This document shows, piece by piece, positions 1 to 45,777 of a DNA stretch of 45,777 nt. Positions within the stretch are counted from its first letter, which is position 1, and each line of letters starts with the position of its first letter. Location of the stretch: NCBI GenBank assembly GCA_046539225.1, contig JBKHHG010000001.1, forward strand, positions 1-45,777, given 5' to 3'. The notes under the pieces were generated by a model that saw nothing but the letters and a program-made list of their open reading frames with translations, made no database searches and was not told the DNA's origin. The translations under genes and the position numbers were made by a program. This DNA is from Candidatus Nanohaloarchaea archaeon. GTDB lineage: Archaea; Nanohalarchaeota; Nanosalinia; Nanosalinales; Nanosalinaceae.

Positions 1-231
1 ATCTTGACCTCGTATCCTATCTTGCTCAAGGCCTCGAAGAAGTTCTCCTCGCCGGGCGTCTCGCCTTTAATTACATAAGCAGAGGCCCTGATAAGCCTTC
101 TGTTCATTACGGCTGCATCTAAAACTTTTTTGAAGTCTACTTTGCTGTTGTAAAGGTTTTTCGCGCTATAGTACATGTTCTGAACGTCTACAAAGACGCC
201 CACTCTCTGATCTTTGTGTATTTCTGCCATT
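1..231 (-). CDS. NYN/LabA-like (DUF88) domain protein; only the N-terminal 77 aa lie in the window
   Basis: Absent from the ORF track because it runs off the window edge. My reverse-strand translation from the ATG (complement of 229-231) gives MAEIHKDQRVGVFVDVQNMYYSAKNLYNSKVDFKKVLDAAVMNRRLIRASAYVIKGETPGEENFFEALSKIGYEVK. The 'VGVFVDxxN' opening is typical of NYN/LabA-fold proteins. Confidence 0.7.
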
Positions 232-344
232 TTTTATCTTACCTGAATTAGTGTCAAACAAGTAGTTCAGTTTGCGGGGAAGAAAGTTATAACGCTGCGG
301 TACGCCCCACCAACCATTTATTTGTTTATACCCTGAAGTAGTAT

Positions 345-662
345 ATGCAGGTTAACGAAGCAACGAGAAGAGAAGTCTTGAAGCTTTTAGGCCTTGGAGC
401 GGCTTCTGCAGCCGCCTCAACAGTAGAACTCTCAGAATGCAACGATATCGAGATCATGCTTGAGGAGACAGGCCTCAACACCTCTCTCGGAACACAGTAC
501 GAATTGAAAATACAGGGCGCTGATTCAGTGGAGCTCTATGAAAAAGGAGAGAAGATAGGAGAGTACAGCGACACCGACCACGTCATAATCCCTGAAGGGG
601 AGTACGTCTTCCGTATCGTAAAAAACGGCTGTAGTTATAACGAGACAAGACAACTGGATTAG
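345..662 (+). CDS. small secreted hypothetical protein with a twin-arginine (Tat) signal
   Basis: 105-aa ORF. The N-terminus 'TRREVLKLLGLGAASAAAS' matches the Tat consensus (S/T-R-R-x-F/V-L-K plus a hydrophobic stretch). An A/T-rich TATA-like element (317-330) lies about 20 nt upstream of the ATG. Confidence 0.6.
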   Translation: MQVNEATRREVLKLLGLGAASAAASTVELSECNDIEIMLEETGLNTSLGTQYELKIQGADSVELYEKGEKIGEYSDTDHVIIPEGEYVFRIVKNGCSYNETRQLD

Positions 663-1499
663 CTACTTTTTCAAGGCCTTGATCTTTTCGATGTTCTCGC
701 CGTAACCCCGGGAATCAGAGGTAGGAGTCTCCAGAATCATCGGAAGATCTTTGAAGGCCTGACTGTTCACAACGTTTTCAAAGCCTTCTTCCCCGATCTC
801 TCCCTCACCGATATGCTCGTGGTTGTCCTTCTCCGATCCGCGTTCATCCTTTGAATCGTTTAGATGCAAGAGTTCAACGTTTTCAAGGCCTAAATCCTGT
901 TCGATCTCCTGGATCATGTCCTGAAAGCCTTCTCGCGTTTTCAGGTCATAGCCTGCGGCATGTGCGTGACAGGTGTCGATGCAGATACCAACATTTTCCT
1001 GTTCCACGCCTTCAACCATCTGCCTCAGCTCTCCAAACGATCTGCCGAGAGTGGTGCCTTTACCCGCCGTGTTTTCGAAAAGAAGAGTCACAGAATCCGG
1101 GATCTTTAGATCGTTTACCGCAGAAACTATAGTATCTATCCCGGAACTTCTTCCAGAGCCTGTATGCGCACCAGGATGAAAGACAACGAATTCAACGCCC
1201 AGATTTCCCGCGGCATAAAGCTCGTCCTGAAGACAGGCCTTTGACTTTTCCAAGAGATCATCTTTAGGCGTCGCAAGGTTCACCAGGTATGTAGAATGTA
1301 TTACGTAAGGCCTCTGTCCCGACTCCTCTTTACCTTTCCTAAACTTTGAGGCCTCTTCATCCGAGTACTGTTTCACGCTCCATGTCCTCGGTGACCCAGC
1401 AAAGATCTGGCCGCAGTTGCCGCCCACCTCTTCCTGCCTTTCAAATGCTTTGTCAGCTCCTCCCGAGACACTTACATGCGCACCTAATCTAAAACTCAT
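663..1499 (-). CDS. nfo: endonuclease IV (AP endonuclease, deoxyribonuclease IV)
   Basis: 278 aa. Metal-binding motifs seen: 'HSTYLVNL', 'VFHPGAH', 'ICIDTCHAHAAGYD', 'LHLNDSK', 'HEHIGEGEIG'. Confidence 0.92.
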   Translation of the reverse strand: MSFRLGAHVSVSGGADKAFERQEEVGGNCGQIFAGSPRTWSVKQYSDEEASKFRKGKEESGQRPYVIHSTYLVNLATPKDDLLEKSKACLQDELYAAGNLGVEFVVFHPGAHTGSGRSSGIDTIVSAVNDLKIPDSVTLLFENTAGKGTTLGRSFGELRQMVEGVEQENVGICIDTCHAHAAGYDLKTREGFQDMIQEIEQDLGLENVELLHLNDSKDERGSEKDNHEHIGEGEIGEEGFENVVNSQAFKDLPMILETPTSDSRGYGENIEKIKALKK

Positions 1500-1558
1500 A
1501 GTTACTGATTACGCCTCCAGATTGAAATACCTTCAATACCCAATTTTTTGACCGGGAC

Positions 1559-2362
1559 TCAGGCCTGATTGTTCCACGGCGCGTACTCGGGATCGACCTT
1601 TTTCTCCTTTCTCTCGATCGAATCAATTTTTTCAACATCTTCTTCATCAAGCCTCAGATCCTGCGATTCAAGGTTGTCCCGGAGATGTTCCCCGGTCGAG
1701 GCCTTCGGAACCGCGGAGACATCTTTCCCGTTAAGCCAGGCCAGAGAGATCTGAGCCTCTGAGACGCCGTGTTTTTCCGCGACCTCCTGCACTTCTTTAA
1801 TGTTGAAGACCTCTCCTCTAGCCAGTGGAGAATACGCCACAGGTTGAATACCGTGTTTTACGGAGTTCTCAACGAGTTTATCCTGTGGAAGAAGAGGATG
1901 CATCTCGAACTGGTGAGCCACAATGTGCTCTCCTGCAATCCTTATTGCTTCATCGACCTGGCCCGGTAAAAAGTTGCTCAGGCCTATCGAACCGATCAAA
2001 TCCTTCTCCACAGCTTTTTCAAAGGCCTTCAGGGTTTCTTCAGGCCTGTAATCCCCCGCAGGATAATGAACGTACATTAAATCGATTCTGTCGACTCCAA
2101 GCCGTTCCAGAGAGTGTTCAATAGATTCTACAACTTTTCCTGGTGAAAGCCTGTCGGTCCAGACCTTTGAAGCCAGGAAAAAGTCTTCTCTATCGACTTT
2201 TGAGGCCTTTATGCCTTCTCCAACGTATTTTTCGTTGTGATAGTGCTGGGCCGTGTCTATATGTCTGTAGCCGATGTTCAATGCTTTTTCAACGGAGTTC
2301 CTGCATTTTTCTGGATCGGTATTTCTCCAGGTTCCAAGTCCGAGCTCAGGGACGGTTTCCAT
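1559..2362 (-). CDS. aldo/keto reductase family oxidoreductase
   Basis: 267 aa. 'LGLGTWRN', 'GYRHIDTAQHYHNE' and 'LASKVW' are AKR catalytic D/Y/K/H signature regions. Size is typical of 2,5-diketo-D-gluconate reductase-like AKRs. Confidence 0.88.
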   Translation of the reverse strand: METVPELGLGTWRNTDPEKCRNSVEKALNIGYRHIDTAQHYHNEKYVGEGIKASKVDREDFFLASKVWTDRLSPGKVVESIEHSLERLGVDRIDLMYVHYPAGDYRPEETLKAFEKAVEKDLIGSIGLSNFLPGQVDEAIRIAGEHIVAHQFEMHPLLPQDKLVENSVKHGIQPVAYSPLARGEVFNIKEVQEVAEKHGVSEAQISLAWLNGKDVSAVPKASTGEHLRDNLESQDLRLDEEDVEKIDSIERKEKKVDPEYAPWNNQA

Positions 2363-2398
2363 AACTTTCGATAGAGGGAAAACTCCAAAAAAGCTTTT

Positions 2399-2956
2399 TC
2401 AGGTGTCGTGGTCCTCAAATGGTTCGCCGTATTTATCGGTGAGAAGGTTGACAGCAGCCTTTGCGCCGTCTCCTATCGCCACCGAGCTCTGGTACTCCCA
2501 TGTATTGGCGAGGCCTGCCGCGTAGACGTTTTCACCGGCTCTATTTGACTTATCTGTCACTATGTGGCGATCCATCATGTAAGGGCCTTCAACGCCTTCT
2601 TCAAACTCTACTTCAAGATCTATAAACTCCAGGTTCCCTGCTGATGCAATTACAACGTATTCTGCAGTGTAATCAGATTCCTGGGTTGAAACTTTGAGGC
2701 CTGAATCTGTTCTTTCAAGTTTCACGGCTTCTTCCTGTCTTATCTTTCCTCCAAAGTTTTCTACTTTTTCCCTGCCCGATTCAAGGAGTTCTTTGCCTGC
2801 AATGGAATCATGGCCTACCAGGTTTTGAATGTTTGACGTGCTTAACACGAAAGATTCTCCTGTGTCAAGCACCAGTGTTTCTTCTCCTGCCTTTGCGGTC
2901 ATTACCGCGGCCTGGAGTCCTGCGAGGCCTCCTCCAATGACTATTACGTCTTCCAT
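2399..2956 (-). CDS. short FAD-dependent oxidoreductase, thioredoxin-reductase-like but lacking the NAD(P)H domain
   Basis: The ORF track extends to 2998. I prefer the ATG at 2956 ('MEDVIVIGGGLAGLQAAV', a GxGxxG FAD fold at the N-terminus). A C-terminal 'VYAAGLAN...AIGDGAKAA' GD motif is present. There is no second Rossmann motif and no CxxC. Confidence 0.7.
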   Translation of the reverse strand: MEDVIVIGGGLAGLQAAVMTAKAGEETLVLDTGESFVLSTSNIQNLVGHDSIAGKELLESGREKVENFGGKIRQEEAVKLERTDSGLKVSTQESDYTAEYVVIASAGNLEFIDLEVEFEEGVEGPYMMDRHIVTDKSNRAGENVYAAGLANTWEYQSSVAIGDGAKAAVNLLTDKYGEPFEDHDT

Positions 2957-3014
2957 GAATAATAAGCTGGTAAAAATTTCTAAATATCTTTTTGCCAAAA
3001 AAAGGAAAAAGTGG

Positions 3015-3605
3015 TCAGGCCTTCAAGCCCTGGAATCTTTCACCTGCTTCTTCCCAGTCGATCAGCTTGAAGAAGCCGTCGATGAACTCTGCTCTGTCGG
3101 GTCCGTAGTCGTGGTAATAGGAGTGTTCCCAGACATCGAGCGCGAGGACAGGGTGTGCTCCCCATACCGCTCCTTCGTCGTGCCTGTCGACCGCAACGTT
3201 GTGCAGCTCATCGTTTCTCGGTATGTAGACCAGCAAGGCCCATCCTGACGCGGATTTTGCCGCGGCCTTGAACTCTTGCTTCCATCTCGAGTAGCTTCCG
3301 AAGTCTTCCTCGATTTTTTCCCTGAGCAGGCCTTGAGGCTTTCCGCCACCGTCTGGCCTCATAGTGTTCCAGAATACTTCGTGGAGGATATGGCCTGAAA
3401 AGTTGTGGGTGAAGCTGTTCAGGAGTTTCCCGGTTGAGGAGTACTCCGAACTTTCCCGCTGTTTTTCAAGGCCTTCTTCCGCGGAGTTAAGGCCGTTTAC
3501 GTATCCCTGGTGGTGGATGTCGTGGTGCCACTCCATAACCTGTTCGGATATAACCGGTTTTAGGGCGTTGTAGCTGTAGGGCAGTTCAGATAGTTTTTCT
3601 CTCAT
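3015..3605 (-). CDS. sod: Fe/Mn superoxide dismutase
   Basis: 196 aa. 'LPYSYNALKP', 'HHDIHHQGYV' and 'DVWEHSYYHDYG' are canonical Fe/Mn-SOD motifs. Confidence 0.95.
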   Translation of the reverse strand: MREKLSELPYSYNALKPVISEQVMEWHHDIHHQGYVNGLNSAEEGLEKQRESSEYSSTGKLLNSFTHNFSGHILHEVFWNTMRPDGGGKPQGLLREKIEEDFGSYSRWKQEFKAAAKSASGWALLVYIPRNDELHNVAVDRHDEGAVWGAHPVLALDVWEHSYYHDYGPDRAEFIDGFFKLIDWEEAGERFQGLKA

Positions 3606-3665
3606 AGAATCACCTTTAACACGTTTTTCTCAGGCAGCGGTAAGAATCTTTGGGTTTAAAGATGT

Positions 3666-3695
3666 AAGAAAAAAGTTAGCGGAACTTGTCCGCTA
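3666..3695 (-). terminator. hairpin plus oligo-T terminator downstream of the 3693-4364 gene
   Basis: On the minus strand: UAGCGGA-CAAGU-UCCGCUA (7-bp stem, 3677-3695, containing the stop codon) followed by ACUUUUUUCUU (3667-3677). Confidence 0.5.
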
Positions 3696-4364
3696 CTCTG
3701 AACTGTTTGAGTCTCCGAGGTCGCCTTCATCTTCCTGGAGCGCCTCTAAACGGCTTTCCACGTCGATAGGCAGTCTTAGCTGTCCCATAGCAGTTCTCTG
3801 CTCGGGGAACAGGAAGGATCCATCAGTCGTCATGTAGAAGTTCTGCGGGAACTCCTGACTCTGGGTCTCATTGGTCTCATTTCCTTGAACCGGTGCCTCT
3901 TGAGTCACGTTCGTCGAAATGTAGAACATCCCGTTCTTCGTCTCTGAGTCAGTTACTTCAAAGTCCTGGAACTGGGCCCCGTAAAGATCGTTCAGCCTCT
4001 GCTCTGCCTGCTGAGGCGTGATCTCGGTGCCGGCAGGCGATACATCAATTACCATACCCATCAAAAGGCCTAAGATCAGGCCTCCAGCGACTCCCGCAGC
4101 CAGTAAAGCCTCCGGCGACAAACCGCCGAGAAGGCCTCCTGCAGTCTCTTCTTCTATCTCTTCAACCAGTTCCTCTTCAACGTCTTCCTCTTCAATCTCT
4201 ACTTCTTCGCCGTCCATCCTCTTCTGGATGAACTCCTTGACAGTCTTCCTGTCCTTGTTGTCTTCCTCCTGTTGAAGAAGGCTCTGGTAATCAGGGTCTT
4301 CAAGATCCCTGATCTGATCCTTGACCTCGTCGACAGTAGCACTAAAATCTACGTCTTCAGTCAT
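3693..4364 (-). CDS. hypothetical single-pass membrane protein with an acidic N-terminal domain
   Basis: The ORF track starts at 4385. I prefer ATG 4364 ('MTEDVDF...') because a TATA-like 'TTTTATAAAATT' (complement of ~4385-4397) lies about 26 nt upstream, suggesting a leaderless mRNA. It has an E-rich stretch and then the TM segment 'LLAAGVAGGLILGLLMGMVI'. Confidence 0.6.
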   Translation of the reverse strand: MTEDVDFSATVDEVKDQIRDLEDPDYQSLLQQEEDNKDRKTVKEFIQKRMDGEEVEIEEEDVEEELVEEIEEETAGGLLGGLSPEALLAAGVAGGLILGLLMGMVIDVSPAGTEITPQQAEQRLNDLYGAQFQDFEVTDSETKNGMFYISTNVTQEAPVQGNETNETQSQEFPQNFYMTTDGSFLFPEQRTAMGQLRLPIDVESRLEALQEDEGDLGDSNSSE

Positions 4365-4417
4365 GTATATACCCAAGTATAGCAATTTTATAAAACTAAA
4401 CAGTTTAACTCAGCGGC

Positions 4418-4436
4418 AAAAAACCCCCTTCAAAAA
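4418..4436 (-). terminator. oligo-T tracts immediately 3' of tRNA-Trp
   Basis: The minus strand reads ...CCCCCA-UCCUCUCAUUUUUGAAGGGGGUUUUUUGCC. There is a T5 at 4432-4436 and a T6 at 4418-4423, typical archaeal termination signals. Confidence 0.5.
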
Positions 4437-4444
4437 TGAGAGGA

Positions 4445-4714
4445 TGGGGGCGACAGGATTTGAACCTGCGACCTACCGCTTTCCCCAACGATCTTCTGAA
4501 AGATCGATCATCAGGAACCATTCTTTGAATGGCTCGGAGAGATTTAATCATCGGAACACGAAGGCTTCAAGGCCTTCTCGAACTGACACGCAGAAGCGGG
4601 TCAGTGTTCCTCATCCCTCCAGTCACAGAGAGATGGCTGGAAAGCCATCATACACTGTTAACTGCTGTAGCAGTTACTGGAGGCGGTCGCTCTCCCAAGC
4701 TGAGCTACACCCCC
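4445..4714 (-). tRNA. tRNA-Trp (anticodon CCA) with a ~196-nt intron at the canonical 37/38 position; no encoded CCA tail
   Basis: Hand-folded. The 5' exon (4714-4677) is GGGGGUG-UA-GCUC-AGCUUGGGA-GAGC-G-ACCGC-CUCCAG. The 3' exon (4480-4445) is A-GCGGU-AGGUC-GCAGG-UUCAAAU-CCUGU-CGCCCCC-A. Acceptor, D, anticodon and T stems all pair, and the anticodon CCA is at 4678-4680. The splice junctions fit a bulge-helix-bulge: C32-C35 pair with GGGG at the intron 3' end, flanked by 3-nt bulges (A36-G37-U and A-A-A38). Confidence 0.9.
4481..4676 (-). ncRNA. tRNA-Trp intron: long, multi-hairpin RNA with box C/D-like motifs
   Basis: Motifs in RNA sense: GUAUGAUGG (4645-4653), CUGA (4601-4604), CCGAUGA (4548-4554), CUGAUGA (4508-4514). 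CUGGAGG (4616-4622) is complementary to anticodon-loop nucleotides 31-37. Several 6-9 bp hairpins are present, and the stem GGAACAC/GUGUUCC (4604-4610/4553-4559) encloses two of them. Confidence 0.55.
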
Positions 4715-4764
4715 TGGAAAGGCCTCAACAGCCTTCCAAGCATAAGAGCTTTAGAGGCCTGAGC

Positions 4765-4774
4765 TTTAAAATAT
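4765..4774. promoter_or_regulatory. A/T-rich TATA-like element (TTTAAAATAT) in the divergent tRNA-Trp / MBL-nuclease intergenic region
   Basis: It is the only strong TATA-like element in the 94-bp spacer. It lies about 35-44 nt upstream of ATG 4809 and about 50-60 nt upstream of tRNA position 1 (4714). Confidence 0.35.
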
Positions 4775-4808
4775 CATCCACAAAAAGATTCTTCTACTAC
4801 TATTCAGT

Positions 4809-5771
4809 ATGATAAAAGAAAAAGACGGGATACACATTGAGCTCGAGGAAAAATTTGTTGCGGACTCGAGAAAGGCTTTGGGAGATGTAAATATTGCTTC
4901 TCACGCACACATGGATCACGCGTTTCAAGGCGAGGGAAAAGTAGTCGCTTCTGAACTTACCCGGAAGCTTCTGGAGTCCCGGCTTGGAAGAGAGTTGGAG
5001 ATCGATGAACATCCTGATGTAGAGCTTTTGGATTCAGGGCATATTCTGGGTTCGAGAGCCGCGTTGATCGACACCGGCGACGAAAAAATTCTTTACACCG
5101 GCGATGTCTCAACACGTGACAGAGCCTATCTAAAGGGTTTTGAACCTGTCGGGGCCGATATACTTGTGACGGAGGCGACTTACGGTGTCCCCGCATACTC
5201 TTTCCCCGATCAACAAAAAATTGAGGAGGAGATCAAGGCCTGGATCGAGGAGACTGAGTCGCCTTTTCTTTTCGGATATTCTCTGGGGAAGGCCCAGAAA
5301 CTTCAGTACATTGTCCAGGAAGTTACGGACAGGCCTTTAATCGCGCACGGCAGCGTTTTAAAGATGAATGACGTTATGGAAGAGCACACCGGCCTCAGTT
5401 TTGATGCAAGGCCTTACACCGAGAACAAAGATCTTCTGAAAGATGGGGAAGGGGTTTTTATAGGACCTACACGGTTTTCAAGCGACGATGGGTTGAATGA
5501 ACTGATTGAAGAATCCGGGGGGGTCAAGGCAGGTTTTTCCGGCTGGGGCATGACCTCAAATTACAGGCATCGGGGCGGTTACGACCAAGTGTTCCCGTTC
5601 AGCGATCACTGCGGGTTTGAAGACCTCGTGGAGATGGTGGAGAAAGTTAATCCTGAAAAGGTCTATACACACCACGGATTCGACGAGGAGCTCGCCTCAT
5701 ACCTGAAAAAAGAAAAAGGAGTAAATGCCCGGGCGTTGAAGCAGAACCAGGCCTCGCTCACAGATTTCTGA
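4809..5771 (+). CDS. metallo-beta-lactamase-fold nuclease, short beta-CASP-like (resembles ligase-associated DNA-damage-response exonucleases / COG1236)
   Basis: 320 aa. Motifs: 'SHAHMDHAF' (HxHxDH), 'DSGHILGS', 'LYTGDVS', 'TEATYG', C-terminal 'THHGF'. The exact subfamily cannot be assigned by eye. Confidence 0.65.
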   Translation: MIKEKDGIHIELEEKFVADSRKALGDVNIASHAHMDHAFQGEGKVVASELTRKLLESRLGRELEIDEHPDVELLDSGHILGSRAALIDTGDEKILYTGDVSTRDRAYLKGFEPVGADILVTEATYGVPAYSFPDQQKIEEEIKAWIEETESPFLFGYSLGKAQKLQYIVQEVTDRPLIAHGSVLKMNDVMEEHTGLSFDARPYTENKDLLKDGEGVFIGPTRFSSDDGLNELIEESGGVKAGFSGWGMTSNYRHRGGYDQVFPFSDHCGFEDLVEMVEKVNPEKVYTHHGFDEELASYLKKEKGVNARALKQNQASLTDF

Positions 5772-5804
5772 ACCGATTTAAGTTTTCAGGCCTGTTTTTG
5801 TTAC

Positions 5805-6605
5805 ATGGAAGTTACAGGGGTTGAGGGCTTGTTTGATGATGACGTAGATGAAGAGGATCTACCTGTAGAGGAGGAGACCATAGAAGAAGATTTTGATCTT
5901 GGTTTCACAACCGGGAAGATGACTGGCTGGTCGAATACGGGAAGTTATGGGCTCAAATTCGAGATAGATCCTGGGGGAAGCGAGGCCCAGGAAGCTGTTG
6001 CCGAGGATCTTCTTAGTGCTGTCAAGGATGCGGTAGAATCCCTGATAGATACTGAGGACATCAAATTTGATAATCAAGGATCAAAAACATACTCTGTAGA
6101 TATGCCGATAGTAAAGAGGGTTAGAGGCGAGGCAGATTTTGTACTTTCCGAGGATAGTATTGATTTCGATGAGTGCAGGGATCTACGCCAGAGACTCGAG
6201 CCTGAAGTGGAGGCCGACGAACTTTACGAGGAAGTCGAGAACCGGCTGAAACAGTATGTCGAGGATTACCATAGAGTCGCGGTTGAACAGCCCGGGCTTG
6301 TGGAAGAGCTTACAGACTATGTGCTTGAACCCGTGGAGGAACACATCCAGACCTATTTCAATGTCAAGCCGAGGCCTGTCATCCATCCTGAGGACGGTAT
6401 AAGCCTGAGGAGAGGCCTGGACTATCTTGAAGACCGGGACGATGTAAAGGTTGAAGACAAGAGGCCTGAAACGACTGTAGAGGTCGGAGATGAAAGCTAC
6501 AGCTTCGGCGAGCTGATGAGGGCGGCTGAACTGGTTTCACTTGGAGAAGTCAATTACAACTCCAGAGATTTTGAACCGGAGTACTCTCCTGTGAGCCCGC
6601 CTTAA
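5805..6605 (+). CDS. hypothetical highly acidic protein
   Basis: 266-aa ORF fills the gap between its neighbours. D/E-rich composition matches the rest of the proteome. No motif recognised. Confidence 0.6.
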   Translation: MEVTGVEGLFDDDVDEEDLPVEEETIEEDFDLGFTTGKMTGWSNTGSYGLKFEIDPGGSEAQEAVAEDLLSAVKDAVESLIDTEDIKFDNQGSKTYSVDMPIVKRVRGEADFVLSEDSIDFDECRDLRQRLEPEVEADELYEEVENRLKQYVEDYHRVAVEQPGLVEELTDYVLEPVEEHIQTYFNVKPRPVIHPEDGISLRRGLDYLEDRDDVKVEDKRPETTVEVGDESYSFGELMRAAELVSLGEVNYNSRDFEPEYSPVSPP

Positions 6606-6608
6606 ACA

Positions 6609-7256
6609 CTATATGTCCTCGGCTTTGGCTTCTTCCCTGATTCTTTCCAAGGCCTCCACTTGTCTTCCGAGTCTTTCCTCGGCAGCTTCTCTCGCTGTAT
6701 CGAAATGGAAATCTTCGAGTTCTGATTCGAGTCGAGGCCTTCCCTTCTCCTCAAAGTAGCTGAAAGTATCTTCTAAAGGCCTTTCCTCGTCTGACGCGTA
6801 GTGGAACATTCTCCAGAGATCCGAGACGCCGTACTTCGCCAGTCTGTCCGCATCCTGCAAAATTTTTCCCTCAACAGTTTCAGGCCTTGAATGGTGGTTT
6901 CCCACGACTTTTTCCACCGTCCTGATTCTTCCATCGGTTAAAACGTCTTCAACGTACTCTCTTACCATGTCTGCACTTCTCTCCGGGTGTCCTTCATGGC
7001 CCTCGAACGGGTCCATGTAGCCATCCTCGATATCCTGTTTTCTACCGATATCGTGGAAGAGCGCCGCAACCTCAAGCACTCTCTTATCGATGTCGAGGCC
7101 TTCACTTTCAGCGATCTTTTTCGAGGCCTTGTACACGGACTCGAGATGGTAGTACCTGAAGTCCCGGCCGCCAGCTTTCTCGTAGTAACCGGAGAACTCC
7201 TGCTTCAACCGGTTCTTCAGCTTTTCGACCTCTTCCGTGGAAAGGCCTTCACTCAT
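6609..7256 (-). CDS. HD-domain metal-dependent phosphohydrolase
   Basis: 215 aa. Contains 'AALFHDIGR' (the HD motif) and downstream 'GHEGHPERS' / 'GNHHS' histidines. Its start overlaps the stop of the upstream PEBP gene by 8 nt. Confidence 0.8.
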   Translation of the reverse strand: MSEGLSTEEVEKLKNRLKQEFSGYYEKAGGRDFRYYHLESVYKASKKIAESEGLDIDKRVLEVAALFHDIGRKQDIEDGYMDPFEGHEGHPERSADMVREYVEDVLTDGRIRTVEKVVGNHHSRPETVEGKILQDADRLAKYGVSDLWRMFHYASDEERPLEDTFSYFEEKGRPRLESELEDFHFDTAREAAEERLGRQVEALERIREEAKAEDI

Positions 7257-7686
7257 AGCGGCCTCTCAGCTCCGCCTTTTCTATTATATGGTCTTCCATC
7301 GCGTCCTCAACTTCTTCCTTATTTTTCCCTTCCTCAAGGCCTAACTCGGTGTCCAGGGCGTAAAGCTTGAACAGGTAGGTGTGTTCGCCGTCCGGCGGGT
7401 TCGGCCCGTTGTACCCGGTTTCTCTGAAATCTGTGACTCCCTCAATGCCGGGGCTTTCGCCCGGTTCAATCCGATTTGTTGAGGCCTCTATATCGTAGAC
7501 CACCCAGTGATCCCAGATCTTTCCCGCGGGCTCCATCGCATCAGGATCGTCCATAATCAGAACCAGGGAAGAGGCCTCCTCGGGGACACCGGAGACGCGA
7601 AGTTCAGGGTTTACGTTTTGCTGCATGTAGCCGACTTTATCCGGCATTTCATCGCCGTCTTCAAACTCGGGGCTCTCCAGTCTCAT
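7249..7686 (-). CDS. YbhB/YbcL family Raf-kinase-inhibitor-like (PEBP) protein
   Basis: 145 aa. 'NVNPELRVSGVP', 'VLIMDDPDA', 'WDHWVVYDI', 'GYNGPNPPDGEHTYLFKLYALD' are characteristic of the prokaryotic PEBP family. Confidence 0.88.
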   Translation of the reverse strand: MRLESPEFEDGDEMPDKVGYMQQNVNPELRVSGVPEEASSLVLIMDDPDAMEPAGKIWDHWVVYDIEASTNRIEPGESPGIEGVTDFRETGYNGPNPPDGEHTYLFKLYALDTELGLEEGKNKEEVEDAMEDHIIEKAELRGRYE

Positions 7687-7771
7687 GCACCGGGTTTGTA
7701 TCCAAAGATATTTGTGGTTTTTTGCTGTGTTTTTCGTAAGTTATTAAGGCATTCAACCCCAAATTTTGTGT

Positions 7772-8287
7772 ATGACTGGTTACGACGTTGACAACGTGCT
7801 GGACAGGCCTGTTCCATATGAAATCCTTCGGCAGATCCATCTTAGAGATGGAGGCACCTACCATGTGCAGCTTAACCTGAAGGCGGGGATCGACCAGCAG
7901 CTTGCCAGAGAGATAATCCAGGTTCTTGAAGAAGCGGGTATACTTTACAGGGTGGAGAACACGGATCCACAGCTTTTCGACGTTAACTACTCCGTATTCC
8001 CGGATATCTGGGAGGATCTCTGGATCGAAGAGCTTGCCGATGTCCCGACAACCCCGGTGCATTTCGGGACTTTCATCGAGAACTACGTGAAATCATATCT
8101 TGACACGGAAGAGGCCTCAAACATTAGAGAGATGCTTGTCGACGAATTCTTCCTCGCATTGAACAGGGAGAACGAAAACCTGATTCCCAAGGATTTTGAA
8201 GAGCTTCTCCAGGAGATCTCGGAACAGTACGAAGGCAAAAAAGCCGCCCACCAACACATAAGAGACGCACTGAACCAGACTGGTTGA
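7772..8287 (+). CDS. hypothetical protein
   Basis: The ORF track starts at a TTG (7766). An ATG at 7772 ('MTGYDVDN...') is more likely. No motif recognised. Confidence 0.55.
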   Translation: MTGYDVDNVLDRPVPYEILRQIHLRDGGTYHVQLNLKAGIDQQLAREIIQVLEEAGILYRVENTDPQLFDVNYSVFPDIWEDLWIEELADVPTTPVHFGTFIENYVKSYLDTEEASNIREMLVDEFFLALNRENENLIPKDFEELLQEISEQYEGKKAAHQHIRDALNQTG

Positions 8288-8288
8288 C

Positions 8289-9284
8289 ATGGAAAAAGCA
8301 GTTGTCGCAGGAGCAGGGTTTGCAGGGATCCAGGCCGCGTTCTCACTGGCACGGAAAGGATACAACGTAGAGATAATCGACAGGTCTGAAAAACACGTCT
8401 TCAGGCCAGGACTCATCGACCTCGTAAGAAGAACTGGGAAAGAAAAAATCCAGGTAGATCTTGAAAAACTGTTTGAAGACAGTTCAGTAGACTTCTTTCA
8501 GGAAGAAATAACCTCGATAAACCCAGAAGAAAAAACCGTTGAAGCCGGCAGAACCCATGAATACGACTACCTTGTGCTTGCGCTCGGCGGCGAACCCATC
8601 ATCCCCGAAGGCCTCGAAGAAGCAAATATACCATACACGACAGAAGAGGCCTCAAAACTGGGAGAAATGGATGGATCAGCCGCGATCATCGGAGCAGGCT
8701 ACACAGGCCTTGAATACGGGTTTGAGCTCTCGGAGAAAGGCCTCGACGTTTCAGTCTTCGAGGCGGAGACCAGGCCTCTACCCGGTTTCTCCAGGAAAGT
8801 ATCGGAAAAAGTTCTGGACTCCTTACATGGAAAGCTGAAGTTTAGAGGCGGAAAACATATTTTCTCAGTGACGGATGGAAGAATAGAGTTTGAAGAAGGA
8901 GAGGAAAACTTCGACCACGTAATAGTCTGCATCGGCGTCAAGAGAAACTCGTTGATCGACAGATGCTTCGAAGACTTCAGGGTTAACTCAGGCCTATGCT
9001 GCGTTCAATACCCGGATATCTTCGCCGTCGGCGACTCAAGCTATGTAAACCGGAATACCGCCCACAACGCCATTATAGAGGGTAGAAAAGTCGCGGAAAA
9101 CATTGACAGGGATGAAAGCCAGGAGCTAAAACCTATCGAGGTGGAGCAGCCCGGCTTTCTGCTTTCAGCGGGGAAGACAGGCCTCTACATCAGAGGAGAC
9201 AGGGTCTTCAAGAGCAGAATCTTCCGGTACGTGAAGGACGCGGTGAGGAAACTCTACTTTTTCAGGCTGAGGAAAAAGGCCTGA
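8289..9284 (+). CDS. pyridine nucleotide-disulfide oxidoreductase family flavoprotein (NDH-2 / SQR-like)
   Basis: 331 aa. Two Rossmann motifs ('VVAGAGFAGIQAA', 'AAIIGAGYTGLEYG') and a C-terminal 'IFAVGDS'. Confidence 0.72.
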   Translation: MEKAVVAGAGFAGIQAAFSLARKGYNVEIIDRSEKHVFRPGLIDLVRRTGKEKIQVDLEKLFEDSSVDFFQEEITSINPEEKTVEAGRTHEYDYLVLALGGEPIIPEGLEEANIPYTTEEASKLGEMDGSAAIIGAGYTGLEYGFELSEKGLDVSVFEAETRPLPGFSRKVSEKVLDSLHGKLKFRGGKHIFSVTDGRIEFEEGEENFDHVIVCIGVKRNSLIDRCFEDFRVNSGLCCVQYPDIFAVGDSSYVNRNTAHNAIIEGRKVAENIDRDESQELKPIEVEQPGFLLSAGKTGLYIRGDRVFKSRIFRYVKDAVRKLYFFRLRKKA

Positions 9285-9294
9285 GGTAAAGAAC

Positions 9295-9813
9295 CTAATG
9301 TAGAGATGCCTCTCTTTTCTCAACATCCAGCGCGAAAAGTGCGTAGCCGACCTCCTCGGTGGAAAACTCTTTTTCCTTGCTGATTTTTCGAATTTTTTCA
9401 ATCATTTTCACGTAGTCAAAGGCGTCGAAGCTTTCCTTTCTCTCATTAAAGAATCCGAGTCTTTCAAGCGAGGCCCATACCCTTGTATCCACGACGGCGT
9501 GGCGCTCAGGATTCAAGACGGTTAAAATCACGGATGCAGTAGGAGCTTTAAAGCCTTTAAGAGAAGTTAGAAGCGCTATCTTCGAGAAATCGCCTTCAAC
9601 CCTCTCAAGATTGTTAATTACCTGGTCGCAGAGCTTTTCAGGGTTTTTCCTGACGTGGTGGGCGCTCCGGGTTGAGGCCTCATACGCAAGTTCGTAGAGA
9701 TCCTGCCGGGAAAGCTGCTTTCCTCGGTACTCCTCAAGTTTTTCCGGTAGAAGGCCTTGAGTCCGGGAGTAGTAGTCAAGATACCGGTCTATATCAAAAT
9801 CCTCGAGATCCAT
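9295..9813 (-). CDS. hypothetical protein (possible helix-hairpin-helix-like segment)
   Basis: 172-aa ORF. 'GFKAPTASVILTVLNPERHAVVDTRVW' resembles HhH segments of DNA-binding or glycosylase-like proteins, but this is a weak by-eye impression. Confidence 0.5.
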   Translation of the reverse strand: MDLEDFDIDRYLDYYSRTQGLLPEKLEEYRGKQLSRQDLYELAYEASTRSAHHVRKNPEKLCDQVINNLERVEGDFSKIALLTSLKGFKAPTASVILTVLNPERHAVVDTRVWASLERLGFFNERKESFDAFDYVKMIEKIRKISKEKEFSTEEVGYALFALDVEKREASLH

Positions 9814-9837
9814 AATTTACGAGAGAATCTAAAGGTT

Positions 9838-10725
9838 TTATCTCTGGCTTAAACGGTTCAAAATCAGTACTGCTGCACCGCCTATCAGACCGGCGACCAT
9901 AAACTCTGGTAGAACGTTTATCCATGAAAGGCCTTTCTCCGAGAGATGGGATGAAATCCTCAGTATCGGGGCTCTTAAAGAACCAGCGATCATTCCTATG
10001 AGGAACGCCATCGTGAGTTCCCTGCTGTACTCCAGGGCTTTTTTGACGATCTCCGCTGAAGTGAATAGGCCTGCAAGCGCTCCTGCTATAAATACTGTGA
10101 GGGTCAGGCCTGACTGGAGAAGGGTTTCGGTACTCTGTTGTGCCGCGGCTGATGTGAATCTGGATACTGTTCCAGTCATGTACTCGTACTGGCCCAGTAT
10201 CAGCAGGATCAGCGAGCCTGAGATTCCTGGTAAAACCATGGCGGTCACGGACAGGAAACCTGACAGAAAGATGAAATGCATCTGCGGCGTTAAAGCAGCG
10301 GAGCTGAGGCCTGAAACCGCGAACGCCAAAATAAAACCGAGTAGGCCTGAAGCAGCCGTTTGAAATGTTAAACCGGTTTTCCGGCCTACCACAGGGATTG
10401 AAGCCGCGATAACCCCAAAGAAAAATGCGTAGGTAACGGTCAGAAAGTTGGCTATCATGAAATCGACAAGATTCAAAGTTAGGAAGACCGCGGAAACAAT
10501 GCCTAGGCCGAGGACGCCGAGAAACTTTGATTCTTCATCCAGTGTAAGGCCTCGAAAGTTTTCCAGAACCATGGAAAAGCTGAGCGAGGTCAAGGCCTGT
10601 ATAAGCCGGCTGTATATCCCTGTTATAAATGCGATCGTGCCGCCGGAGATTCCCGGGACGGCGTCCGCAGCACCCATTGCACACCCCTTTAGATAGAGAA
10701 CGATCCACGGCTTCAGGCCTTCCAT
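9838..10725 (-). CDS. DUF368 family polytopic membrane protein (family implicated in undecaprenyl-phosphate recycling, PopT-like)
   Basis: 295 aa and very hydrophobic. Duplicated 'PGISGG(T/S)' motifs ('AVPGISGGTIAFITGIY', 'VLPGISGSLILLILG') are characteristic of DUF368. Confidence 0.8.
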   Translation of the reverse strand: MEGLKPWIVLYLKGCAMGAADAVPGISGGTIAFITGIYSRLIQALTSLSFSMVLENFRGLTLDEESKFLGVLGLGIVSAVFLTLNLVDFMIANFLTVTYAFFFGVIAASIPVVGRKTGLTFQTAASGLLGFILAFAVSGLSSAALTPQMHFIFLSGFLSVTAMVLPGISGSLILLILGQYEYMTGTVSRFTSAAAQQSTETLLQSGLTLTVFIAGALAGLFTSAEIVKKALEYSRELTMAFLIGMIAGSLRAPILRISSHLSEKGLSWINVLPEFMVAGLIGGAAVLILNRLSQR

Positions 10726-10750
10726 AACCCTGAATTTTGAGGCCTTGTTT

Positions 10751-12157
10751 TTAACCTTCCAGTATCTTCAGAAAAGCATCCAGTAAGCTGTAGAACTGTT
10801 CGATCAATCTGTTGAGGCCTGTACTTTCAAGTCTGCGCTCCGGAAGATCCATTCTTTCAACCTCTATCGAATCATTCCCCGAGTAATCCGCAGCCCTGAC
10901 CTCAAAGCTGTGACTGTTTAAATCGTCAAGACAGCTTTCAAACCTTTCACGAGTCTCTTCATTGCAGGGCTCGAGCTCTGCAACCTCTGAAAACCTGCTC
11001 CATTTTTCATCCGCTGAATCAGTTGTTGAACCGTCTACTTCTGTGTAAAGGGCTGATATATTGCCGTTTTCCATCAAGTAATTCTTGACTATTAGCTCGC
11101 CGTAGGCGTAGCCGAAGCTTCTCTCCTCATGCTCGGGCGACCAGTTCTTCATAAAGTCCTGATCGTTGCTATAGTAGTTCCAGAGCTTTTCACGGTCGCC
11201 ACGGGATGGAACCGTGTAACGGTAGCCGCCCTGAACATATGTCTCTTCTTCCCCAAAAAGCTGTCCAGGCCTCTCCTCGATCTCGCCTTCGCTGTACAGT
11301 TTTTTCTGCATCATTTTCTCAGCGTGTTTAGCGATTCCTTCCTCTATGTAAGACGTCCGTGTACGGTCCCAGTCAAGATAATCGTTGCTCAGGGCGTGTA
11401 CAGTTTCATGTGTTAAAACCATCTTCTCTTTATCATCATTCTTTCTCATATGTATTATTCCCGATCTGTAGAGGCCTGCACTCCATTCGAAACCGAGATC
11501 GCTGGAATCCTCGCTGTAAAGCGCTACAGGAATCTTTTGAAATCTGGGTTTAAGGCCTACCGTTCCGAGCGCAACCCTGTAACTGTCTGTAGAGTTTATA
11601 CTGCCGTTAAAGAACTCGTAGTACTCTGTAGTGTTGCCTCTGCCAAAGTTAAAGACAATATTTGCGGCTCCTTCCCCTTTAAATCTCATTTCATCGGTGA
11701 AGGAGGCCTGGAGGCCTCTGTTTGTATCGCCCGAGATCAAGTCTTCTGCTTTTACTATACCGGAGGTTTCATGGTCTTTGAAACCGGAGAACGATATTTC
11801 ACGGGTGTAAAGACCTTGCTTTATTTCTTCGGCGTCTCTGTTGATTCGGTAGTTTATCTTGACTGTTTCATTGGTTCTTTTCGGGCCTTTATTGGTTTTC
11901 AGCTGGAGCAGGCCTGATTCAAGGCTGTAGTCCTCTATCTCTCCGAGTGAGTCGTTTATCTGGTTGATCTCCGATCCTTCCGGCATACGATACCTAAGGC
12001 TCCAAGTGTTGACTCCTTCCTCTGATTCAAGGCCTATGGTTGTATTCAGTTGTATCTGGTCTCTGTCGGCGTCGAGGGAGTGAAAGCTCTGGGACGCCGC
12101 GAAACCCGAGAATACAAGCGCTGCGGACAGCAGGGTTAGAAGGGTTCTGGTCTTCAT
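10751..12157 (-). CDS. secreted putative zinc metalloprotease (HExxH)
   Basis: 468 aa. Sec-type signal 'MKTRTLLTLLSAALVFSGFAASQS' and an HExxH motif 'LTHETVHAL', followed by 'YIEEGIAKH'. The family is not recognised beyond the motif. Confidence 0.6.
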   Translation of the reverse strand: MKTRTLLTLLSAALVFSGFAASQSFHSLDADRDQIQLNTTIGLESEEGVNTWSLRYRMPEGSEINQINDSLGEIEDYSLESGLLQLKTNKGPKRTNETVKINYRINRDAEEIKQGLYTREISFSGFKDHETSGIVKAEDLISGDTNRGLQASFTDEMRFKGEGAANIVFNFGRGNTTEYYEFFNGSINSTDSYRVALGTVGLKPRFQKIPVALYSEDSSDLGFEWSAGLYRSGIIHMRKNDDKEKMVLTHETVHALSNDYLDWDRTRTSYIEEGIAKHAEKMMQKKLYSEGEIEERPGQLFGEEETYVQGGYRYTVPSRGDREKLWNYYSNDQDFMKNWSPEHEERSFGYAYGELIVKNYLMENGNISALYTEVDGSTTDSADEKWSRFSEVAELEPCNEETRERFESCLDDLNSHSFEVRAADYSGNDSIEVERMDLPERRLESTGLNRLIEQFYSLLDAFLKILEG

Positions 12158-12208
12158 AAATAGTTTTTTGTGTTCACTGATTAAAGGCTTCAGATTAATT
12201 TTTTCTAC

Positions 12209-12793
12209 ATGGCTATACTTTCGGACCAGGATTTGAAGAGAATTATTGAGGATAAAGACGCTGTGAAATGCGTTGAAGGCCCTGAAATTAATACTGACCT
12301 GCAGTTAGGCCCCTCTTCCTTTGATCTCAGGCTGGGTTACGAGTTCGGTACTGTGAACACTAGGGAAATTGAGTTAATTGACACTGTGGAAATGGATCGA
12401 TACAATGAAGTTATTAGACGGGAAAGGCATTCTGCTGAGGATGGCATGGTTGTACACCCTGGAGAGTTTGTACTGGGCAGCACCTTGGAAACAGTCAAAG
12501 TACCTGACGACCTTGCGGCAAGAGTGGAAGGCAGAAGTAGTTATGGAAGACTTGGAATCATTGTCCACGCCACAGCAGGCTATATTGACCCAGGTTTTAA
12601 GGGAGAAATAACTTTGGAGATTCAGAACTTGGGGAATGCTCCCGTAAAGCTTTACCCAGAGGAGAGAGTATGTCAAATAGTGTTCGAGACTATGACATCT
12701 GAAGCTTTGAAACCTTATGGCGAAAAAGCCGATTCAAAGTACATGAACCAGAAAGGCGCCACTGCCTCAAAACTAAGTAACGAAAAGAGATAA
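12209..12793 (+). CDS. dcd: dCTP deaminase (dUTPase superfamily)
   Basis: 194 aa. 'MAILSDQDLKRII', 'SSFDLRLG', 'EGRSSYGRLGI', 'AGYIDPGFKGEITLEIQN', 'ERVCQIVF'. Confidence 0.9.
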   Translation: MAILSDQDLKRIIEDKDAVKCVEGPEINTDLQLGPSSFDLRLGYEFGTVNTREIELIDTVEMDRYNEVIRRERHSAEDGMVVHPGEFVLGSTLETVKVPDDLAARVEGRSSYGRLGIIVHATAGYIDPGFKGEITLEIQNLGNAPVKLYPEERVCQIVFETMTSEALKPYGEKADSKYMNQKGATASKLSNEKR

Positions 12794-13000
12794 AGAGAGT
12801 TAAATACATCTTGTGTGGCAGACCCCTTCACCTGTCCTGGTGAAAGAATGGTCTGAGTTGACGCTGTTACCGCATACGAGACAAAAACCTACCTGTCTCT
12901 GAAGCTTCTGCAACTTTAACCCCTCCCACTTCAGTTTTGGGGAACAAGATTTTTAGTTTTTATCCCTCTGGTTTTTGAGTTTAGGCCTTAAAATTAAGGT

Positions 13001-13735
13001 ATGAGGCCTGTGGATTCTCACTGCCATCTCCAGTTCGAGCAGTTCGACACTGATCGGGAAGAAGTTGTCAAAAGTATCGAGGAAGGCCTGGATTCCGCGG
13101 TTGTCGCAGGCATAGATCCTGTTGAAAATGAAAAAGCGGTTGAGACCGCAGAAATGTCTTCACAACTTTCCTGCTGTTTAGGCCTCCACCCGCTGCACCA
13201 CGAAAAAAGCCTGGAAAAGGTTCGGCAGCAGATCCAGAGTTTTGATCCTGTGGCGGTGGGCGAGATAGGCCTCGACTACAACTACATAACCGGTAAAAAG
13301 GAAAGAGAGGAGACCGAGAAAGTTTTCAGGCGGATGCTTGAGATCACGGAGGAAGAGGGTTTAAACGCTGTAATCCATTCAAGAAACGCGGAACAGAAGG
13401 CCTTCGAGATAGTGAAAGAATACGATGTCACAGGTTTTTTCCACTGCTTCAACGGCAGGCCTGAACTTGCCTCGGAAATAGCTGAGAAACACTTTGTCGG
13501 CGTGACCACACAGGTAGTAGACTCTACACGGGTCCGGAACATAGTCAAGGAAGTAGGCATGGACTCTATGCTTGTTGAAACCGATTCGCCGTATTTAGGC
13601 CTTGATGGGCGTAACACGCCGTTGAACGTTTCCCGGGTTGTAGACGAAATCGCGGATCTGAAGCAGCTGGAGCGTGAAAAAGTTGTTGAAGCTACACGAA
13701 GGAATTCGAGAAATTTTTTTGAGGCAGGTCATTAA
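13001..13735 (+). CDS. TatD family metal-dependent hydrolase/DNase
   Basis: 244 aa. 'VDSHCHL', 'VGEIGLDY', 'VIHSR', 'GFFHCFNG', 'LVETDSPYL'. Confidence 0.88.
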   Translation: MRPVDSHCHLQFEQFDTDREEVVKSIEEGLDSAVVAGIDPVENEKAVETAEMSSQLSCCLGLHPLHHEKSLEKVRQQIQSFDPVAVGEIGLDYNYITGKKEREETEKVFRRMLEITEEEGLNAVIHSRNAEQKAFEIVKEYDVTGFFHCFNGRPELASEIAEKHFVGVTTQVVDSTRVRNIVKEVGMDSMLVETDSPYLGLDGRNTPLNVSRVVDEIADLKQLEREKVVEATRRNSRNFFEAGH

Positions 13736-13770
13736 ATGTTTGGCTCACAATTTCTTTACAGTGTTGAAGA

Positions 13771-14235
13771 ATGGTTTTGGACAGAATCAAAAGCAGTGTA
13801 AACGGCGAACCCAACGTCGCTGTATACGTTGACGGGCCTAACGTCGTCAGAAAAGAGTTCGACCTTGATCTCGATAACTTGAGGAAAACAGTAGAAGAAC
13901 TGGGAAACCTCAAGGTCGGCAAAGTTTATCTCAACCAGTATGCTTCGCCCAAACTGATTGAAGCGATTGTATCGCAGGGTTTTGAAGCTGCTCAAGGCCT
14001 TGGAGGAGAGAAAGCCAAGGAGAGCGATGTTGATGTCTATATGGCGACCAGTGCAATGGAATCGGTTTTCAACGACGATATAGATGTTATTGTACTTGTT
14101 ACCAGAGATACAGACTTTTTACCGGTTATCCAGAAGGCGAAGGAGCAGGGTAAGGAGACTGTTATCGTAGGCATGGAGCCTGGGTTCTCCACAGCTCTTA
14201 AAAACGCGGCAGATCAGGTTGTTGAACTGGAATAA
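13771..14235 (+). CDS. NYN/LabA-like (DUF88) domain protein
   Basis: 154 aa. 'VAVYVDGPNV', 'DVDVYMA', 'VIVLVTRDTDFLPVIQKAKEQGKETVIVG'. This is the second NYN gene in the window. Confidence 0.8.
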   Translation: MVLDRIKSSVNGEPNVAVYVDGPNVVRKEFDLDLDNLRKTVEELGNLKVGKVYLNQYASPKLIEAIVSQGFEAAQGLGGEKAKESDVDVYMATSAMESVFNDDIDVIVLVTRDTDFLPVIQKAKEQGKETVIVGMEPGFSTALKNAADQVVELE

Positions 14236-14552
14236 TGTTAAGGCCTGATCCTGTCGGTTTATTCGATATTTTTTCAGCAACTTTTGTGCTTTTCACGGCT
14301 TCTGCTCTTCCCGAGAACTTTCTGCATCTTCATGCAGGTTTCCTCTATTTTAAAGGCGTGGGAACTTTGTTAAGGCCTAATATCTTGCCTATGCCGGTTT
14401 TCTACCTGGGTGGTATGGCGGACGTTTTGAGCGCAGCTATAATATTTACAGGGGATCCGGCGTTTCTCTCCGGCTACAAGAATATTATCGCGGGCGTGCT
14501 GTTTGTCAAAGGTTTTCTGGTCTTCCCGAGTATGCTGAAGTTTCTATCCTAA
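14235..14552 (+). CDS. small hypothetical membrane protein (about 3 TM segments)
   Basis: 105 aa and hydrophobic. Its start overlaps the previous stop (TAATG). Confidence 0.5.
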   Translation: MLRPDPVGLFDIFSATFVLFTASALPENFLHLHAGFLYFKGVGTLLRPNILPMPVFYLGGMADVLSAAIIFTGDPAFLSGYKNIIAGVLFVKGFLVFPSMLKFLS

Positions 14553-15043
14553 CGTTGCAGCGACTGGTTGATTCTTTTCAGGAGCTCGATCATCTGCTGG
14601 TTCTGGGCCTTTAAGTCCTCTATATCGTCGCGTGTTGCCTGGACGGACTGGCTGTTCTCCCGTCGCTCGTTTTTGGGGTTTAGGCCTGCGTTCTCCATCT
14701 TTTTCCGTGTGTTGCTGCTGAGCTGTGGAGAGTCTGAGCCCTGTTGAGGCCTTCCTGCCTGAGGATTAGGTAAGTCGTTGCCACCTCTCTGTCTCCCTGT
14801 CGAGCTTTGAGGCTGCGAACGAGAGTTCTGGCGGCGTTGATCTCCGGAGTTCTGTGCCGGGGGCTGTTCCCGGGACTGCCTCCCTGATCTCTTACCCCCG
14901 CCTAACTCCGAGTCGAAATCCGTTGAGGACTCAAAACCGGAGCCTGAGTCAAGGCCTGAACCTGTATCAGTGCCGGAGTTGCGTTGAGAATCTTTGTTAC
15001 TGGAGCCTGAGACCGAGTCCTTTATATCGTCCAAGACACTCAT
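14549..15043 (-). CDS. hypothetical low-complexity S/G/Q/R-rich protein with a C-terminal coiled-coil helix
   Basis: 164 aa. Long polar/basic region ('RQSREQPPAQNSGDQRRQNSRSQPQSSTGRQRGG') followed by 'DDIEDLKAQNQQMIELLKRINQSLQR'. Coding status is supported only by ORF length and position. Confidence 0.5.
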   Translation of the reverse strand: MSVLDDIKDSVSGSSNKDSQRNSGTDTGSGLDSGSGFESSTDFDSELGGGKRSGRQSREQPPAQNSGDQRRQNSRSQPQSSTGRQRGGNDLPNPQAGRPQQGSDSPQLSSNTRKKMENAGLNPKNERRENSQSVQATRDDIEDLKAQNQQMIELLKRINQSLQR

Positions 15044-15079
15044 GGTTATAGCTTGTTGCGCCGCGTTTTAACCTTTTTC

Positions 15080-17314
15080 CTATGCAAGGCCTTTCCTCTT
15101 CCTCAAACCGACGAACGCCAGGTAAGACAGCAGCACTGTTACCAGCAAGTAAGGCCTCAGGTCCGTGGTTTTCTCCTCCTTCAGTTCCTCGGATTCAAGG
15201 CCTTCAAAGAACTCTTCAAGATCTTCTTCAGTGTAAACTCTTCCGTCAACAGTGACTTCTGAAAGCTTTCTCTCGTTGTACCCGACCCTCTCGATTTCAG
15301 GCCTGTAGTTCTTCGAGTACGTCACGTTCCCGGACGAGTAAAAGCCTGTCTGCCCTGGGTTCAGGTCTTTGACGTACCGATTGGCGGATCTCCGGGTAAA
15401 GTTCTGCTTCTCATTTCTCGAAACAATTTTGAAGTCGTCGCCCTGCCTTGAGCCCTCGACCCAGATCTGTCTTTCTTCAGGCCTTGTGCTCCAGGAAAAG
15501 GTTCTCCCGACGAGGCCTGGCTCTTTCCCGATCGATGCGTCCAGATGCTGGTTGTCGCCGGAGAACGCGGCCACCCTTCCGAGCCCGTATCTCCAGGTTG
15601 TGAGGAAGGGCTTCCCGCTTGAAGTCGAGACCGGCTGCGAAGACGAGCTCAAAGCCTCTGTCGAGTCAATATCAGAGATAGAGGCCTGAGGCCGATAGTT
15701 TTCGGTGATGAAATGTGTGGAGTCTGTGACCTTGAGCGTTTCCTGACTTGAAGATCCGCCTCCAGCCGAAAAATTGAAGTTCAGGCTGTCTTTTCTTCCA
15801 TCCACGTAGTATCCTCCAGGAGATTCCTCTGCAAGTTCTTTCAGGAACTTTTCGCCTTCTTCACTCGGGCTTGTAAACCCGCTGTCTACTCCAACCGTTA
15901 TCATTCTTCCGTCAAGGATGGAGGCCTCTCTAAGAAGTTTTCTTCGTTCTTCGGCCTGGTCTCCGACTGCTGGCGGTATCTCGCCGTTTGAGATCATTAA
16001 AAGGTTTCCATCGGCTTCAAAGCTTGAGAGCAGTGAGTTGGCGTTTATCAGGCCTCTGCTGTGGTAGGCGGCTGCGGATTTAGGCCTGATGCTGGAGATA
16101 TCTTTCAGGACTTCTTTCCGGTGGGTGCCGAGGAGTCGAGGCTTTTCAATCCCTGCAGAGTATACTCTGTCGGCGTAAGGCATCAGGCTTACACGGGAGT
16201 TTCCAGGAAGTTTTTCGACTATCTCGTAGGCCAGTCTTATCGACATTCCAAGGTTATCCTGGTCCGGGTTTTCCTCGAAGTCGTCTCCTGTAGCGCACCA
16301 TCCCTCGCTTACACAGCCCATGTTCTGCGACACATCCATCAGTAAAACGACGACAGGGGCATCAGTTCTTGAATCATCGCTAACCTGGTCTACAGGAAGA
16401 TAGCCTGGGCTGTAGTCGTTTCCGGTGTAGACAAGGCCTCCTCCCTCCACAATATAGTCTTCAAGCTTTTGGCTCTGCACAGGTTTTTTCAGCAACAGTG
16501 TATCGTAGTCGAGCTCGGCAGGAAGAGAATTAAAGGAATCAACGCTGTAAAAACCTTCCAGTTCCTGCTCAAGGCCTCCTTCAGGACCGATAGAAGCCAT
16601 ATCAGGTTTTTCCCTGACTCTTACAGTTTTGAAGTACTCATTGTTTTCGCTGAACTCGTCTTCAGCTTCAATCTCCGCCCAGATCTTTCTGTAACCGTTT
16701 TTATCGAAGCTCCTGTTGAATTTATAAGGCGGCTCTCCCGTGTAGAGGGTTTCGTTTCCCAGTCCAACCTTCAACTCCGGGCTCTCTGAAGTAGAATCGA
16801 CCTCAACCTCGAAACGGTTTTCCGCACCTATAACAGTTTTTGAAGGACCTTCAATCCTTACAGCGTGCTCTTCCGCCATTTCTCCCCTGAAAACGTTCGA
16901 TGAAACGTTCTCCCGCCGGAAGTGATCTTCAAGGCCTTCAATAGAGGACTGAAAGTCAGAGACAAAAAGCAAGTTGTCCCCAGGATCCACAACGTTCCTT
17001 ACCTGATCCCTGAAATCGTCTTGGTCGGAGTTAACAGACCTGAAAACCAGATCCGCCTCCTCGGTGGATAGATCAGGCCTTTCTATAAGGGAAGAACTCT
17101 CAGATGAGTCCTGTACAACTTTCACCTGCGGATTCGGTTCAACTTCACTATCCGCCGTCAACTGAGGGCCTGCAGCCGTCAATACAAGCAGTAAAGCCAC
17201 AAAGAGATTTAAAAAAGCTATAACCTTTTTATCGCGAATTTTAAACGCTTTGAGGCCTAAAGCCACGATTAAAACAATTAAAACCAAAATTTCGGGGTTC
17301 TGAAAGCTTATCAC
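15080..17314 (-). CDS. membrane-anchored von Willebrand factor A (vWA) domain protein with a BatA-like N-terminal domain
   Basis: 744 aa with a GTG start in a GTGA overlap. N-terminus 'MISFQNPEILVLIVLIVALGL' resembles the aerotolerance BatA_N double-TM domain. vWA/MIDAS-like 'VVVLLMDVSQNMG ... LLMISNGE'. C-terminal TM 'YLLVTVLLSYLAFVGL'. Confidence 0.7.
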   Translation of the reverse strand: MISFQNPEILVLIVLIVALGLKAFKIRDKKVIAFLNLFVALLLVLTAAGPQLTADSEVEPNPQVKVVQDSSESSSLIERPDLSTEEADLVFRSVNSDQDDFRDQVRNVVDPGDNLLFVSDFQSSIEGLEDHFRRENVSSNVFRGEMAEEHAVRIEGPSKTVIGAENRFEVEVDSTSESPELKVGLGNETLYTGEPPYKFNRSFDKNGYRKIWAEIEAEDEFSENNEYFKTVRVREKPDMASIGPEGGLEQELEGFYSVDSFNSLPAELDYDTLLLKKPVQSQKLEDYIVEGGGLVYTGNDYSPGYLPVDQVSDDSRTDAPVVVLLMDVSQNMGCVSEGWCATGDDFEENPDQDNLGMSIRLAYEIVEKLPGNSRVSLMPYADRVYSAGIEKPRLLGTHRKEVLKDISSIRPKSAAAYHSRGLINANSLLSSFEADGNLLMISNGEIPPAVGDQAEERRKLLREASILDGRMITVGVDSGFTSPSEEGEKFLKELAEESPGGYYVDGRKDSLNFNFSAGGGSSSQETLKVTDSTHFITENYRPQASISDIDSTEALSSSSQPVSTSSGKPFLTTWRYGLGRVAAFSGDNQHLDASIGKEPGLVGRTFSWSTRPEERQIWVEGSRQGDDFKIVSRNEKQNFTRRSANRYVKDLNPGQTGFYSSGNVTYSKNYRPEIERVGYNERKLSEVTVDGRVYTEEDLEEFFEGLESEELKEEKTTDLRPYLLVTVLLSYLAFVGLRKRKGLA

Positions 17315-18810
17315 CTGTAGACACCTCTATCCAGGATCAGCAATGTTTCTGCGGAGAGCAAAAGCAAAAGCAGCAAAGAGATTGTTGACGCCTGATTTTC
17401 TTTTAATGTAGAGCTGCTTGCGCTCTCAACGTTTACAAACTCTGTACGAGGCTCACTTAGAAAGTTAACAGCTTTTCCATCCTGAAATCCTGTCTCGTTG
17501 AACTTCGAGTTTCTTATTTCTGTGTTAGAGGCCTCAAAGCTTTTTCCAGAATCAAGATCGTTTATCATGTCTTTCCAGACTACTGGATATACAACGCTGT
17601 GCCTGAAGTTTTCGTCCTGGACGTTGTAGTAGTAATTATCTTTTTCCCGGAACAAGGCCTTTTCTGGAGTTGTAAAGCTGTCTGCTGTCGAAGTAAGGTT
17701 GTACATCTGGGCGTCTATCTTTACGTTGTACGGCGGCTGGAACCTGACTGGTTCTTCAGAGGTTTCAGTTGTTTTCCAGTGTGGAGAGCTTCCCTGCATC
17801 AGTATTTTTGGTTTGTCAGAGTTATAAACCTGTGAATTTTCCTCATTGAGTACTGCTATGTCTCCCTGGCTTGATTTTTCTACTCCAGATATTTCCTCCA
17901 GCGCGGTCGTTAGATACCTGTTTTCAGGGCCGTAGTACTCTACCTGTATCTTTTTATCGCCCGGATTTTTTATGTAGGCCTTGTTGTCTGGCGAGAAACC
18001 GTCCTGTGGAAGCTCAACTGTGTTTCTCCCCTCCTTCAGGTCTACCTCTACCTGTTTAAGTTCTTCAGGCCTGAGCTCTACCTGTTTTTCGTTGGAGTTA
18101 ATTTCTACCGTTATCTCTGTTTTTAGAGGCCTGTAGTTTTTGATTTCGACATGGTCTTCTGATACTTCACGGATTCCGTGATGGTTTTCCGTCGAGTACT
18201 CTATCTGCTGGAGGCCTCTTTCTTCTCCGAGTTCTTTGAATCCGTCTACAGTCGATTTCTGGGTGTCAATGTTGGATAGTAGGAGTATTCTTCCTTCCTG
18301 GATTCTCGCGTGCTGTAATGCCGCTGCAAGGTTTGATTCTTCAAGTGTAGGCGGTTTTTCTCTTATTAGATCGGCTGCAGCCTGTCTGTCAAGGTCTTCG
18401 TGAATTTCAAGGTTTTCTCCTGTTATTATAACTGTGTTCTGCGGCGAGGCCTGGCTGAGGACGGTGGAGACTGCTTCTGCGTGTTCTTCGTGCATTGATG
18501 CTGATCTGTCGTAGATGATGACGGATTCCTGTTCTCCGTGGTTCTGGAGGTAGAGGCCTGCTGCTCCGAGGGATAGGAGGAGGATGAAGAAGAGGTTTGT
18601 TAGGAGGAGCAGGTTGTTCTGGAGTTTTCTGAGCGCGTTTTTCAGCCGGCTTTTTCTTTCGTCTTGCTGGAAGAACTCCATTGATGGCATTACTTTTTTC
18701 TCTGGTTCAGGCCTTGTCAGGTAGAAGATTATGATAGGTACTGTAGCTGTTAAGGCGGCGAGGCCTAAAGGGTTTAGGAAGAAGTTCTGGAGGATTTGCT
18801 GGACCGGCAT
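17311..18810 (-). CDS. membrane-anchored vWA domain protein with a BatA-like N-terminal domain
   Basis: 499 aa. 'FFLNPLGLAALTATVPIIIFYLTRPEP' (BatA_N-like), MIDAS 'VIIYDRSASM' (DxSxS), C-terminal TM 'ISLLLLLLLSAETLLIL'. Confidence 0.72.
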   Translation of the reverse strand: MPVQQILQNFFLNPLGLAALTATVPIIIFYLTRPEPEKKVMPSMEFFQQDERKSRLKNALRKLQNNLLLLTNLFFILLLSLGAAGLYLQNHGEQESVIIYDRSASMHEEHAEAVSTVLSQASPQNTVIITGENLEIHEDLDRQAAADLIREKPPTLEESNLAAALQHARIQEGRILLLSNIDTQKSTVDGFKELGEERGLQQIEYSTENHHGIREVSEDHVEIKNYRPLKTEITVEINSNEKQVELRPEELKQVEVDLKEGRNTVELPQDGFSPDNKAYIKNPGDKKIQVEYYGPENRYLTTALEEISGVEKSSQGDIAVLNEENSQVYNSDKPKILMQGSSPHWKTTETSEEPVRFQPPYNVKIDAQMYNLTSTADSFTTPEKALFREKDNYYYNVQDENFRHSVVYPVVWKDMINDLDSGKSFEASNTEIRNSKFNETGFQDGKAVNFLSEPRTEFVNVESASSSTLKENQASTISLLLLLLLSAETLLILDRGVYR

Positions 18811-18844
18811 CTCTACCTAATTTTTGGGTGCAGGGGATTTATGT

Positions 18845-21517
18845 TTACTGGATTCTTTCCATGACCTGCTGGTGAAGTTTCTGGAGTCTTTCCTTCTTGT
18901 CCTCCATTTTCACCACGTCGGTGCTTCCCTGGAGCAGCAGGTTGTGGCTGAAAGGCGAGGGTATATCGGTTTCGTGGACGCTGACGTCTATGCCTTGTTG
19001 GAGGCCTTCGATCACTTCTTCGGCGTGAGGCAGGTCCATTGCATCCTCCATGATCTCCCGATAGGTTTCCTGCACCATCGGAAACTCTTCCCCATGATGC
19101 TGGTTTCTGATTGCGGAGAGCAGGAAGTGGCCTTTCATCTGTTGCTGGCCTACAGTCTTTGAGTTTCCCTGGTAGTTTCTGAGTATCATCAGCGAGCGAC
19201 CGGCTACATGCCTGAACCTTCTCTTCATCATTTCGGTTTTCTTAACAGCTGCTCTCAGTTCTTCTTCCGCGTCGCATTCAGCCAGGTCTTTTAGAAGGCC
19301 TTCAACGTCTACAGGCCTTCTCGGCGTCTGGAGTATAAAACCGTTGTCGTCTATGATCATTCCGATGTTTGCGCCAAACTTTCTCTGGAGGAGGTGTGCC
19401 AGGATCCGGGCGAGTGCGTCGTGAACTCTTCTGCCGTAGACAGTATGGAAGATAATGTTCTGCCGGTTCTCCTCGTCGATGTACTTCTCTACAGTTATCT
19501 TTTCATGGTGGGAGACTTCACCCAAGAAGCTGTACTGCTGGTCGATATAACTGTACAAGGCCTCGGCGGTGTACTCATCGAGGTAGTAGTTATGCATTAT
19601 CCACTGGATGATTTCGTCTTCAGAAGCGTTCATCTCGAGCTGTTCACCTACTTTTTTCCTGAACTCTCCGATCTTGATCCCGAGATCATAGCTGAGAGGT
19701 AGGCGTTCGCTGTACCAGGATGGAACTGTAGGAGAGGCCTTCGGCTTGGGGTCGACGAATACCTTCATGCCTTTGGCGTACCTGAACTCGTAGGTTGAGC
19801 CTCCAAGCGTGAAGATGTCTCCTTTTGTGAGACGGTCCAGGAACTCTTCGTCCAGGCTTCCGACAAAGTTCTTCTCTCCTCTTGTCACTACGTCATAACC
19901 TGTTTCATCGGGTATCGTGCCGATGTTTGTCATGTATATTACACGGGTCATCTTGCCTGAACGCCCGAACAGGCCTTCCTCTCTGTCAATCCAGATCTTC
20001 CGGTATACGTTCTGATCCTCAAGCTCGTACTCTCCGCCGAGATACTTCAACACCGAGTCGTACTGTTCTCGCTCCAGGCCTCTGAAGCAGTGGGATCTTC
20101 TTACAACGTTGAACGCGTGTTCGATGCTCCAGCGATGATCGCAGGCCATTCCAACGATATGCTGTGCCAGTACATCGAGACAGTTCTCCGGTATCCGGAT
20201 TCTGTCCAGCTCGTCTTCCTTGGCGCATTTCGTCAACACTGAGCATTCCATCGCATCATCCCTATCCGTGACAATCATCTTTCCCTTGGCTTTCTTCCCG
20301 ATTTTATGGCCTGAACGCCCGATTCTCTGGATTCCACGGGCGACGCCTTTCGGTGAGCCAAGCTGCAACACAAGATCGACGGCTCCGATGTCAACCCCGA
20401 GCTCTAGAGAAGTAGAGGTGACACCGACACGCATCTCTCCCTTTTTCAATTTTTCCTCTACTTTCAGTCTTTCTTCCCGGCTCATCGAGGAGTGGTGGGC
20501 GCCGATGTTCTCGTCGTAGACTTCAAACATGTTCTTCAGGTTGTTGACAACCCTCTCAGTCGCGCTCCTCGTGTTCGTGAAGATTATCGTGGATTCGTGC
20601 TCCTGGACCAGGTTATGGATTCTGTCATACATCGCATCCTGGATCTCGTTTCCCGGCGTAAAGATCAGATCCCGGACCGGCGAGACCGTCTCAATATCAA
20701 TCTCCTTTGAAGCAGCGACATCGACAATCTTGCAGCCTCTCGTCCTGTAATCCTTTTCTGAGGCCTCATCCGCCATCTCAACGGTTTCATACTCTGTCTC
20801 TTTCTCCCAGACATCTTCTTCAGCTTCAAATCCTACAAGATACGATGCAATATCTTTTATAGGGGCCTGAGTGGCAGAGAGGCCTATCCGTGTAATATCC
20901 TGGTTTGAAAGCTCTTCAAGTCTTTCAAGAGATAGCGAGAGATGTACTCCTCTCTTGTTTTCGGATAGGCTGTGAATCTCATCGACTATGGCGTACTCAG
21001 CGCCTCTCAGGCTTTCCCTGAACTTTGGAGAGCTCAGGATTATCCCGAGGGATTCCGGTGTCGTGATCAAGATGTGAGGCGGTTTTTCCCGCATCGAGGC
21101 CTTCTCTGCGTCGGTGGTGTCGCCGGTTCTCACCGCGCTTCTTACCTCCGGAACCTCTACATCTTTCTGCTCGGCCTTCTGTTTTATGCCTTTCAGAGGA
21201 TCTTCAAGGTTTCTCTGGATATCATTGTTTAAAGCTCTGAGAGGCGATACATAGACAGCGTATATCCTGTCGTCGAGCTCGCCTTCCTCGCCTTTCCTGT
21301 AAAGCTCATTAAGCACGGACAGAAAAGCTGAAAGAGTTTTTCCGGATCCTGTAGGGGCGCAGATCAGTGAGTTCTCATTGCTGTGTATAAGATCGAAGGA
21401 GTACTTCTGCGGAAGACTCAGGGAGGAAAAACTGTCGTTGAACCAGTCCTTGACATAGGGCTGGAAATCCTCCGGCAGGTCCTCGTTGCCTTCACCTTCA
21501 ACAAACTCTATGCCCAT
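18845..21517 (-). CDS. lhr: Lhr-type ATP-dependent DEAD/DEAH-box helicase (with a DEAD/H-associated C-terminal domain)
   Basis: 890 aa. 'CAPTGSGKTL' (Walker A), 'VDEIHSL' (motif II), 'GLSATQ', 'HHSSMSRE', 'TSTSLELGVDIG', 'QRIGRSGH'. Size and the long C-terminal extension are typical of Lhr. Confidence 0.88.
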   Translation of the reverse strand: MGIEFVEGEGNEDLPEDFQPYVKDWFNDSFSSLSLPQKYSFDLIHSNENSLICAPTGSGKTLSAFLSVLNELYRKGEEGELDDRIYAVYVSPLRALNNDIQRNLEDPLKGIKQKAEQKDVEVPEVRSAVRTGDTTDAEKASMREKPPHILITTPESLGIILSSPKFRESLRGAEYAIVDEIHSLSENKRGVHLSLSLERLEELSNQDITRIGLSATQAPIKDIASYLVGFEAEEDVWEKETEYETVEMADEASEKDYRTRGCKIVDVAASKEIDIETVSPVRDLIFTPGNEIQDAMYDRIHNLVQEHESTIIFTNTRSATERVVNNLKNMFEVYDENIGAHHSSMSREERLKVEEKLKKGEMRVGVTSTSLELGVDIGAVDLVLQLGSPKGVARGIQRIGRSGHKIGKKAKGKMIVTDRDDAMECSVLTKCAKEDELDRIRIPENCLDVLAQHIVGMACDHRWSIEHAFNVVRRSHCFRGLEREQYDSVLKYLGGEYELEDQNVYRKIWIDREEGLFGRSGKMTRVIYMTNIGTIPDETGYDVVTRGEKNFVGSLDEEFLDRLTKGDIFTLGGSTYEFRYAKGMKVFVDPKPKASPTVPSWYSERLPLSYDLGIKIGEFRKKVGEQLEMNASEDEIIQWIMHNYYLDEYTAEALYSYIDQQYSFLGEVSHHEKITVEKYIDEENRQNIIFHTVYGRRVHDALARILAHLLQRKFGANIGMIIDDNGFILQTPRRPVDVEGLLKDLAECDAEEELRAAVKKTEMMKRRFRHVAGRSLMILRNYQGNSKTVGQQQMKGHFLLSAIRNQHHGEEFPMVQETYREIMEDAMDLPHAEEVIEGLQQGIDVSVHETDIPSPFSHNLLLQGSTDVVKMEDKKERLQKLHQQVMERIQ

Positions 21518-21541
21518 ACCCAGTAAAAATCTCTGAAACTT

Positions 21542-22342
21542 TTAACTGTGAGACACCACTCGATTCAAGGCCTTGAAGACTGACGCAGAAACCGCGTTCA
21601 AAATCCCTGCCACCGGTTGAAGGCTGTAAAACAGGGTCACGGAAAGCACAAAAAATATCAGGGGAATCCTGCCCGAAAAAGTTTTTTCAAGCGCCTGGCG
21701 AGTCCGCTGCTCAACCCCTGGCTCAGCGCGTTCAGCAGCTCTCTCCGGTAGCTGGGTCTTGGCATCGCTGAAAACCTGCCTCAGCTCCTGCTTGTCACCT
21801 GTAGATCTGGGAACAACGTAGTTCTCCGTGGCCTCCACCGTGTCCAGAGTCCTGTTCTTTGCCACCTCTGACTGGTTCTGGCCGAGGCCTGTGGCATCCA
21901 CCATCTCCACGGTTCTCTCCGTTCCGAAATCTATTACCTGGTTCTCGACCGAGGCCTCGAACCCTGGATCATAAAACGAGTAAAGGCCTACCCCGCCGCC
22001 GATCAAAAGGCCTGTCAGGAGTAGAGGTAATGCGGTTGCCGAGTAAAAGTTTCTGAAGCTTTTCCCTGATGCAAAGTAGGAAGCCGCGGCGTTGAAGCCC
22101 GGAACGAAAACTGCGAAGAACGCTGTCAGGCCTCCCAATGGAATGAAAAATAAGGATATAAAGGAGCCGAGCGAGGCCTTCCGGAAGGAGTTATGCGAGA
22201 TAAACGTTGTATGGCCTATAAGCAGTGAGATCCCGAGCAGAAAAACATAGGTTGAAAGGTTTGAGGTCTGGACGAGCAGGGTCATGGAAAGTGCCAGAAC
22301 CGTCAACGCCATCTGGATGCCGTAGTCCGCGACTTCGTCCAT
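21542..22342 (-). CDS. hypothetical polytopic membrane protein
   Basis: The ORF track extends to 22426 and would overlap the upstream gene by 59 nt. ATG 22342 ('MDEVADYGIQMALTVLAL...') removes that overlap. Multiple TM segments. Confidence 0.55.
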   Translation of the reverse strand: MDEVADYGIQMALTVLALSMTLLVQTSNLSTYVFLLGISLLIGHTTFISHNSFRKASLGSFISLFFIPLGGLTAFFAVFVPGFNAAASYFASGKSFRNFYSATALPLLLTGLLIGGGVGLYSFYDPGFEASVENQVIDFGTERTVEMVDATGLGQNQSEVAKNRTLDTVEATENYVVPRSTGDKQELRQVFSDAKTQLPERAAERAEPGVEQRTRQALEKTFSGRIPLIFFVLSVTLFYSLQPVAGILNAVSASVFKALNRVVSHS

Positions 22343-22367
22343 ACCAGAAGATTTGTTTCTCTCTGAT

Positions 22368-23237
22368 TTAAATACTGGAGGCCATCCTGTAGGCCTTCCT
22401 TGCTGCTTCAAGTGAGTCGGCTTCAACTATTGCCCTGCCGGAGTTGAAAACTGTAAGTATACGGCCTTCAAAACGTATTTTTCTGAGGTACGGGTTTGAT
22501 GCGATCTCCTCGCCGTCGAAGTTTCCGGGTTCTTTATCTCCGAAGACCTGGTACTTTTGCTCTCCGCAGACCTGTGAGGCCTCGACTTTTTTCCCGGAGC
22601 AGGAGCATTCTTCAGGCCTGAAGCTTTCCATTTCTGGTATGATCTCGAGTTTTTCCTCTACTTCTCTACCGGAGAGGTAGTCGACTGCTTTAGCCGCTGA
22701 ACGGGAGGCCGCGATCGATGAGATCTCTCTAAGTATTCCACTGGTTTCGCAGGATTTCTTCGGGTTTACCGAGTCCATCATGCATCTGAAACAGGCCTTT
22801 TCGATGAACATTGAGAGGCCTCGTTCGCCGAGTGCCGCGGTGTAGATCCAGGGGGTCTCCGAGTATTCGTCGATGATGTAACGGGTTTCTACGTTGTCAG
22901 CCCCATCAAGTATAACATCGACGTCAAGGTTTTCAACAAACTCTCTATCGGCGTTTTCCACCCTGGCCTCCACCTCTGTAAAGTCCGATAGCTTCTGTTC
23001 GCAGGCCTTTGACTTGGGCAGTGCCTTTTCTATCTGTTCCCGGCTGTAAATGTTTGAGGAGTAGAGATCGTTTTCCTCGAGGAAGTCCCTGTCGATAAGC
23101 ACAAGCTTGACTCCATGGCGTGCCAGGTGCTCAGCCATTACAGATCCCGTGGCTCCAAGGCCTATAACCGCTGCTTTCGAGCCTTCAAGATCCGAAATAT
23201 CGCGGTTTTTCAACGCGTTGAAACGGGAGTGCATCAT
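22368..23237 (-). CDS. ThiF/MoeB/HesA-family E1-like adenylyltransferase with a ~85-aa C-terminal extension
   Basis: Preferred start is 'MMHSRFNALK...' (23237) rather than the track start 23351. 'AAVIGLGATGSVMAEHLARHGVKLVLIDRD' is the Rossmann/ATP motif, 'DGADNVETRY' follows, and there are Cys motifs 'CFRC' and 'CETSG'. Confidence 0.78.
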   Translation of the reverse strand: MMHSRFNALKNRDISDLEGSKAAVIGLGATGSVMAEHLARHGVKLVLIDRDFLEENDLYSSNIYSREQIEKALPKSKACEQKLSDFTEVEARVENADREFVENLDVDVILDGADNVETRYIIDEYSETPWIYTAALGERGLSMFIEKACFRCMMDSVNPKKSCETSGILREISSIAASRSAAKAVDYLSGREVEEKLEIIPEMESFRPEECSCSGKKVEASQVCGEQKYQVFGDKEPGNFDGEEIASNPYLRKIRFEGRILTVFNSGRAIVEADSLEAARKAYRMASSI

Positions 23238-23270
23238 CAATTTCTCAGGGGTTCGAATCTTTAATAACAG

Positions 23271-24128
23271 TTGGAGCCAAAAAGTTTCCTGGGTGAACTG
23301 TTTATCATTCTTGAACAGGTTAACGGAAGTATAGGAGCTTACGGCATTCAAATCGATACTTTTACAGTTTTACTGGCTCTGTGCGTTATATTCTCGGGTT
23401 TCCTCGCTAACAAGCTTTCCAACTTTCTGGTTGGACGGGGGGTCAGGAAGCGGTCGGGCGATCCTCATGCAGCGGTCACCGCCAAGAAACTTACTGCATA
23501 CATCATCTATCCGTTGACTTTTGTAGCGGTTCTCGGGGTCTTCGGCTTCCCGCTTTCCGCGCTCGGCGCCGCGGTAGGGCTGATAGGCCTGGGTATCTCT
23601 TTCGCGTTGAAGGATATGATCGCCAACTTTTTCTCCGGCGTTCTGATTTTGACAACGAGGCCTTTCAAGGTCGGCGACCAGATCTCAGTCGAGGGAGAGG
23701 CCGGTACTGTCCAGGATATCAAGGTTAGAGCCACTGATGTCAAGACTTATGATGGTAGAAAGGTGATTGTCCCGAACTCTAAGCTTTACAACGATACCGT
23801 TGTGAACAACACGGCATACGATGAGAGAAGGTTTGACGTGGTCGTGGGAATCGGCTACGATGACGACATCGAAAAAGCGAAGAGTAAAGGTCTCGAGGCC
23901 TTGAATGATTCGGAAAAGGTTTCGGATCACAGCGAGCCGCAGGTCCTGGTATCGGAGCTCGGGGATTCTTCCGTCGAGCTTAAGCTCCGTGGATGGACGA
24001 AGCCTTCCCGCGCCTCTCTTGTGGCTGCGTCTTCAGAGGTGACTCAGAACGTGAAGGAGTACTTCGACGAGGAGGGTATTGATATTCCTTACCCGATAAG
24101 AACTGTATTCATGGAGGATGAAGAATAA
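23271..24128 (+). CDS. mscS: small-conductance mechanosensitive channel (MscS family)
   Basis: 285 aa with a TTG start (no in-frame ATG lies upstream of TM1). Core: 'GLGISFALKDMIANFFSGVLILTTRPFKVGDQISV...GTVQDIKVRATDVKTYDGRKVIVPNSKL'. Confidence 0.85.
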   Translation: MEPKSFLGELFIILEQVNGSIGAYGIQIDTFTVLLALCVIFSGFLANKLSNFLVGRGVRKRSGDPHAAVTAKKLTAYIIYPLTFVAVLGVFGFPLSALGAAVGLIGLGISFALKDMIANFFSGVLILTTRPFKVGDQISVEGEAGTVQDIKVRATDVKTYDGRKVIVPNSKLYNDTVVNNTAYDERRFDVVVGIGYDDDIEKAKSKGLEALNDSEKVSDHSEPQVLVSELGDSSVELKLRGWTKPSRASLVAASSEVTQNVKEYFDEEGIDIPYPIRTVFMEDEE

Positions 24129-24436
24129 TGGTTGAAGAGCTTGACAGTGAAGGCCTTGAACAGGCGATGGAATCAGGGGAAACCTGGATAATCGATTTCT
24201 GGGCGGAGTGGTGCGGACCCTGCAAAAAGATGAAGCCGGAGTTCGAACAGGCCTCGAAAGAAGTTGAGGATGTAAAGTTTGGAAAGGTTGACATGGAAGA
24301 ATACCAGCAGCTCGGCACCAAAATGGGTGTCAGGGCCTTACCTACTGTTATACTTGTCCGGGATGGTGAAGAAGTCGGGAGGAAGTCGGGCTACATGTCG
24401 AAAAAGGATCTGAAGCAGTGGATAGAATCGGCCTAA
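24128..24436 (+). CDS. trxA: thioredoxin
   Basis: 102 aa with active site 'WAEWCGPCK'. Its start overlaps the mscS stop (TAATG). Confidence 0.92.
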   Translation: MVEELDSEGLEQAMESGETWIIDFWAEWCGPCKKMKPEFEQASKEVEDVKFGKVDMEEYQQLGTKMGVRALPTVILVRDGEEVGRKSGYMSKKDLKQWIESA

Positions 24437-24906
24437 ATGTAGGAGCTCCAGTCCACAACTCCTTTCCTCTTCTCTTTTTTCTCGATGGCTTCCTCGATTC
24501 TTTCCGCGATAGTTCCAGGCCTTACATCTGTGGTGTCAATTTCATACACGGTAAAATCCTGGTTTGAGGCCTGGCTGAGTATTAGATCCATTGCTTCCGC
24601 CTCCACGTTTTCCCGGATTTTTTCCTCCGGGTAGTCTCTTTTCCTGAGTCTTTCCTCGAGTACATCGGGTCTTGTCCTCAGGATTATGCAGTAGTCCAGC
24701 GTAAGTCTGTGGGCGAGATGGCCTTCAACGCAGCAGTCTTCTGGGAGCTCTTCATCCAGTGATTCGACGTCGATGTGAAAGATCTTTTTTTCTTCGCCGA
24801 GGCCTCTCTCCTGGGCGAACTTTTTCAGGTCTATCACGTCCCGGGTTAAAAGCTTTGAAACGGTTGTTTTCCCGGTTCCAGGGGTTCCTGTTATTCCGAT
24901 TCTCAT
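24433..24906 (-). CDS. Fap7/AK6-like adenylate kinase / nucleoside-triphosphatase
   Basis: Preferred start is ATG 24906 ('MRIGITGTPGTGKTTVSKLL', a P-loop at the N-terminus); the track start 25014 adds 36 aa that do not fit the family. 'VEGHLAH' and 'IILRTRPDVLEERLRKRDYPEEKIRENVEAE' match the archaeal AK6 family. Confidence 0.82.
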   Translation of the reverse strand: MRIGITGTPGTGKTTVSKLLTRDVIDLKKFAQERGLGEEKKIFHIDVESLDEELPEDCCVEGHLAHRLTLDYCIILRTRPDVLEERLRKRDYPEEKIRENVEAEAMDLILSQASNQDFTVYEIDTTDVRPGTIAERIEEAIEKKEKRKGVVDWSSYI

Positions 24907-24987
24907 GGTAGGTGGTGGGTTTGTAAGGAATAAAAGAATGTCTGGAGAATACCGTGTTATGGAAAAGTCTCGGAGAGGTGCACTGAA

Positions 24988-25935
24988 ATGATAGATATAT
25001 GGACCGAAAAACACAGGCCTGACACGTTAAGCGAAGTCGCTGGACAGGAAGAGATAACCGACAGACTCCAGGCCTTTGTAAGAGAAGATTCTATACCTCA
25101 CATGCTTTTCGCTGGTCCGCCGGGCACGGGAAAGACAACGAGCGCGATCGCCCTTGCGAAAGATCTCTACGGAGATGAATGGAAGCAGAACTTTATGGAG
25201 ACCAACGCCTCCGACGAGAGAGGTATCGATGTCGTTCGGGAGAAAATCAAGGATTTTGCCCGGACGCAGCCGATCAACGCCGACTACAAGATCATATTTC
25301 TTGATGAGGCTGACTCGCTTACGGGCGACGCTCAACAGGCCTTGAGGCGTACAATGGAGCAGTTCTCCGACAACTGCCGTTTCATCATGTCATGCAACTA
25401 CTCTTCCAAGATCATCGACCCGATCCAGTCTCGCTGCGCTGTTTTCAGGTTCAACAGGCTGGAGGAGGAAGAAGTAAGAAAGTATATTGAAGGCCTTGGA
25501 GAGGCTGAGGAGTTCAAGATCTCCGAGGATGCAGTCAAGGCGGTTATGCGGGTTTCAGGAGGCGATCTCCGCCGTGTCACAAATGTACTGCAGACCGCGG
25601 CTATTTCAACCGATGAAATCGAAGAGGAAGATGTGTACAGCGTAGCAGCCTCTCTAAAACCCGAGGAGATCAATGAAATACTTGAAAAGGCGATGAACGG
25701 GGATTTCATCGAGGCCCGGGAAGATTTATCCGATTTGATGATTGATAGAGGTCTTGACGGTCAGGATATTGTCAGCTCGATTCATAGAGAGGTTTACGAC
25801 CTGGATTTAACGGGTAAGCAGAAGCTTGAGGTTATGGAGTCGCTGGGCGAGTTCGAGTTCAGGATTACGGAGGGGGCCTCGGCGGATATCCAGGTTGAGG
25901 CCTTGCTCGCGAAGATAGCGGCTCTGGGGGAGTAA
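24988..25935 (+). CDS. rfcS: replication factor C small subunit
   Basis: 315 aa. 'WTEKHRP', 'GPPGTGKTT', 'IIFLDEADSLT', 'QSRCAVFRF'. SD-like GGAGAGGTG at 24972-24980. Confidence 0.95.
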   Translation: MIDIWTEKHRPDTLSEVAGQEEITDRLQAFVREDSIPHMLFAGPPGTGKTTSAIALAKDLYGDEWKQNFMETNASDERGIDVVREKIKDFARTQPINADYKIIFLDEADSLTGDAQQALRRTMEQFSDNCRFIMSCNYSSKIIDPIQSRCAVFRFNRLEEEEVRKYIEGLGEAEEFKISEDAVKAVMRVSGGDLRRVTNVLQTAAISTDEIEEEDVYSVAASLKPEEINEILEKAMNGDFIEAREDLSDLMIDRGLDGQDIVSSIHREVYDLDLTGKQKLEVMESLGEFEFRITEGASADIQVEALLAKIAALGE

Positions 25936-25938
25936 ATT

Positions 25939-27123
25939 ATGTGGGTTCAGAAGTACAGGCCTGAAAACCTTGAGCAGTACCGTGGGTCGAAGAAGCAGAA
26001 GCAGAAGCTGCGTAAATGGGCGGAGAACTGGGATAGTGGTTCGAAACCTGTTCTGCTGCATGGTCAGGCCGGGACGGGTAAGACTTCTCTTGTGGAGGCC
26101 TTGGCGAATGATAGAGGTTTTGAGCTTGTTGAGACCAATGCCTCGGATGTAAGGACCAAGTCAGCGTTGAAGGATGAGTTGAAGGAGGCGACGCGTCAGG
26201 CCTCGTTCTTCGGCGGCGAAAAGCTTATTTTGATTGATGAAGTTGATGGGATGGGTAGGTCGGACCGTGGTGGAGTCGCAGAGCTGAAAGAGATCGTTGA
26301 GGAGAGCCGTTTCCCCGTGATCATGACGGCGAACGATGCCTACGACCAGAAGATCAGGCCTTTAAGAAATATTTCTGAAGAGGTAAAGCTTGACTCAGTG
26401 CATACTAACTCGATTAACGCCCACCTGAAGTGGATACTTGAGAAGGAAGGCATCGGTTACGACGAGGGCGCTGTTAAGAGGGTCGCCCGGAGGGCCGGAG
26501 GCCAGATGCGGAGCGCGATCAACGACCTGGAGTCGGTTGCCCTGGGCCGAGACAGGCTCGAGAAAGAAGACGTTGAGTCGTTAAGCCAGAGGGATTCCCG
26601 ACAGGAGATCTTCGATTCTTTGAAGATAATCTTCAAGACCATGAATATTCAGAACGCGCGTCAGGCCTCGGACAACCTTGATGAAGACGCCGAGACCTTT
26701 ATGCAGTGGGTGCGGGAGAATATTCCCCGGGAATACAAGAAGAACAAAGATGTGGAGGAGGCCTACAGCTGGATTTCGAAGGCGGATCTCTTCAACGGCA
26801 GGATCAGGAAGAGGATGTCCTGGAGCTTGATGAAGTATATCTACGAGTTTTCCACTGTTGGAGTGGCTTTAAGCAAGGAACAGAAGTACAAGGGCTGGAC
26901 AAAGTACCAGTACCCTTCAAAGATTAAAAAAATGGGTTCTACCCGGGCCTCACGGAAAAAGATGGGAGAAGTAACGTCAAAGATCGGTTCCAGGCTGCAT
27001 CTCTCCCAGAACGACGTCAAGAAAGACCTTCCGTTCTACTCCAGTATAATCAAAGATGATGAAGGAATTGCTGAGCAGCTTGAGCTCGAAGAAGATGAGA
27101 AAGAGTTTGTGGAAAAGTTTTAG
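25939..27123 (+). CDS. rfcL: replication factor C large subunit (short form)
   Basis: 394 aa. 'WVQKYRPENL', 'LLHGQAGTGKTS', 'LILIDEVDGM'. It directly follows rfcS. Confidence 0.9.
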   Translation: MWVQKYRPENLEQYRGSKKQKQKLRKWAENWDSGSKPVLLHGQAGTGKTSLVEALANDRGFELVETNASDVRTKSALKDELKEATRQASFFGGEKLILIDEVDGMGRSDRGGVAELKEIVEESRFPVIMTANDAYDQKIRPLRNISEEVKLDSVHTNSINAHLKWILEKEGIGYDEGAVKRVARRAGGQMRSAINDLESVALGRDRLEKEDVESLSQRDSRQEIFDSLKIIFKTMNIQNARQASDNLDEDAETFMQWVRENIPREYKKNKDVEEAYSWISKADLFNGRIRKRMSWSLMKYIYEFSTVGVALSKEQKYKGWTKYQYPSKIKKMGSTRASRKKMGEVTSKIGSRLHLSQNDVKKDLPFYSSIIKDDEGIAEQLELEEDEKEFVEKF

Positions 27124-27431
27124 GAGATACATTGCAGATCTATTCTTTCTCCAGGCCTTGTCATTGTAACGTTGAAGCAGTTCAGGCTGTTGGAGTATAA
27201 AACTTCTGATCTGTAGTCAGTGTATCCCACAAGCTTTCTGAAGTTCTGCCTTTCGAGTCTTGTAGGCGTACTGGAAGTTATTTTTTCTGCTTCATCCTGT
27301 ACAGACACGATATGGGGTGAAGTGTCTTCTACATCGAATTCACGGGTCTGTACGTCGGAGACTACGGATGCTACAGTCATAACTGTCAGAGCGACGATAA
27401 CCGCAGATATAAGCATGAACTGGGCCTTCAC
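27120..27431 (-). CDS. small prepilin-like protein (class III signal peptide), last gene of the pilus operon
   Basis: I prefer the second GTG (27431), giving 'MKAQFMLISAVIVALTVMTVASVV'. This has the same MKA/Q leader as two upstream pilin genes and forms a GTGA overlap with the preceding stop. Confidence 0.6.
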   Translation of the reverse strand: MKAQFMLISAVIVALTVMTVASVVSDVQTREFDVEDTSPHIVSVQDEAEKITSSTPTRLERQNFRKLVGYTDYRSEVLYSNSLNCFNVTMTRPGERIDLQCIS

Positions 27432-29134
27432 TCCGACCACCTCAGGTTTATCTTGTACGGCATGTACACATCTTCTTTTATTCCTCCGATGGCCGAGGTT
27501 GAGACCTCTTCAGGCTGTACGCGGCCTTCAAACCTTACCTCATTGTTCAAGAGGTAGTATATCGAGGATGCTACAGTTTTTCTCTGGTCTTCGTTGTATG
27601 TATGATTGTGGCCGAGCAATGCGAGCTGGTCGCCGTTGAAGGTCTTGAAGCTTGCGGTGTTAGGCATCAGTTCAATGTTTTGCTGTCCCTGTGCTTTAAA
27701 GTCGGCGCATTCGCCTTCAGTTCCGCAGCCCACCAGATCTATAGAGTATTCCCTGTTCGCGACTTTGACTGACTCGCCGTTCAGGTAGAAATCGCTGTCG
27801 TAGCCTGAGCCGTTGAAGTCGAAGATTAACGCCCGGCTGTTGCAGGAGTCTCCGACCGCTATATTCAGGAAATCGATGGGGGAAGAGTCTTCAAAGTCGA
27901 CCGTGCCCTCATATGAATCTGAGCAATCTGTAGGATTCGTGCCTCCCGGGCTCATCCCTGTAACCGATCTATCCCACTCGGAGAAGTCGTACTTCGTGGA
28001 GCTTGAGTAGATCGTCTGTGAGGCCTCGAGCCTGGAGCTGGTGTTGGAAACCACTTTTCCAGGTGGGTATAGCTGGAAGTTCGGATCGCCATCGAGACCC
28101 AGGTAAAGGGTTTTGATGTCGAGCGAAGGCCTTTCAGAGGAGAAAGCTGCATCTACCGCGCCTGAACCATAGCCAGACCTGTCAGTGTCTATCCATTCGA
28201 AGCCTGTCTCTTCAAGGAGGCCTGAGTCAAGGTCGTCTTCCTCTGGATTCATTAACAGAAGTACGGGCTTCGACACCAGGTGAGATATCACCGTGTCCAT
28301 ATTGGAGTTTATATCAGGCAGGGAGTCTCTCTCCGGGAAGATCAGTATGCTGTAGTCGGAGTTCTCTATCTCGTTGAAGTCAACCATGTCGACATGTGTC
28401 GATGTCTCTATACCGTTTACCTCCTGGTTGAGGATATTCTGGATTCTGCGGGGCTGTGAGGCCTTGTAGAAGGTTGATTCTCCGGCGCCGGTATCTATAC
28501 TGTGGAACTCGAAGAAGTCGGAGGGATCGGAGTTCTCCGAGTCGCCCCAGTAGAATATCTGGTCCAGGTAGAAAGGCCCGTCACTTGATGAAAACTGGCA
28601 CTGCTGTGTGCCGTTGTCAACCCAGAGCGTGTCGAATCCCGAGGTATCGACCTCTACGCCTTTAGGATTCGTATTTGCAAAGTAGAGCCGCACCCCATAA
28701 TCTTCTTCAAGGCCTCCGCTCGTCCTGTAGATCTCGGATGTCTCCGCAAACCTTTTGAGCTCCTGGAGCTCGCCGTGGCAACGGTCTCCCGAGTCTACTT
28801 TAACAATATCCTGATTTTCACGTTTGTCTTGTACCGCAAAGTATCCTATATCGATTTGAGAGATCGGAAGGTTGGATACCGCGCCTGAAACCTCCATATC
28901 TCTGTCAGATATCTCTGTGATAGAGGTTTGGAGGCTTCCGAGCTCTCCACGGCTGAGAAAACTGGTTAAATGGCCTGAGGCCTTCATCGACCGTGTCAGA
29001 TCCTGGGAGGCTACTTCTCTCTGGAAATCGTCCCAGTCCTGGTCAGGGTTTGAAACCTCTACAGCCCCGAAGATAAACATGAATACTATAGCAGACGCCA
29101 TCATCGCCTCCAGAGCATATCCGAGGCCTTTCAC
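27428..29134 (-). CDS. large (568 aa) prepilin-like protein, putative tip or adhesin subunit
   Basis: The GTG start at 29134 (GTGA overlap) gives 'MKGLGYALEAMMASAIVFMFIFGAV'. The rest is acidic and predicted extracellular, with many N-x-S/T sequons. Confidence 0.6.
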   Translation of the reverse strand: MKGLGYALEAMMASAIVFMFIFGAVEVSNPDQDWDDFQREVASQDLTRSMKASGHLTSFLSRGELGSLQTSITEISDRDMEVSGAVSNLPISQIDIGYFAVQDKRENQDIVKVDSGDRCHGELQELKRFAETSEIYRTSGGLEEDYGVRLYFANTNPKGVEVDTSGFDTLWVDNGTQQCQFSSSDGPFYLDQIFYWGDSENSDPSDFFEFHSIDTGAGESTFYKASQPRRIQNILNQEVNGIETSTHVDMVDFNEIENSDYSILIFPERDSLPDINSNMDTVISHLVSKPVLLLMNPEEDDLDSGLLEETGFEWIDTDRSGYGSGAVDAAFSSERPSLDIKTLYLGLDGDPNFQLYPPGKVVSNTSSRLEASQTIYSSSTKYDFSEWDRSVTGMSPGGTNPTDCSDSYEGTVDFEDSSPIDFLNIAVGDSCNSRALIFDFNGSGYDSDFYLNGESVKVANREYSIDLVGCGTEGECADFKAQGQQNIELMPNTASFKTFNGDQLALLGHNHTYNEDQRKTVASSIYYLLNNEVRFEGRVQPEEVSTSAIGGIKEDVYMPYKINLRWSE

Positions 29135-29964
29135 CAAGTCAGCACCTCCATCTTCACTACATCAGTCGAACTTGAAGAATCCTCCATAAGAGGATACCTG
29201 TTTAGTTTTGCCCGGGTTCCCTCAGCGGCATCAGGACTTCTCCCAACATGTTTGAGATGAGAGCTCAACACTATAGAAGCTCCAGGCCTTCTATCCCTGT
29301 TCTGAATCTTTTCGATCGTAAAGGTTCTACCCCCCGCAGTAAATGTATCGCCCTCCGTCTTAGGATCGGCCGAAAAGTCCCAGTCAAAGGTTGTCACATA
29401 GGTCGTGTTGTAGCTGCCGTCGAAGGCCGCCATCAGAAACCTGATGTCCTGTCCTTCCAAAGTAGTCTCTCCGTAATGGATCCTGTTCTGGGCGTTACTG
29501 TAGTACCCTGAATTCGGCTCATCTATATCAGGGTCTGAAGGCGGGTCTCCCCGGATAAAGTTTCTATGTGTCTCCACCACAGGATGCCAGGTAAAGTTGA
29601 AGCTGTACCGGTGTTCAAGGCCTAAATCTTCTACCATATTGCTGTAGTTGTAGTGGCCGGGTTCAGCAGTCTCAAGCATAGCCAGTTTGGACCGGTCGAT
29701 CCGCATCTCTTCCGAGGCAAGGCCTAACATCTCAGTGTCTTCAGGATGGTTCTCCCAGTCTGTTCCTCCACTGCCGTTTGAATGGCGGCCCTCCGAGTTC
29801 AGGATCAGGTCGGTGGTCTTCTTGGCCTCAAGGTTTTTCTCGGTTGTGCCAGCATAGGTGTTGAACTGGGGAATATCCGAAAGTGTTACCGTTAATACTG
29901 CTACAAGCACAGCGAGAAAGAACAGGAAGGATCCTGAGAACTCCAGTGTTGTCTGTCCTTTCAT
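29131..29964 (-). CDS. prepilin-like protein (class III signal peptide)
   Basis: 277 aa. In 'MKGQTTLEFSGSFLFFLAVLVAVLTVTL', the KG/Q cleavage context with Glu at +5 resembles Methanococcus Epd pilins. Confidence 0.65.
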   Translation of the reverse strand: MKGQTTLEFSGSFLFFLAVLVAVLTVTLSDIPQFNTYAGTTEKNLEAKKTTDLILNSEGRHSNGSGGTDWENHPEDTEMLGLASEEMRIDRSKLAMLETAEPGHYNYSNMVEDLGLEHRYSFNFTWHPVVETHRNFIRGDPPSDPDIDEPNSGYYSNAQNRIHYGETTLEGQDIRFLMAAFDGSYNTTYVTTFDWDFSADPKTEGDTFTAGGRTFTIEKIQNRDRRPGASIVLSSHLKHVGRSPDAAEGTRAKLNRYPLMEDSSSSTDVVKMEVLTW

Positions 29965-29968
29965 AGTT

Positions 29969-30994
29969 CTAAAACCCCATAGGCCTTATCAGGTACATGT
30001 AGACCGCGAAGGCCACCGGTAGCATGATTAAAGCGTGTTTTATTCCTGCGCTTGGCGATCCTTCCGATATCTGGCCTGCGACCGCTGCACTGCTCGCTCC
30101 CTGGATCATAAGCATCGCGAAGAGCACTGATTTGTAGTAGGCCATCTGACCGTATGCCATTTCCTCTGCGGCACCGCTACCAAGATCTGTTATGTTTCCG
30201 GGCACGAATCCGAACACCTGTGCGATACCGCAGAACGGATCCGCGTAACCGATTTCTCCGCTGCAGAAGTTTGTTGCTCCGCCTTCTCCTCCAAGCAACT
30301 GACCCACGTTTTCAATCGTCCCGGGTTCAGGCGATCCAAGGCCTAAAAGCTGTTGCATCAGGAAGTAGACTCCTACAGTGATGCCTATGAACAGGAAGTA
30401 GATGACGTACATTATAACAAGCTGCTGTTTCAACGCAGATTTTTTCTCCCGTATAACCTCTCTAAGCATTGTGGCGTTGTCCGCAACCGATTCAATGGTT
30501 TCGGTGATGTTGCCGCCGCTCCTGTAGCTCTGGAGGATGATCGAAAGCGATTCCTGTATAACCGGTGAATCCTCCACTCTTCTCGAGAAACGTTCCATAA
30601 CCTCTGGGAACGGTATCCCCCATGAAAGCTGGTTGTGAACCTTTTCTATCTCCTGATTTAAACGGCCGTAGTCGGTCTCCTTAGCGGACTCGAAGGATCT
30701 AAGAACAGTCATTCCGCCTCTTTTTGACTCGGCCAGGTCTTTCAGGAAAGCGGGGAACTGTCTCTCCATCTCGGAGATTGCCCGGTTCCTGAGGAACGAA
30801 ACTATACCATACGGCAGTATCGAGATCAGAAGGCCTAAAATCATCATGAGGCCTCCGTTCTGCACCGAGATATAGGAGTAGACTATCATGCCCAATAGAA
30901 TTGTAACTCCTCCGACCGCAAGGCTTCCAAATATCACCTTGTCCTCGGTCGAGTATCCGGGTTCGTACTCCTCCTCTTTGAAGAAGTCTATCAT
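29969..30994 (-). CDS. type IV pilus platform membrane protein, TadC/FlaJ-like (T2SS-F domain), half 2
   Basis: 341 aa. Cytoplasmic helical domain 'ISEMERQFPAFLKDLAESKRGGMTVLRSFE...WGIPFPEVMERF' lies between TM segments. ATGA overlap with the upstream half. Confidence 0.75.
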   Translation of the reverse strand: MIDFFKEEEYEPGYSTEDKVIFGSLAVGGVTILLGMIVYSYISVQNGGLMMILGLLISILPYGIVSFLRNRAISEMERQFPAFLKDLAESKRGGMTVLRSFESAKETDYGRLNQEIEKVHNQLSWGIPFPEVMERFSRRVEDSPVIQESLSIILQSYRSGGNITETIESVADNATMLREVIREKKSALKQQLVIMYVIYFLFIGITVGVYFLMQQLLGLGSPEPGTIENVGQLLGGEGGATNFCSGEIGYADPFCGIAQVFGFVPGNITDLGSGAAEEMAYGQMAYYKSVLFAMLMIQGASSAAVAGQISEGSPSAGIKHALIMLPVAFAVYMYLIRPMGF

Positions 30995-31872
30995 CTTATA
31001 CCACCTGGCGACATGCCTCTAACCAGTATGATAAACATTCCGGAAATTAAAGGCAACCCAAAGAATATTGCAAGCAGCTGTATACCCACGATCATATTGT
31101 CGCTCATGTTCTGAGATATAGTGCTCATAATCGCGCTCATTGATGTAAAGATGATCGAACCCACTACGACAACGGTAATATACATTTCAACGAGCAGCGA
31201 AAGATTCTTGGAGAACTCCTGAACCCTTCTCTTGTACTCGTTCATCAAGGTCTCAGCTCTCTGATTCAAGAACTGTCTCAGTGAGCCTCCAGTGGTTATA
31301 ACATGGTTAATACCCCACATCAGCTCCTTGTAATCCTCTGAAGGGCTTCTATTCGCTGATTTCTCCAGGGCCTCGCTCATATCCATTCCAAAAGTCTCCA
31401 CATCCCTTGAGATCTTTGCAGCTTCCCTTGAAACCTCTCCGTACTCCTCTGTCTCCGAAAGATTCTTGAATATCTGCGGCAGCGGCGTCCCCGTGCCTGC
31501 AAGGGTAGCCAGATACATTGTAGCGAACGGTAGAGTATCCTTAATCTTCGAAGCCCGGTTTCTTACAAGTATTGACGGATAGATATAGAATCCGAGAGCT
31601 GATAGAGATGTGAGTACCATTGAAGAGATTAGAGCGATGAAGACGCCGGGGAGGCCCGCTGATAGAACAAAGAACGTGCCTCCAACCGTTAAAGTCATGA
31701 GGCCTACGATTCCAACGGTGAAAAGCATCATACTGATGTATTCAGGAAGATTGATCTCTATACCGGCCTTTGAAAGTTTAGGCCTCAGGTCCTCGAAGTA
31801 CTCTACAAGCTCCAGGGCATAGCTTCCTACCTGGTTATAACAGAACGCGGCGTATTTTTCAAGCATCTTCAA
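30991..31872 (-). CDS. type IV pilus platform membrane protein, TadB/FlaJ-like (T2SS-F domain), half 1
   Basis: 293 aa from TTG 31872, or 291 aa from ATG 31866. 'DTLPFATMYLATLAGTGTPLPQIFKNLSE...GMDMSEALEKSA' plus flanking TM segments. It overlaps the ATPase stop. Confidence 0.72.
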   Translation of the reverse strand: MKMLEKYAAFCYNQVGSYALELVEYFEDLRPKLSKAGIEINLPEYISMMLFTVGIVGLMTLTVGGTFFVLSAGLPGVFIALISSMVLTSLSALGFYIYPSILVRNRASKIKDTLPFATMYLATLAGTGTPLPQIFKNLSETEEYGEVSREAAKISRDVETFGMDMSEALEKSANRSPSEDYKELMWGINHVITTGGSLRQFLNQRAETLMNEYKRRVQEFSKNLSLLVEMYITVVVVGSIIFTSMSAIMSTISQNMSDNMIVGIQLLAIFFGLPLISGMFIILVRGMSPGGIR

Positions 31873-33568
31873 TTTCTATTTCTTCTTCTCTGGAGTTAAA
31901 TGTTTCTCCTATCTTCTCCATAACTGACTCGGGATCGGTGTAGTAACGTGATATCACGTCGCCGACGTCACGGTAATGCTTGATCTGATCCTGCTGCATA
32001 TAGTTCATGACATGCTGCTTGTTCTTCAGCTCCTGCTGCAGGTCCTCGTATTCGCGGCCGCTCTGATCCGCGATATCCTTCAGAAGCATCGACTTGTTCT
32101 CCACTCTGTACTCATCGGTTTCAGGGTTCCAGCCAAAGACTTTGTTGGCGTCAATGCCTTTCCTCTTGTCGTATCCCAGGACCTCGTAAAGGCCTGTAAC
32201 CCTTCTAATATAGTTTCCATCCCTTCTGATCCTCTTTATAAGCATCACGAGGTCCAGCGTCTCAATCAAGGATGGAGAAAGATCGATAGGCTGAGTGGTC
32301 AAACGGTCCATAAGCATTTCAAGCGAGTCGGCGTGGATAGTGCTTAAACCGGTGTGGCCCGTAGCCATCTGCTGGAAAAGGATGTAGGCCTCTTCACCCC
32401 TGACCTCACCGACAATAATGTACTCAGGCCTTTGACGCAGCGACTCTTTCAGCAGGTTGTCCATCGATACTTCTCCTCCTTCATCCGCGCTGCTTCCGAA
32501 CCCGCTTCTCGCAACCTCCGGCACCCAGTGGTCGTGCGGAAGTCTTAACTCCGGCGTATCCTCGATCGAGACGATCTTCTTTTCAGGCCTGATGAATAGA
32601 GACAGAGAGTTCAGCTGGGAGGTTTTACCCGATCCCGTTGTTCCACATACAAGTATCGACTTTCCATGCTCTACCAGTGTCCACAGGTAGGAGTATATCT
32701 GCGCGTTCTCGGTCTCAAAGTCCATCATGTGCACCGGCGTCAACGGATCCTCTGTGAAACGCCGGATTGTAAAGTTTGAACCTTTCCTGGCGATGTCCGT
32801 AGCCAACGTGGCCTGGACACGTGAACCATCAGGCAGCGAACCGTCGAGAAGGGGCTCCGAAACCGAGATCGATTTACCACATCTCTGCGCCAGCTTCATC
32901 ACGAACTTGTCCAGCTCCTCGGGATCGTTCCACTCAAGCGATGTCTTGACGGATCCGAACTTGGGATTCCTGTGGTATGCATAGACCGGGATATCCGTTC
33001 CATCGCATGAAATATCTTCGACCTCTGTATCATTCATCAAGGGCTGCAACTTGCCTAAACCTGCGAAGTCTCTCTTCGTGTAGTAACGCACGATCTCCCG
33101 CTGCCGTTCATCAAGGGAAATATCGTACTTGTCGACGATCATATCGATCTTCTCCGAGAGATACTCGTCGGCCTCTCCGCCCTCCAGCTCTGAAAGAGTG
33201 ATGTCAAAGCTTCTCTCCATTATATCCTGGATCCTGTTGAGAACGGCTTCAGTTCTCGAAGTCAACTCGGGCTCTATAACATGATACTTTAGCTCCCCGG
33301 CACTTTCATCCCAGGCAATATAGGCCCAGGCATAGACTATCTCACCTTCATCCGGGTCAGCGGGTATCAACGGGTACTTTACCTCTACATCCGTCAAGTT
33401 CTCTTGTTCACTCGTCTCTTCAACCATGCCCGGATTGAAAGGGCCTGGCCGGGGAATATCCACTCCTTCACCGGTCGAGGCCTCTTCCTCCTTCTCATCG
33501 TCTTCATACATTTCAGGATGTTTAACCCTTCTCAGGTTTTCTATAAGGCCTTTCATCTTTATACTCAT
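31859..33568 (-). CDS. FlaI/PilB/GspE-family type IV pilus assembly ATPase
   Basis: 569 aa. 'YHVIEPELT', Walker A 'VCGTTGSGKTS', 'IIVGEVRGEEA' (Walker B/Asp box), 'TGHTGLSTIHA' (His box). Confidence 0.9.
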   Translation of the reverse strand: MSIKMKGLIENLRRVKHPEMYEDDEKEEEASTGEGVDIPRPGPFNPGMVEETSEQENLTDVEVKYPLIPADPDEGEIVYAWAYIAWDESAGELKYHVIEPELTSRTEAVLNRIQDIMERSFDITLSELEGGEADEYLSEKIDMIVDKYDISLDERQREIVRYYTKRDFAGLGKLQPLMNDTEVEDISCDGTDIPVYAYHRNPKFGSVKTSLEWNDPEELDKFVMKLAQRCGKSISVSEPLLDGSLPDGSRVQATLATDIARKGSNFTIRRFTEDPLTPVHMMDFETENAQIYSYLWTLVEHGKSILVCGTTGSGKTSQLNSLSLFIRPEKKIVSIEDTPELRLPHDHWVPEVARSGFGSSADEGGEVSMDNLLKESLRQRPEYIIVGEVRGEEAYILFQQMATGHTGLSTIHADSLEMLMDRLTTQPIDLSPSLIETLDLVMLIKRIRRDGNYIRRVTGLYEVLGYDKRKGIDANKVFGWNPETDEYRVENKSMLLKDIADQSGREYEDLQQELKNKQHVMNYMQQDQIKHYRDVGDVISRYYTDPESVMEKIGETFNSREEEIEIEDA

Positions 33569-33957
33569 CAGGCGTCCACCAGTTCAAAACCATCAGGTTC
33601 CCGGTAAAGTCTTACCTCGCCCGAACCCGAGCCTTCAAAGTTTTCGTTCAATGGCATCCGGGTTTCATAGCTTTCTTCCCCGACCTCCACAGTAATGTTT
33701 TCGCCAAGTACAACTCTGTAATCCCTGTTTGAAATATCTTCCGGCAGCTCCAGGTCGCGGTAGGCCTCTCCCTGTACAGGCCTTAAAGAGTTCACATTGT
33801 CGATTACTTCTTCCGAAACCATCCGGGCCTCCACTTTTTCGGAAGTATCGTAGACGCCGTTGCTGTAGCTGTCGAACGTCGTTATTATCCCTATCGCGGC
33901 CATCAATCCCAGGCCAAACGTCAGAACCGATTCCACTGCGAGGTACTGGGCTTTCAC
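33568..33957 (-). CDS. prepilin-like protein (class III signal peptide)
   Basis: 129 aa with a GTG start in a GTGA overlap. 'MKAQYLAVESVLTFGLGLMAAIGIITTF'. Confidence 0.65.
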   Translation of the reverse strand: MKAQYLAVESVLTFGLGLMAAIGIITTFDSYSNGVYDTSEKVEARMVSEEVIDNVNSLRPVQGEAYRDLELPEDISNRDYRVVLGENITVEVGEESYETRMPLNENFEGSGSGEVRLYREPDGFELVDA

Positions 33958-34601
33958 TGGAGGCTCACCTCTACAACGGTTCTCTTCCTGTCGATCTGTT
34001 CGCCTGTCTGGAGCTCGAAGCTGTTCTCATCAGTCTCCTCTCCCTGATTTACTACTGATATAGTGGTTTCGCCCGTGCTTCTTTCCGCTCCTGAGGTCTT
34101 GAGATCTGTCAACTGTATCTCCGGTTCAGAAAACCTTTCATCCAGAAGGTTTCGGAACTCTATTCTATAGGTTACTTGAGCCTCTGATCCCTGAGAGGTC
34201 ACCGCTACAACGCCTGAAGAGTCCTGGCCTCTTATACCGTAGTCACCTGAAGCAAAGGAGAGGCCTTGAAGGCTGTTACCGTCCAAGAGCCTCCAGGAAT
34301 CCTGTGGATAACGTGAAGTACTTGTAGAAGCTGTAATATCTATATAGTTTCCTGTCTCGTTTACATAAACATCTCCTTTCTGAAGCCGCAGGTCTATCTC
34401 GGATCCCGAGTTTGTGCCCGCATTACTAACGGACTCTATCTCCTGTTTCAGGCCTATCACATCGCTTTCCACCTGATCTACCTGGGCCTGGCTCTCGCGT
34501 TTTTCCAGAAGCGGTGTACCCCATACGTAGACCGCGGCGATAGTACCGACCATGATACCGGTTATCATCACTGCTGTAACGGCCTGTGTCTGGGCTTTCA
34601 T
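33954..34601 (-). CDS. prepilin-like protein (class III signal peptide)
   Basis: 215 aa. 'MKAQTQAVTAVMITGIMVGTIAAVYVW'. It has its own TATA-like element upstream. Confidence 0.68.
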   Translation of the reverse strand: MKAQTQAVTAVMITGIMVGTIAAVYVWGTPLLEKRESQAQVDQVESDVIGLKQEIESVSNAGTNSGSEIDLRLQKGDVYVNETGNYIDITASTSTSRYPQDSWRLLDGNSLQGLSFASGDYGIRGQDSSGVVAVTSQGSEAQVTYRIEFRNLLDERFSEPEIQLTDLKTSGAERSTGETTISVVNQGEETDENSFELQTGEQIDRKRTVVEVSLQ

Positions 34602-34625
34602 TGTCGAAGAATTGCCGAGGCCTGA

Positions 34626-34637
34626 ATATAAAATAAA
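34626..34637 (-). promoter_or_regulatory. TATA-like element (TTTATTTTATAT) upstream of the 33954-34601 pilin gene
   Basis: It lies 25-36 nt upstream of ATG 34601 in a 58-bp intergenic gap. Confidence 0.4.
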
Positions 34638-34659
34638 GGGAAAAGATATGTGAAAGAAA

Positions 34660-35187
34660 TCAGCAGGTCGCGCTTGAGCTTGTCGATGGGCTACAGGTGT
34701 AGGAAACGATTTCCTCTCCAGACTCCTGTTCTACAATGTGGAGCGTAACCTCATCATCAGGATCTACCATTGAAACCCCTGTGTCACATGTTGCTGTCGT
34801 ACCAGGACCGAACTCCTGGATATCCGAGGGGGCGTCAGCGGTGAAGCATTCATGAGTTCCTGTATCCGATAGCTGGTCGAATGCGGTAATTGCTGTATCT
34901 CTCTCCAGGCGTTCCTCTCCTGGAACACTGTACTCCATCCTTGCCACTTCAGTCAGGTTGTACTCCTCTTCACCTTCGTTCTGGATCCTGATCTCCATAC
35001 TTCCTGGAGAAGAACCGTTTCTCATAACTGTCTGGAAGTTGATATCTACTTCTTCAAGGAATCCTGTATCCGGTTCCTGTACAAGGCCTTGGAACTGTGT
35101 ATAAACTACTCCTACAGCTCCTACTGTAACAAGCAGCAGTAATACGATCGCGATTACGGGTGTAATACCCTTTCTTGTATCTAACAT
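34660..35187 (-). CDS. archaeal type IV pilin (Pilin_N/DUF1628-type N-terminus)
   Basis: 175 aa. 'MLDTRKGITPVIAIVLLLLVTVGAVGVVY' is the classic R/K-G-(I/V)-(S/T)-P-V-I motif. Cys residues are present in the globular part and at the C-terminus. Confidence 0.82.
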   Translation of the reverse strand: MLDTRKGITPVIAIVLLLLVTVGAVGVVYTQFQGLVQEPDTGFLEEVDINFQTVMRNGSSPGSMEIRIQNEGEEEYNLTEVARMEYSVPGEERLERDTAITAFDQLSDTGTHECFTADAPSDIQEFGPGTTATCDTGVSMVDPDDEVTLHIVEQESGEEIVSYTCSPSTSSSATC

Positions 35188-35215
35188 AGTACCTATGTAA
35201 AGTTCCTTCTCCCGG

Positions 35216-35224
35216 TTTAAATAA
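35216..35224 (-). promoter_or_regulatory. TATA-like element (TTATTTAAA) upstream of the 34660-35187 pilin gene
   Basis: It lies about 29-37 nt upstream of ATG 35187. A GGGAGAAGGA purine tract sits between it and the ATG. Confidence 0.35.
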
Positions 35225-35235
35225 GTTTAAGAGTT

Positions 35236-35715
35236 TCAGCAGAAATTACCGCCTTCGCTGTAGCATATGTAGCTGTCAGAGGACCTATAGGGTGCGTTAA
35301 ACGAGAACTCCACCGAGTCACCTGATGAAGGATAGCTAACCGTAGAATTAAACCCTACTATCTCTCCAGGATCTATGGATTCATCGCCGCCCCTGCTGCT
35401 GTCAAAGTACTCCCAGGACTGAGGCCTTCCCTCGACGTACAGGTTCCAGAGCTTTGTACCGTCTCTCTCAATATCCAGGGTTACAGAACCCGAGTTCTCC
35501 ACATCGATCATGAGGTATCCATTCGTTCCCCTGTAAGCCCGGTCAACTCTGATATCCGAGGCCTCCACCATTTCATCGTGCTCCATCTCGTCTTCAAGGC
35601 CTGTCTGGAGATCATCGATCGTCCCCTCAAGAAAGACTGATGCGGATCCTACCGCGGCCACAGCTATCAACATTAGAAGAGTGGTGGCGACTACCGGCGT
35701 GATTCCCTTACTCAT
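35236..35715 (-). CDS. archaeal type IV pilin (Pilin_N/DUF1628-type N-terminus)
   Basis: 159 aa. 'MSKGITPVVATTLLMLIAVAAVGSASVF'. It is a paralogue of the next gene and has a C-terminal Cys pair 'ICYSEGGNFC'. Confidence 0.82.
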   Translation of the reverse strand: MSKGITPVVATTLLMLIAVAAVGSASVFLEGTIDDLQTGLEDEMEHDEMVEASDIRVDRAYRGTNGYLMIDVENSGSVTLDIERDGTKLWNLYVEGRPQSWEYFDSSRGGDESIDPGEIVGFNSTVSYPSSGDSVEFSFNAPYRSSDSYICYSEGGNFC

Positions 35716-36367
35716 CCTTCATATTTCCAAACTTTTCCTTCAGGCGTTTCATGCGCTCATCCTGTCCCGTTCCAAGGCCTCTATCGCTGTCCGACTCAGG
35801 AGGCTGGACTCTCTGACTGTTCCGGGATTGCTGACCTGGCTGCTGCCGGGATCCCGAACCAGATTCAGGCCTCATATTCGAGGCATTTTGAGATGCATAA
35901 GATTTTCTTATACTTTCGTTCATATTTTCAAGGTGGTCGACTACCTCCTTATTTGACTCCTGAATATCGGACGCGACTTCATCCATCTTGTTTCCGATCG
36001 CATCGGCGAGCCGCCCCTCGATATCGCCGACAACTTCTCCTTCCATATCCATTTCAGAGGCCTCATTCAACAAGTCCATGAAGTTATTCATGTTTTCGAC
36101 TACTTCATCCATCTTATGGGTCAGGTCTTCGACAGAGTTCTTTAGTTCATGGGTGGACTCGGTCATGTCGTTGACAATCTTCTGGTTCGACTTCATTATA
36201 TCCAGTACATCGCGGACCAGTTCATCGTGCTGCCCCGAGCTCTGCGCCTTCTGTGTTTCCTCCTGAATCTCGTCAATCCTGCGCTCAAGTTTTCTTATAG
36301 GGCCTACAGGCACCACTTCATAGTCTTCGTCATCCGATGAACCAAGCTGTACTTCGTCATTAGGCAT
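35708..36367 (-). CDS. hypothetical coiled-coil protein, first gene of the pilus operon
   Basis: The track ORF starts at 36388. I prefer ATG 36367 ('MPNDEVQLG...') because GGAGG lies 9 nt upstream and the TATA element at 36405-36413 would place the transcription start downstream of 36388. Long heptad-like helical region and an S/G/Q/R-rich tail. Confidence 0.6.
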   Translation of the reverse strand: MPNDEVQLGSSDDEDYEVVPVGPIRKLERRIDEIQEETQKAQSSGQHDELVRDVLDIMKSNQKIVNDMTESTHELKNSVEDLTHKMDEVVENMNNFMDLLNEASEMDMEGEVVGDIEGRLADAIGNKMDEVASDIQESNKEVVDHLENMNESIRKSYASQNASNMRPESGSGSRQQPGQQSRNSQRVQPPESDSDRGLGTGQDERMKRLKEKFGNMKDE

Positions 36368-36404
36368 AAATAAAGGCCTCCAAACCATAATTTTGTCGAG
36401 GCCT

Positions 36405-36413
36405 ATTTATAAT
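36405..36413 (-). promoter_or_regulatory. TATA box (ATTATAAAT on the minus strand) for the pilus operon
   Basis: It is the strongest TATA-like element in the region, 17-46 nt upstream of the two candidate start codons. Confidence 0.5.
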
Positions 36414-36508
36414 CCACGGAACGAAAGGAGTTCTAACTCATAGAGAAACCCGATCATCTCCCAGCCTCACCAGGCTCTGATGTGGACAGTAATAACGGTT
36501 TTGAGACG

Positions 36509-36700
36509 CTAATTCAGACAGTAAATACTGTACAAGCTCCGGATCTGATTAAGAGTCCTGCCCCCGCACGCATCTACCTCTCTGCCATGGATCCCCCAGA
36601 TTCTTTTACCAGACATGTCAACATCTCTATCCGAGTAATGCAGCAGCTCGCATAAATTTTCAAGGTACTCATCAGAGACAGGATAGGCATCGAACTCCAT
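36509..36700 (-). CDS. possible small (63 aa) hypothetical protein
   Basis: It is the only ORF in a 400-bp otherwise non-coding gap. The N-terminus is acidic like the rest of the proteome. No motif recognised, so it may be non-coding. Confidence 0.3.
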   Translation of the reverse strand: MEFDAYPVSDEYLENLCELLHYSDRDVDMSGKRIWGIHGREVDACGGRTLNQIRSLYSIYCLN

Positions 36701-36740
36701 AACCAGTTAATTAAAGGAGGAATCTTAATAGAATGAAATT

Positions 36741-36776
36741 AAGATAAGAGAAAGAAACGAGGCCTTAGACAGGCCT
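36741..36776 (-). terminator. AGGCCT-AGGCCT hairpin plus T-rich tract downstream of the thermosome gene
   Basis: Minus strand: UAA-AUCCUCCUUUA-AGGCCU-GUCUA-AGGCCU-CGUUUCUUUCUCUUAUCUU. The two palindromic hexamers (36771-36776 and 36760-36765) form a 6-bp stem. Confidence 0.5.
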
Positions 36777-36787
36777 TAAAGGAGGAT

Positions 36788-38443
36788 TTACATCATGCCC
36801 CCCATTCCTCCGGGCATTCCTCCACCTGGACCTCCAGCTTCGTCTCCCCCCATGTCTTCACTGTCGAACCCTGAGGCGGAGATCACATCATCGATTCTCA
36901 GGATCATCTCCGCTGACTCGCTGGCGGACTGTACGGCCTGTGTCTTGGTCTGTTTAGGCTCCACTACTCCTTTGTCGAAAAGTTTCTCCGACTTCCCTGA
37001 GGATACGTCAAGGCCTGCCCAGATCTCTCCCTCATCGTGCTTGTTTCTGAGGTCGACTAAGGTATCGATCGGGTCAAAGCCTGCGTTTTCGGCCAGCGTT
37101 CTTGGAATTACTTCCATTGAGTCGGCGAACGCGTTGATCGCAAGCTGTTCTCTTCCTCCAACGCTGTCAGCATAGTCTCTAAGGCCTTGAGCTATTTCTA
37201 CTTCTGTTGAGCCTCCGCCTCCTACTACTCGACCGTTTCTAAGGGCTGAGGAGATCCCGCCGATCGCGTCTTCCATCGCTCTTTCGATTTCGTCGACTAC
37301 GTGTTCTGTTCCTCCTCTGATCAGGATTGAGACGGACTTGGCTTCTGGGCAGTCCTGTACAAAAGTCATTGAGTCGCCGCCTATTGACCTCTGCTCTACG
37401 CGTCCGGCCTCGCCGAGATCTTCGGCCTCGATGTCTTCGATCGATGTTACGACGTTTGCTCCTGTTGCCTTCGCCAGATTATCGATGTCAGAGGTGCTGA
37501 CCCTTCTTACTGCGAAGATTCCCTTCTTGGCGAGGTAGTGCTGGGCCATGTCGTCGATACCTTTCTGGCACAGTACGACGTTGGCTCCAGCATCGTCCAA
37601 GGCCTCAACCATATCCTTGAGCTGCTCTTCTTCCTGCTCCACAAAGTTCTGCATCTGTGCGGGGTCGCTGATATTGATCTCGGCGTCTGTCTCTGTCTCT
37701 TTAACTTCTATAGCGGAGTTGAGGAGAGCGATCTTTGCGTCTTCGACGTTTGAAGGCATTCCACCGTGAACCTTCTCCTTGTCAAGGATAACTCCCTGAA
37801 CAAGCTCTGTCTCGTCGATTGTTCCGCCCTCCTTTTTCTCGACCTTGATCATATCCTTATCAACTACAACAGGGTCCTCACCGTCCGCAACCTGTCTAAC
37901 GGCTTCAACAGCGATATCCGCAAGGTAATCCCGGGAGGCCTCAGCGCTTTTGCCTGTCATCGAGGTCATCGCAACCTTCCTTAAAGTGTCTTCATCCCCA
38001 AGATCAACTTCCTCGGAGATATCATCAAGTATCTCAGTGCTTTTCTGCCGGGCAAGCCTGTACCCCCTTGTAATCACGGTAGGATGGATCTCCTGATCCA
38101 GAAGGCCCTCAGCCTGTTTCAGCAGTTCTCCCGCTAAAACTACAGCTGTAGTGGTCCCGTCGCCGACCTCTTCCTCCTGGGTCTGCGCGACTTCAACCAT
38201 CATCTTGGCCGCCGGATGCTGAATATCCATCTCTTCAAGTATAGTCACACCATCATTCGTCACCACTAGATCCCCGACGGAGTCGACCATCATCTTGTCC
38301 ATCCCCTTCGGGCCTAAAGTGGTTCTCACAGCTTTCGCAACGGTTTTACAAGCAGCTATATTGTTTTCCTGAGCGTCCTCACCGGTCTGACGCTCCGCAT
38401 CTTCCGACATTACAAAAATTGGTTGTCCTCCAAGTCCTCTCAT
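36788..38443 (-). CDS. ths: thermosome subunit (group II chaperonin)
   Basis: 551 aa. '[13 protein letters not shown]', 'VTNDGVTIL', '[16 protein letters not shown]', 'GGGSTEVE', and a C-terminal '[11 protein letters not shown]' tail. Confidence 0.96.
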
Positions 38444-38510
38444 AGAATTAATTTCACCTATTTTTACTTACGTCAATAAAAAGTTAAAAAGTCAACCGCA
38501 GGCCTAAAGT

Positions 38511-40346
38511 CTAATCCAACTTTTCCTGCAAAATACTTTGAAGAACTTCAGAAACACGGGACCCATCCGCATCGACCTTTCCAAGGACTTCTCCCATTAA
38601 AGCGCCCTGAGCCCTCATACCCTGTTCCTCAATCATATCCTTATTTTCATCTACTACTTCTCTGACAGCTTCTTCTATCTCTTCCTCCGAGGCCTGAGAC
38701 TCTAAAACTTCTTCAACAGGATCATCGCTTCCTTCTGCAGCCAGTTTCGAGGCCTTCTCCAGATGCGGTTTCTCAATTCTGTTCTCTGAATAGGCCTCCA
38801 AGATGTTTTCAGCATCTCTCTCCTGGAGTTCAAGGCCTTCACTCTCGAGTCTTGGAAGAGTATTGACTATGTAGTTCGCCAAGTTTTTTCGATCAATCGA
38901 GTCTTCAAAACTGTTGAACAGTCCGATTCTTTTTGAGTTGACAAGCTGTTCCGCAAGCTGTTCCCCGATCTCCCCTGAAAGCCTTTCCTGTTTTTCCTCC
39001 AAGGTCTCCGGGAGGTTCGAGTCTATCTCTTCTACTCTCTCCTCCGTAATTCTAACCGGAGGAATATCGGTTTCCGGGTACATTCTCGCGGCTCCGGGAA
39101 GAGGCCTCATGTAGCTTGTTGTAAAGTCCTGCTCCGCTCCCCTGGTCTCCTCAGGGATCTCTCCAGTATAAATCATCTCCGCTCTCTTTTTAACCTGTTC
39201 CGAGGCTTCCTCTGCCTTTTCTTCTCGTGCTGCTATGACTGCTACGACGTCTTCATCATCTTTCTTGAAGATATCTGCTAGCTCGTTGAACTCTTCCTCG
39301 AGATCGTATTTCTCAATGTTCTCGTCAGTGTGTAGTATTCCTTGTACGCCTTTTGATTTAGCGTAATCCACGAGTTCTTCTGCAACGTATCTTTCGCCGG
39401 AGATCTTCTGCTTCATCTTTCCTGCGAGGCCTGGAAGCTTGAGGGCGTAGACTGCGCCGTTGTTTTCGATTACTGTGGAGATTATATCGTTCTCCGTATC
39501 GTCGAAAATATCTGTAACTTTTTTTCTTTGAACTTCCCGGTCTTCGAGCTTTTCTCCGAGTTCTACGAGGTTTCTCTGTCTTTCAACCTCTAAACGTATG
39601 AGTTCGTCGATGTTTCTGACGTCCTGGAATCCTTTGATCTCTACTCTCGAACCTTCTTCTATTGAGACGTTGACGTCCTGCCTGATGGTTCCGAGGCCTC
39701 TCCTTGCTTTTCCTGTGGATCGGAGAAACATTCCGAGTTTTTCGGCTACTTCTCTGGCGTGTTCCGGGTTCTTGATTGATGCATCGGTACCGACCTCTAT
39801 TAATGGGACTCCAAGCCGGTTCAGGTCGTAAACTGCTTTTTCAGAGTCTCTCTGGTGTATGCCGGCGGACTCTTCTTCCAGCTCGATGTCTTCAATGCCG
39901 ACTTCTCCGCTTTCTGTCTCGAGTTCTCCATTCAGGCCTATCATCGCAGTCCTTTGAAAGCCTGATGTGTTGGATCCATCGACCACCAGCTTTCTCATGA
40001 CCTGTATCTCGGGCACTACTTCAGCGTTCACCATTCGGGAGAAAGTCAAAGCAGTGTTCAAGGCCTGATCGCTCATTTTGTGTGGCGGCTCTTCATCTGC
40101 TTCCACCAGACAGTTGTTTCTATTATAGTACTTGTAGATGTACTCTGTGTCTTTCTCTGAGGCCTGTTCGGCTGCCTCGTCTTTTTCTCCCTGTTCTCCT
40201 TCCACAGCGTTGAGGTAGCGGGAGAAGCTTCCGTCCGCGTTTTCGTCTTTCAGGTCTACAGGACAGTGGCAGAAAAGCTTTCTGTCTGTGTCCAGCTGCT
40301 GGTGTATCTCGATTCCGCATTTAAACCCGAGTTCTTCGTAGTCCAT
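38511..40346 (-). CDS. gatE: Glu-tRNA(Gln) amidotransferase subunit E
   Basis: 611 aa. 'GFKCGIEIHQQLDT..KLFCHCP', 'NCLVEADEEPP', 'SGFQRTAMIGLNG', 'RQDVNVSI', and a C-terminal GatB/YqeY-like helical domain. Confidence 0.93.
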   Translation of the reverse strand: MDYEELGFKCGIEIHQQLDTDRKLFCHCPVDLKDENADGSFSRYLNAVEGEQGEKDEAAEQASEKDTEYIYKYYNRNNCLVEADEEPPHKMSDQALNTALTFSRMVNAEVVPEIQVMRKLVVDGSNTSGFQRTAMIGLNGELETESGEVGIEDIELEEESAGIHQRDSEKAVYDLNRLGVPLIEVGTDASIKNPEHAREVAEKLGMFLRSTGKARRGLGTIRQDVNVSIEEGSRVEIKGFQDVRNIDELIRLEVERQRNLVELGEKLEDREVQRKKVTDIFDDTENDIISTVIENNGAVYALKLPGLAGKMKQKISGERYVAEELVDYAKSKGVQGILHTDENIEKYDLEEEFNELADIFKKDDEDVVAVIAAREEKAEEASEQVKKRAEMIYTGEIPEETRGAEQDFTTSYMRPLPGAARMYPETDIPPVRITEERVEEIDSNLPETLEEKQERLSGEIGEQLAEQLVNSKRIGLFNSFEDSIDRKNLANYIVNTLPRLESEGLELQERDAENILEAYSENRIEKPHLEKASKLAAEGSDDPVEEVLESQASEEEIEEAVREVVDENKDMIEEQGMRAQGALMGEVLGKVDADGSRVSEVLQSILQEKLD

Positions 40347-40348
40347 CT

Positions 40349-40630
40349 TCAGGCCTCCTCCATAACTTCACTATGGCAACGTTCCAATTTTTCATCTATG
40401 GTTTCTTCATCTAAATGTTCTGGATCATAGACCAGTCTTGAACCGAACTCTTCGTCTTCCTCACTTGCCAGACCCGCGACTATCCGGCCCTGATCAAAGT
40501 AAGACCTACCCATCTCTCTAATCACAAAACCGTCTCTTCTGTATCCCTCGAGGCCTTCAAGGCTTTTCAGCGCCTCGACAGGATCTACATCCGAAACGTA
40601 CTCTTCATATTCGTCTTTCATTATTTTCAC
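40349..40630 (-). CDS. hypothetical small acidic protein (93 aa) within the gatD-gatE operon
   Basis: GTG start in a GTGA overlap (or ATG three codons later). It ends 2 nt before the gatE start. No motif recognised. Confidence 0.5.
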   Translation of the reverse strand: MKIMKDEYEEYVSDVDPVEALKSLEGLEGYRRDGFVIREMGRSYFDQGRIVAGLASEEDEEFGSRLVYDPEHLDEETIDEKLERCHSEVMEEA

Positions 40631-40959
40631 CGGGTTTCCTCTTCAAGTTTTCTCGGGCCATAAACGTCTTCGAGAAACTCTTCTGCTTTTTCAAGTGCAT
40701 CGTAGGCCTCTTTCTGGATAGAATTAACGTCTACGCCGTCCTCTCTAACAGAATATACTGTAAACGAACCTTGAAGCCCTGGAAAACCCATTCCGGGCAT
40801 TCCAAGATGATCGATAGTCGGCATCTCGTCTTTACCGAGTATTTCCTCGGCAAGATCCGCTAATTCTTCAGCATCATAGGGTTTATCGGTTGTATCGACT
40901 TCAGGCCTGCTTTTAAAGTAAGATCCTGGCTTTTCTGAAAGTATGTCTCTAATTGACAA
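40627..40959 (-). CDS. hypothetical small protein (110 aa) within the gatD-gatE operon
   Basis: TTG start overlapping the upstream stop by 11 nt. No motif recognised. Confidence 0.45.
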   Translation of the reverse strand: MSIRDILSEKPGSYFKSRPEVDTTDKPYDAEELADLAEEILGKDEMPTIDHLGMPGMGFPGLQGSFTVYSVREDGVDVNSIQKEAYDALEKAEEFLEDVYGPRKLEEETR

Positions 40960-41461
40960 TCCTGTTCACCTCTTCTTCAAGTTCTTCGATCGAAAGGCCT
41001 TCGTTAACTATTAAGTGGTCGCTTAACGCTATAAGGTTTCCGACGCCCTGATCCAGTTCTCTGCTATCTCTTTTCTCGAAGCTTTCGGATTCAACGTCTT
41101 CAGGCCGCTGACGCTTCTCCCTTCTCTTTCTCCGCGTCTCAGGCGAGGCCCATACAGCGATGATTTCCATTTCTCCAAGTTCTTCCTCAAACCTTTTCTT
41201 CTCTTCGAGGCCTCTAATGCCTGTGATCGCGGTTTCCTCGTCTTCAATGTAGGGGACGGTGAGTTCTGCGATGGCGTCCCTGCCTTTCTCCTCTCGCAGG
41301 TTCTGCACCCATTCCCCGGTTTTTTCGACCGGAATACCTCTCTTCTTCCTTTCTTTTCTTACTACGTCGCCCATACCTATTTTTTCAAGGCCTTTTTTCT
41401 CAAGTATTTCAGCGACTGTCGTCTTCCCTGCGAGCGGCATGCCTGTGACGCCGTAGTTCAC
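40949..41461 (-). CDS. P-loop nucleotide kinase, UPF0200 / dephospho-CoA-kinase-like
   Basis: 170 aa with a GTG start (GTGA overlap). 'MNYGVTGMPLAGKTTVAEIL...MGDVVRKE' is an N-terminal Walker A typical of small archaeal nucleotide kinases. Confidence 0.65.
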   Translation of the reverse strand: MNYGVTGMPLAGKTTVAEILEKKGLEKIGMGDVVRKERKKRGIPVEKTGEWVQNLREEKGRDAIAELTVPYIEDEETAITGIRGLEEKKRFEEELGEMEIIAVWASPETRRKRREKRQRPEDVESESFEKRDSRELDQGVGNLIALSDHLIVNEGLSIEELEEEVNRIVN

Positions 41462-41751
41462 CGACCATTCACCTTTTTCCTGAGCTTGGAGAAGTAGCCG
41501 CCTTTCTTCCTCTTCCTGACCTCGTTCCTTATGACGGATTTGGCGACGCGGTACTCCGTAAAGTCATCGATGTTATCGATATCTATGCCCGAGGTTCTGA
41601 GAAACCTGGAGGGGTTATCCAGCTCCTCGTTCATCTCGTAGGCCGCGGACATGGCGTATTCTCTCAGAATATCTCTGATGCGGTGGCTCTCCTCTTTTTC
41701 AAGGAACTCTTGGGCTTTTTCATCGAACTCGTCAAGCATCTTCTTTGTCAC
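41458..41751 (-). CDS. hypothetical small protein (97 aa) with a basic C-terminus, within the gatD-gatE operon
   Basis: GTG start in a GTGA overlap with the gatD stop. C-terminal 'RKRKKGGYFSKLRKKVNGR'. Confidence 0.5.
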   Translation of the reverse strand: MTKKMLDEFDEKAQEFLEKEESHRIRDILREYAMSAAYEMNEELDNPSRFLRTSGIDIDNIDDFTEYRVAKSVIRNEVRKRKKGGYFSKLRKKVNGR

Positions 41752-43049
41752 CTGATCATCGACCTCTCACTGATCTCGCCGTTAATATCTTTCTGGAAAA
41801 GCTCCAGTGCGTCATCTCTAGACTCTGTGTTGCCGATGCTCCAGGCCAGCTTCACATACGCCAGTTCAGGATGCATATCCCTTGCGGATACAACCCCTGA
41901 ATCCTGAATCTTTACGCCTGCGTCATACACGTTCATATTCACCCTGCCATTCAAGCATTGGGATGCCATCACAACAGGCATCTCTTCAGCGATAAGGCCT
42001 AACTTTTGAAGGATCTCCTCGTGGTGTTGGGTTCTGTCGTCGAAACTGTTTACCGGTAAATGACCGAGGCCTGTACCCTCAACCACAAGGCCGTCAAAAT
42101 CATTTTCAAGTATAAATTCAAGTTCTTCAGGCTTCATTCCAGGCCTTGACTTGATTACCGCGATATTCGGGTTTACATCGATTCTTTTCTCGTATTCCTG
42201 GTTTTCAGTTTCTACACCGGCCTCAAACTCTATATCTCCGGTCTCGTAATCGACTTCCGCGATCTTATCTTCATTTATAGGCCTGAACGCGTCTCTTCTC
42301 GAGGTATGCATCTTCCTGACTTTCTGAGGCGGCAGAATACTGCACTGTGTATCTGAGGTACTCGAATGCATGCAGATTCCGAAGCCTGTGAAATCTGTCT
42401 CTGCCAGGAACTTAGAGGCGCAGTACATGTTCATCGAGGCGTCACTGCTCGGACGGTCGCTCGACCTCTGGGCGCCGACAAGTAAAACACCTGTATCAAT
42501 TCCTTTCAACATTAGAGAAAGGGCTGCACCGGTGTACTGCATCGTATCGGTTCCATGGCCTACAATTATGCCGTCATAGCTGTCCTTTAATTCATCAATT
42601 GTCTCAGCGATCTCCATCCAGTGGCCTGGCTCCATATCCTCCGATAGCATCTGTGCAACGACTTTAGAATGGATATTTACTTTGAAAGCCAGCTCTGGAT
42701 ACATCTCCACCAGCTCCTCGGGATCAAAAGCAGGTTTGACACCGCCCTCTTCATAAGAAACTCTTGAAGCAATTGTGCCTCCTGTATGAAGCACAAGTAT
42801 GTCAGGCCTGTCCTCATCGTACTCTATCTCTACATCGTTCTGATCTGAGGCCTCGTGTTTTTCAACGAGCTCTATGTTTTCTGGTTCGAGGCCTATGTTG
42901 TAGCCTGAGTCGAGTTTGAGGTTGATTATCTCCGGGTCGCCGGTTTCCGGCTTGGGCATCAGTCTTCCTTCTTTTTCGTTGAGTTTGATGCGGTCTCCTG
43001 TTTCAATGTTTTTTTCCGAGAGCATCTGGCGGATTTCTTCGGAGTACAT
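41748..43049 (-). CDS. gatD: Glu-tRNA(Gln) amidotransferase subunit D (asparaginase-like)
   Basis: 433 aa. 'VLHTGGTIAS', 'GIIVGHGTDTMQYT', 'GAQRSSDRPSSDA'. Confidence 0.93.
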   Translation of the reverse strand: MYSEEIRQMLSEKNIETGDRIKLNEKEGRLMPKPETGDPEIINLKLDSGYNIGLEPENIELVEKHEASDQNDVEIEYDEDRPDILVLHTGGTIASRVSYEEGGVKPAFDPEELVEMYPELAFKVNIHSKVVAQMLSEDMEPGHWMEIAETIDELKDSYDGIIVGHGTDTMQYTGAALSLMLKGIDTGVLLVGAQRSSDRPSSDASMNMYCASKFLAETDFTGFGICMHSSTSDTQCSILPPQKVRKMHTSRRDAFRPINEDKIAEVDYETGDIEFEAGVETENQEYEKRIDVNPNIAVIKSRPGMKPEELEFILENDFDGLVVEGTGLGHLPVNSFDDRTQHHEEILQKLGLIAEEMPVVMASQCLNGRVNMNVYDAGVKIQDSGVVSARDMHPELAYVKLAWSIGNTESRDDALELFQKDINGEISERSMIR

Positions 43050-43190
43050 ATTGTATGTTGGTACGGTGAAATCTTAAGAATGTAAACTTGAGGCCTTTAC
43101 TGCAGGTCTCTATTTAAAAAAGTAGGCCTCGGTCTTGTATCTGTAAGCTTTGCAAAAACTGCAGAAGTATTTCGAATTAAGGTTTTTACT

Positions 43191-44504
43191 ATGAAAATTC
43201 ACACGATTGGAGGATATGAACAGGTCGGCATGAATATGACCGCAGTCGAGGTTGACGGACAGGTCGTCATCTTTGACATGGGTTACAACATGGAAGAGGT
43301 CATATCTTCTGAAGAACAGATCGACGAACTTACGACAAATCAAACCCTGGACACGGGAGCAATCCCACAAGACGAGGATATAATGGATAAGGATGTCCGC
43401 GCCATCGTAATCGGCCACGGACACCTGGACCACGTCGGAGCGATTCCAAAACTGGCGGGAGCCTATGACGCCCCGATTATCTGCACTCCTTACACGAAGA
43501 AGATCGTGGAGAGAGGGATGCAGGACGACAGGAAGAACATCAACAACGATGTGATCGAGCTTGAAAACGGAGAGGAGTACTCGATCTCGGACAAGTTAGG
43601 CCTCGAGTTCATCCATAACAACCACTCCATCCCCGATGCTACACTGAGCTACCTGAAGACTCCGGAAGGCGGAGTCATCTACGGGAACGACATGAAGTTC
43701 GACAGGAAACCTGTAGTCGGGGAGAACGCGGACATCGACAGGATGAAGGAGATCGGAAGAAGCGGAGACCTCAAGGTTATGATCCCTGGAACCACTTCGG
43801 CCGGCGAACCGGGAAGAGTCAAACCCGAGGAATCCGTCAAGGTCGAGATCGAACAGCTGCTCCAGAACTGTTATGATGCCGGGGGCGCAGTCTTCATCAC
43901 AACCTTCTCAAGCCAGATACAGAGACTTAACTCCATCCTCGAAGCAAACAACGGAAGAAGAAAAGTCGCCTTCGTAGGAAGATCTTTGAAAGAGTACACC
44001 AAGTCAGCAGAAGACTTAGGCCTCATCGACCTCTCCGACGTAGAGGTTGCATCCTACTATGATGAATGCGAAAAACTGATGGACCGAGTCGCAGGCGAGC
44101 GGGAAGAGTGGCTTGTAGTCGCGACAGGAAACCAGGGAGAACCAGGAAGCCAGATGGACAAACTCGCCTCACAGCAGTACCCATTCAGCTTCGAGAAAGG
44201 AGACCACGTAATCTTCTCCTCAAGAGTCATCCCAACACCGCCAAGCCGGGCAAACCGCTACTGGCTGGAGAAAAAACTGGAGGAACAAGGAGTCAGACTC
44301 TACAAAAACGTCCACACATCCGGACACGCCAAGAAAGAAGACCACAGAGACTTCATCACCTTCCTACAGCCAGACAACATCATCCCTTCACACGGACCGA
44401 TTCAGAAACAAGGAGACTATTTACAGCTCGCGAGAGAAGAAGGCTACACACTTGAAGAAGACATCTTCCTATCAGAAAACGGAAGAACAATCCAAATCGA
44501 GTAA
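43191..44504 (+). CDS. rnj: archaeal RNase J (MBL/beta-CASP ribonuclease)
   Basis: 437 aa. 'IHTIGGYEQVGMNMTAV', 'VIGHGHLDHVGAIPKL', 'HSIPDA', 'HTSGHA'. Length matches the archaeal RNase J class. Confidence 0.85.
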   Translation: MKIHTIGGYEQVGMNMTAVEVDGQVVIFDMGYNMEEVISSEEQIDELTTNQTLDTGAIPQDEDIMDKDVRAIVIGHGHLDHVGAIPKLAGAYDAPIICTPYTKKIVERGMQDDRKNINNDVIELENGEEYSISDKLGLEFIHNNHSIPDATLSYLKTPEGGVIYGNDMKFDRKPVVGENADIDRMKEIGRSGDLKVMIPGTTSAGEPGRVKPEESVKVEIEQLLQNCYDAGGAVFITTFSSQIQRLNSILEANNGRRKVAFVGRSLKEYTKSAEDLGLIDLSDVEVASYYDECEKLMDRVAGEREEWLVVATGNQGEPGSQMDKLASQQYPFSFEKGDHVIFSSRVIPTPPSRANRYWLEKKLEEQGVRLYKNVHTSGHAKKEDHRDFITFLQPDNIIPSHGPIQKQGDYLQLAREEGYTLEEDIFLSENGRTIQIE

Positions 44505-44515
44505 GACTTTACTCG

Positions 44516-44556
44516 AGGCCTGTTTTAGGCCTTAATCTTTCTTATTTTATTTTAAT
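44516..44556 (+). terminator. AGGCCT-GTTTT-AGGCCT hairpin plus T-rich tract between convergent genes
   Basis: The hexamers at 44516-44521 and 44527-44532 form a 6-bp stem 12 nt after the rnj stop, followed by TAATCTTTCTTATTTTATTTTAATTT. Confidence 0.5.
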
Positions 44557-44568
44557 TTCTAACAAATA

Positions 44569-45777
44569 TTATCCGTAATATTCTAACAAAATCCATCCAT
44601 GGCCGTCACTACTCCCACCATCAGTTGCAGTTCCACTATCAACTACAAGAGAACTATTAATCTCTTGGCCTCCATTATCCCCGGCTTCATCAGCGTCTCC
44701 GCCTGTACCTCCTTGACAATTAAGAGAACCACAGTCAACACTCTCACCAGATTCACCATTATCTTGGAAACCTGAGCCTCCTGAACCGGCTCTAGCACCC
44801 CCTCCACCAGCATATCCAACATCATTACCGCTACCTCCCCCTGCTTCAGCGGCAGCAACAAACGCAGAATCAGAGTTCAGCCATATCTCTGTTGATCCTC
44901 CGCCTGCACCAGCCTGTCCTGAACCACCACCTATACCCCCGTTAGATCGGCCCCACCCCTCACTATCTGAGGCTGACTCTCCTTTTTCACCAACCCAGAT
45001 CGAAATAGTGGAGTAATTAGAAACATCTACCCTGTATTCCTCAAGATAACCTCCTGAGCCTCCCTCTTTATTATCGTATTCGTCACCGTCAGCACCATGC
45101 ATTTCTACTATTTTAATCTCTTCAACAGATTCCGAAAAACCACTATCTAGATCAATTTGATAACCATCATCTCCTGCAGTAGTCTCGTTAACTTGTACAT
45201 CACCTGAATCATCATAGGTATAATTCACAGTGTCAAGTAGAGTCAAACTTCCGCCATTGTCGTCATCTCCGCCTTCATCTCCAGAACTGCCATCGTTATT
45301 ATCATTCTCTTCGTGATCATCTTCTGGTAGGCCTTCATAACCGCCAGAATCCGTTAACTCCAAATCACCAGAAACAGTACCGCTTTGACTCAAATTAGAC
45401 AAACTACCGCTATCATAAGTAACTTCCACATCCAATGAATTACTCCCATCACCACGAGACACATTAGGCAACTCAAAAACCTTATCACTACCCACAGAAA
45501 CCCCATTCTCACTCTCAAACTCCTTAAAAACCCACTCACCGCTGTCAGGATCGGAAACATTAACTCTAGAAACAACAATCTCATCATCCGCACCATTACG
45601 CATAGAAAGGCCTAATTCATCATCACCGGAAATACCAAAATCCTCAACAACCACATCATTACCAGAAAAACCACTCACAGAATCGGTCGATTGATTGCCT
45701 ACAGTAGAAAATATAGCACCTCCAGCTATCGCAACAACCAGAAGCATCCAGCCATAAGTCATTAGGTACTCGATAGC
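44569..45777 (-). CDS. prepilin-like protein fused to a glycine-rich (ALK/LTK GRD-type, Pfam Gly_rich-like) domain; 5' end beyond the window
   Basis: The reading frame stays open upstream of the track Met, reading ...AIEYL-MTYGWMLLVVAIAGGAIFSTV. 'EYLxTYGW' plus a hydrophobic helix is a typical archaeal class III signal/pilin N-terminus, so the true start is off-window. The C-terminal half shows the pattern 'MHGADG...GGSGGYLEEY..ISIWVGEKG...SNGGIGGGSGQAGAGGGSTEIWL...FVAAAEAGGGSG...YAGGGGARAGSGG'. Confidence 0.7.
   Translation of the reverse strand, partial: AIEYLMTYGWMLLVVAIAGGAIFSTVGNQSTDSVSGFSGNDVVVEDFGISGDDELGLSMRNGADDEIVVSRVNVSDPDSGEWVFKEFESENGVSVGSDKVFELPNVSRGDGSNSLDVEVTYDSGSLSNLSQSGTVSGDLELTDSGGYEGLPEDDHEENDNNDGSSGDEGGDDDNGGSLTLLDTVNYTYDDSGDVQVNETTAGDDGYQIDLDSGFSESVEEIKIVEMHGADGDEYDNKEGGSGGYLEEYRVDVSNYSTISIWVGEKGESASDSEGWGRSNGGIGGGSGQAGAGGGSTEIWLNSDSAFVAAAEAGGGSGNDVGYAGGGGARAGSGGSGFQDNGESGESVDCGSLNCQGGTGGDADEAGDNGGQEINSSLVVDSGTATDGGSSDGHGWILLEYYG

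Follow-up and report, generated by a model that had tools for sequence, protein, structure and literature searches.

The window analysed here, a 45,777-bp stretch of DNA with a GC content of 48.9%, is nanohaloarchaeal (DPANN) DNA: genes for a thermosome and for GatD/E are present, and Nanohaloarchaeota are its best relatives. It also carries a TatD-like gene (13001-13735, plus strand), an RNase J gene, a type-IV-pilus-like locus and a tRNA-Trp(CCA) gene on the minus strand (4445..4714) with a 196-nt intron, which was found by ARAGORN with the intron option and missed by default ARAGORN and by an Rfam gathering-threshold scan. Throughout the window lies the palindromic hexamer AGGCCT. A preliminary description of the sequence had counted about 230 copies by eye and put the excess at about 20-fold, and both figures hold up well: the exact count is 232, or about 22 times the order-0 expectation of 10.6 (Poisson P ~1e-217). 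The sites start at positions 29, 389, 470, 674, 755, 886, 1235, 1308, 1349, 1561, 1699, 1980, 2023, 2042, 2203, 2511, 2697, 2925, 3017, 3328, 3469, 4066, 4078, 4132, 4570, 4720, 4755, 5236, 5331, 5409, 5749, 5788, 6372, 6413, 6462, 6650, 6735, 6777, 6882, 7096, 7124, 7243, 7337, 7482, 7572, 7805, 8112, 8609, 8647, 8705, 8738, 8772, 8990, 9179, 9277, 9675, 9752, 9929, 10067, 10106, 10307, 10343, 10547, 10593, 10715, 10740, 10815, 11267, 11472, 11553, 11704, 11712, 11910, 12030, 12983, 13004, 13084, 13180, 13267, 13398, 13457, 13597, 13995, 14241, 14373, 14682, 14747, 14952, 15087, 15152, 15198, 15299, 15479, 15513, 15682, 15922, 16050, 16082, 16434, 16572, 16932, 17075, 17253, 17529, 17655, 17976, 18067, 18127, 18212, 18447, 18554, 18709, 18761, 19002, 19296, 19313, 19558, 19735, 19971, 20076, 20761, 20880, 21097, 21568, 21885, 21952, 21984, 22008, 22128, 22174, 22391, 22577, 22614, 22793, 22816, 23003, 23158, 23585, 23658, 23896, 24151, 24249, 24517, 24567, 24800, 25015, 25070, 25337, 25491, 25898, 25957, 26096, 26198, 26356, 26663, 26759, 27153, 28021, 28127, 28218, 28459, 28710, 28978, 29124, 29284, 29618, 29720, 29981, 30339, 30831, 30849, 31700, 31780, 32190, 32386, 32426, 32585, 33478, 33546, 33762, 33778, 34261, 34450, 34618, 35084, 35422, 35559, 35597, 35775, 35867, 36058, 36374, 36399, 36760, 36771, 37011, 37182, 37600, 37936, 38500, 38690, 38750, 38792, 38833, 39102, 39427, 39694, 39934, 40061, 40160, 40351, 40551, 40704, 40903, 40995, 41208, 41388, 41995, 42067, 42141, 42279, 42804, 42848, 42889, 43091, 43124, 43598, 44018, 44516, 44527, 45329 and 45608.

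AGGCCT is the top hexamer of the window, the runner-up among palindromic hexamers reaching just 2.7x. The expected count rises with the order of the Markov model, to 12.8 at order 1, 35.7 at order 2 and 96.7 at order 3. The preliminary description had proposed a maximal-order model as a check, with a ratio near 1 to count against the excess, and the order-4 expectation of 214 does formally give such a ratio (O/E 1.08). The order-4 model is, however, powerless for this motif because its 5-mers are almost all AGGCCT itself (232 of the 267 AGGCC and 232 of the 283 GGCCT); the case is a degenerate one and no refutation, and it is the codon-aware null described below that is decisive. A...T flanks are carried by 66% of the GGCC tetramers (232/353) rather than by the three quarters estimated by eye. 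The base before the hexamer is indeed rarely T (11% at -1), and between -10 and -2 there is otherwise a weak preference for T at -3 (0.42), with slight shifts at -4 and -5. The sites are spaced at a mean of 197 bp (median 155 bp, CV 0.86), with 9-21 of them in every 3-kb bin.

When synonymous codons were shuffled within genes, 36.8 ± 5.6 sites were expected in the ORFs as against the 218 observed, an excess of about 6-fold. The preliminary description had reported sites in every codon phase, and the counts of 48, 67 and 103 in phases 0, 1 and 2 are each far above the shuffle (8.9, 11.6 and 16.3). The examples it gave are right in both coordinates and phase: AGG-CCT (Arg-Pro) at 13004..13009 on the plus strand in the TatD-like gene, xAG-GCC-Txx at 9277..9282 on the plus strand in the gene at 8289-9284, and xxA-GGC-CTx (Gly-Leu) at 29124..29129 on the minus strand in the gene at 27428-29137. 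The strength of the effect is best seen from the peptide contexts which could hold the motif. AGGCCT encodes 48 of the 55 Arg-Pro dipeptides of the window (6.3 expected), fills 62 of 78 [K/Q/E]-Ala-[F/L/S/Y/C/W] contexts (9.2 expected), and fills 103 of 131 x-Gly-Leu contexts (11.9 expected). Altogether about 81% of the synonymously permissive contexts hold AGGCCT, while about 10% is predicted from codon usage. Every position tolerating AGGCCT is pushed towards it, and about 80% of the synonymously permissive ones are filled. The proteins are drawn along as well, towards Arg-Pro, x-Gly-Leu and K/Q/E-Ala-x: Arg-Pro is over-represented 2.1x in the window, with Pro-Arg at 0.57x, and, relative to motif-poor orthologues, the frequency of permissive peptide contexts is higher by a factor of about 1.8. 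One earlier remark is not supported, namely that the AGG-CCT phase (phase 0) forces an otherwise unusual Arg codon; Arg is mainly written AGA or AGG here, and AGG makes up 29% of its codons (24% outside AGGCCT). A force that dictates some 80% of permissive synonymous choices and alters proteins will bias codon-usage, dN/dS and k-mer binning analyses of such genomes.

Could the excess simply follow from the usage of codons, dipeptides or amino acids, or have arisen as an artefact of assembly or adapters? The phase-2 (Gly-Leu) sites are the commonest, as usage might suggest, and the order-4 ratio is close to 1. The phase ranking, however, mirrors the numbers of permissive contexts (131, 78 and 55), of which 79-87% are filled in each of the three phases. 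Neither the synonymous shuffle nor the intergenic and intron sites fit with usage, and motif-poor orthologues write the same peptides with other codons. As for an artefact, the enrichment recurs in independent complete genomes and assemblies from four sources (NCBI, JGI, ENA and Logan). We give this explanation practically no weight, as the shuffle, the context occupancy and the orthologous positions refute it. The earlier view that the pressure is on DNA, not on protein, is upheld by the same null, which keeps both codon usage and protein sequence, and by the non-coding sites: the DNA itself is under a directional force that is genome-wide and independent of position.

The non-coding sites are in fact somewhat denser than the coding ones, at 6.2 per kb between genes and 5.0 per kb within them, and one of them (4570-4575) lies inside the tRNA-Trp intron; sites in both places had been noted before. 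Two intergenic AGGCCT-N5-AGGCCT pairs form hairpins followed by a T-rich tail. One, at 36760..36776 on the minus strand, lies 3' of the thermosome gene with a 6-bp stem (-10.2 kcal/mol, z = -3.6), and the other, at 44516..44532 on the plus strand, lies 3' of the RNase J gene (-13.4 kcal/mol, z = -2.5). Neither is kept in the relatives compared. Terminator-like pairs of this kind bring to mind the DUS of Neisseria and the USS of Haemophilus and other Pasteurellaceae, which are sometimes paired as terminator hairpins. Like AGGCCT, these uptake sequences exist in thousands of copies built by point mutation, distort peptide usage and are missing from recently acquired DNA; the USS is also dense and found in all frames. 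AGGCCT might then be a sequence for DNA uptake or self-recognition, built up by preferred import or recombination of kin DNA. The dense distribution in all frames, the distorted peptide usage, the motif-free inserted genes described below and the pilus-like locus would agree with this. The haloarchaeal loci sampled, from the host group of nanohaloarchaea, have 0-7 AGGCCT per ~12-22 kb as against ~5 per kb in the window, and therefore the motif would tell self from haloarchaeal DNA ~15-fold or more. The known uptake sequences are, however, asymmetric, 9-12 nt long and dependent on a demonstrated competence receptor, while the signal here is confined to a 6-bp palindrome, which places it outside the DUS/USS class. 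The pilus locus is found just as well in motif-poor relatives, neither hairpin pair is conserved, and an interference between sites over 30 bp (see below) is unexpected if the imported unit is measured in kilobases. Nanohaloarchaea are not known to take up DNA or to undergo natural transformation. All told, we consider an uptake signal unlikely. A related and more speculative idea, which we rate as improbable, is that AGGCCT is a dense "self" mark by which a host-attached DPANN symbiont tells its own chromosome from that of the host. The symbiont is without nucleotide synthesis, so such a mark could permit the import and degradation of host DNA, or recombination repair with kin DNA, without harm; if true, it would be a new form of self/non-self discrimination by motif density instead of by rare restriction sites.

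What is recognised can be read from the variants. The nine classes of one-mismatch variants, covering all six positions, are about equally frequent; the force therefore acts at every position, the A/T flanks included, with no privileged inner core. The specificity for the full hexamer reported earlier is thereby confirmed, and it is the whole symmetric AGGCCT that the force recognises. Where a site already exists, the force is also damped over the nearest ~30 bp: 18 occupied pairs lie less than 30 bp apart where 31.4 ± 3.5 are expected (P < 0.0005). Differences within the species are few. Between the window and GCA_046540895.1 there are 72 SNPs, 55 of them transitions (76%), and three fall in AGGCCT sites (2.3 expected), each of them a transition (C/T or G/A) within the GGCC core. 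Two of these have AGGCCT in the window and AGGCTT in the other assembly (11553..11558 and 23585-23590); in the reverse case, at 11811-11816, the window has AGACCT and the other assembly AGGCCT.

These core transitions, together with levels of AGGCTT and AGGTCT that are ~0.6-0.7x (~0.65x) those of motif-poor relatives, raise the question of whether very-short-patch repair of T:G to C:G by a Vsr- or Mig-type enzyme, tied to an m5C methyltransferase, could by itself account for the excess. A Mig glycosylase linked to GGCC methylation offers an archaeal precedent, and in Escherichia coli the Dcm/Vsr system shows that repair can make its own target and skew oligonucleotide frequencies (CCWGG up, CTAG down). 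Its effect is less than ~2-fold and limited to T:G mismatches; it cannot give flank bases or a 22-fold excess. In the window, A precedes 232 of the 283 GGCCT, the flanks are driven as strongly as the core with variants behaving like every other neighbour class, and the transversion variant AGGACT is depleted as much as the T-for-C variants against the motif-poor baseline, whereas only the latter should be depleted under a Vsr/Mig signature. Transitions also make up 76% of all SNPs anyway. Short-patch repair is inadequate as the sole cause, and we think it very improbable in that role; it could still contribute if these genomes pair an m5C methyltransferase with a vsr or mig gene.

Comparison with relatives, made from ~20-45 kb per genome and mapped on an 8-protein NJ tree, shows the trait to be common to the clade and patchy, with sporadic lineages lacking the motif. 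AGGCCT stands at 14-22x in Nanohalovita BNXNv, SG9, Nanosalina VS9-1 and the window's own group (seven related genomes at 14-21x), and at ~1x in Nanohalococcus SVXNc, Nanohalobium LC1Nh and J07AB56. Permissive positions are 63-79% occupied in five other AGGCCT-rich genomes. At amino-acid-compatible positions orthologous to window sites, the motif is present in 63-100% of cases in the rich genomes, in 1/4 each in L007 and L008, and in 0-12% in L001, L004, SVXNc, LC1Nh and J07AB56. Distant rich genomes fill permissive positions independently and have sites in common as often as this predicts, SG9 for example sharing 11 of 17 as against an overall occupancy of 0.74; site-specific conservation is absent. 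The L001 lineage is the sister of the window's group (100% bootstrap), and its sites look decayed; core C>T or G>A changes account for 10 of the 15 one-off variants in this lineage. The trait is labile as well as clade-specific, with both gain and loss. In the lineage of the window the force is long-standing and continues to act; in some relatives it has weakened or disappeared, and there the sites decay mainly by C>T transitions. Such a patchy distribution is consistent with gain or loss of one agent. The clade amounts to a natural experiment, with cultured members that have the trait (BNXNv), cultured members without it (LC1Nh, SVXNc) and a decaying lineage, and the responsible gene could therefore be identified by presence/absence comparison. 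Lineage-specific inserted genes hold the motif in 1/11 and 0/11 of their permissive contexts. The build-up of AGGCCT is thus slow relative to gene acquisition, and its absence flags recently acquired genes.

One way to account for this pattern is that each AGGCCT is under weak selection to bind an abundant protein that contacts DNA as a dimer, for instance a nucleoid, architectural, condensation or segregation protein, the motif serving as a chromosome-structure code, a role proposed for HIP1 by Xu et al. (PMC5861425). A 6-bp palindrome suits a symmetric dimer, the sites are evenly spread, the exclusion within ~30 bp resembles a protein footprint or redundancy between neighbours, and the trait is kept across genera whose synonymous sites are saturated. 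On the other hand, this would need selection at ~5,000 sites, strong enough to alter amino acids, while no single position is conserved, whole lineages (LC1Nh and that of L001) live without AGGCCT, and inserted genes work without it. No candidate protein was identified. We see selection for binding as possible, with a good deal less than even chances.

Cyanobacterial hyper-iterated palindromes have been known for some 30 years, and whether they have a function or are a by-product of repair is disputed. The preliminary description had likened AGGCCT to HIP1 and left the mechanism open, and the comparison has gained in substance: the excess is more than 15-fold, in all phases, in non-coding DNA and clade-wide. 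HIP1 (GCGATCGC) and the alternate HIPs (Elhai 2015, PMC4390886; Xu et al. 2018, PMC5861425) are also short GC-rich palindromes in >15-fold excess, found in all frames and between genes, clade-wide with exceptional lineages lacking the motif, and self-limiting in density; for them, too, both drive and selection have been proposed. HIP1 proper it is not, the sequence being a different one and the host an archaeon with a thermosome and GatD/E. AGGCCT nonetheless has the features of the HIP class (at least ~15-fold, all frames plus non-coding DNA, clade-shared with sporadic lacking lineages). There are clear differences from the cyanobacterial case: the host is a DPANN archaeon, the motif is a 6-mer at ~5 per kb and HIP1 an 8-mer at ~1 per kb, its one-off variants are free of the asymmetry between inner core and outer bases, interference extends over ~30 bp and not ~1 kb, and alternate HIPs co-occur with cognate methyltransferases, whereas none was found for AGGCCT in the DNA searched (~20-45 kb per genome). 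We found no prior report of AGGCCT hyper-abundance in nanohaloarchaea, and the phenomenon is apparently unreported; it provides a second, independent and simpler HIP-type case, a 6-mer in 1-Mb archaeal genomes.

Our preferred reading, held tentatively and with rather less than even confidence, is that AGGCCT is a lineage-specific HIP1-type palindrome maintained by a repair-bias ratchet linked to a StuI-type methyltransferase or restriction-modification (R-M) system. The agent would be a dimeric, sequence-specific DNA enzyme, most likely an orphan StuI-type methyltransferase or an R-M-derived protein. Its mark would bias repair or gene conversion, such that mutations creating a site are kept and those destroying one are reverted, much like the ratchet put forward by Elhai for HIPs. 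On this view the excess would mostly be a side effect of molecular drive and not the sum of ~5,000 individually useful sites. We infer that the agent is probably such a methyltransferase-linked ratchet. DPANN archaea may lack MutS/MutL-type repair, which counts against it. Xu et al. favoured selection over biased repair in the case of HIP1 (PMC5861425), whereas alternate HIPs in cyanobacteria co-occur with cognate methyltransferases and a self-limiting ratchet has been proposed (PMC4390886). Sequence data by themselves do not tell drive from uniform weak selection, and the scaled coefficient of ~3.6 (ln of the odds ratio) is compatible with either.

Genomes with an active restriction enzyme normally avoid its site or hold it near expectation. 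The motif is 22x enriched here, so an active cognate endonuclease seems unlikely, and a search of the window and of ~200 kb of nanohaloarchaeal DNA (~20-45 kb per genome) turned up no gene for a methyltransferase, Vsr or a restriction enzyme; we rejected an active StuI-type R-M target on both counts. StuI itself would serve as a diagnostic enzyme for the clade. AGGCCT is a known target of Type II methyltransferases, being methylated as AgGCcT by the m4C system of Alcanivorax borkumensis SK2, whose genome has 1,674 AGGCCT sites in total (PMC12128166). The StuI-type systems, with a recognition sequence identical to the motif, show that dimeric enzymes reading exactly this hexamer exist. A type III R-M system is the only one named in the published annotation of the motif-rich BNXNv, and two Dcm-like methyltransferases are present in the motif-poor SVXNc (PMC10266531, PMC11001535), so the expected methyltransferase correlation does not show in the little that is known. 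SVXNc does avoid its own target, with GDGCHC occurring 0 times in 21.7 kb.

Exact counting finds 232 copies of AGGCCT (hereafter, sites) in the 45,777 bp of the window (GC 48.9%), bearing out an earlier hand count of about 230. The number expected is 10.6 from base composition, and 12.8, 35.7 and 96.7 under Markov models of order 1, 2 and 3, respectively. AGGCCT is the most frequent hexamer of the window; the next most enriched words are overlaps of AGGCCT itself, such as GAGGCC and GGCCTT, and the next palindromic hexamer, AAGCTT, stands at only 2.7x. The A...T flanks are found on 232 of the 353 GGCC tetramers (66%), with 10-18 copies of each single-flank variant. The preliminary description had regarded a maximal-order Markov ratio near 1 as a sign that the excess was not real, and the order-4 model does literally return such a ratio (1.08, from an expectation of 214), yet this value is degenerate. 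By arithmetic on the flank counts, AGGCCT itself accounts for 232 copies both of AGGCC (267 in all) and of GGCCT (283 in all), so that the model is conditioned on the very signal being tested and is uninformative. With its 5-mers nearly all motif, the maximal-order expectation was set aside as a null.

A more useful null is a shuffle of synonymous codons within each gene, which keeps the proteins and the codon usage, although the codon usage is already inflated by the motif. ORFs cover 94.7% of the window and hold 218 sites, against 36.8 ± 5.6 after the shuffle. Phases 0 (AGG-CCT, Arg-Pro), 1 (xAG-GCC-Txx) and 2 (xxA-GGC-CTx, Gly-Leu) contribute 48, 67 and 103 sites, for shuffled values of 8.9, 11.6 and 16.3. 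Non-coding DNA has 15 sites in 2.4 kb (6.2 per kb, compared with 5.0 per kb in coding DNA), and one site is located inside the intron of a tRNA-Trp gene, as had been claimed. With all three phases above the shuffle and sites in non-coding DNA and in the intron, the proposal that the pressure acts on DNA, not on protein, stands. The strongest single result for this DNA-level action is the occupancy of permissive contexts, that is, the fraction of peptide stretches able to encode AGGCCT synonymously that actually carry it. AGGCCT is used in 48 of 55 Arg-Pro contexts (phase 0), in 62 of 78 [K/Q/E]-Ala-[F/L/S/Y/C/W] contexts (phase 1), and in 103 of 131 x-Gly-Leu contexts whose x codon can end in A (phase 2), where codon usage alone predicts 6.3, 9.2 and 11.9. 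Overall, about 81% of the places that the proteins of the window permit are occupied, and the ranking of the phases comes from the different numbers of permissive contexts and nothing else.

The tRNA-Trp(CCA) gene (4445-4714, minus strand) was confirmed by ARAGORN with its intron option; it was missed in default ARAGORN and Rfam scans of the window, which gave no RNA gene. Its intron, at position 37/38, is unusually long (196 nt). By eye it contains C/D-box-like elements (ATGATG...CTGA and CTGATGA), like those of the guide-sRNA-encoding tRNA-Trp intron of euryarchaea.

The force behind AGGCCT reaches the protein sequences too. The dipeptide Arg-Pro is over-represented 2.1x in the window while Pro-Arg stands at 0.57x, and where orthologues are aligned column by column, permissive contexts are about 1.8x as numerous in the window as in its motif-poor relatives, those lacking strong enrichment (268 vs 150); against other motif-rich genomes the ratio is about 1.2x. 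The earlier remark that the motif imposes an otherwise unusual Arg codon was wrong, since AGG makes up 29% of the Arg codons, and 24% outside the motif.

The enrichment is patchy among relatives. The observed/expected ratio is 22x in the window, 20.7x in Nanosalina VS9-1 (L010), 20x in L086 (an ENA MAG, GC 42%), 17.9x in SG9 (L003), 16.9x in L002, 15x in L087 (JGI), 13.7x in Nanohalovita BNXNv (L084; 10.4x in a second region, L208) and 9.3x in L015. The density in the two BNXNv regions comes to about 2-3 sites per kb. The ratio is 5.5x in the L001 lineage (9.2x in a second region, L209), 2.4x in L004, 1.5x in both Nanohalobium constans LC1Nh (L085) and Nanosalinarum J07AB56 (L005), 1.0x in Nanohalococcus SVXNc (L083), and 0.6-2.0x in deeper nanohaloarchaea (L006-L009). 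Other archaeal loci surveyed mostly show 0-2.4x, with three loci at 2.9-4.7x; the haloarchaeal loci sampled have only 0-7 copies per ~12-22 kb. Every motif-rich locus exceeds its synonymous shuffle 6-8-fold in all phases, and SVXNc and LC1Nh show no excess over theirs. In a neighbor-joining tree of eight concatenated proteins, the window groups with L086 and L087 (100% bootstrap), then with L001 (100%) and then with LC1Nh (92%); SVXNc groups with L004 (99%), and the remaining motif-rich genomes are placed outside the window/L001/LC1Nh group. This placement of rich and poor genomes calls for two or more losses, or else two or more gains.

The L001 lineage looks like a case of decay after the force was lost or weakened, judging from its aligned positions. 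At 44 positions where AGGCCT is present in at least two of the window, L086 and L087, L001 has 3 intact copies, 15 that are one mismatch off and 17 that are two off. It is thus within one mismatch at 41% of the positions, vs 23% for outgroups (P = 0.04). In 10 of these 15 single-mismatch copies the change is a C>T or G>A within the GGCC core, and AAGCCT/AGGCTT is raised 3.0x across L001.

Several properties of the force can be read from these comparisons. At positions matching window sites where the amino acids of the other genome are compatible, AGGCCT is present in 63-100% of cases in motif-rich genomes and 0-12% in L001, L004, SVXNc, LC1Nh and J07AB56, with one of four in each of the deeper loci L007 and L008. 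Close pairs have 29-34 sites in common, vs 0.2 by chance. Sharing with the window in the distant rich genomes equals their overall occupancy (SG9, 11/17 vs 0.74; VS9-1, 6/9 vs 0.79; BNXNv, 12/19 vs 0.67). Individual sites are thus not conserved; the force is position-independent, with each permissive position filled independently. It also reads the hexamer in full. In the window, observed/expected ratios of the nine one-mismatch classes span 0.85-1.5, without position bias; relative to motif-poor genomes, flank variants are up 1.4-3.3x and abundant core variants are down to ~0.65x, one transversion class included. Nearby sites interfere with each other. Permissive contexts that have another site within 30 bp show an occupancy of 0.50-0.57, compared with ~0.8 at 30-250 bp (Fisher P = 1e-4), and there are 18 occupied pairs closer than 30 bp, vs 31.4 ± 3.5 when occupancy labels are shuffled among the real permissive contexts (0 of 2,000 permutations); the effect vanishes past ~45-60 bp. 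An occupancy of ~0.8 over a baseline of ~0.1 would correspond to a scaled strength of ~3.6, expressed as the natural log of the odds ratio. Purifying pressure within the species was also considered and dropped, because only 3 of the 72 SNPs vs GCA_046540895.1 touch sites where 2.3 are expected, which gives no power; all three are core C/T transitions, and transitions make up 76% of all SNPs anyway.

The force is slow compared with gene flux. Inserted, lineage-specific genes for surface proteins (PKD, LamG, Glug) at L086 7867-9726 and L087 7541-9902 are almost without AGGCCT despite their permissive contexts: one of 11 is occupied in the L086 PKD gene (binomial P ~3e-5) and none of 11 in the L087 Glug gene (P ~2e-5). 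Similarly, the first 4 kb of the BNXNv locus L208 (1-4000), with annotated genes including MazE antitoxin, DUF6338 and DUF4352, has one site, compared with 2-7 per 2 kb elsewhere in the locus. Motif density is therefore a clock for recently acquired DNA.

Taken as a whole, the anatomy of AGGCCT matches that of the highly iterated palindromes (HIPs) of cyanobacteria. The earlier comparison with HIP1 was apt as to behavior; the motif is not HIP1 itself, since it has another sequence and belongs to another domain of life. Full-text literature searches found no earlier description of AGGCCT over-representation in nanohaloarchaea. The signal is extreme in strength, and the clade has cultured members with and without the trait, so the old question of "drive or function" becomes directly testable. 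Elhai tied HIP1 and alternate HIPs to cognate methyltransferases, and put forward a repair ratchet that depends on methylation and levels off at a set density (PMC4390886). AGGCCT itself is an established target of Type II methyltransferases, methylated as AgGCcT in Alcanivorax (PMC12128166). Based on these likenesses, we favor a mechanism in which a dimeric enzyme would read AGGCCT and leave a mark that makes repair or gene conversion favor the site. The motif-rich clade would then be explained by gain of this agent, the states of L001 and LC1Nh by its loss, and the 30-bp interference by local damping. Pure T:G repair of the Vsr or Mig type cannot be the sole cause, because the A/T flanks are beyond its reach. 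One Mig-like candidate, a small divergent OGG-like HhH protein (9295-9813, minus strand; 172 aa; PF21790 and Ogg-HhH, both below threshold), keeps a Lys and a VVDTR Asp when aligned to Ogg2 and has 599 homologues, with all the source-named ones nanohaloarchaeal; it was rejected since it does not track the trait: the L001 lineage, with its decaying motif, has a homologue too. Selection of the sites for a DNA-binding protein is a live alternative; for HIP1, Xu et al. argued for selection, with a role in nucleoid structure (PMC5861425).

As for the enzyme of the favored mechanism, Pfam, NCBIfam and PADLOC scans of the window ORFs gave no methyltransferase, restriction or Vsr gene, and regex scans of the nanohaloarchaeal loci examined gave no relevant C5 or N4/N6 methyltransferase motif. 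The published annotations do not help it either: only a type III system is reported for motif-rich BNXNv, while motif-poor SVXNc, to which the existing SMRT data are confined, has two Dcm-like methyltransferases, and those data show only GDGcHC (PMC10266531, PMC11001535). The available passages of the Reva et al. 2023 supplement, all on SVXNc, hold nothing on BNXNv_0801. In the SVXNc locus L083 (CP104395.1 722334-743998), GDGCHC is absent from 21.7 kb, compared with 18-33 copies in each of the other nanohaloarchaeal loci surveyed for it. The absence agrees with the active GDGcHC restriction-modification system published for SVXNc, and shows that classical site avoidance can be detected in a stretch of this size. 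The methods of PMC10266531 give CP107255 as the SVXNc reference, but in the assemblies the protein labelled Ca. Nanohalovita haloferacivicina (BNXNv) by NCBI is on CP107255.1, and that of Ca. Nanohalococcus occultus (SVXNc) is on CP104395.1; the accession in the text was probably swapped.

Other palindromes gave nothing comparable. CGATCG has 70 copies within 15 kb (15x by composition) in L054, a haloarchaeal locus from a Halococcoides sp. MAG, and was rejected as a comparable HIP at ~1.8x over the codon-aware shuffle in all phases; GATC is also raised there, ~1.5-fold by the same measure. Most ATCGAT copies in L006 are Ile-Asp codons (29 observed vs 18.8 shuffled). Some palindromes are missing from the window: ACTAGT, CGTACG, GCGCGC and TGGCCA do not occur, and GGTACC, CCTAGG, GCTAGC, GGGCCC and CGCGCG occur once each, vs 10-11 expected, which could stem from dinucleotide biases or from the pressure of other restriction-modification systems. 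CTAG is at 0.37x in motif-rich vs 0.57x in motif-poor genomes. Specific avoidance of TGGCCA was rejected (0.56x in rich vs 0.77x in poor genomes), and its absence is put down to chance together with a deficit of GGCC in general. A viral_contigs scan for three clustered sites returned only chance matches and L202 (IMGVR_UViG_2595698529_000001), a contig labelled viral, in which AGGCCTAGGCCT doublets recur every 73 bp over ~1.7 kb (6700-8430). This resembles a CRISPR-like array with the doubled motif in its repeat unit, and has no relation to the enrichment in coding sequences.

The window is 99.7% identical to a GCA_046540895.1 contig and 99.9% to a Logan assembly. The window encodes, among others, a thermosome, GatD/GatE, an archaeal RNase J, RFC and an Lhr helicase, and also holds a type-IV-pilus-like locus. 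Every top relative of the thermosome belongs to the Nanohaloarchaeota (DPANN); identity reaches 86% in GTDB species genomes and 92% in metagenome proteins. The Lhr-type helicase (18845-21517, minus strand) has strong PADLOC matches to DpdJ (E = 2e-143) and BrxHI; these are probably family homology only, because nothing among its neighbors (BatA-like, unknown, ThiF) points to a Dpd or BREX system. AGGCCT as an uptake or self-recognition signal is another live alternative to the favored enzyme. Two intergenic AGGCCT-N5-AGGCCT pairs, just 3' of the thermosome gene (36760-36776, minus strand; not conserved in relatives) and of the RNase J gene (44516-44532, plus strand), each form a 6-8-bp hairpin followed by a T-rich tail. 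They look like terminators, and can be likened to the paired DNA uptake sequences of Neisseria.

Follow-up and report, generated by a model that had tools for sequence, protein, structure and literature searches.

An eleven-gene nanohaloarchaeal operon encoding a type IV pilus-like filament of the cell surface

What kind of surface structure is encoded by the eleven closely spaced genes at 27120-36388 on the minus strand of this archaeal DNA, and how might the cell use it? The window, that is, the whole stretch of 45,777 nucleotides analyzed, comes from a Nanohaloarchaeota genome, in keeping with the host-dependent archaeon that a first-pass annotation had suspected. All eleven ORFs are present where that annotation had placed them; their products are a coiled-coil protein, an ATPase, two platform halves, and seven proteins whose N-termini are of class III (prepilin) type (slashes mark the prepilin-type sites).

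36404-36413, minus strand: TATA box ATTATAAATA upstream of the operon, read from the sequence
35708-36388, minus strand: g1, coiled-coil protein, ORF of 226 aa; generic coiled-coil Pfam matches only
35236-35715, minus strand: g2, PilA-type (Pilin_N-like) prepilin, 159 aa, MSKG/ITPVVAT; weak arch_flag_Nterm, ArlF, and UpsA matches
35216-35224, minus strand: TATA-like element TTATTTAAA before g3
34660-35187, minus strand: g3, PilA-type prepilin, 175 aa, MLDTRKG/ITPVIAIVLLLLVTVGAVGVVYTQFQ; Pilin_N below cut-off
34624-34636, minus strand: TATA box TTTATTTTATATT before g4
33954-34601, minus strand: g4, DUF7289-family pilin-like protein, 215 aa, MKA/QTQAVTAV
33568-33957, minus strand: g5, DUF7266-like pilin-like protein, 129 aa, MKA/QYLAVES
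31859-33568, minus strand: g6, PilB/FlaI-family assembly ATPase, 569 aa; T2SSE and PilB3_C domains (Pfam, NCBIfam)
30991-31872, minus strand: g7, platform N-terminal half, 293 aa; one T2SSF domain, ~5 hydrophobic segments
29969-30994, minus strand: g8, platform C-terminal half, 341 aa; one T2SSF domain, ~4 hydrophobic segments
29131-29964, minus strand: g9, DUF7287-like pilin-like protein, 277 aa, MKG/QTTLEF (QxS/TxE motif)
27428-29137, minus strand: g10, large pilin-like protein, 568 aa from GTG 29134, (M)KG/LGYALEAM; AlphaFold2 and family search
27120-27440, minus strand: g11, small pilin-like protein, 103 aa from GTG 27431, (M)KA/QFMLISAV; weak DUF7261 match

The locus is a genuine operon, in which eleven genes of a tiny, halophilic symbiotic archaeon encode a type IV pilus-like filament of the cell surface; which genes it holds, their families and conservation, the signal motifs, and the promoters were established directly. 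Its gene junctions show tight ATGA/GTGA coupling, g2 overlaps the stop of g1 by 8 nt, and the only two intergenic gaps lie before g3 and before g4; at the far end, the 3′ end of g11 faces that of the convergent RFC large-subunit gene. In 41/41 nanohaloarchaeal loci the entire block is collinear, and a core of thermosome, coiled-coil protein, pilin-like gene, ATPase, and two platform genes is collinear in 31/31 loci from Aenigmatarchaeota, Undinarchaeota, and other DPANN. Median identity across the Nanohaloarchaeota is 57-74% for the machine parts and g1, and 33-42% for the pilin-like proteins.

Profile matches and a reading of the g7/g8 junction, which is an ATGA overlap, bear out the proposed FlaI/PilB ATPase with two separate T2SSF proteins. 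The best PDB match of g6 is afGspE (359 bits), followed by Sulfolobus acidocaldarius FlaI (264) and CpaF (143). The ArlJ/FlaJ profiles are divided between the two platform proteins, g7 aligning to their N-half (ArlJ positions 6-245 of 555) and g8 to their C-half (ArlJ positions 172-383 of 465). This split platform is of the TadB/TadC or EpdJ/EpdK style; in clade 1 a pair of tadC-like genes is common, and many clade 2 loci have one too (Makarova 2016, PMC4858521).

Each of the seven pilin-like proteins carries a [KR][GA] site followed by ~20 hydrophobic residues, with ITPV directly after the site in both g2 and g3, and each of these motifs is conserved in ~35-40 orthologues, supporting the call of seven prepilin-like genes. 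The very short leaders predicted for several of them also hold up: an in-frame stop directly upstream forces a leader of three residues in part of the orthologues of g4 (20/38), g5 (22/39), and g9 (13/38), which is one addition of the present analysis. The three-residue leaders of g10 and g11 in the window hinge on GTG start codons (29134 for g10, 27431 for g11), both in a GTGA overlap with the preceding stop, as at the g4/g5 junction, where g5 likewise starts with GTG. As first noted, no prepilin peptidase gene is found among the polytopic membrane ORFs and profile matches of the window; the polytopic ORFs are a VCA0040-like protein, an MscS channel, and g7/g8 only.

The family assignments of the pilin-like proteins vary in strength. 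Pilin_N is found in 18/48 members of the g2/g3 family; g2 has no Pfam match of its own, and g3 scores 19.2 bits (E=2e-3), under the gathering cut-off of 25.2. The near-invariant N-terminal helix of g3, its own promoter, and its four cysteines make it the candidate major pilin. The DUF7289 match of g4 (E=5e-7, 29.8 bits) exceeds the cut-off of 27, and g4 is the most widely conserved pilin-like gene, present also in loci of Aenigmatarchaeota and other DPANN. DUF7266 in g5 falls under the cut-off (E=1e-3), and DUF7287 is detected in 13/36 g9 orthologues (best E=9e-6). DUF7261 ranks top for the g11 family, yet in only 3/28 members (best E=3.5e-3), and remote relatives of g10 give weak DUF7288 matches in 4/10; both links are weak (E ~1e-2 to 1e-4) and confined to the N-terminal region. 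The AlphaFold2 model of g10 (pLDDT 81, pTM 0.76) is multi-domain alpha/beta, with no significant structural match in Foldseek, and the family is nearly confined to the Nanohaloarchaeota (105 representatives among 1.84 billion proteins). We regard g10 as a candidate tip or adhesin subunit.

The TATA-like elements noticed within the operon proved to be conserved across the phylum, a further addition of this work. An equivalent of the element before g3 occurs in 33/37 orthologous loci vs. 1.3% of random windows, and the TATA box before g4 keeps a constant distance of 29-31 nt to the start codon in 36/39 loci vs. 2.3% of random windows. The g4 transcript is likely leaderless.

Taken as a whole, the locus quite probably represents a complete type IV pilus-like assembly system, minus the prepilin peptidase, of the euryarchaeal/DPANN, Makarova clade-2-like kind. 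The seven prepilin-like proteins would enter the membrane via their hydrophobic N-terminal helices, and an A24-family peptidase, presumably encoded elsewhere, would cut the short basic leaders after [KR][GA]. A hexameric PilB-type ATPase (g6), seated on a heterodimeric platform of g7 and g8 equivalent to the halves of canonical FlaJ/PilC, would then extrude the pilins from the membrane to build a helical filament. The bulk subunits are probably the two PilA-type (Pilin_N) proteins, g3 being favored over g2 because of its conserved promoter and near-invariant helix, with g4 (DUF7289), g5 (DUF7266), g9 (DUF7287), g10, and g11 as minor pilins of low abundance, priming or capping the filament. Large, fast-evolving, and lineage-restricted, g10 would be the best candidate for a surface or host-binding subunit. 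Three conserved promoters, before g1, g3, and g4, could let subunit and machine genes differ in expression level.

The subunit set had been thought to match no characterized archaeal pilus, which does not stand. The haloarchaeal pil locus L081 runs Pilin_N, ATPase with PilB3_N/C, T2SSF, DUF7287, DUF7288, DUF7261-like, DUF7266, DUF7289, and the window shares its families Pilin_N, DUF7289, DUF7266, and DUF7287, and weakly DUF7288 and DUF7261. Orthologous operons have also been described: an 11-gene FlaG/FlaI/FlaJ/FlaJ2 operon in Ca. Nanohalobium constans (La Cono 2020, PMC7443923), "Locus 1" of Ca. Nanohaloarchaeum antarcticus, conserved across cluster-2 DPANN (Hamm 2024, PMC11291902), and Tad-like clusters in other Nanohaloarchaeota and Undinarchaeota (Xie 2022, PMC9563170). 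The operon is thus already published from cultivated relatives, and the window is a well-annotated example, not a discovery. The proteome of Ca. Nha. antarcticus includes FlaI, FlaJ, and a pilin-like protein (PMC6642349). Ca. Nanohalobium bears filaments that are pilus-like or archaella-like, with thick archaella-like stalks (PMC7443923); in Ca. Nanohalococcus occultus, pilus genes are upregulated and SEM shows pilus-like stalks connecting symbiont to host (PMC11803251). In no nanohaloarchaeon is a filament tied genetically or structurally to these genes.

A putative role in cell-cell attachment, as first proposed, is plausible and shared by the literature; the filament would probably serve to attach the nanohaloarchaeon to surfaces or to its haloarchaeal host. 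Type IV pili serve DNA uptake in many bacteria, and the same machine might instead build a pilus mainly for DNA or nutrient uptake or host exchange, a reading that we consider improbable. A role resembling that of competence pili or of Ups has been suggested for Undinarchaeota and a part of the Nanohaloarchaeota, with DNA import through such pili as a hypothesis (Xie 2022, PMC9563170), and nucleotide biosynthesis is missing in these organisms (PMC6642349). However, genes for a DNA-binding protein, a nuclease, or a ComEC-like channel are absent from the locus and its flanks, and adhesion defects are the only experimental phenotypes of related haloarchaeal systems, as in H. volcanii, where the pilB1-C1 operon includes pilins of clade-2 type and cells adhere less once pilB1-C1 is deleted (PMC6491452). 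The present findings do not discriminate between adhesion and uptake.

By annotating FlaG/FlaI/FlaJ, several genome papers imply that the organelle is a reduced archaellum, built for rotary swimming. The best NCBIfam matches are indeed the FlaI and ArlJ models, and the weak ArlF match of g2, weak Arch_flagellin matches in 11/48 members of the g2/g3 family, the label "archaellum component FlaC" on some g1 homologues in IMG, faint ArlX/FlaX matches of g1, and the thick stalks seen by La Cono 2020 point the same way. However, g6 scores 394 bits on the ArlI/FlaI equivalog model, against a cut-off of 550 and 647 for true FlaI, within the range of non-archaellum ATPases (afGspE, 430; haloarchaeal pil-locus ATPases, 395 and 402; other DPANN, 419 and 450). 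In an orientation tree with a single archaellum reference and with clade-1 (Epd) and clade-4 references left out, the ATPases of the window and of DPANN form a group with afGspE and the pil ATPases of haloarchaea, and FlaI lies outside it in 100/100 bootstraps. No ArlH (KaiC-like), ArlC/D/E, or above-threshold archaellin was found among the eleven genes with Pfam and NCBIfam profiles, and the ArlX signal is weak, in 3/27 g1 members amid generic coiled-coil matches. An archaellum was therefore rejected, being very improbable, in agreement with the first-pass annotation and with Hamm 2019 (PMC6642349). For the preferred type IV pilus, the affinity of g6 to afGspE and haloarchaeal PilB-type ATPases, together with PilB3_C, points on sequence grounds to Makarova euryarchaeal clade 2. 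The original label "Epd/Tad-like" remains fair as an analogy to the working of the machine, but these ATPase features point away from Methanococcus Epd clade 1 and from bacterial Tad.

A non-filamentous, bindosome-like or pseudopilus-like system anchoring or displaying the large class III-signal proteins g9 and g10 is as improbable as an archaellum: the ATPase and platform also match the Sulfolobus BasE and BasF models at lower scores, 5/7 pilin-like proteins are unlike typical small major pilins, and g10 reaches 568 aa, but BasE gives 190 bits vs. a cut-off of 1000, two small PilA-type pilins have highly conserved N-terminal helices, and filaments are observed on cultivated relatives (PMC7443923, PMC11803251).

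The coiled-coil protein g1 corresponds to the CCP of Hamm 2024, where coiled-coil proteins were compared to viral attachment fibres (PMC11291902). Orthologue alignments and the called protein P0159 indicate that it most likely starts at the second ATG (36367, 219 aa). The center of ATTATAAATA lies upstream of both candidate starts, ~21 nt from the first ATG (36388) and ~42 nt from the second, and transcription beginning ~26 nt downstream of the box would leave the first ATG outside the transcript. The N-terminal motif of the protein (DDYEVVPxGPIRKLEKR) is conserved and its central block almost invariant; it further has a disordered linker rich in Q, S, and G and a basic helix at the C-terminus, with both TM segment and signal peptide absent. 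Since g1 has no export signal and is conserved like the machine parts (median identity 57% across Nanohaloarchaeota) and not like the pilins, it would most likely serve the ATPase/platform complex as a scaffold or adaptor in the cytoplasm rather than being an exposed adhesin, and the evidence for such a cytoplasmic machine part is another addition of the present analysis.

The eleven genes g1–g11 lie on the minus strand between 27120 and 36388, and the first-pass annotation, which had read all of them as one pilus locus, is borne out by our analysis.

Genes of the pilus operon
35708–36388, minus strand: g1, coiled-coil protein (ORF of 226 aa)
35236–35715, minus strand: g2, PilA-type prepilin (159 aa)
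34660–35187, minus strand: g3, PilA-type prepilin (175 aa)
33954–34601, minus strand: g4, pilin-like protein (215 aa)
33568–33957, minus strand: g5, pilin-like protein (129 aa)
31859–33568, minus strand: g6, PilB/FlaI-family ATPase (569 aa)
30991–31872, minus strand: g7, single-T2SSF platform protein (293 aa)
29969–30994, minus strand: g8, single-T2SSF platform protein (341 aa)
29131–29964, minus strand: g9, pilin-like protein (277 aa)
27428–29137, minus strand: g10, large pilin-like protein (ORF of 569 aa; 568 aa from a GTG at 29134)
27120–27440, minus strand: g11, pilin-like protein (ORF of 106 aa; alternative start GTG at 27431)

Within g1–g11, intergenic gaps are found only upstream of g3 (48 nt) and of g4 (58 nt). 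The g1/g2 overlap is 8 nt, and the overlaps of g4/g5, g5/g6, and g7/g8 read GTGA, TGATG, and ATGA, respectively; use of the GTG starts at 29134 and 27431 would turn g9/g10 and g10/g11 into GTGA overlaps. Alignments of g1 orthologues, like the called protein P0159, place its likely start at the second ATG (36367). All eleven products are acidic (pI 4.0–5.6), as expected of a halophile.

This locus is already known, being an ordinary example of a published, phylum-wide DPANN pilus operon. An 11-gene operon of Ca. [quoted passage not shown] The proteome of Ca. Nha. antarcticus included FlaI, FlaJ, and an “archaellin”, which were reinterpreted as type IV pilus parts (Hamm 2019, PMC6642349); pilus genes that are upregulated, and pilus-like stalks running from symbiont to host, have also been described (Reva 2025, PMC11803251). 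Such clusters were termed Tad-like (TadA/B/C/V), with pilins left unannotated, by Xie 2022 (PMC9563170). Two conserved loci were defined in cluster-2 DPANN and Undinarchaeota by Hamm 2024 (PMC11291902), of which Locus 1, as described in its Fig. 4 legend, contains a coiled-coil protein, FlaF, PilA, CpaF, and TadC and adjoins GroEL, GatE, an NTPase, and Mpg. Compared with that legend, the window has the coiled-coil gene beside FlaF/PilA-type, ATPase, and TadC genes and the corresponding flanking genes; since the following genes lie directly upstream, the window operon is identified as Locus 1.

Upstream neighbours of the operon
36788–38443: thermosome (minus strand)
38511–40346: GatE
40949–41461: AAA_17/18 NTPase
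41748–43049: GatD

The Ca. Nanohalobium constans operon and Locus 1 (Ca. Nanohaloarchaeum antarcticus, cluster-2 DPANN) have the same gene count, content, and flanking genes as the window. Nothing substantive distinguishes the window from published nanohaloarchaeal operons; a thermosome–g1 spacer of about 400 nt is unique to it. Our literature search found no filament structure or genetics for the genes of this operon.

When all window proteins were compared with 80 loci by tblastn, the block of thermosome, g1–g11, RFC-large, and RFC-small was collinear in all 41 nanohaloarchaeal loci, as was the core (thermosome, g1, g4, ATPase, g7, and g8) in all 31 loci from other DPANN. Median identity among Nanohaloarchaeota falls from 74% for g6 through 61% and 62% for g7 and g8 and 57% for g1 to 33–42% for the seven pilin-like proteins. 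With a partial protein of Ca. Haloredivivus sp. G17, the g6 ATPase shares 92% identity; its identity to other ATPases is 70–81% for many Nanohaloarchaeota and about 50% for Aenigmatarchaeota, Undinarchaeota, and other DPANN. Conservation of a housekeeping chaperonin beside a surface-filament operon is unusual: among loci L001–L080, those from Nanohaloarchaeota and from distantly related DPANN (Aenigmatarchaeota and related MAGs) have the thermosome gene as the immediate upstream neighbour of the coiled-coil/pilus operon, in the same orientation, an arrangement pictured without explanation in Hamm 2024 (PMC11291902).

The profile searches suggested at first pass recovered the core machinery. 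A T2SSE domain in g6 (PF00437, E = 1.7e-32) identifies a PilB/VirB11-family ATPase, and its PilB3_C domain, at 29.6 bits, passes the Pfam cut-off of 27. One T2SSF domain (PF00482) was found in each of g7 and g8 (E = 5e-19 and 5e-18), aligning to the N-half and the C-half, respectively, of ArlJ/UpsF profiles, so that the two proteins are the halves of a canonical two-domain platform. Because the loci are collinear, the split is ancestral to them and not a local gene disruption. In pairwise phmmer comparisons with PDB sequences, g6 scored higher against Archaeoglobus fulgidus GspE (afGspE, a non-archaellum ATPase; 359 bits) than against FlaI (264 bits) or CpaF (143 bits). A neighbour-joining tree (465 columns, 100 bootstraps), which contains few references and none from clade 1 or clade 4 and serves for orientation only, united the window and DPANN ATPases in one clade (100/100), sister to afGspE and haloarchaeal ATPases, with FlaI outside this grouping (100/100).

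All seven genes of the operon formerly listed as “hypothetical” are, judged by their sequences, prepilin-like. The g4 protein is a DUF7289 member (above the Pfam cut-off), and g5 matches DUF7266 with E = 1e-3 in Pfam. The g3 match to Pilin_N (PF07790) is below the cut-off (E = 2e-3; 19.2 vs. 25.2 bits), and the Pfam search of g2 returned no Pilin_N match, only weak ones to ArlF, UpsA, and arch_flag_Nterm. Across the g2/g3 family, 18 of 48 orthologues match Pilin_N (best E = 2e-6), and the RKG↓ITPVIA motif (arrow, predicted cleavage) is consistent with that family. No family was matched by g9, g10, or g11 themselves in Pfam and NCBIfam profile searches. Among their orthologues, 13 of 36 in the g9 family match DUF7287 (best E = 9e-6). 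DUF7288 is matched directly, and weakly, by 1 of 31 g10 family members and by 4 of 10 remote relatives (E = 2.5e-4 to 1e-2) that were gathered in an exhaustive profile search, and DUF7261 ranks top for the g11 family, yet in only 3 of 28 members. Comparison of the g10 and g11 family profiles with single haloarchaeal DUF7288/DUF7261 proteins aligned the N-terminal helices alone and was not significant.

Class III (prepilin-type) signal peptides, cut after [KR][GA], had been proposed for these proteins, and each of the seven genes encodes a short basic leader, the [KR][GA] site, and a hydrophobic stretch of about 20 residues, the latter two kept in about 35–40 orthologues of each. The orthologue consensus is RKG↓ITPV(I/V)A for g2 and g3, KG↓QTQAVTAV for g4, KG↓QYLAVE for g5, KG↓Q(I/T)xLEF for g9, KG↓xGYxxE for g10, and KG↓QFMxIS for g11. 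An in-frame stop immediately 5′ is present in 20 of 38 g4, 22 of 39 g5, 13 of 38 g9, and 4 of 35 g11 orthologues, in which the leader can therefore have at most 3 residues. Of the five 3-residue leaders put forward in the first-pass annotation, those of g4, g5, and g9 are well supported by these stops, and those of g10 and g11 are reasonable in view of the GTGA overlaps; the leaders of g2 and g3 are 5–10 residues long. An eighth prepilin-like gene, truncated by the contig end, lies at 44569–45777 on the minus strand (N-terminal region …AIEYLMTYGWMLLVVAIAGGAIF). It carries a QxAxEYL-type class III motif, as in euryarchaeal pilins, followed by an acidic domain and then a C-terminal region rich in Gly, and had no match in the Pfam search.

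The subunit families point to a relationship of the operon with euryarchaeal clade-2 systems. A pair of tadC-like genes is present in clade 1 and in many loci of clade 2; the pilins of clade 2 are from the PilA family, and its loci carry a variable minor pilin of 250–550 aa (Makarova 2016, PMC4858521). A plasmid locus of Halobaculum halophilum (L081), found with the window ATPase, serves here as the example of the euryarchaeal clade-2 type (PilB3/PilB4 of Haloferax volcanii). Its genes encode, in order, a Pilin_N protein, a 989-aa ATPase (PilB3_N + PilB3_C), a fused T2SSF protein of 679 aa, and DUF7287, DUF7288, DUF7261-like, DUF7266, and DUF7289 proteins. Common to both loci is the PilB3_C domain of the ATPase; Pilin_N pilins and the DUF7287/7288/7261/7266/7289 families are probably shared as well, the links of g10 and g11 being weak, and the order g9–g10–g11 is that of 7287–7288–7261 in L081. 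Unlike the window, L081 has a single fused platform protein, extra N- and C-terminal domains in its ATPase, and no coiled-coil protein gene, whereas the window places its DUF7289/DUF7266 pair upstream of the ATPase; identity between the two types is low (about 36–40% for the ATPase). From the family matches and the shared gene order, the predicted subunit complement is the usual one of clade 2, in a different arrangement and with the platform split, and the first-pass view that it resembled no characterised archaeal pilus is abandoned. An adhesion phenotype has been reported for the H. volcanii pilB1-C1 operon, which has clade-2-type pilins (PMC6491452).

The Epd/Tad-like label of the first-pass annotation fits as an analogy for the split-platform machine; as an assignment to either system it is not supported. 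With the clade-1 Epd pilus of Methanococcus maripaludis (EpdJ/EpdK/EpdL, EppA) the operon shares a pair of separate platform genes, a size of about 11 genes that include several minor pilins, a Gln in position +1 of four of its seven predicted mature pilins, and a QxSxE-type motif in g9. It differs in its pilins, which resemble PilA/Pilin_N and DUF72xx rather than Epd families, and in its ATPase, which has PilB3_C and, in the orientation tree above, groups with afGspE and haloarchaeal enzymes; neither the 9-TM peptidase EppA nor a DUF2341 PilY-like adhesin was found in the locus or the window. Bacterial Tad/Flp systems likewise combine one ATPase with two single-domain platform proteins, and Tad nomenclature is used in several DPANN papers (PMC9563170, PMC11291902). 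However, g6 scores far lower against CpaF than against afGspE and reaches 160 bits on the TadA model TIGR03819 (cut-off 373), TadZ/RcpA-type parts are missing from the window, and no Flp pilin or secretin was matched in Pfam among the 11 proteins.

An archaellum resembles the window locus in its homologous ATPase and platform and in the class III signal peptides of its subunits. The top NCBIfam match of g6 was the FlaI/ArlI equivalog NF058587, but its 394 bits fall short of the 550-bit cut-off. On the same model, the true archaellum ATPase, FlaI of S. acidocaldarius, scored 647 bits, and non-archaellum afGspE 430, two haloarchaeal pil-locus ATPases 395 and 402, and two DPANN orthologues 419 and 450. 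ArlH (KaiC-like), ArlC/D/E, and archaellin were not found among the 11 proteins by Pfam search. The g2 match to ArlF has 23.9 bits (cut-off 110), and weak Arch_flagellin matches occur in 11 of 48 g2/g3 homologues and in none of the window's own proteins. The window locus thus differs from an archaellum in its split platform and in having no ArlH, above-threshold archaellin, or credible ArlX or ArlC. The ATPase score, set beside these positive and negative controls, the small tree, and the missing archaellum genes all speak against an archaellum; that reading is rejected, and the initial one of a type IV pilus-like locus is upheld.

For g1, only generic coiled-coil families were matched in Pfam and NCBIfam. 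Its N-terminal peptide (D/E)(D/E)YE(V/I)VPxxP(I/L)R(K/R)LE(K/R)R is conserved and common to several DPANN phyla, and a central block, IMKSNQKIVNDMTESTHELKNxVEDLT, is almost invariant. The AlphaFold2 model (pTM 0.27) consists of three long helices, then a linker that is disordered and rich in Q, S, and G, and at the C-terminus a short basic helix; its Foldseek search was empty. Because g1 lacks an export signal and shows machine-like conservation unlike that of the pilins, we favour a role as a cytoplasmic scaffold or adaptor of the machine over one as an adhesin. This differs from Hamm 2024 (PMC11291902), where the coiled-coil protein is likened to viral attachment fibres. Identification of g1 as ArlX/FlaX or FlaC was rejected: ArlX appeared weakly in 3 of 27 homologues, amid generic coiled-coil families, and FlaC_arch was absent.

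The AlphaFold2 model of g10 is confident (pLDDT 81, pTM 0.76), with the N-terminal helix followed by several domains of alpha/beta and beta type. Structure searches gave no significant neighbour in the PDB and no BFVD match with a meaningful TM-score, and no function could be assigned from the fold. A likeness to OAA-family lectins recurred at probability 0.1–0.38 (E at least 0.03) and was not relied on. The family has just 105 representatives among 1.84 billion proteins and varies in size, with versions of 827–870 aa in some genomes (827–857 aa in loci L016, L021, and L037). Its rarity, variable size, and want of a structural neighbour fit a fast-evolving exposed subunit, possibly an adhesin. 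The ORF at the g11 position measures 288–313 aa, vs. about 105 aa, in loci L004, L006, L028, L034, L038, and L040; these enlarged g10 and g11-position ORFs suggest domain insertions or fusions in exposed subunits.

TATA or TATA-like elements were located at three positions.

36404–36413, minus strand: TATA element ATTATAAATA, upstream of g1
35216–35224, minus strand: TATA-like element TTATTTAAA, upstream of g3
34624–34636, minus strand: TATA-like element TTTATTTTATATT, upstream of g4

The two internal elements, noticed at first pass before the second and third pilin genes, proved to be conserved across the phylum: equivalents precede g3 in 33 of 37 loci and g4 in 36 of 39, compared with 1–2% of random windows, and the g4 element stands at a fixed 29–31 nt from the start codon. 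This conservation makes separate expression levels for g1–g2, g3, and g4–g11 plausible. The window holds the 12-mer AGGCCTCGRCAA in just two exact copies (36393–36404 and 34612–34623, minus strand), one immediately downstream of the TATA box of the g1 promoter and one in the corresponding place at g4; with one mismatch allowed, there are 11 copies vs. 0.4 expected. At the g4 promoter it is not kept beyond the two closest relatives (L001 and L042 retain AGGCCT only), and it is probably not a general operator. The thermosome–g1 spacer (36389–36787) compares with roughly 150 nt in L001, as estimated from match positions, and neither the spacer nor its 63-aa ORF (36509–36700) has a homologue among the 80 related loci. 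Scanning the window for Rfam families and tRNAs returned nothing, and bacterial sigma-70 and terminator scans are uninformative for an archaeon.

No polytopic candidate for a prepilin peptidase lies within the 45.8-kb window, which makes up the entire contig, in agreement with the first-pass annotation. Its polytopic membrane ORFs are a VCA0040-like protein (9838–10725), an MscS channel (23271–24128), g7, and g8, with no others, and a motif scan found no ORF with an A24-like GxGD[..]K motif in the window or the 80 related loci. In the literature, TadV is mentioned for one nanohaloarchaeal order only (Xie 2022, PMC9563170). The MscS-type mechanosensitive channel gene (plus strand, 285 aa) is missing from the longest-ORF map of the window because opposite-strand ORFs overlap it.

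Since type IV pilus-like filaments are leading candidates for the means by which the ultrasmall DPANN archaea locate their hosts and keep hold of them, a clean inventory of the parts has its use. To published descriptions, in which the seven genes were “hypothetical” or the pilins unannotated (PMC9563170), the present analysis adds their assignment as prepilin-like, the link to haloarchaeal DUF72xx pilin families, the phylum-wide conservation of the 3-residue leaders and two internal promoters, and the argument for a cytoplasmic g1; the overall picture of a locus already in the literature is unchanged. Candidate targets for experiments in cultivated systems are g3 as filament subunit, g10 as adhesin, and the g1–ATPase contact. 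A bolder reading, which we consider unlikely as a whole, would make the DPANN coiled-coil/ATPase/split-platform module a distinct type IV filament sub-type. In it, g1 would be a new cytoplasmic scaffold, a functional analogue of ArlX/ArlCDE docking via its invariant YEVVPxGPIRKLE peptide, and the Nanohaloarchaeota-restricted 568-aa g10 a host-specificity tip adhesin, with partner minor pilins bearing M-K-G/A leaders.

Two adjacent Bat/vWA-like membrane proteins are encoded on the minus strand at 15080–18810, about 8 kb from the operon, one with a BatA N-terminal domain and a weak DUF7407 match (17311–18810) and the other with a weak VWA_2 match (15080–17314); vWA-domain proteins are listed among possible type IV pilus regulators (Makarova 2016, PMC4858521). 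Among the related loci, L038 (JBLGBK010000003.1) is titled “MAG: Colwellia polaris”, a bacterium, yet the nanohaloarchaeal block of thermosome, pilus operon, and RFC genes is present there in full, and its ATPase shares 77% identity with that of the window; the record title is probably a mislabel.
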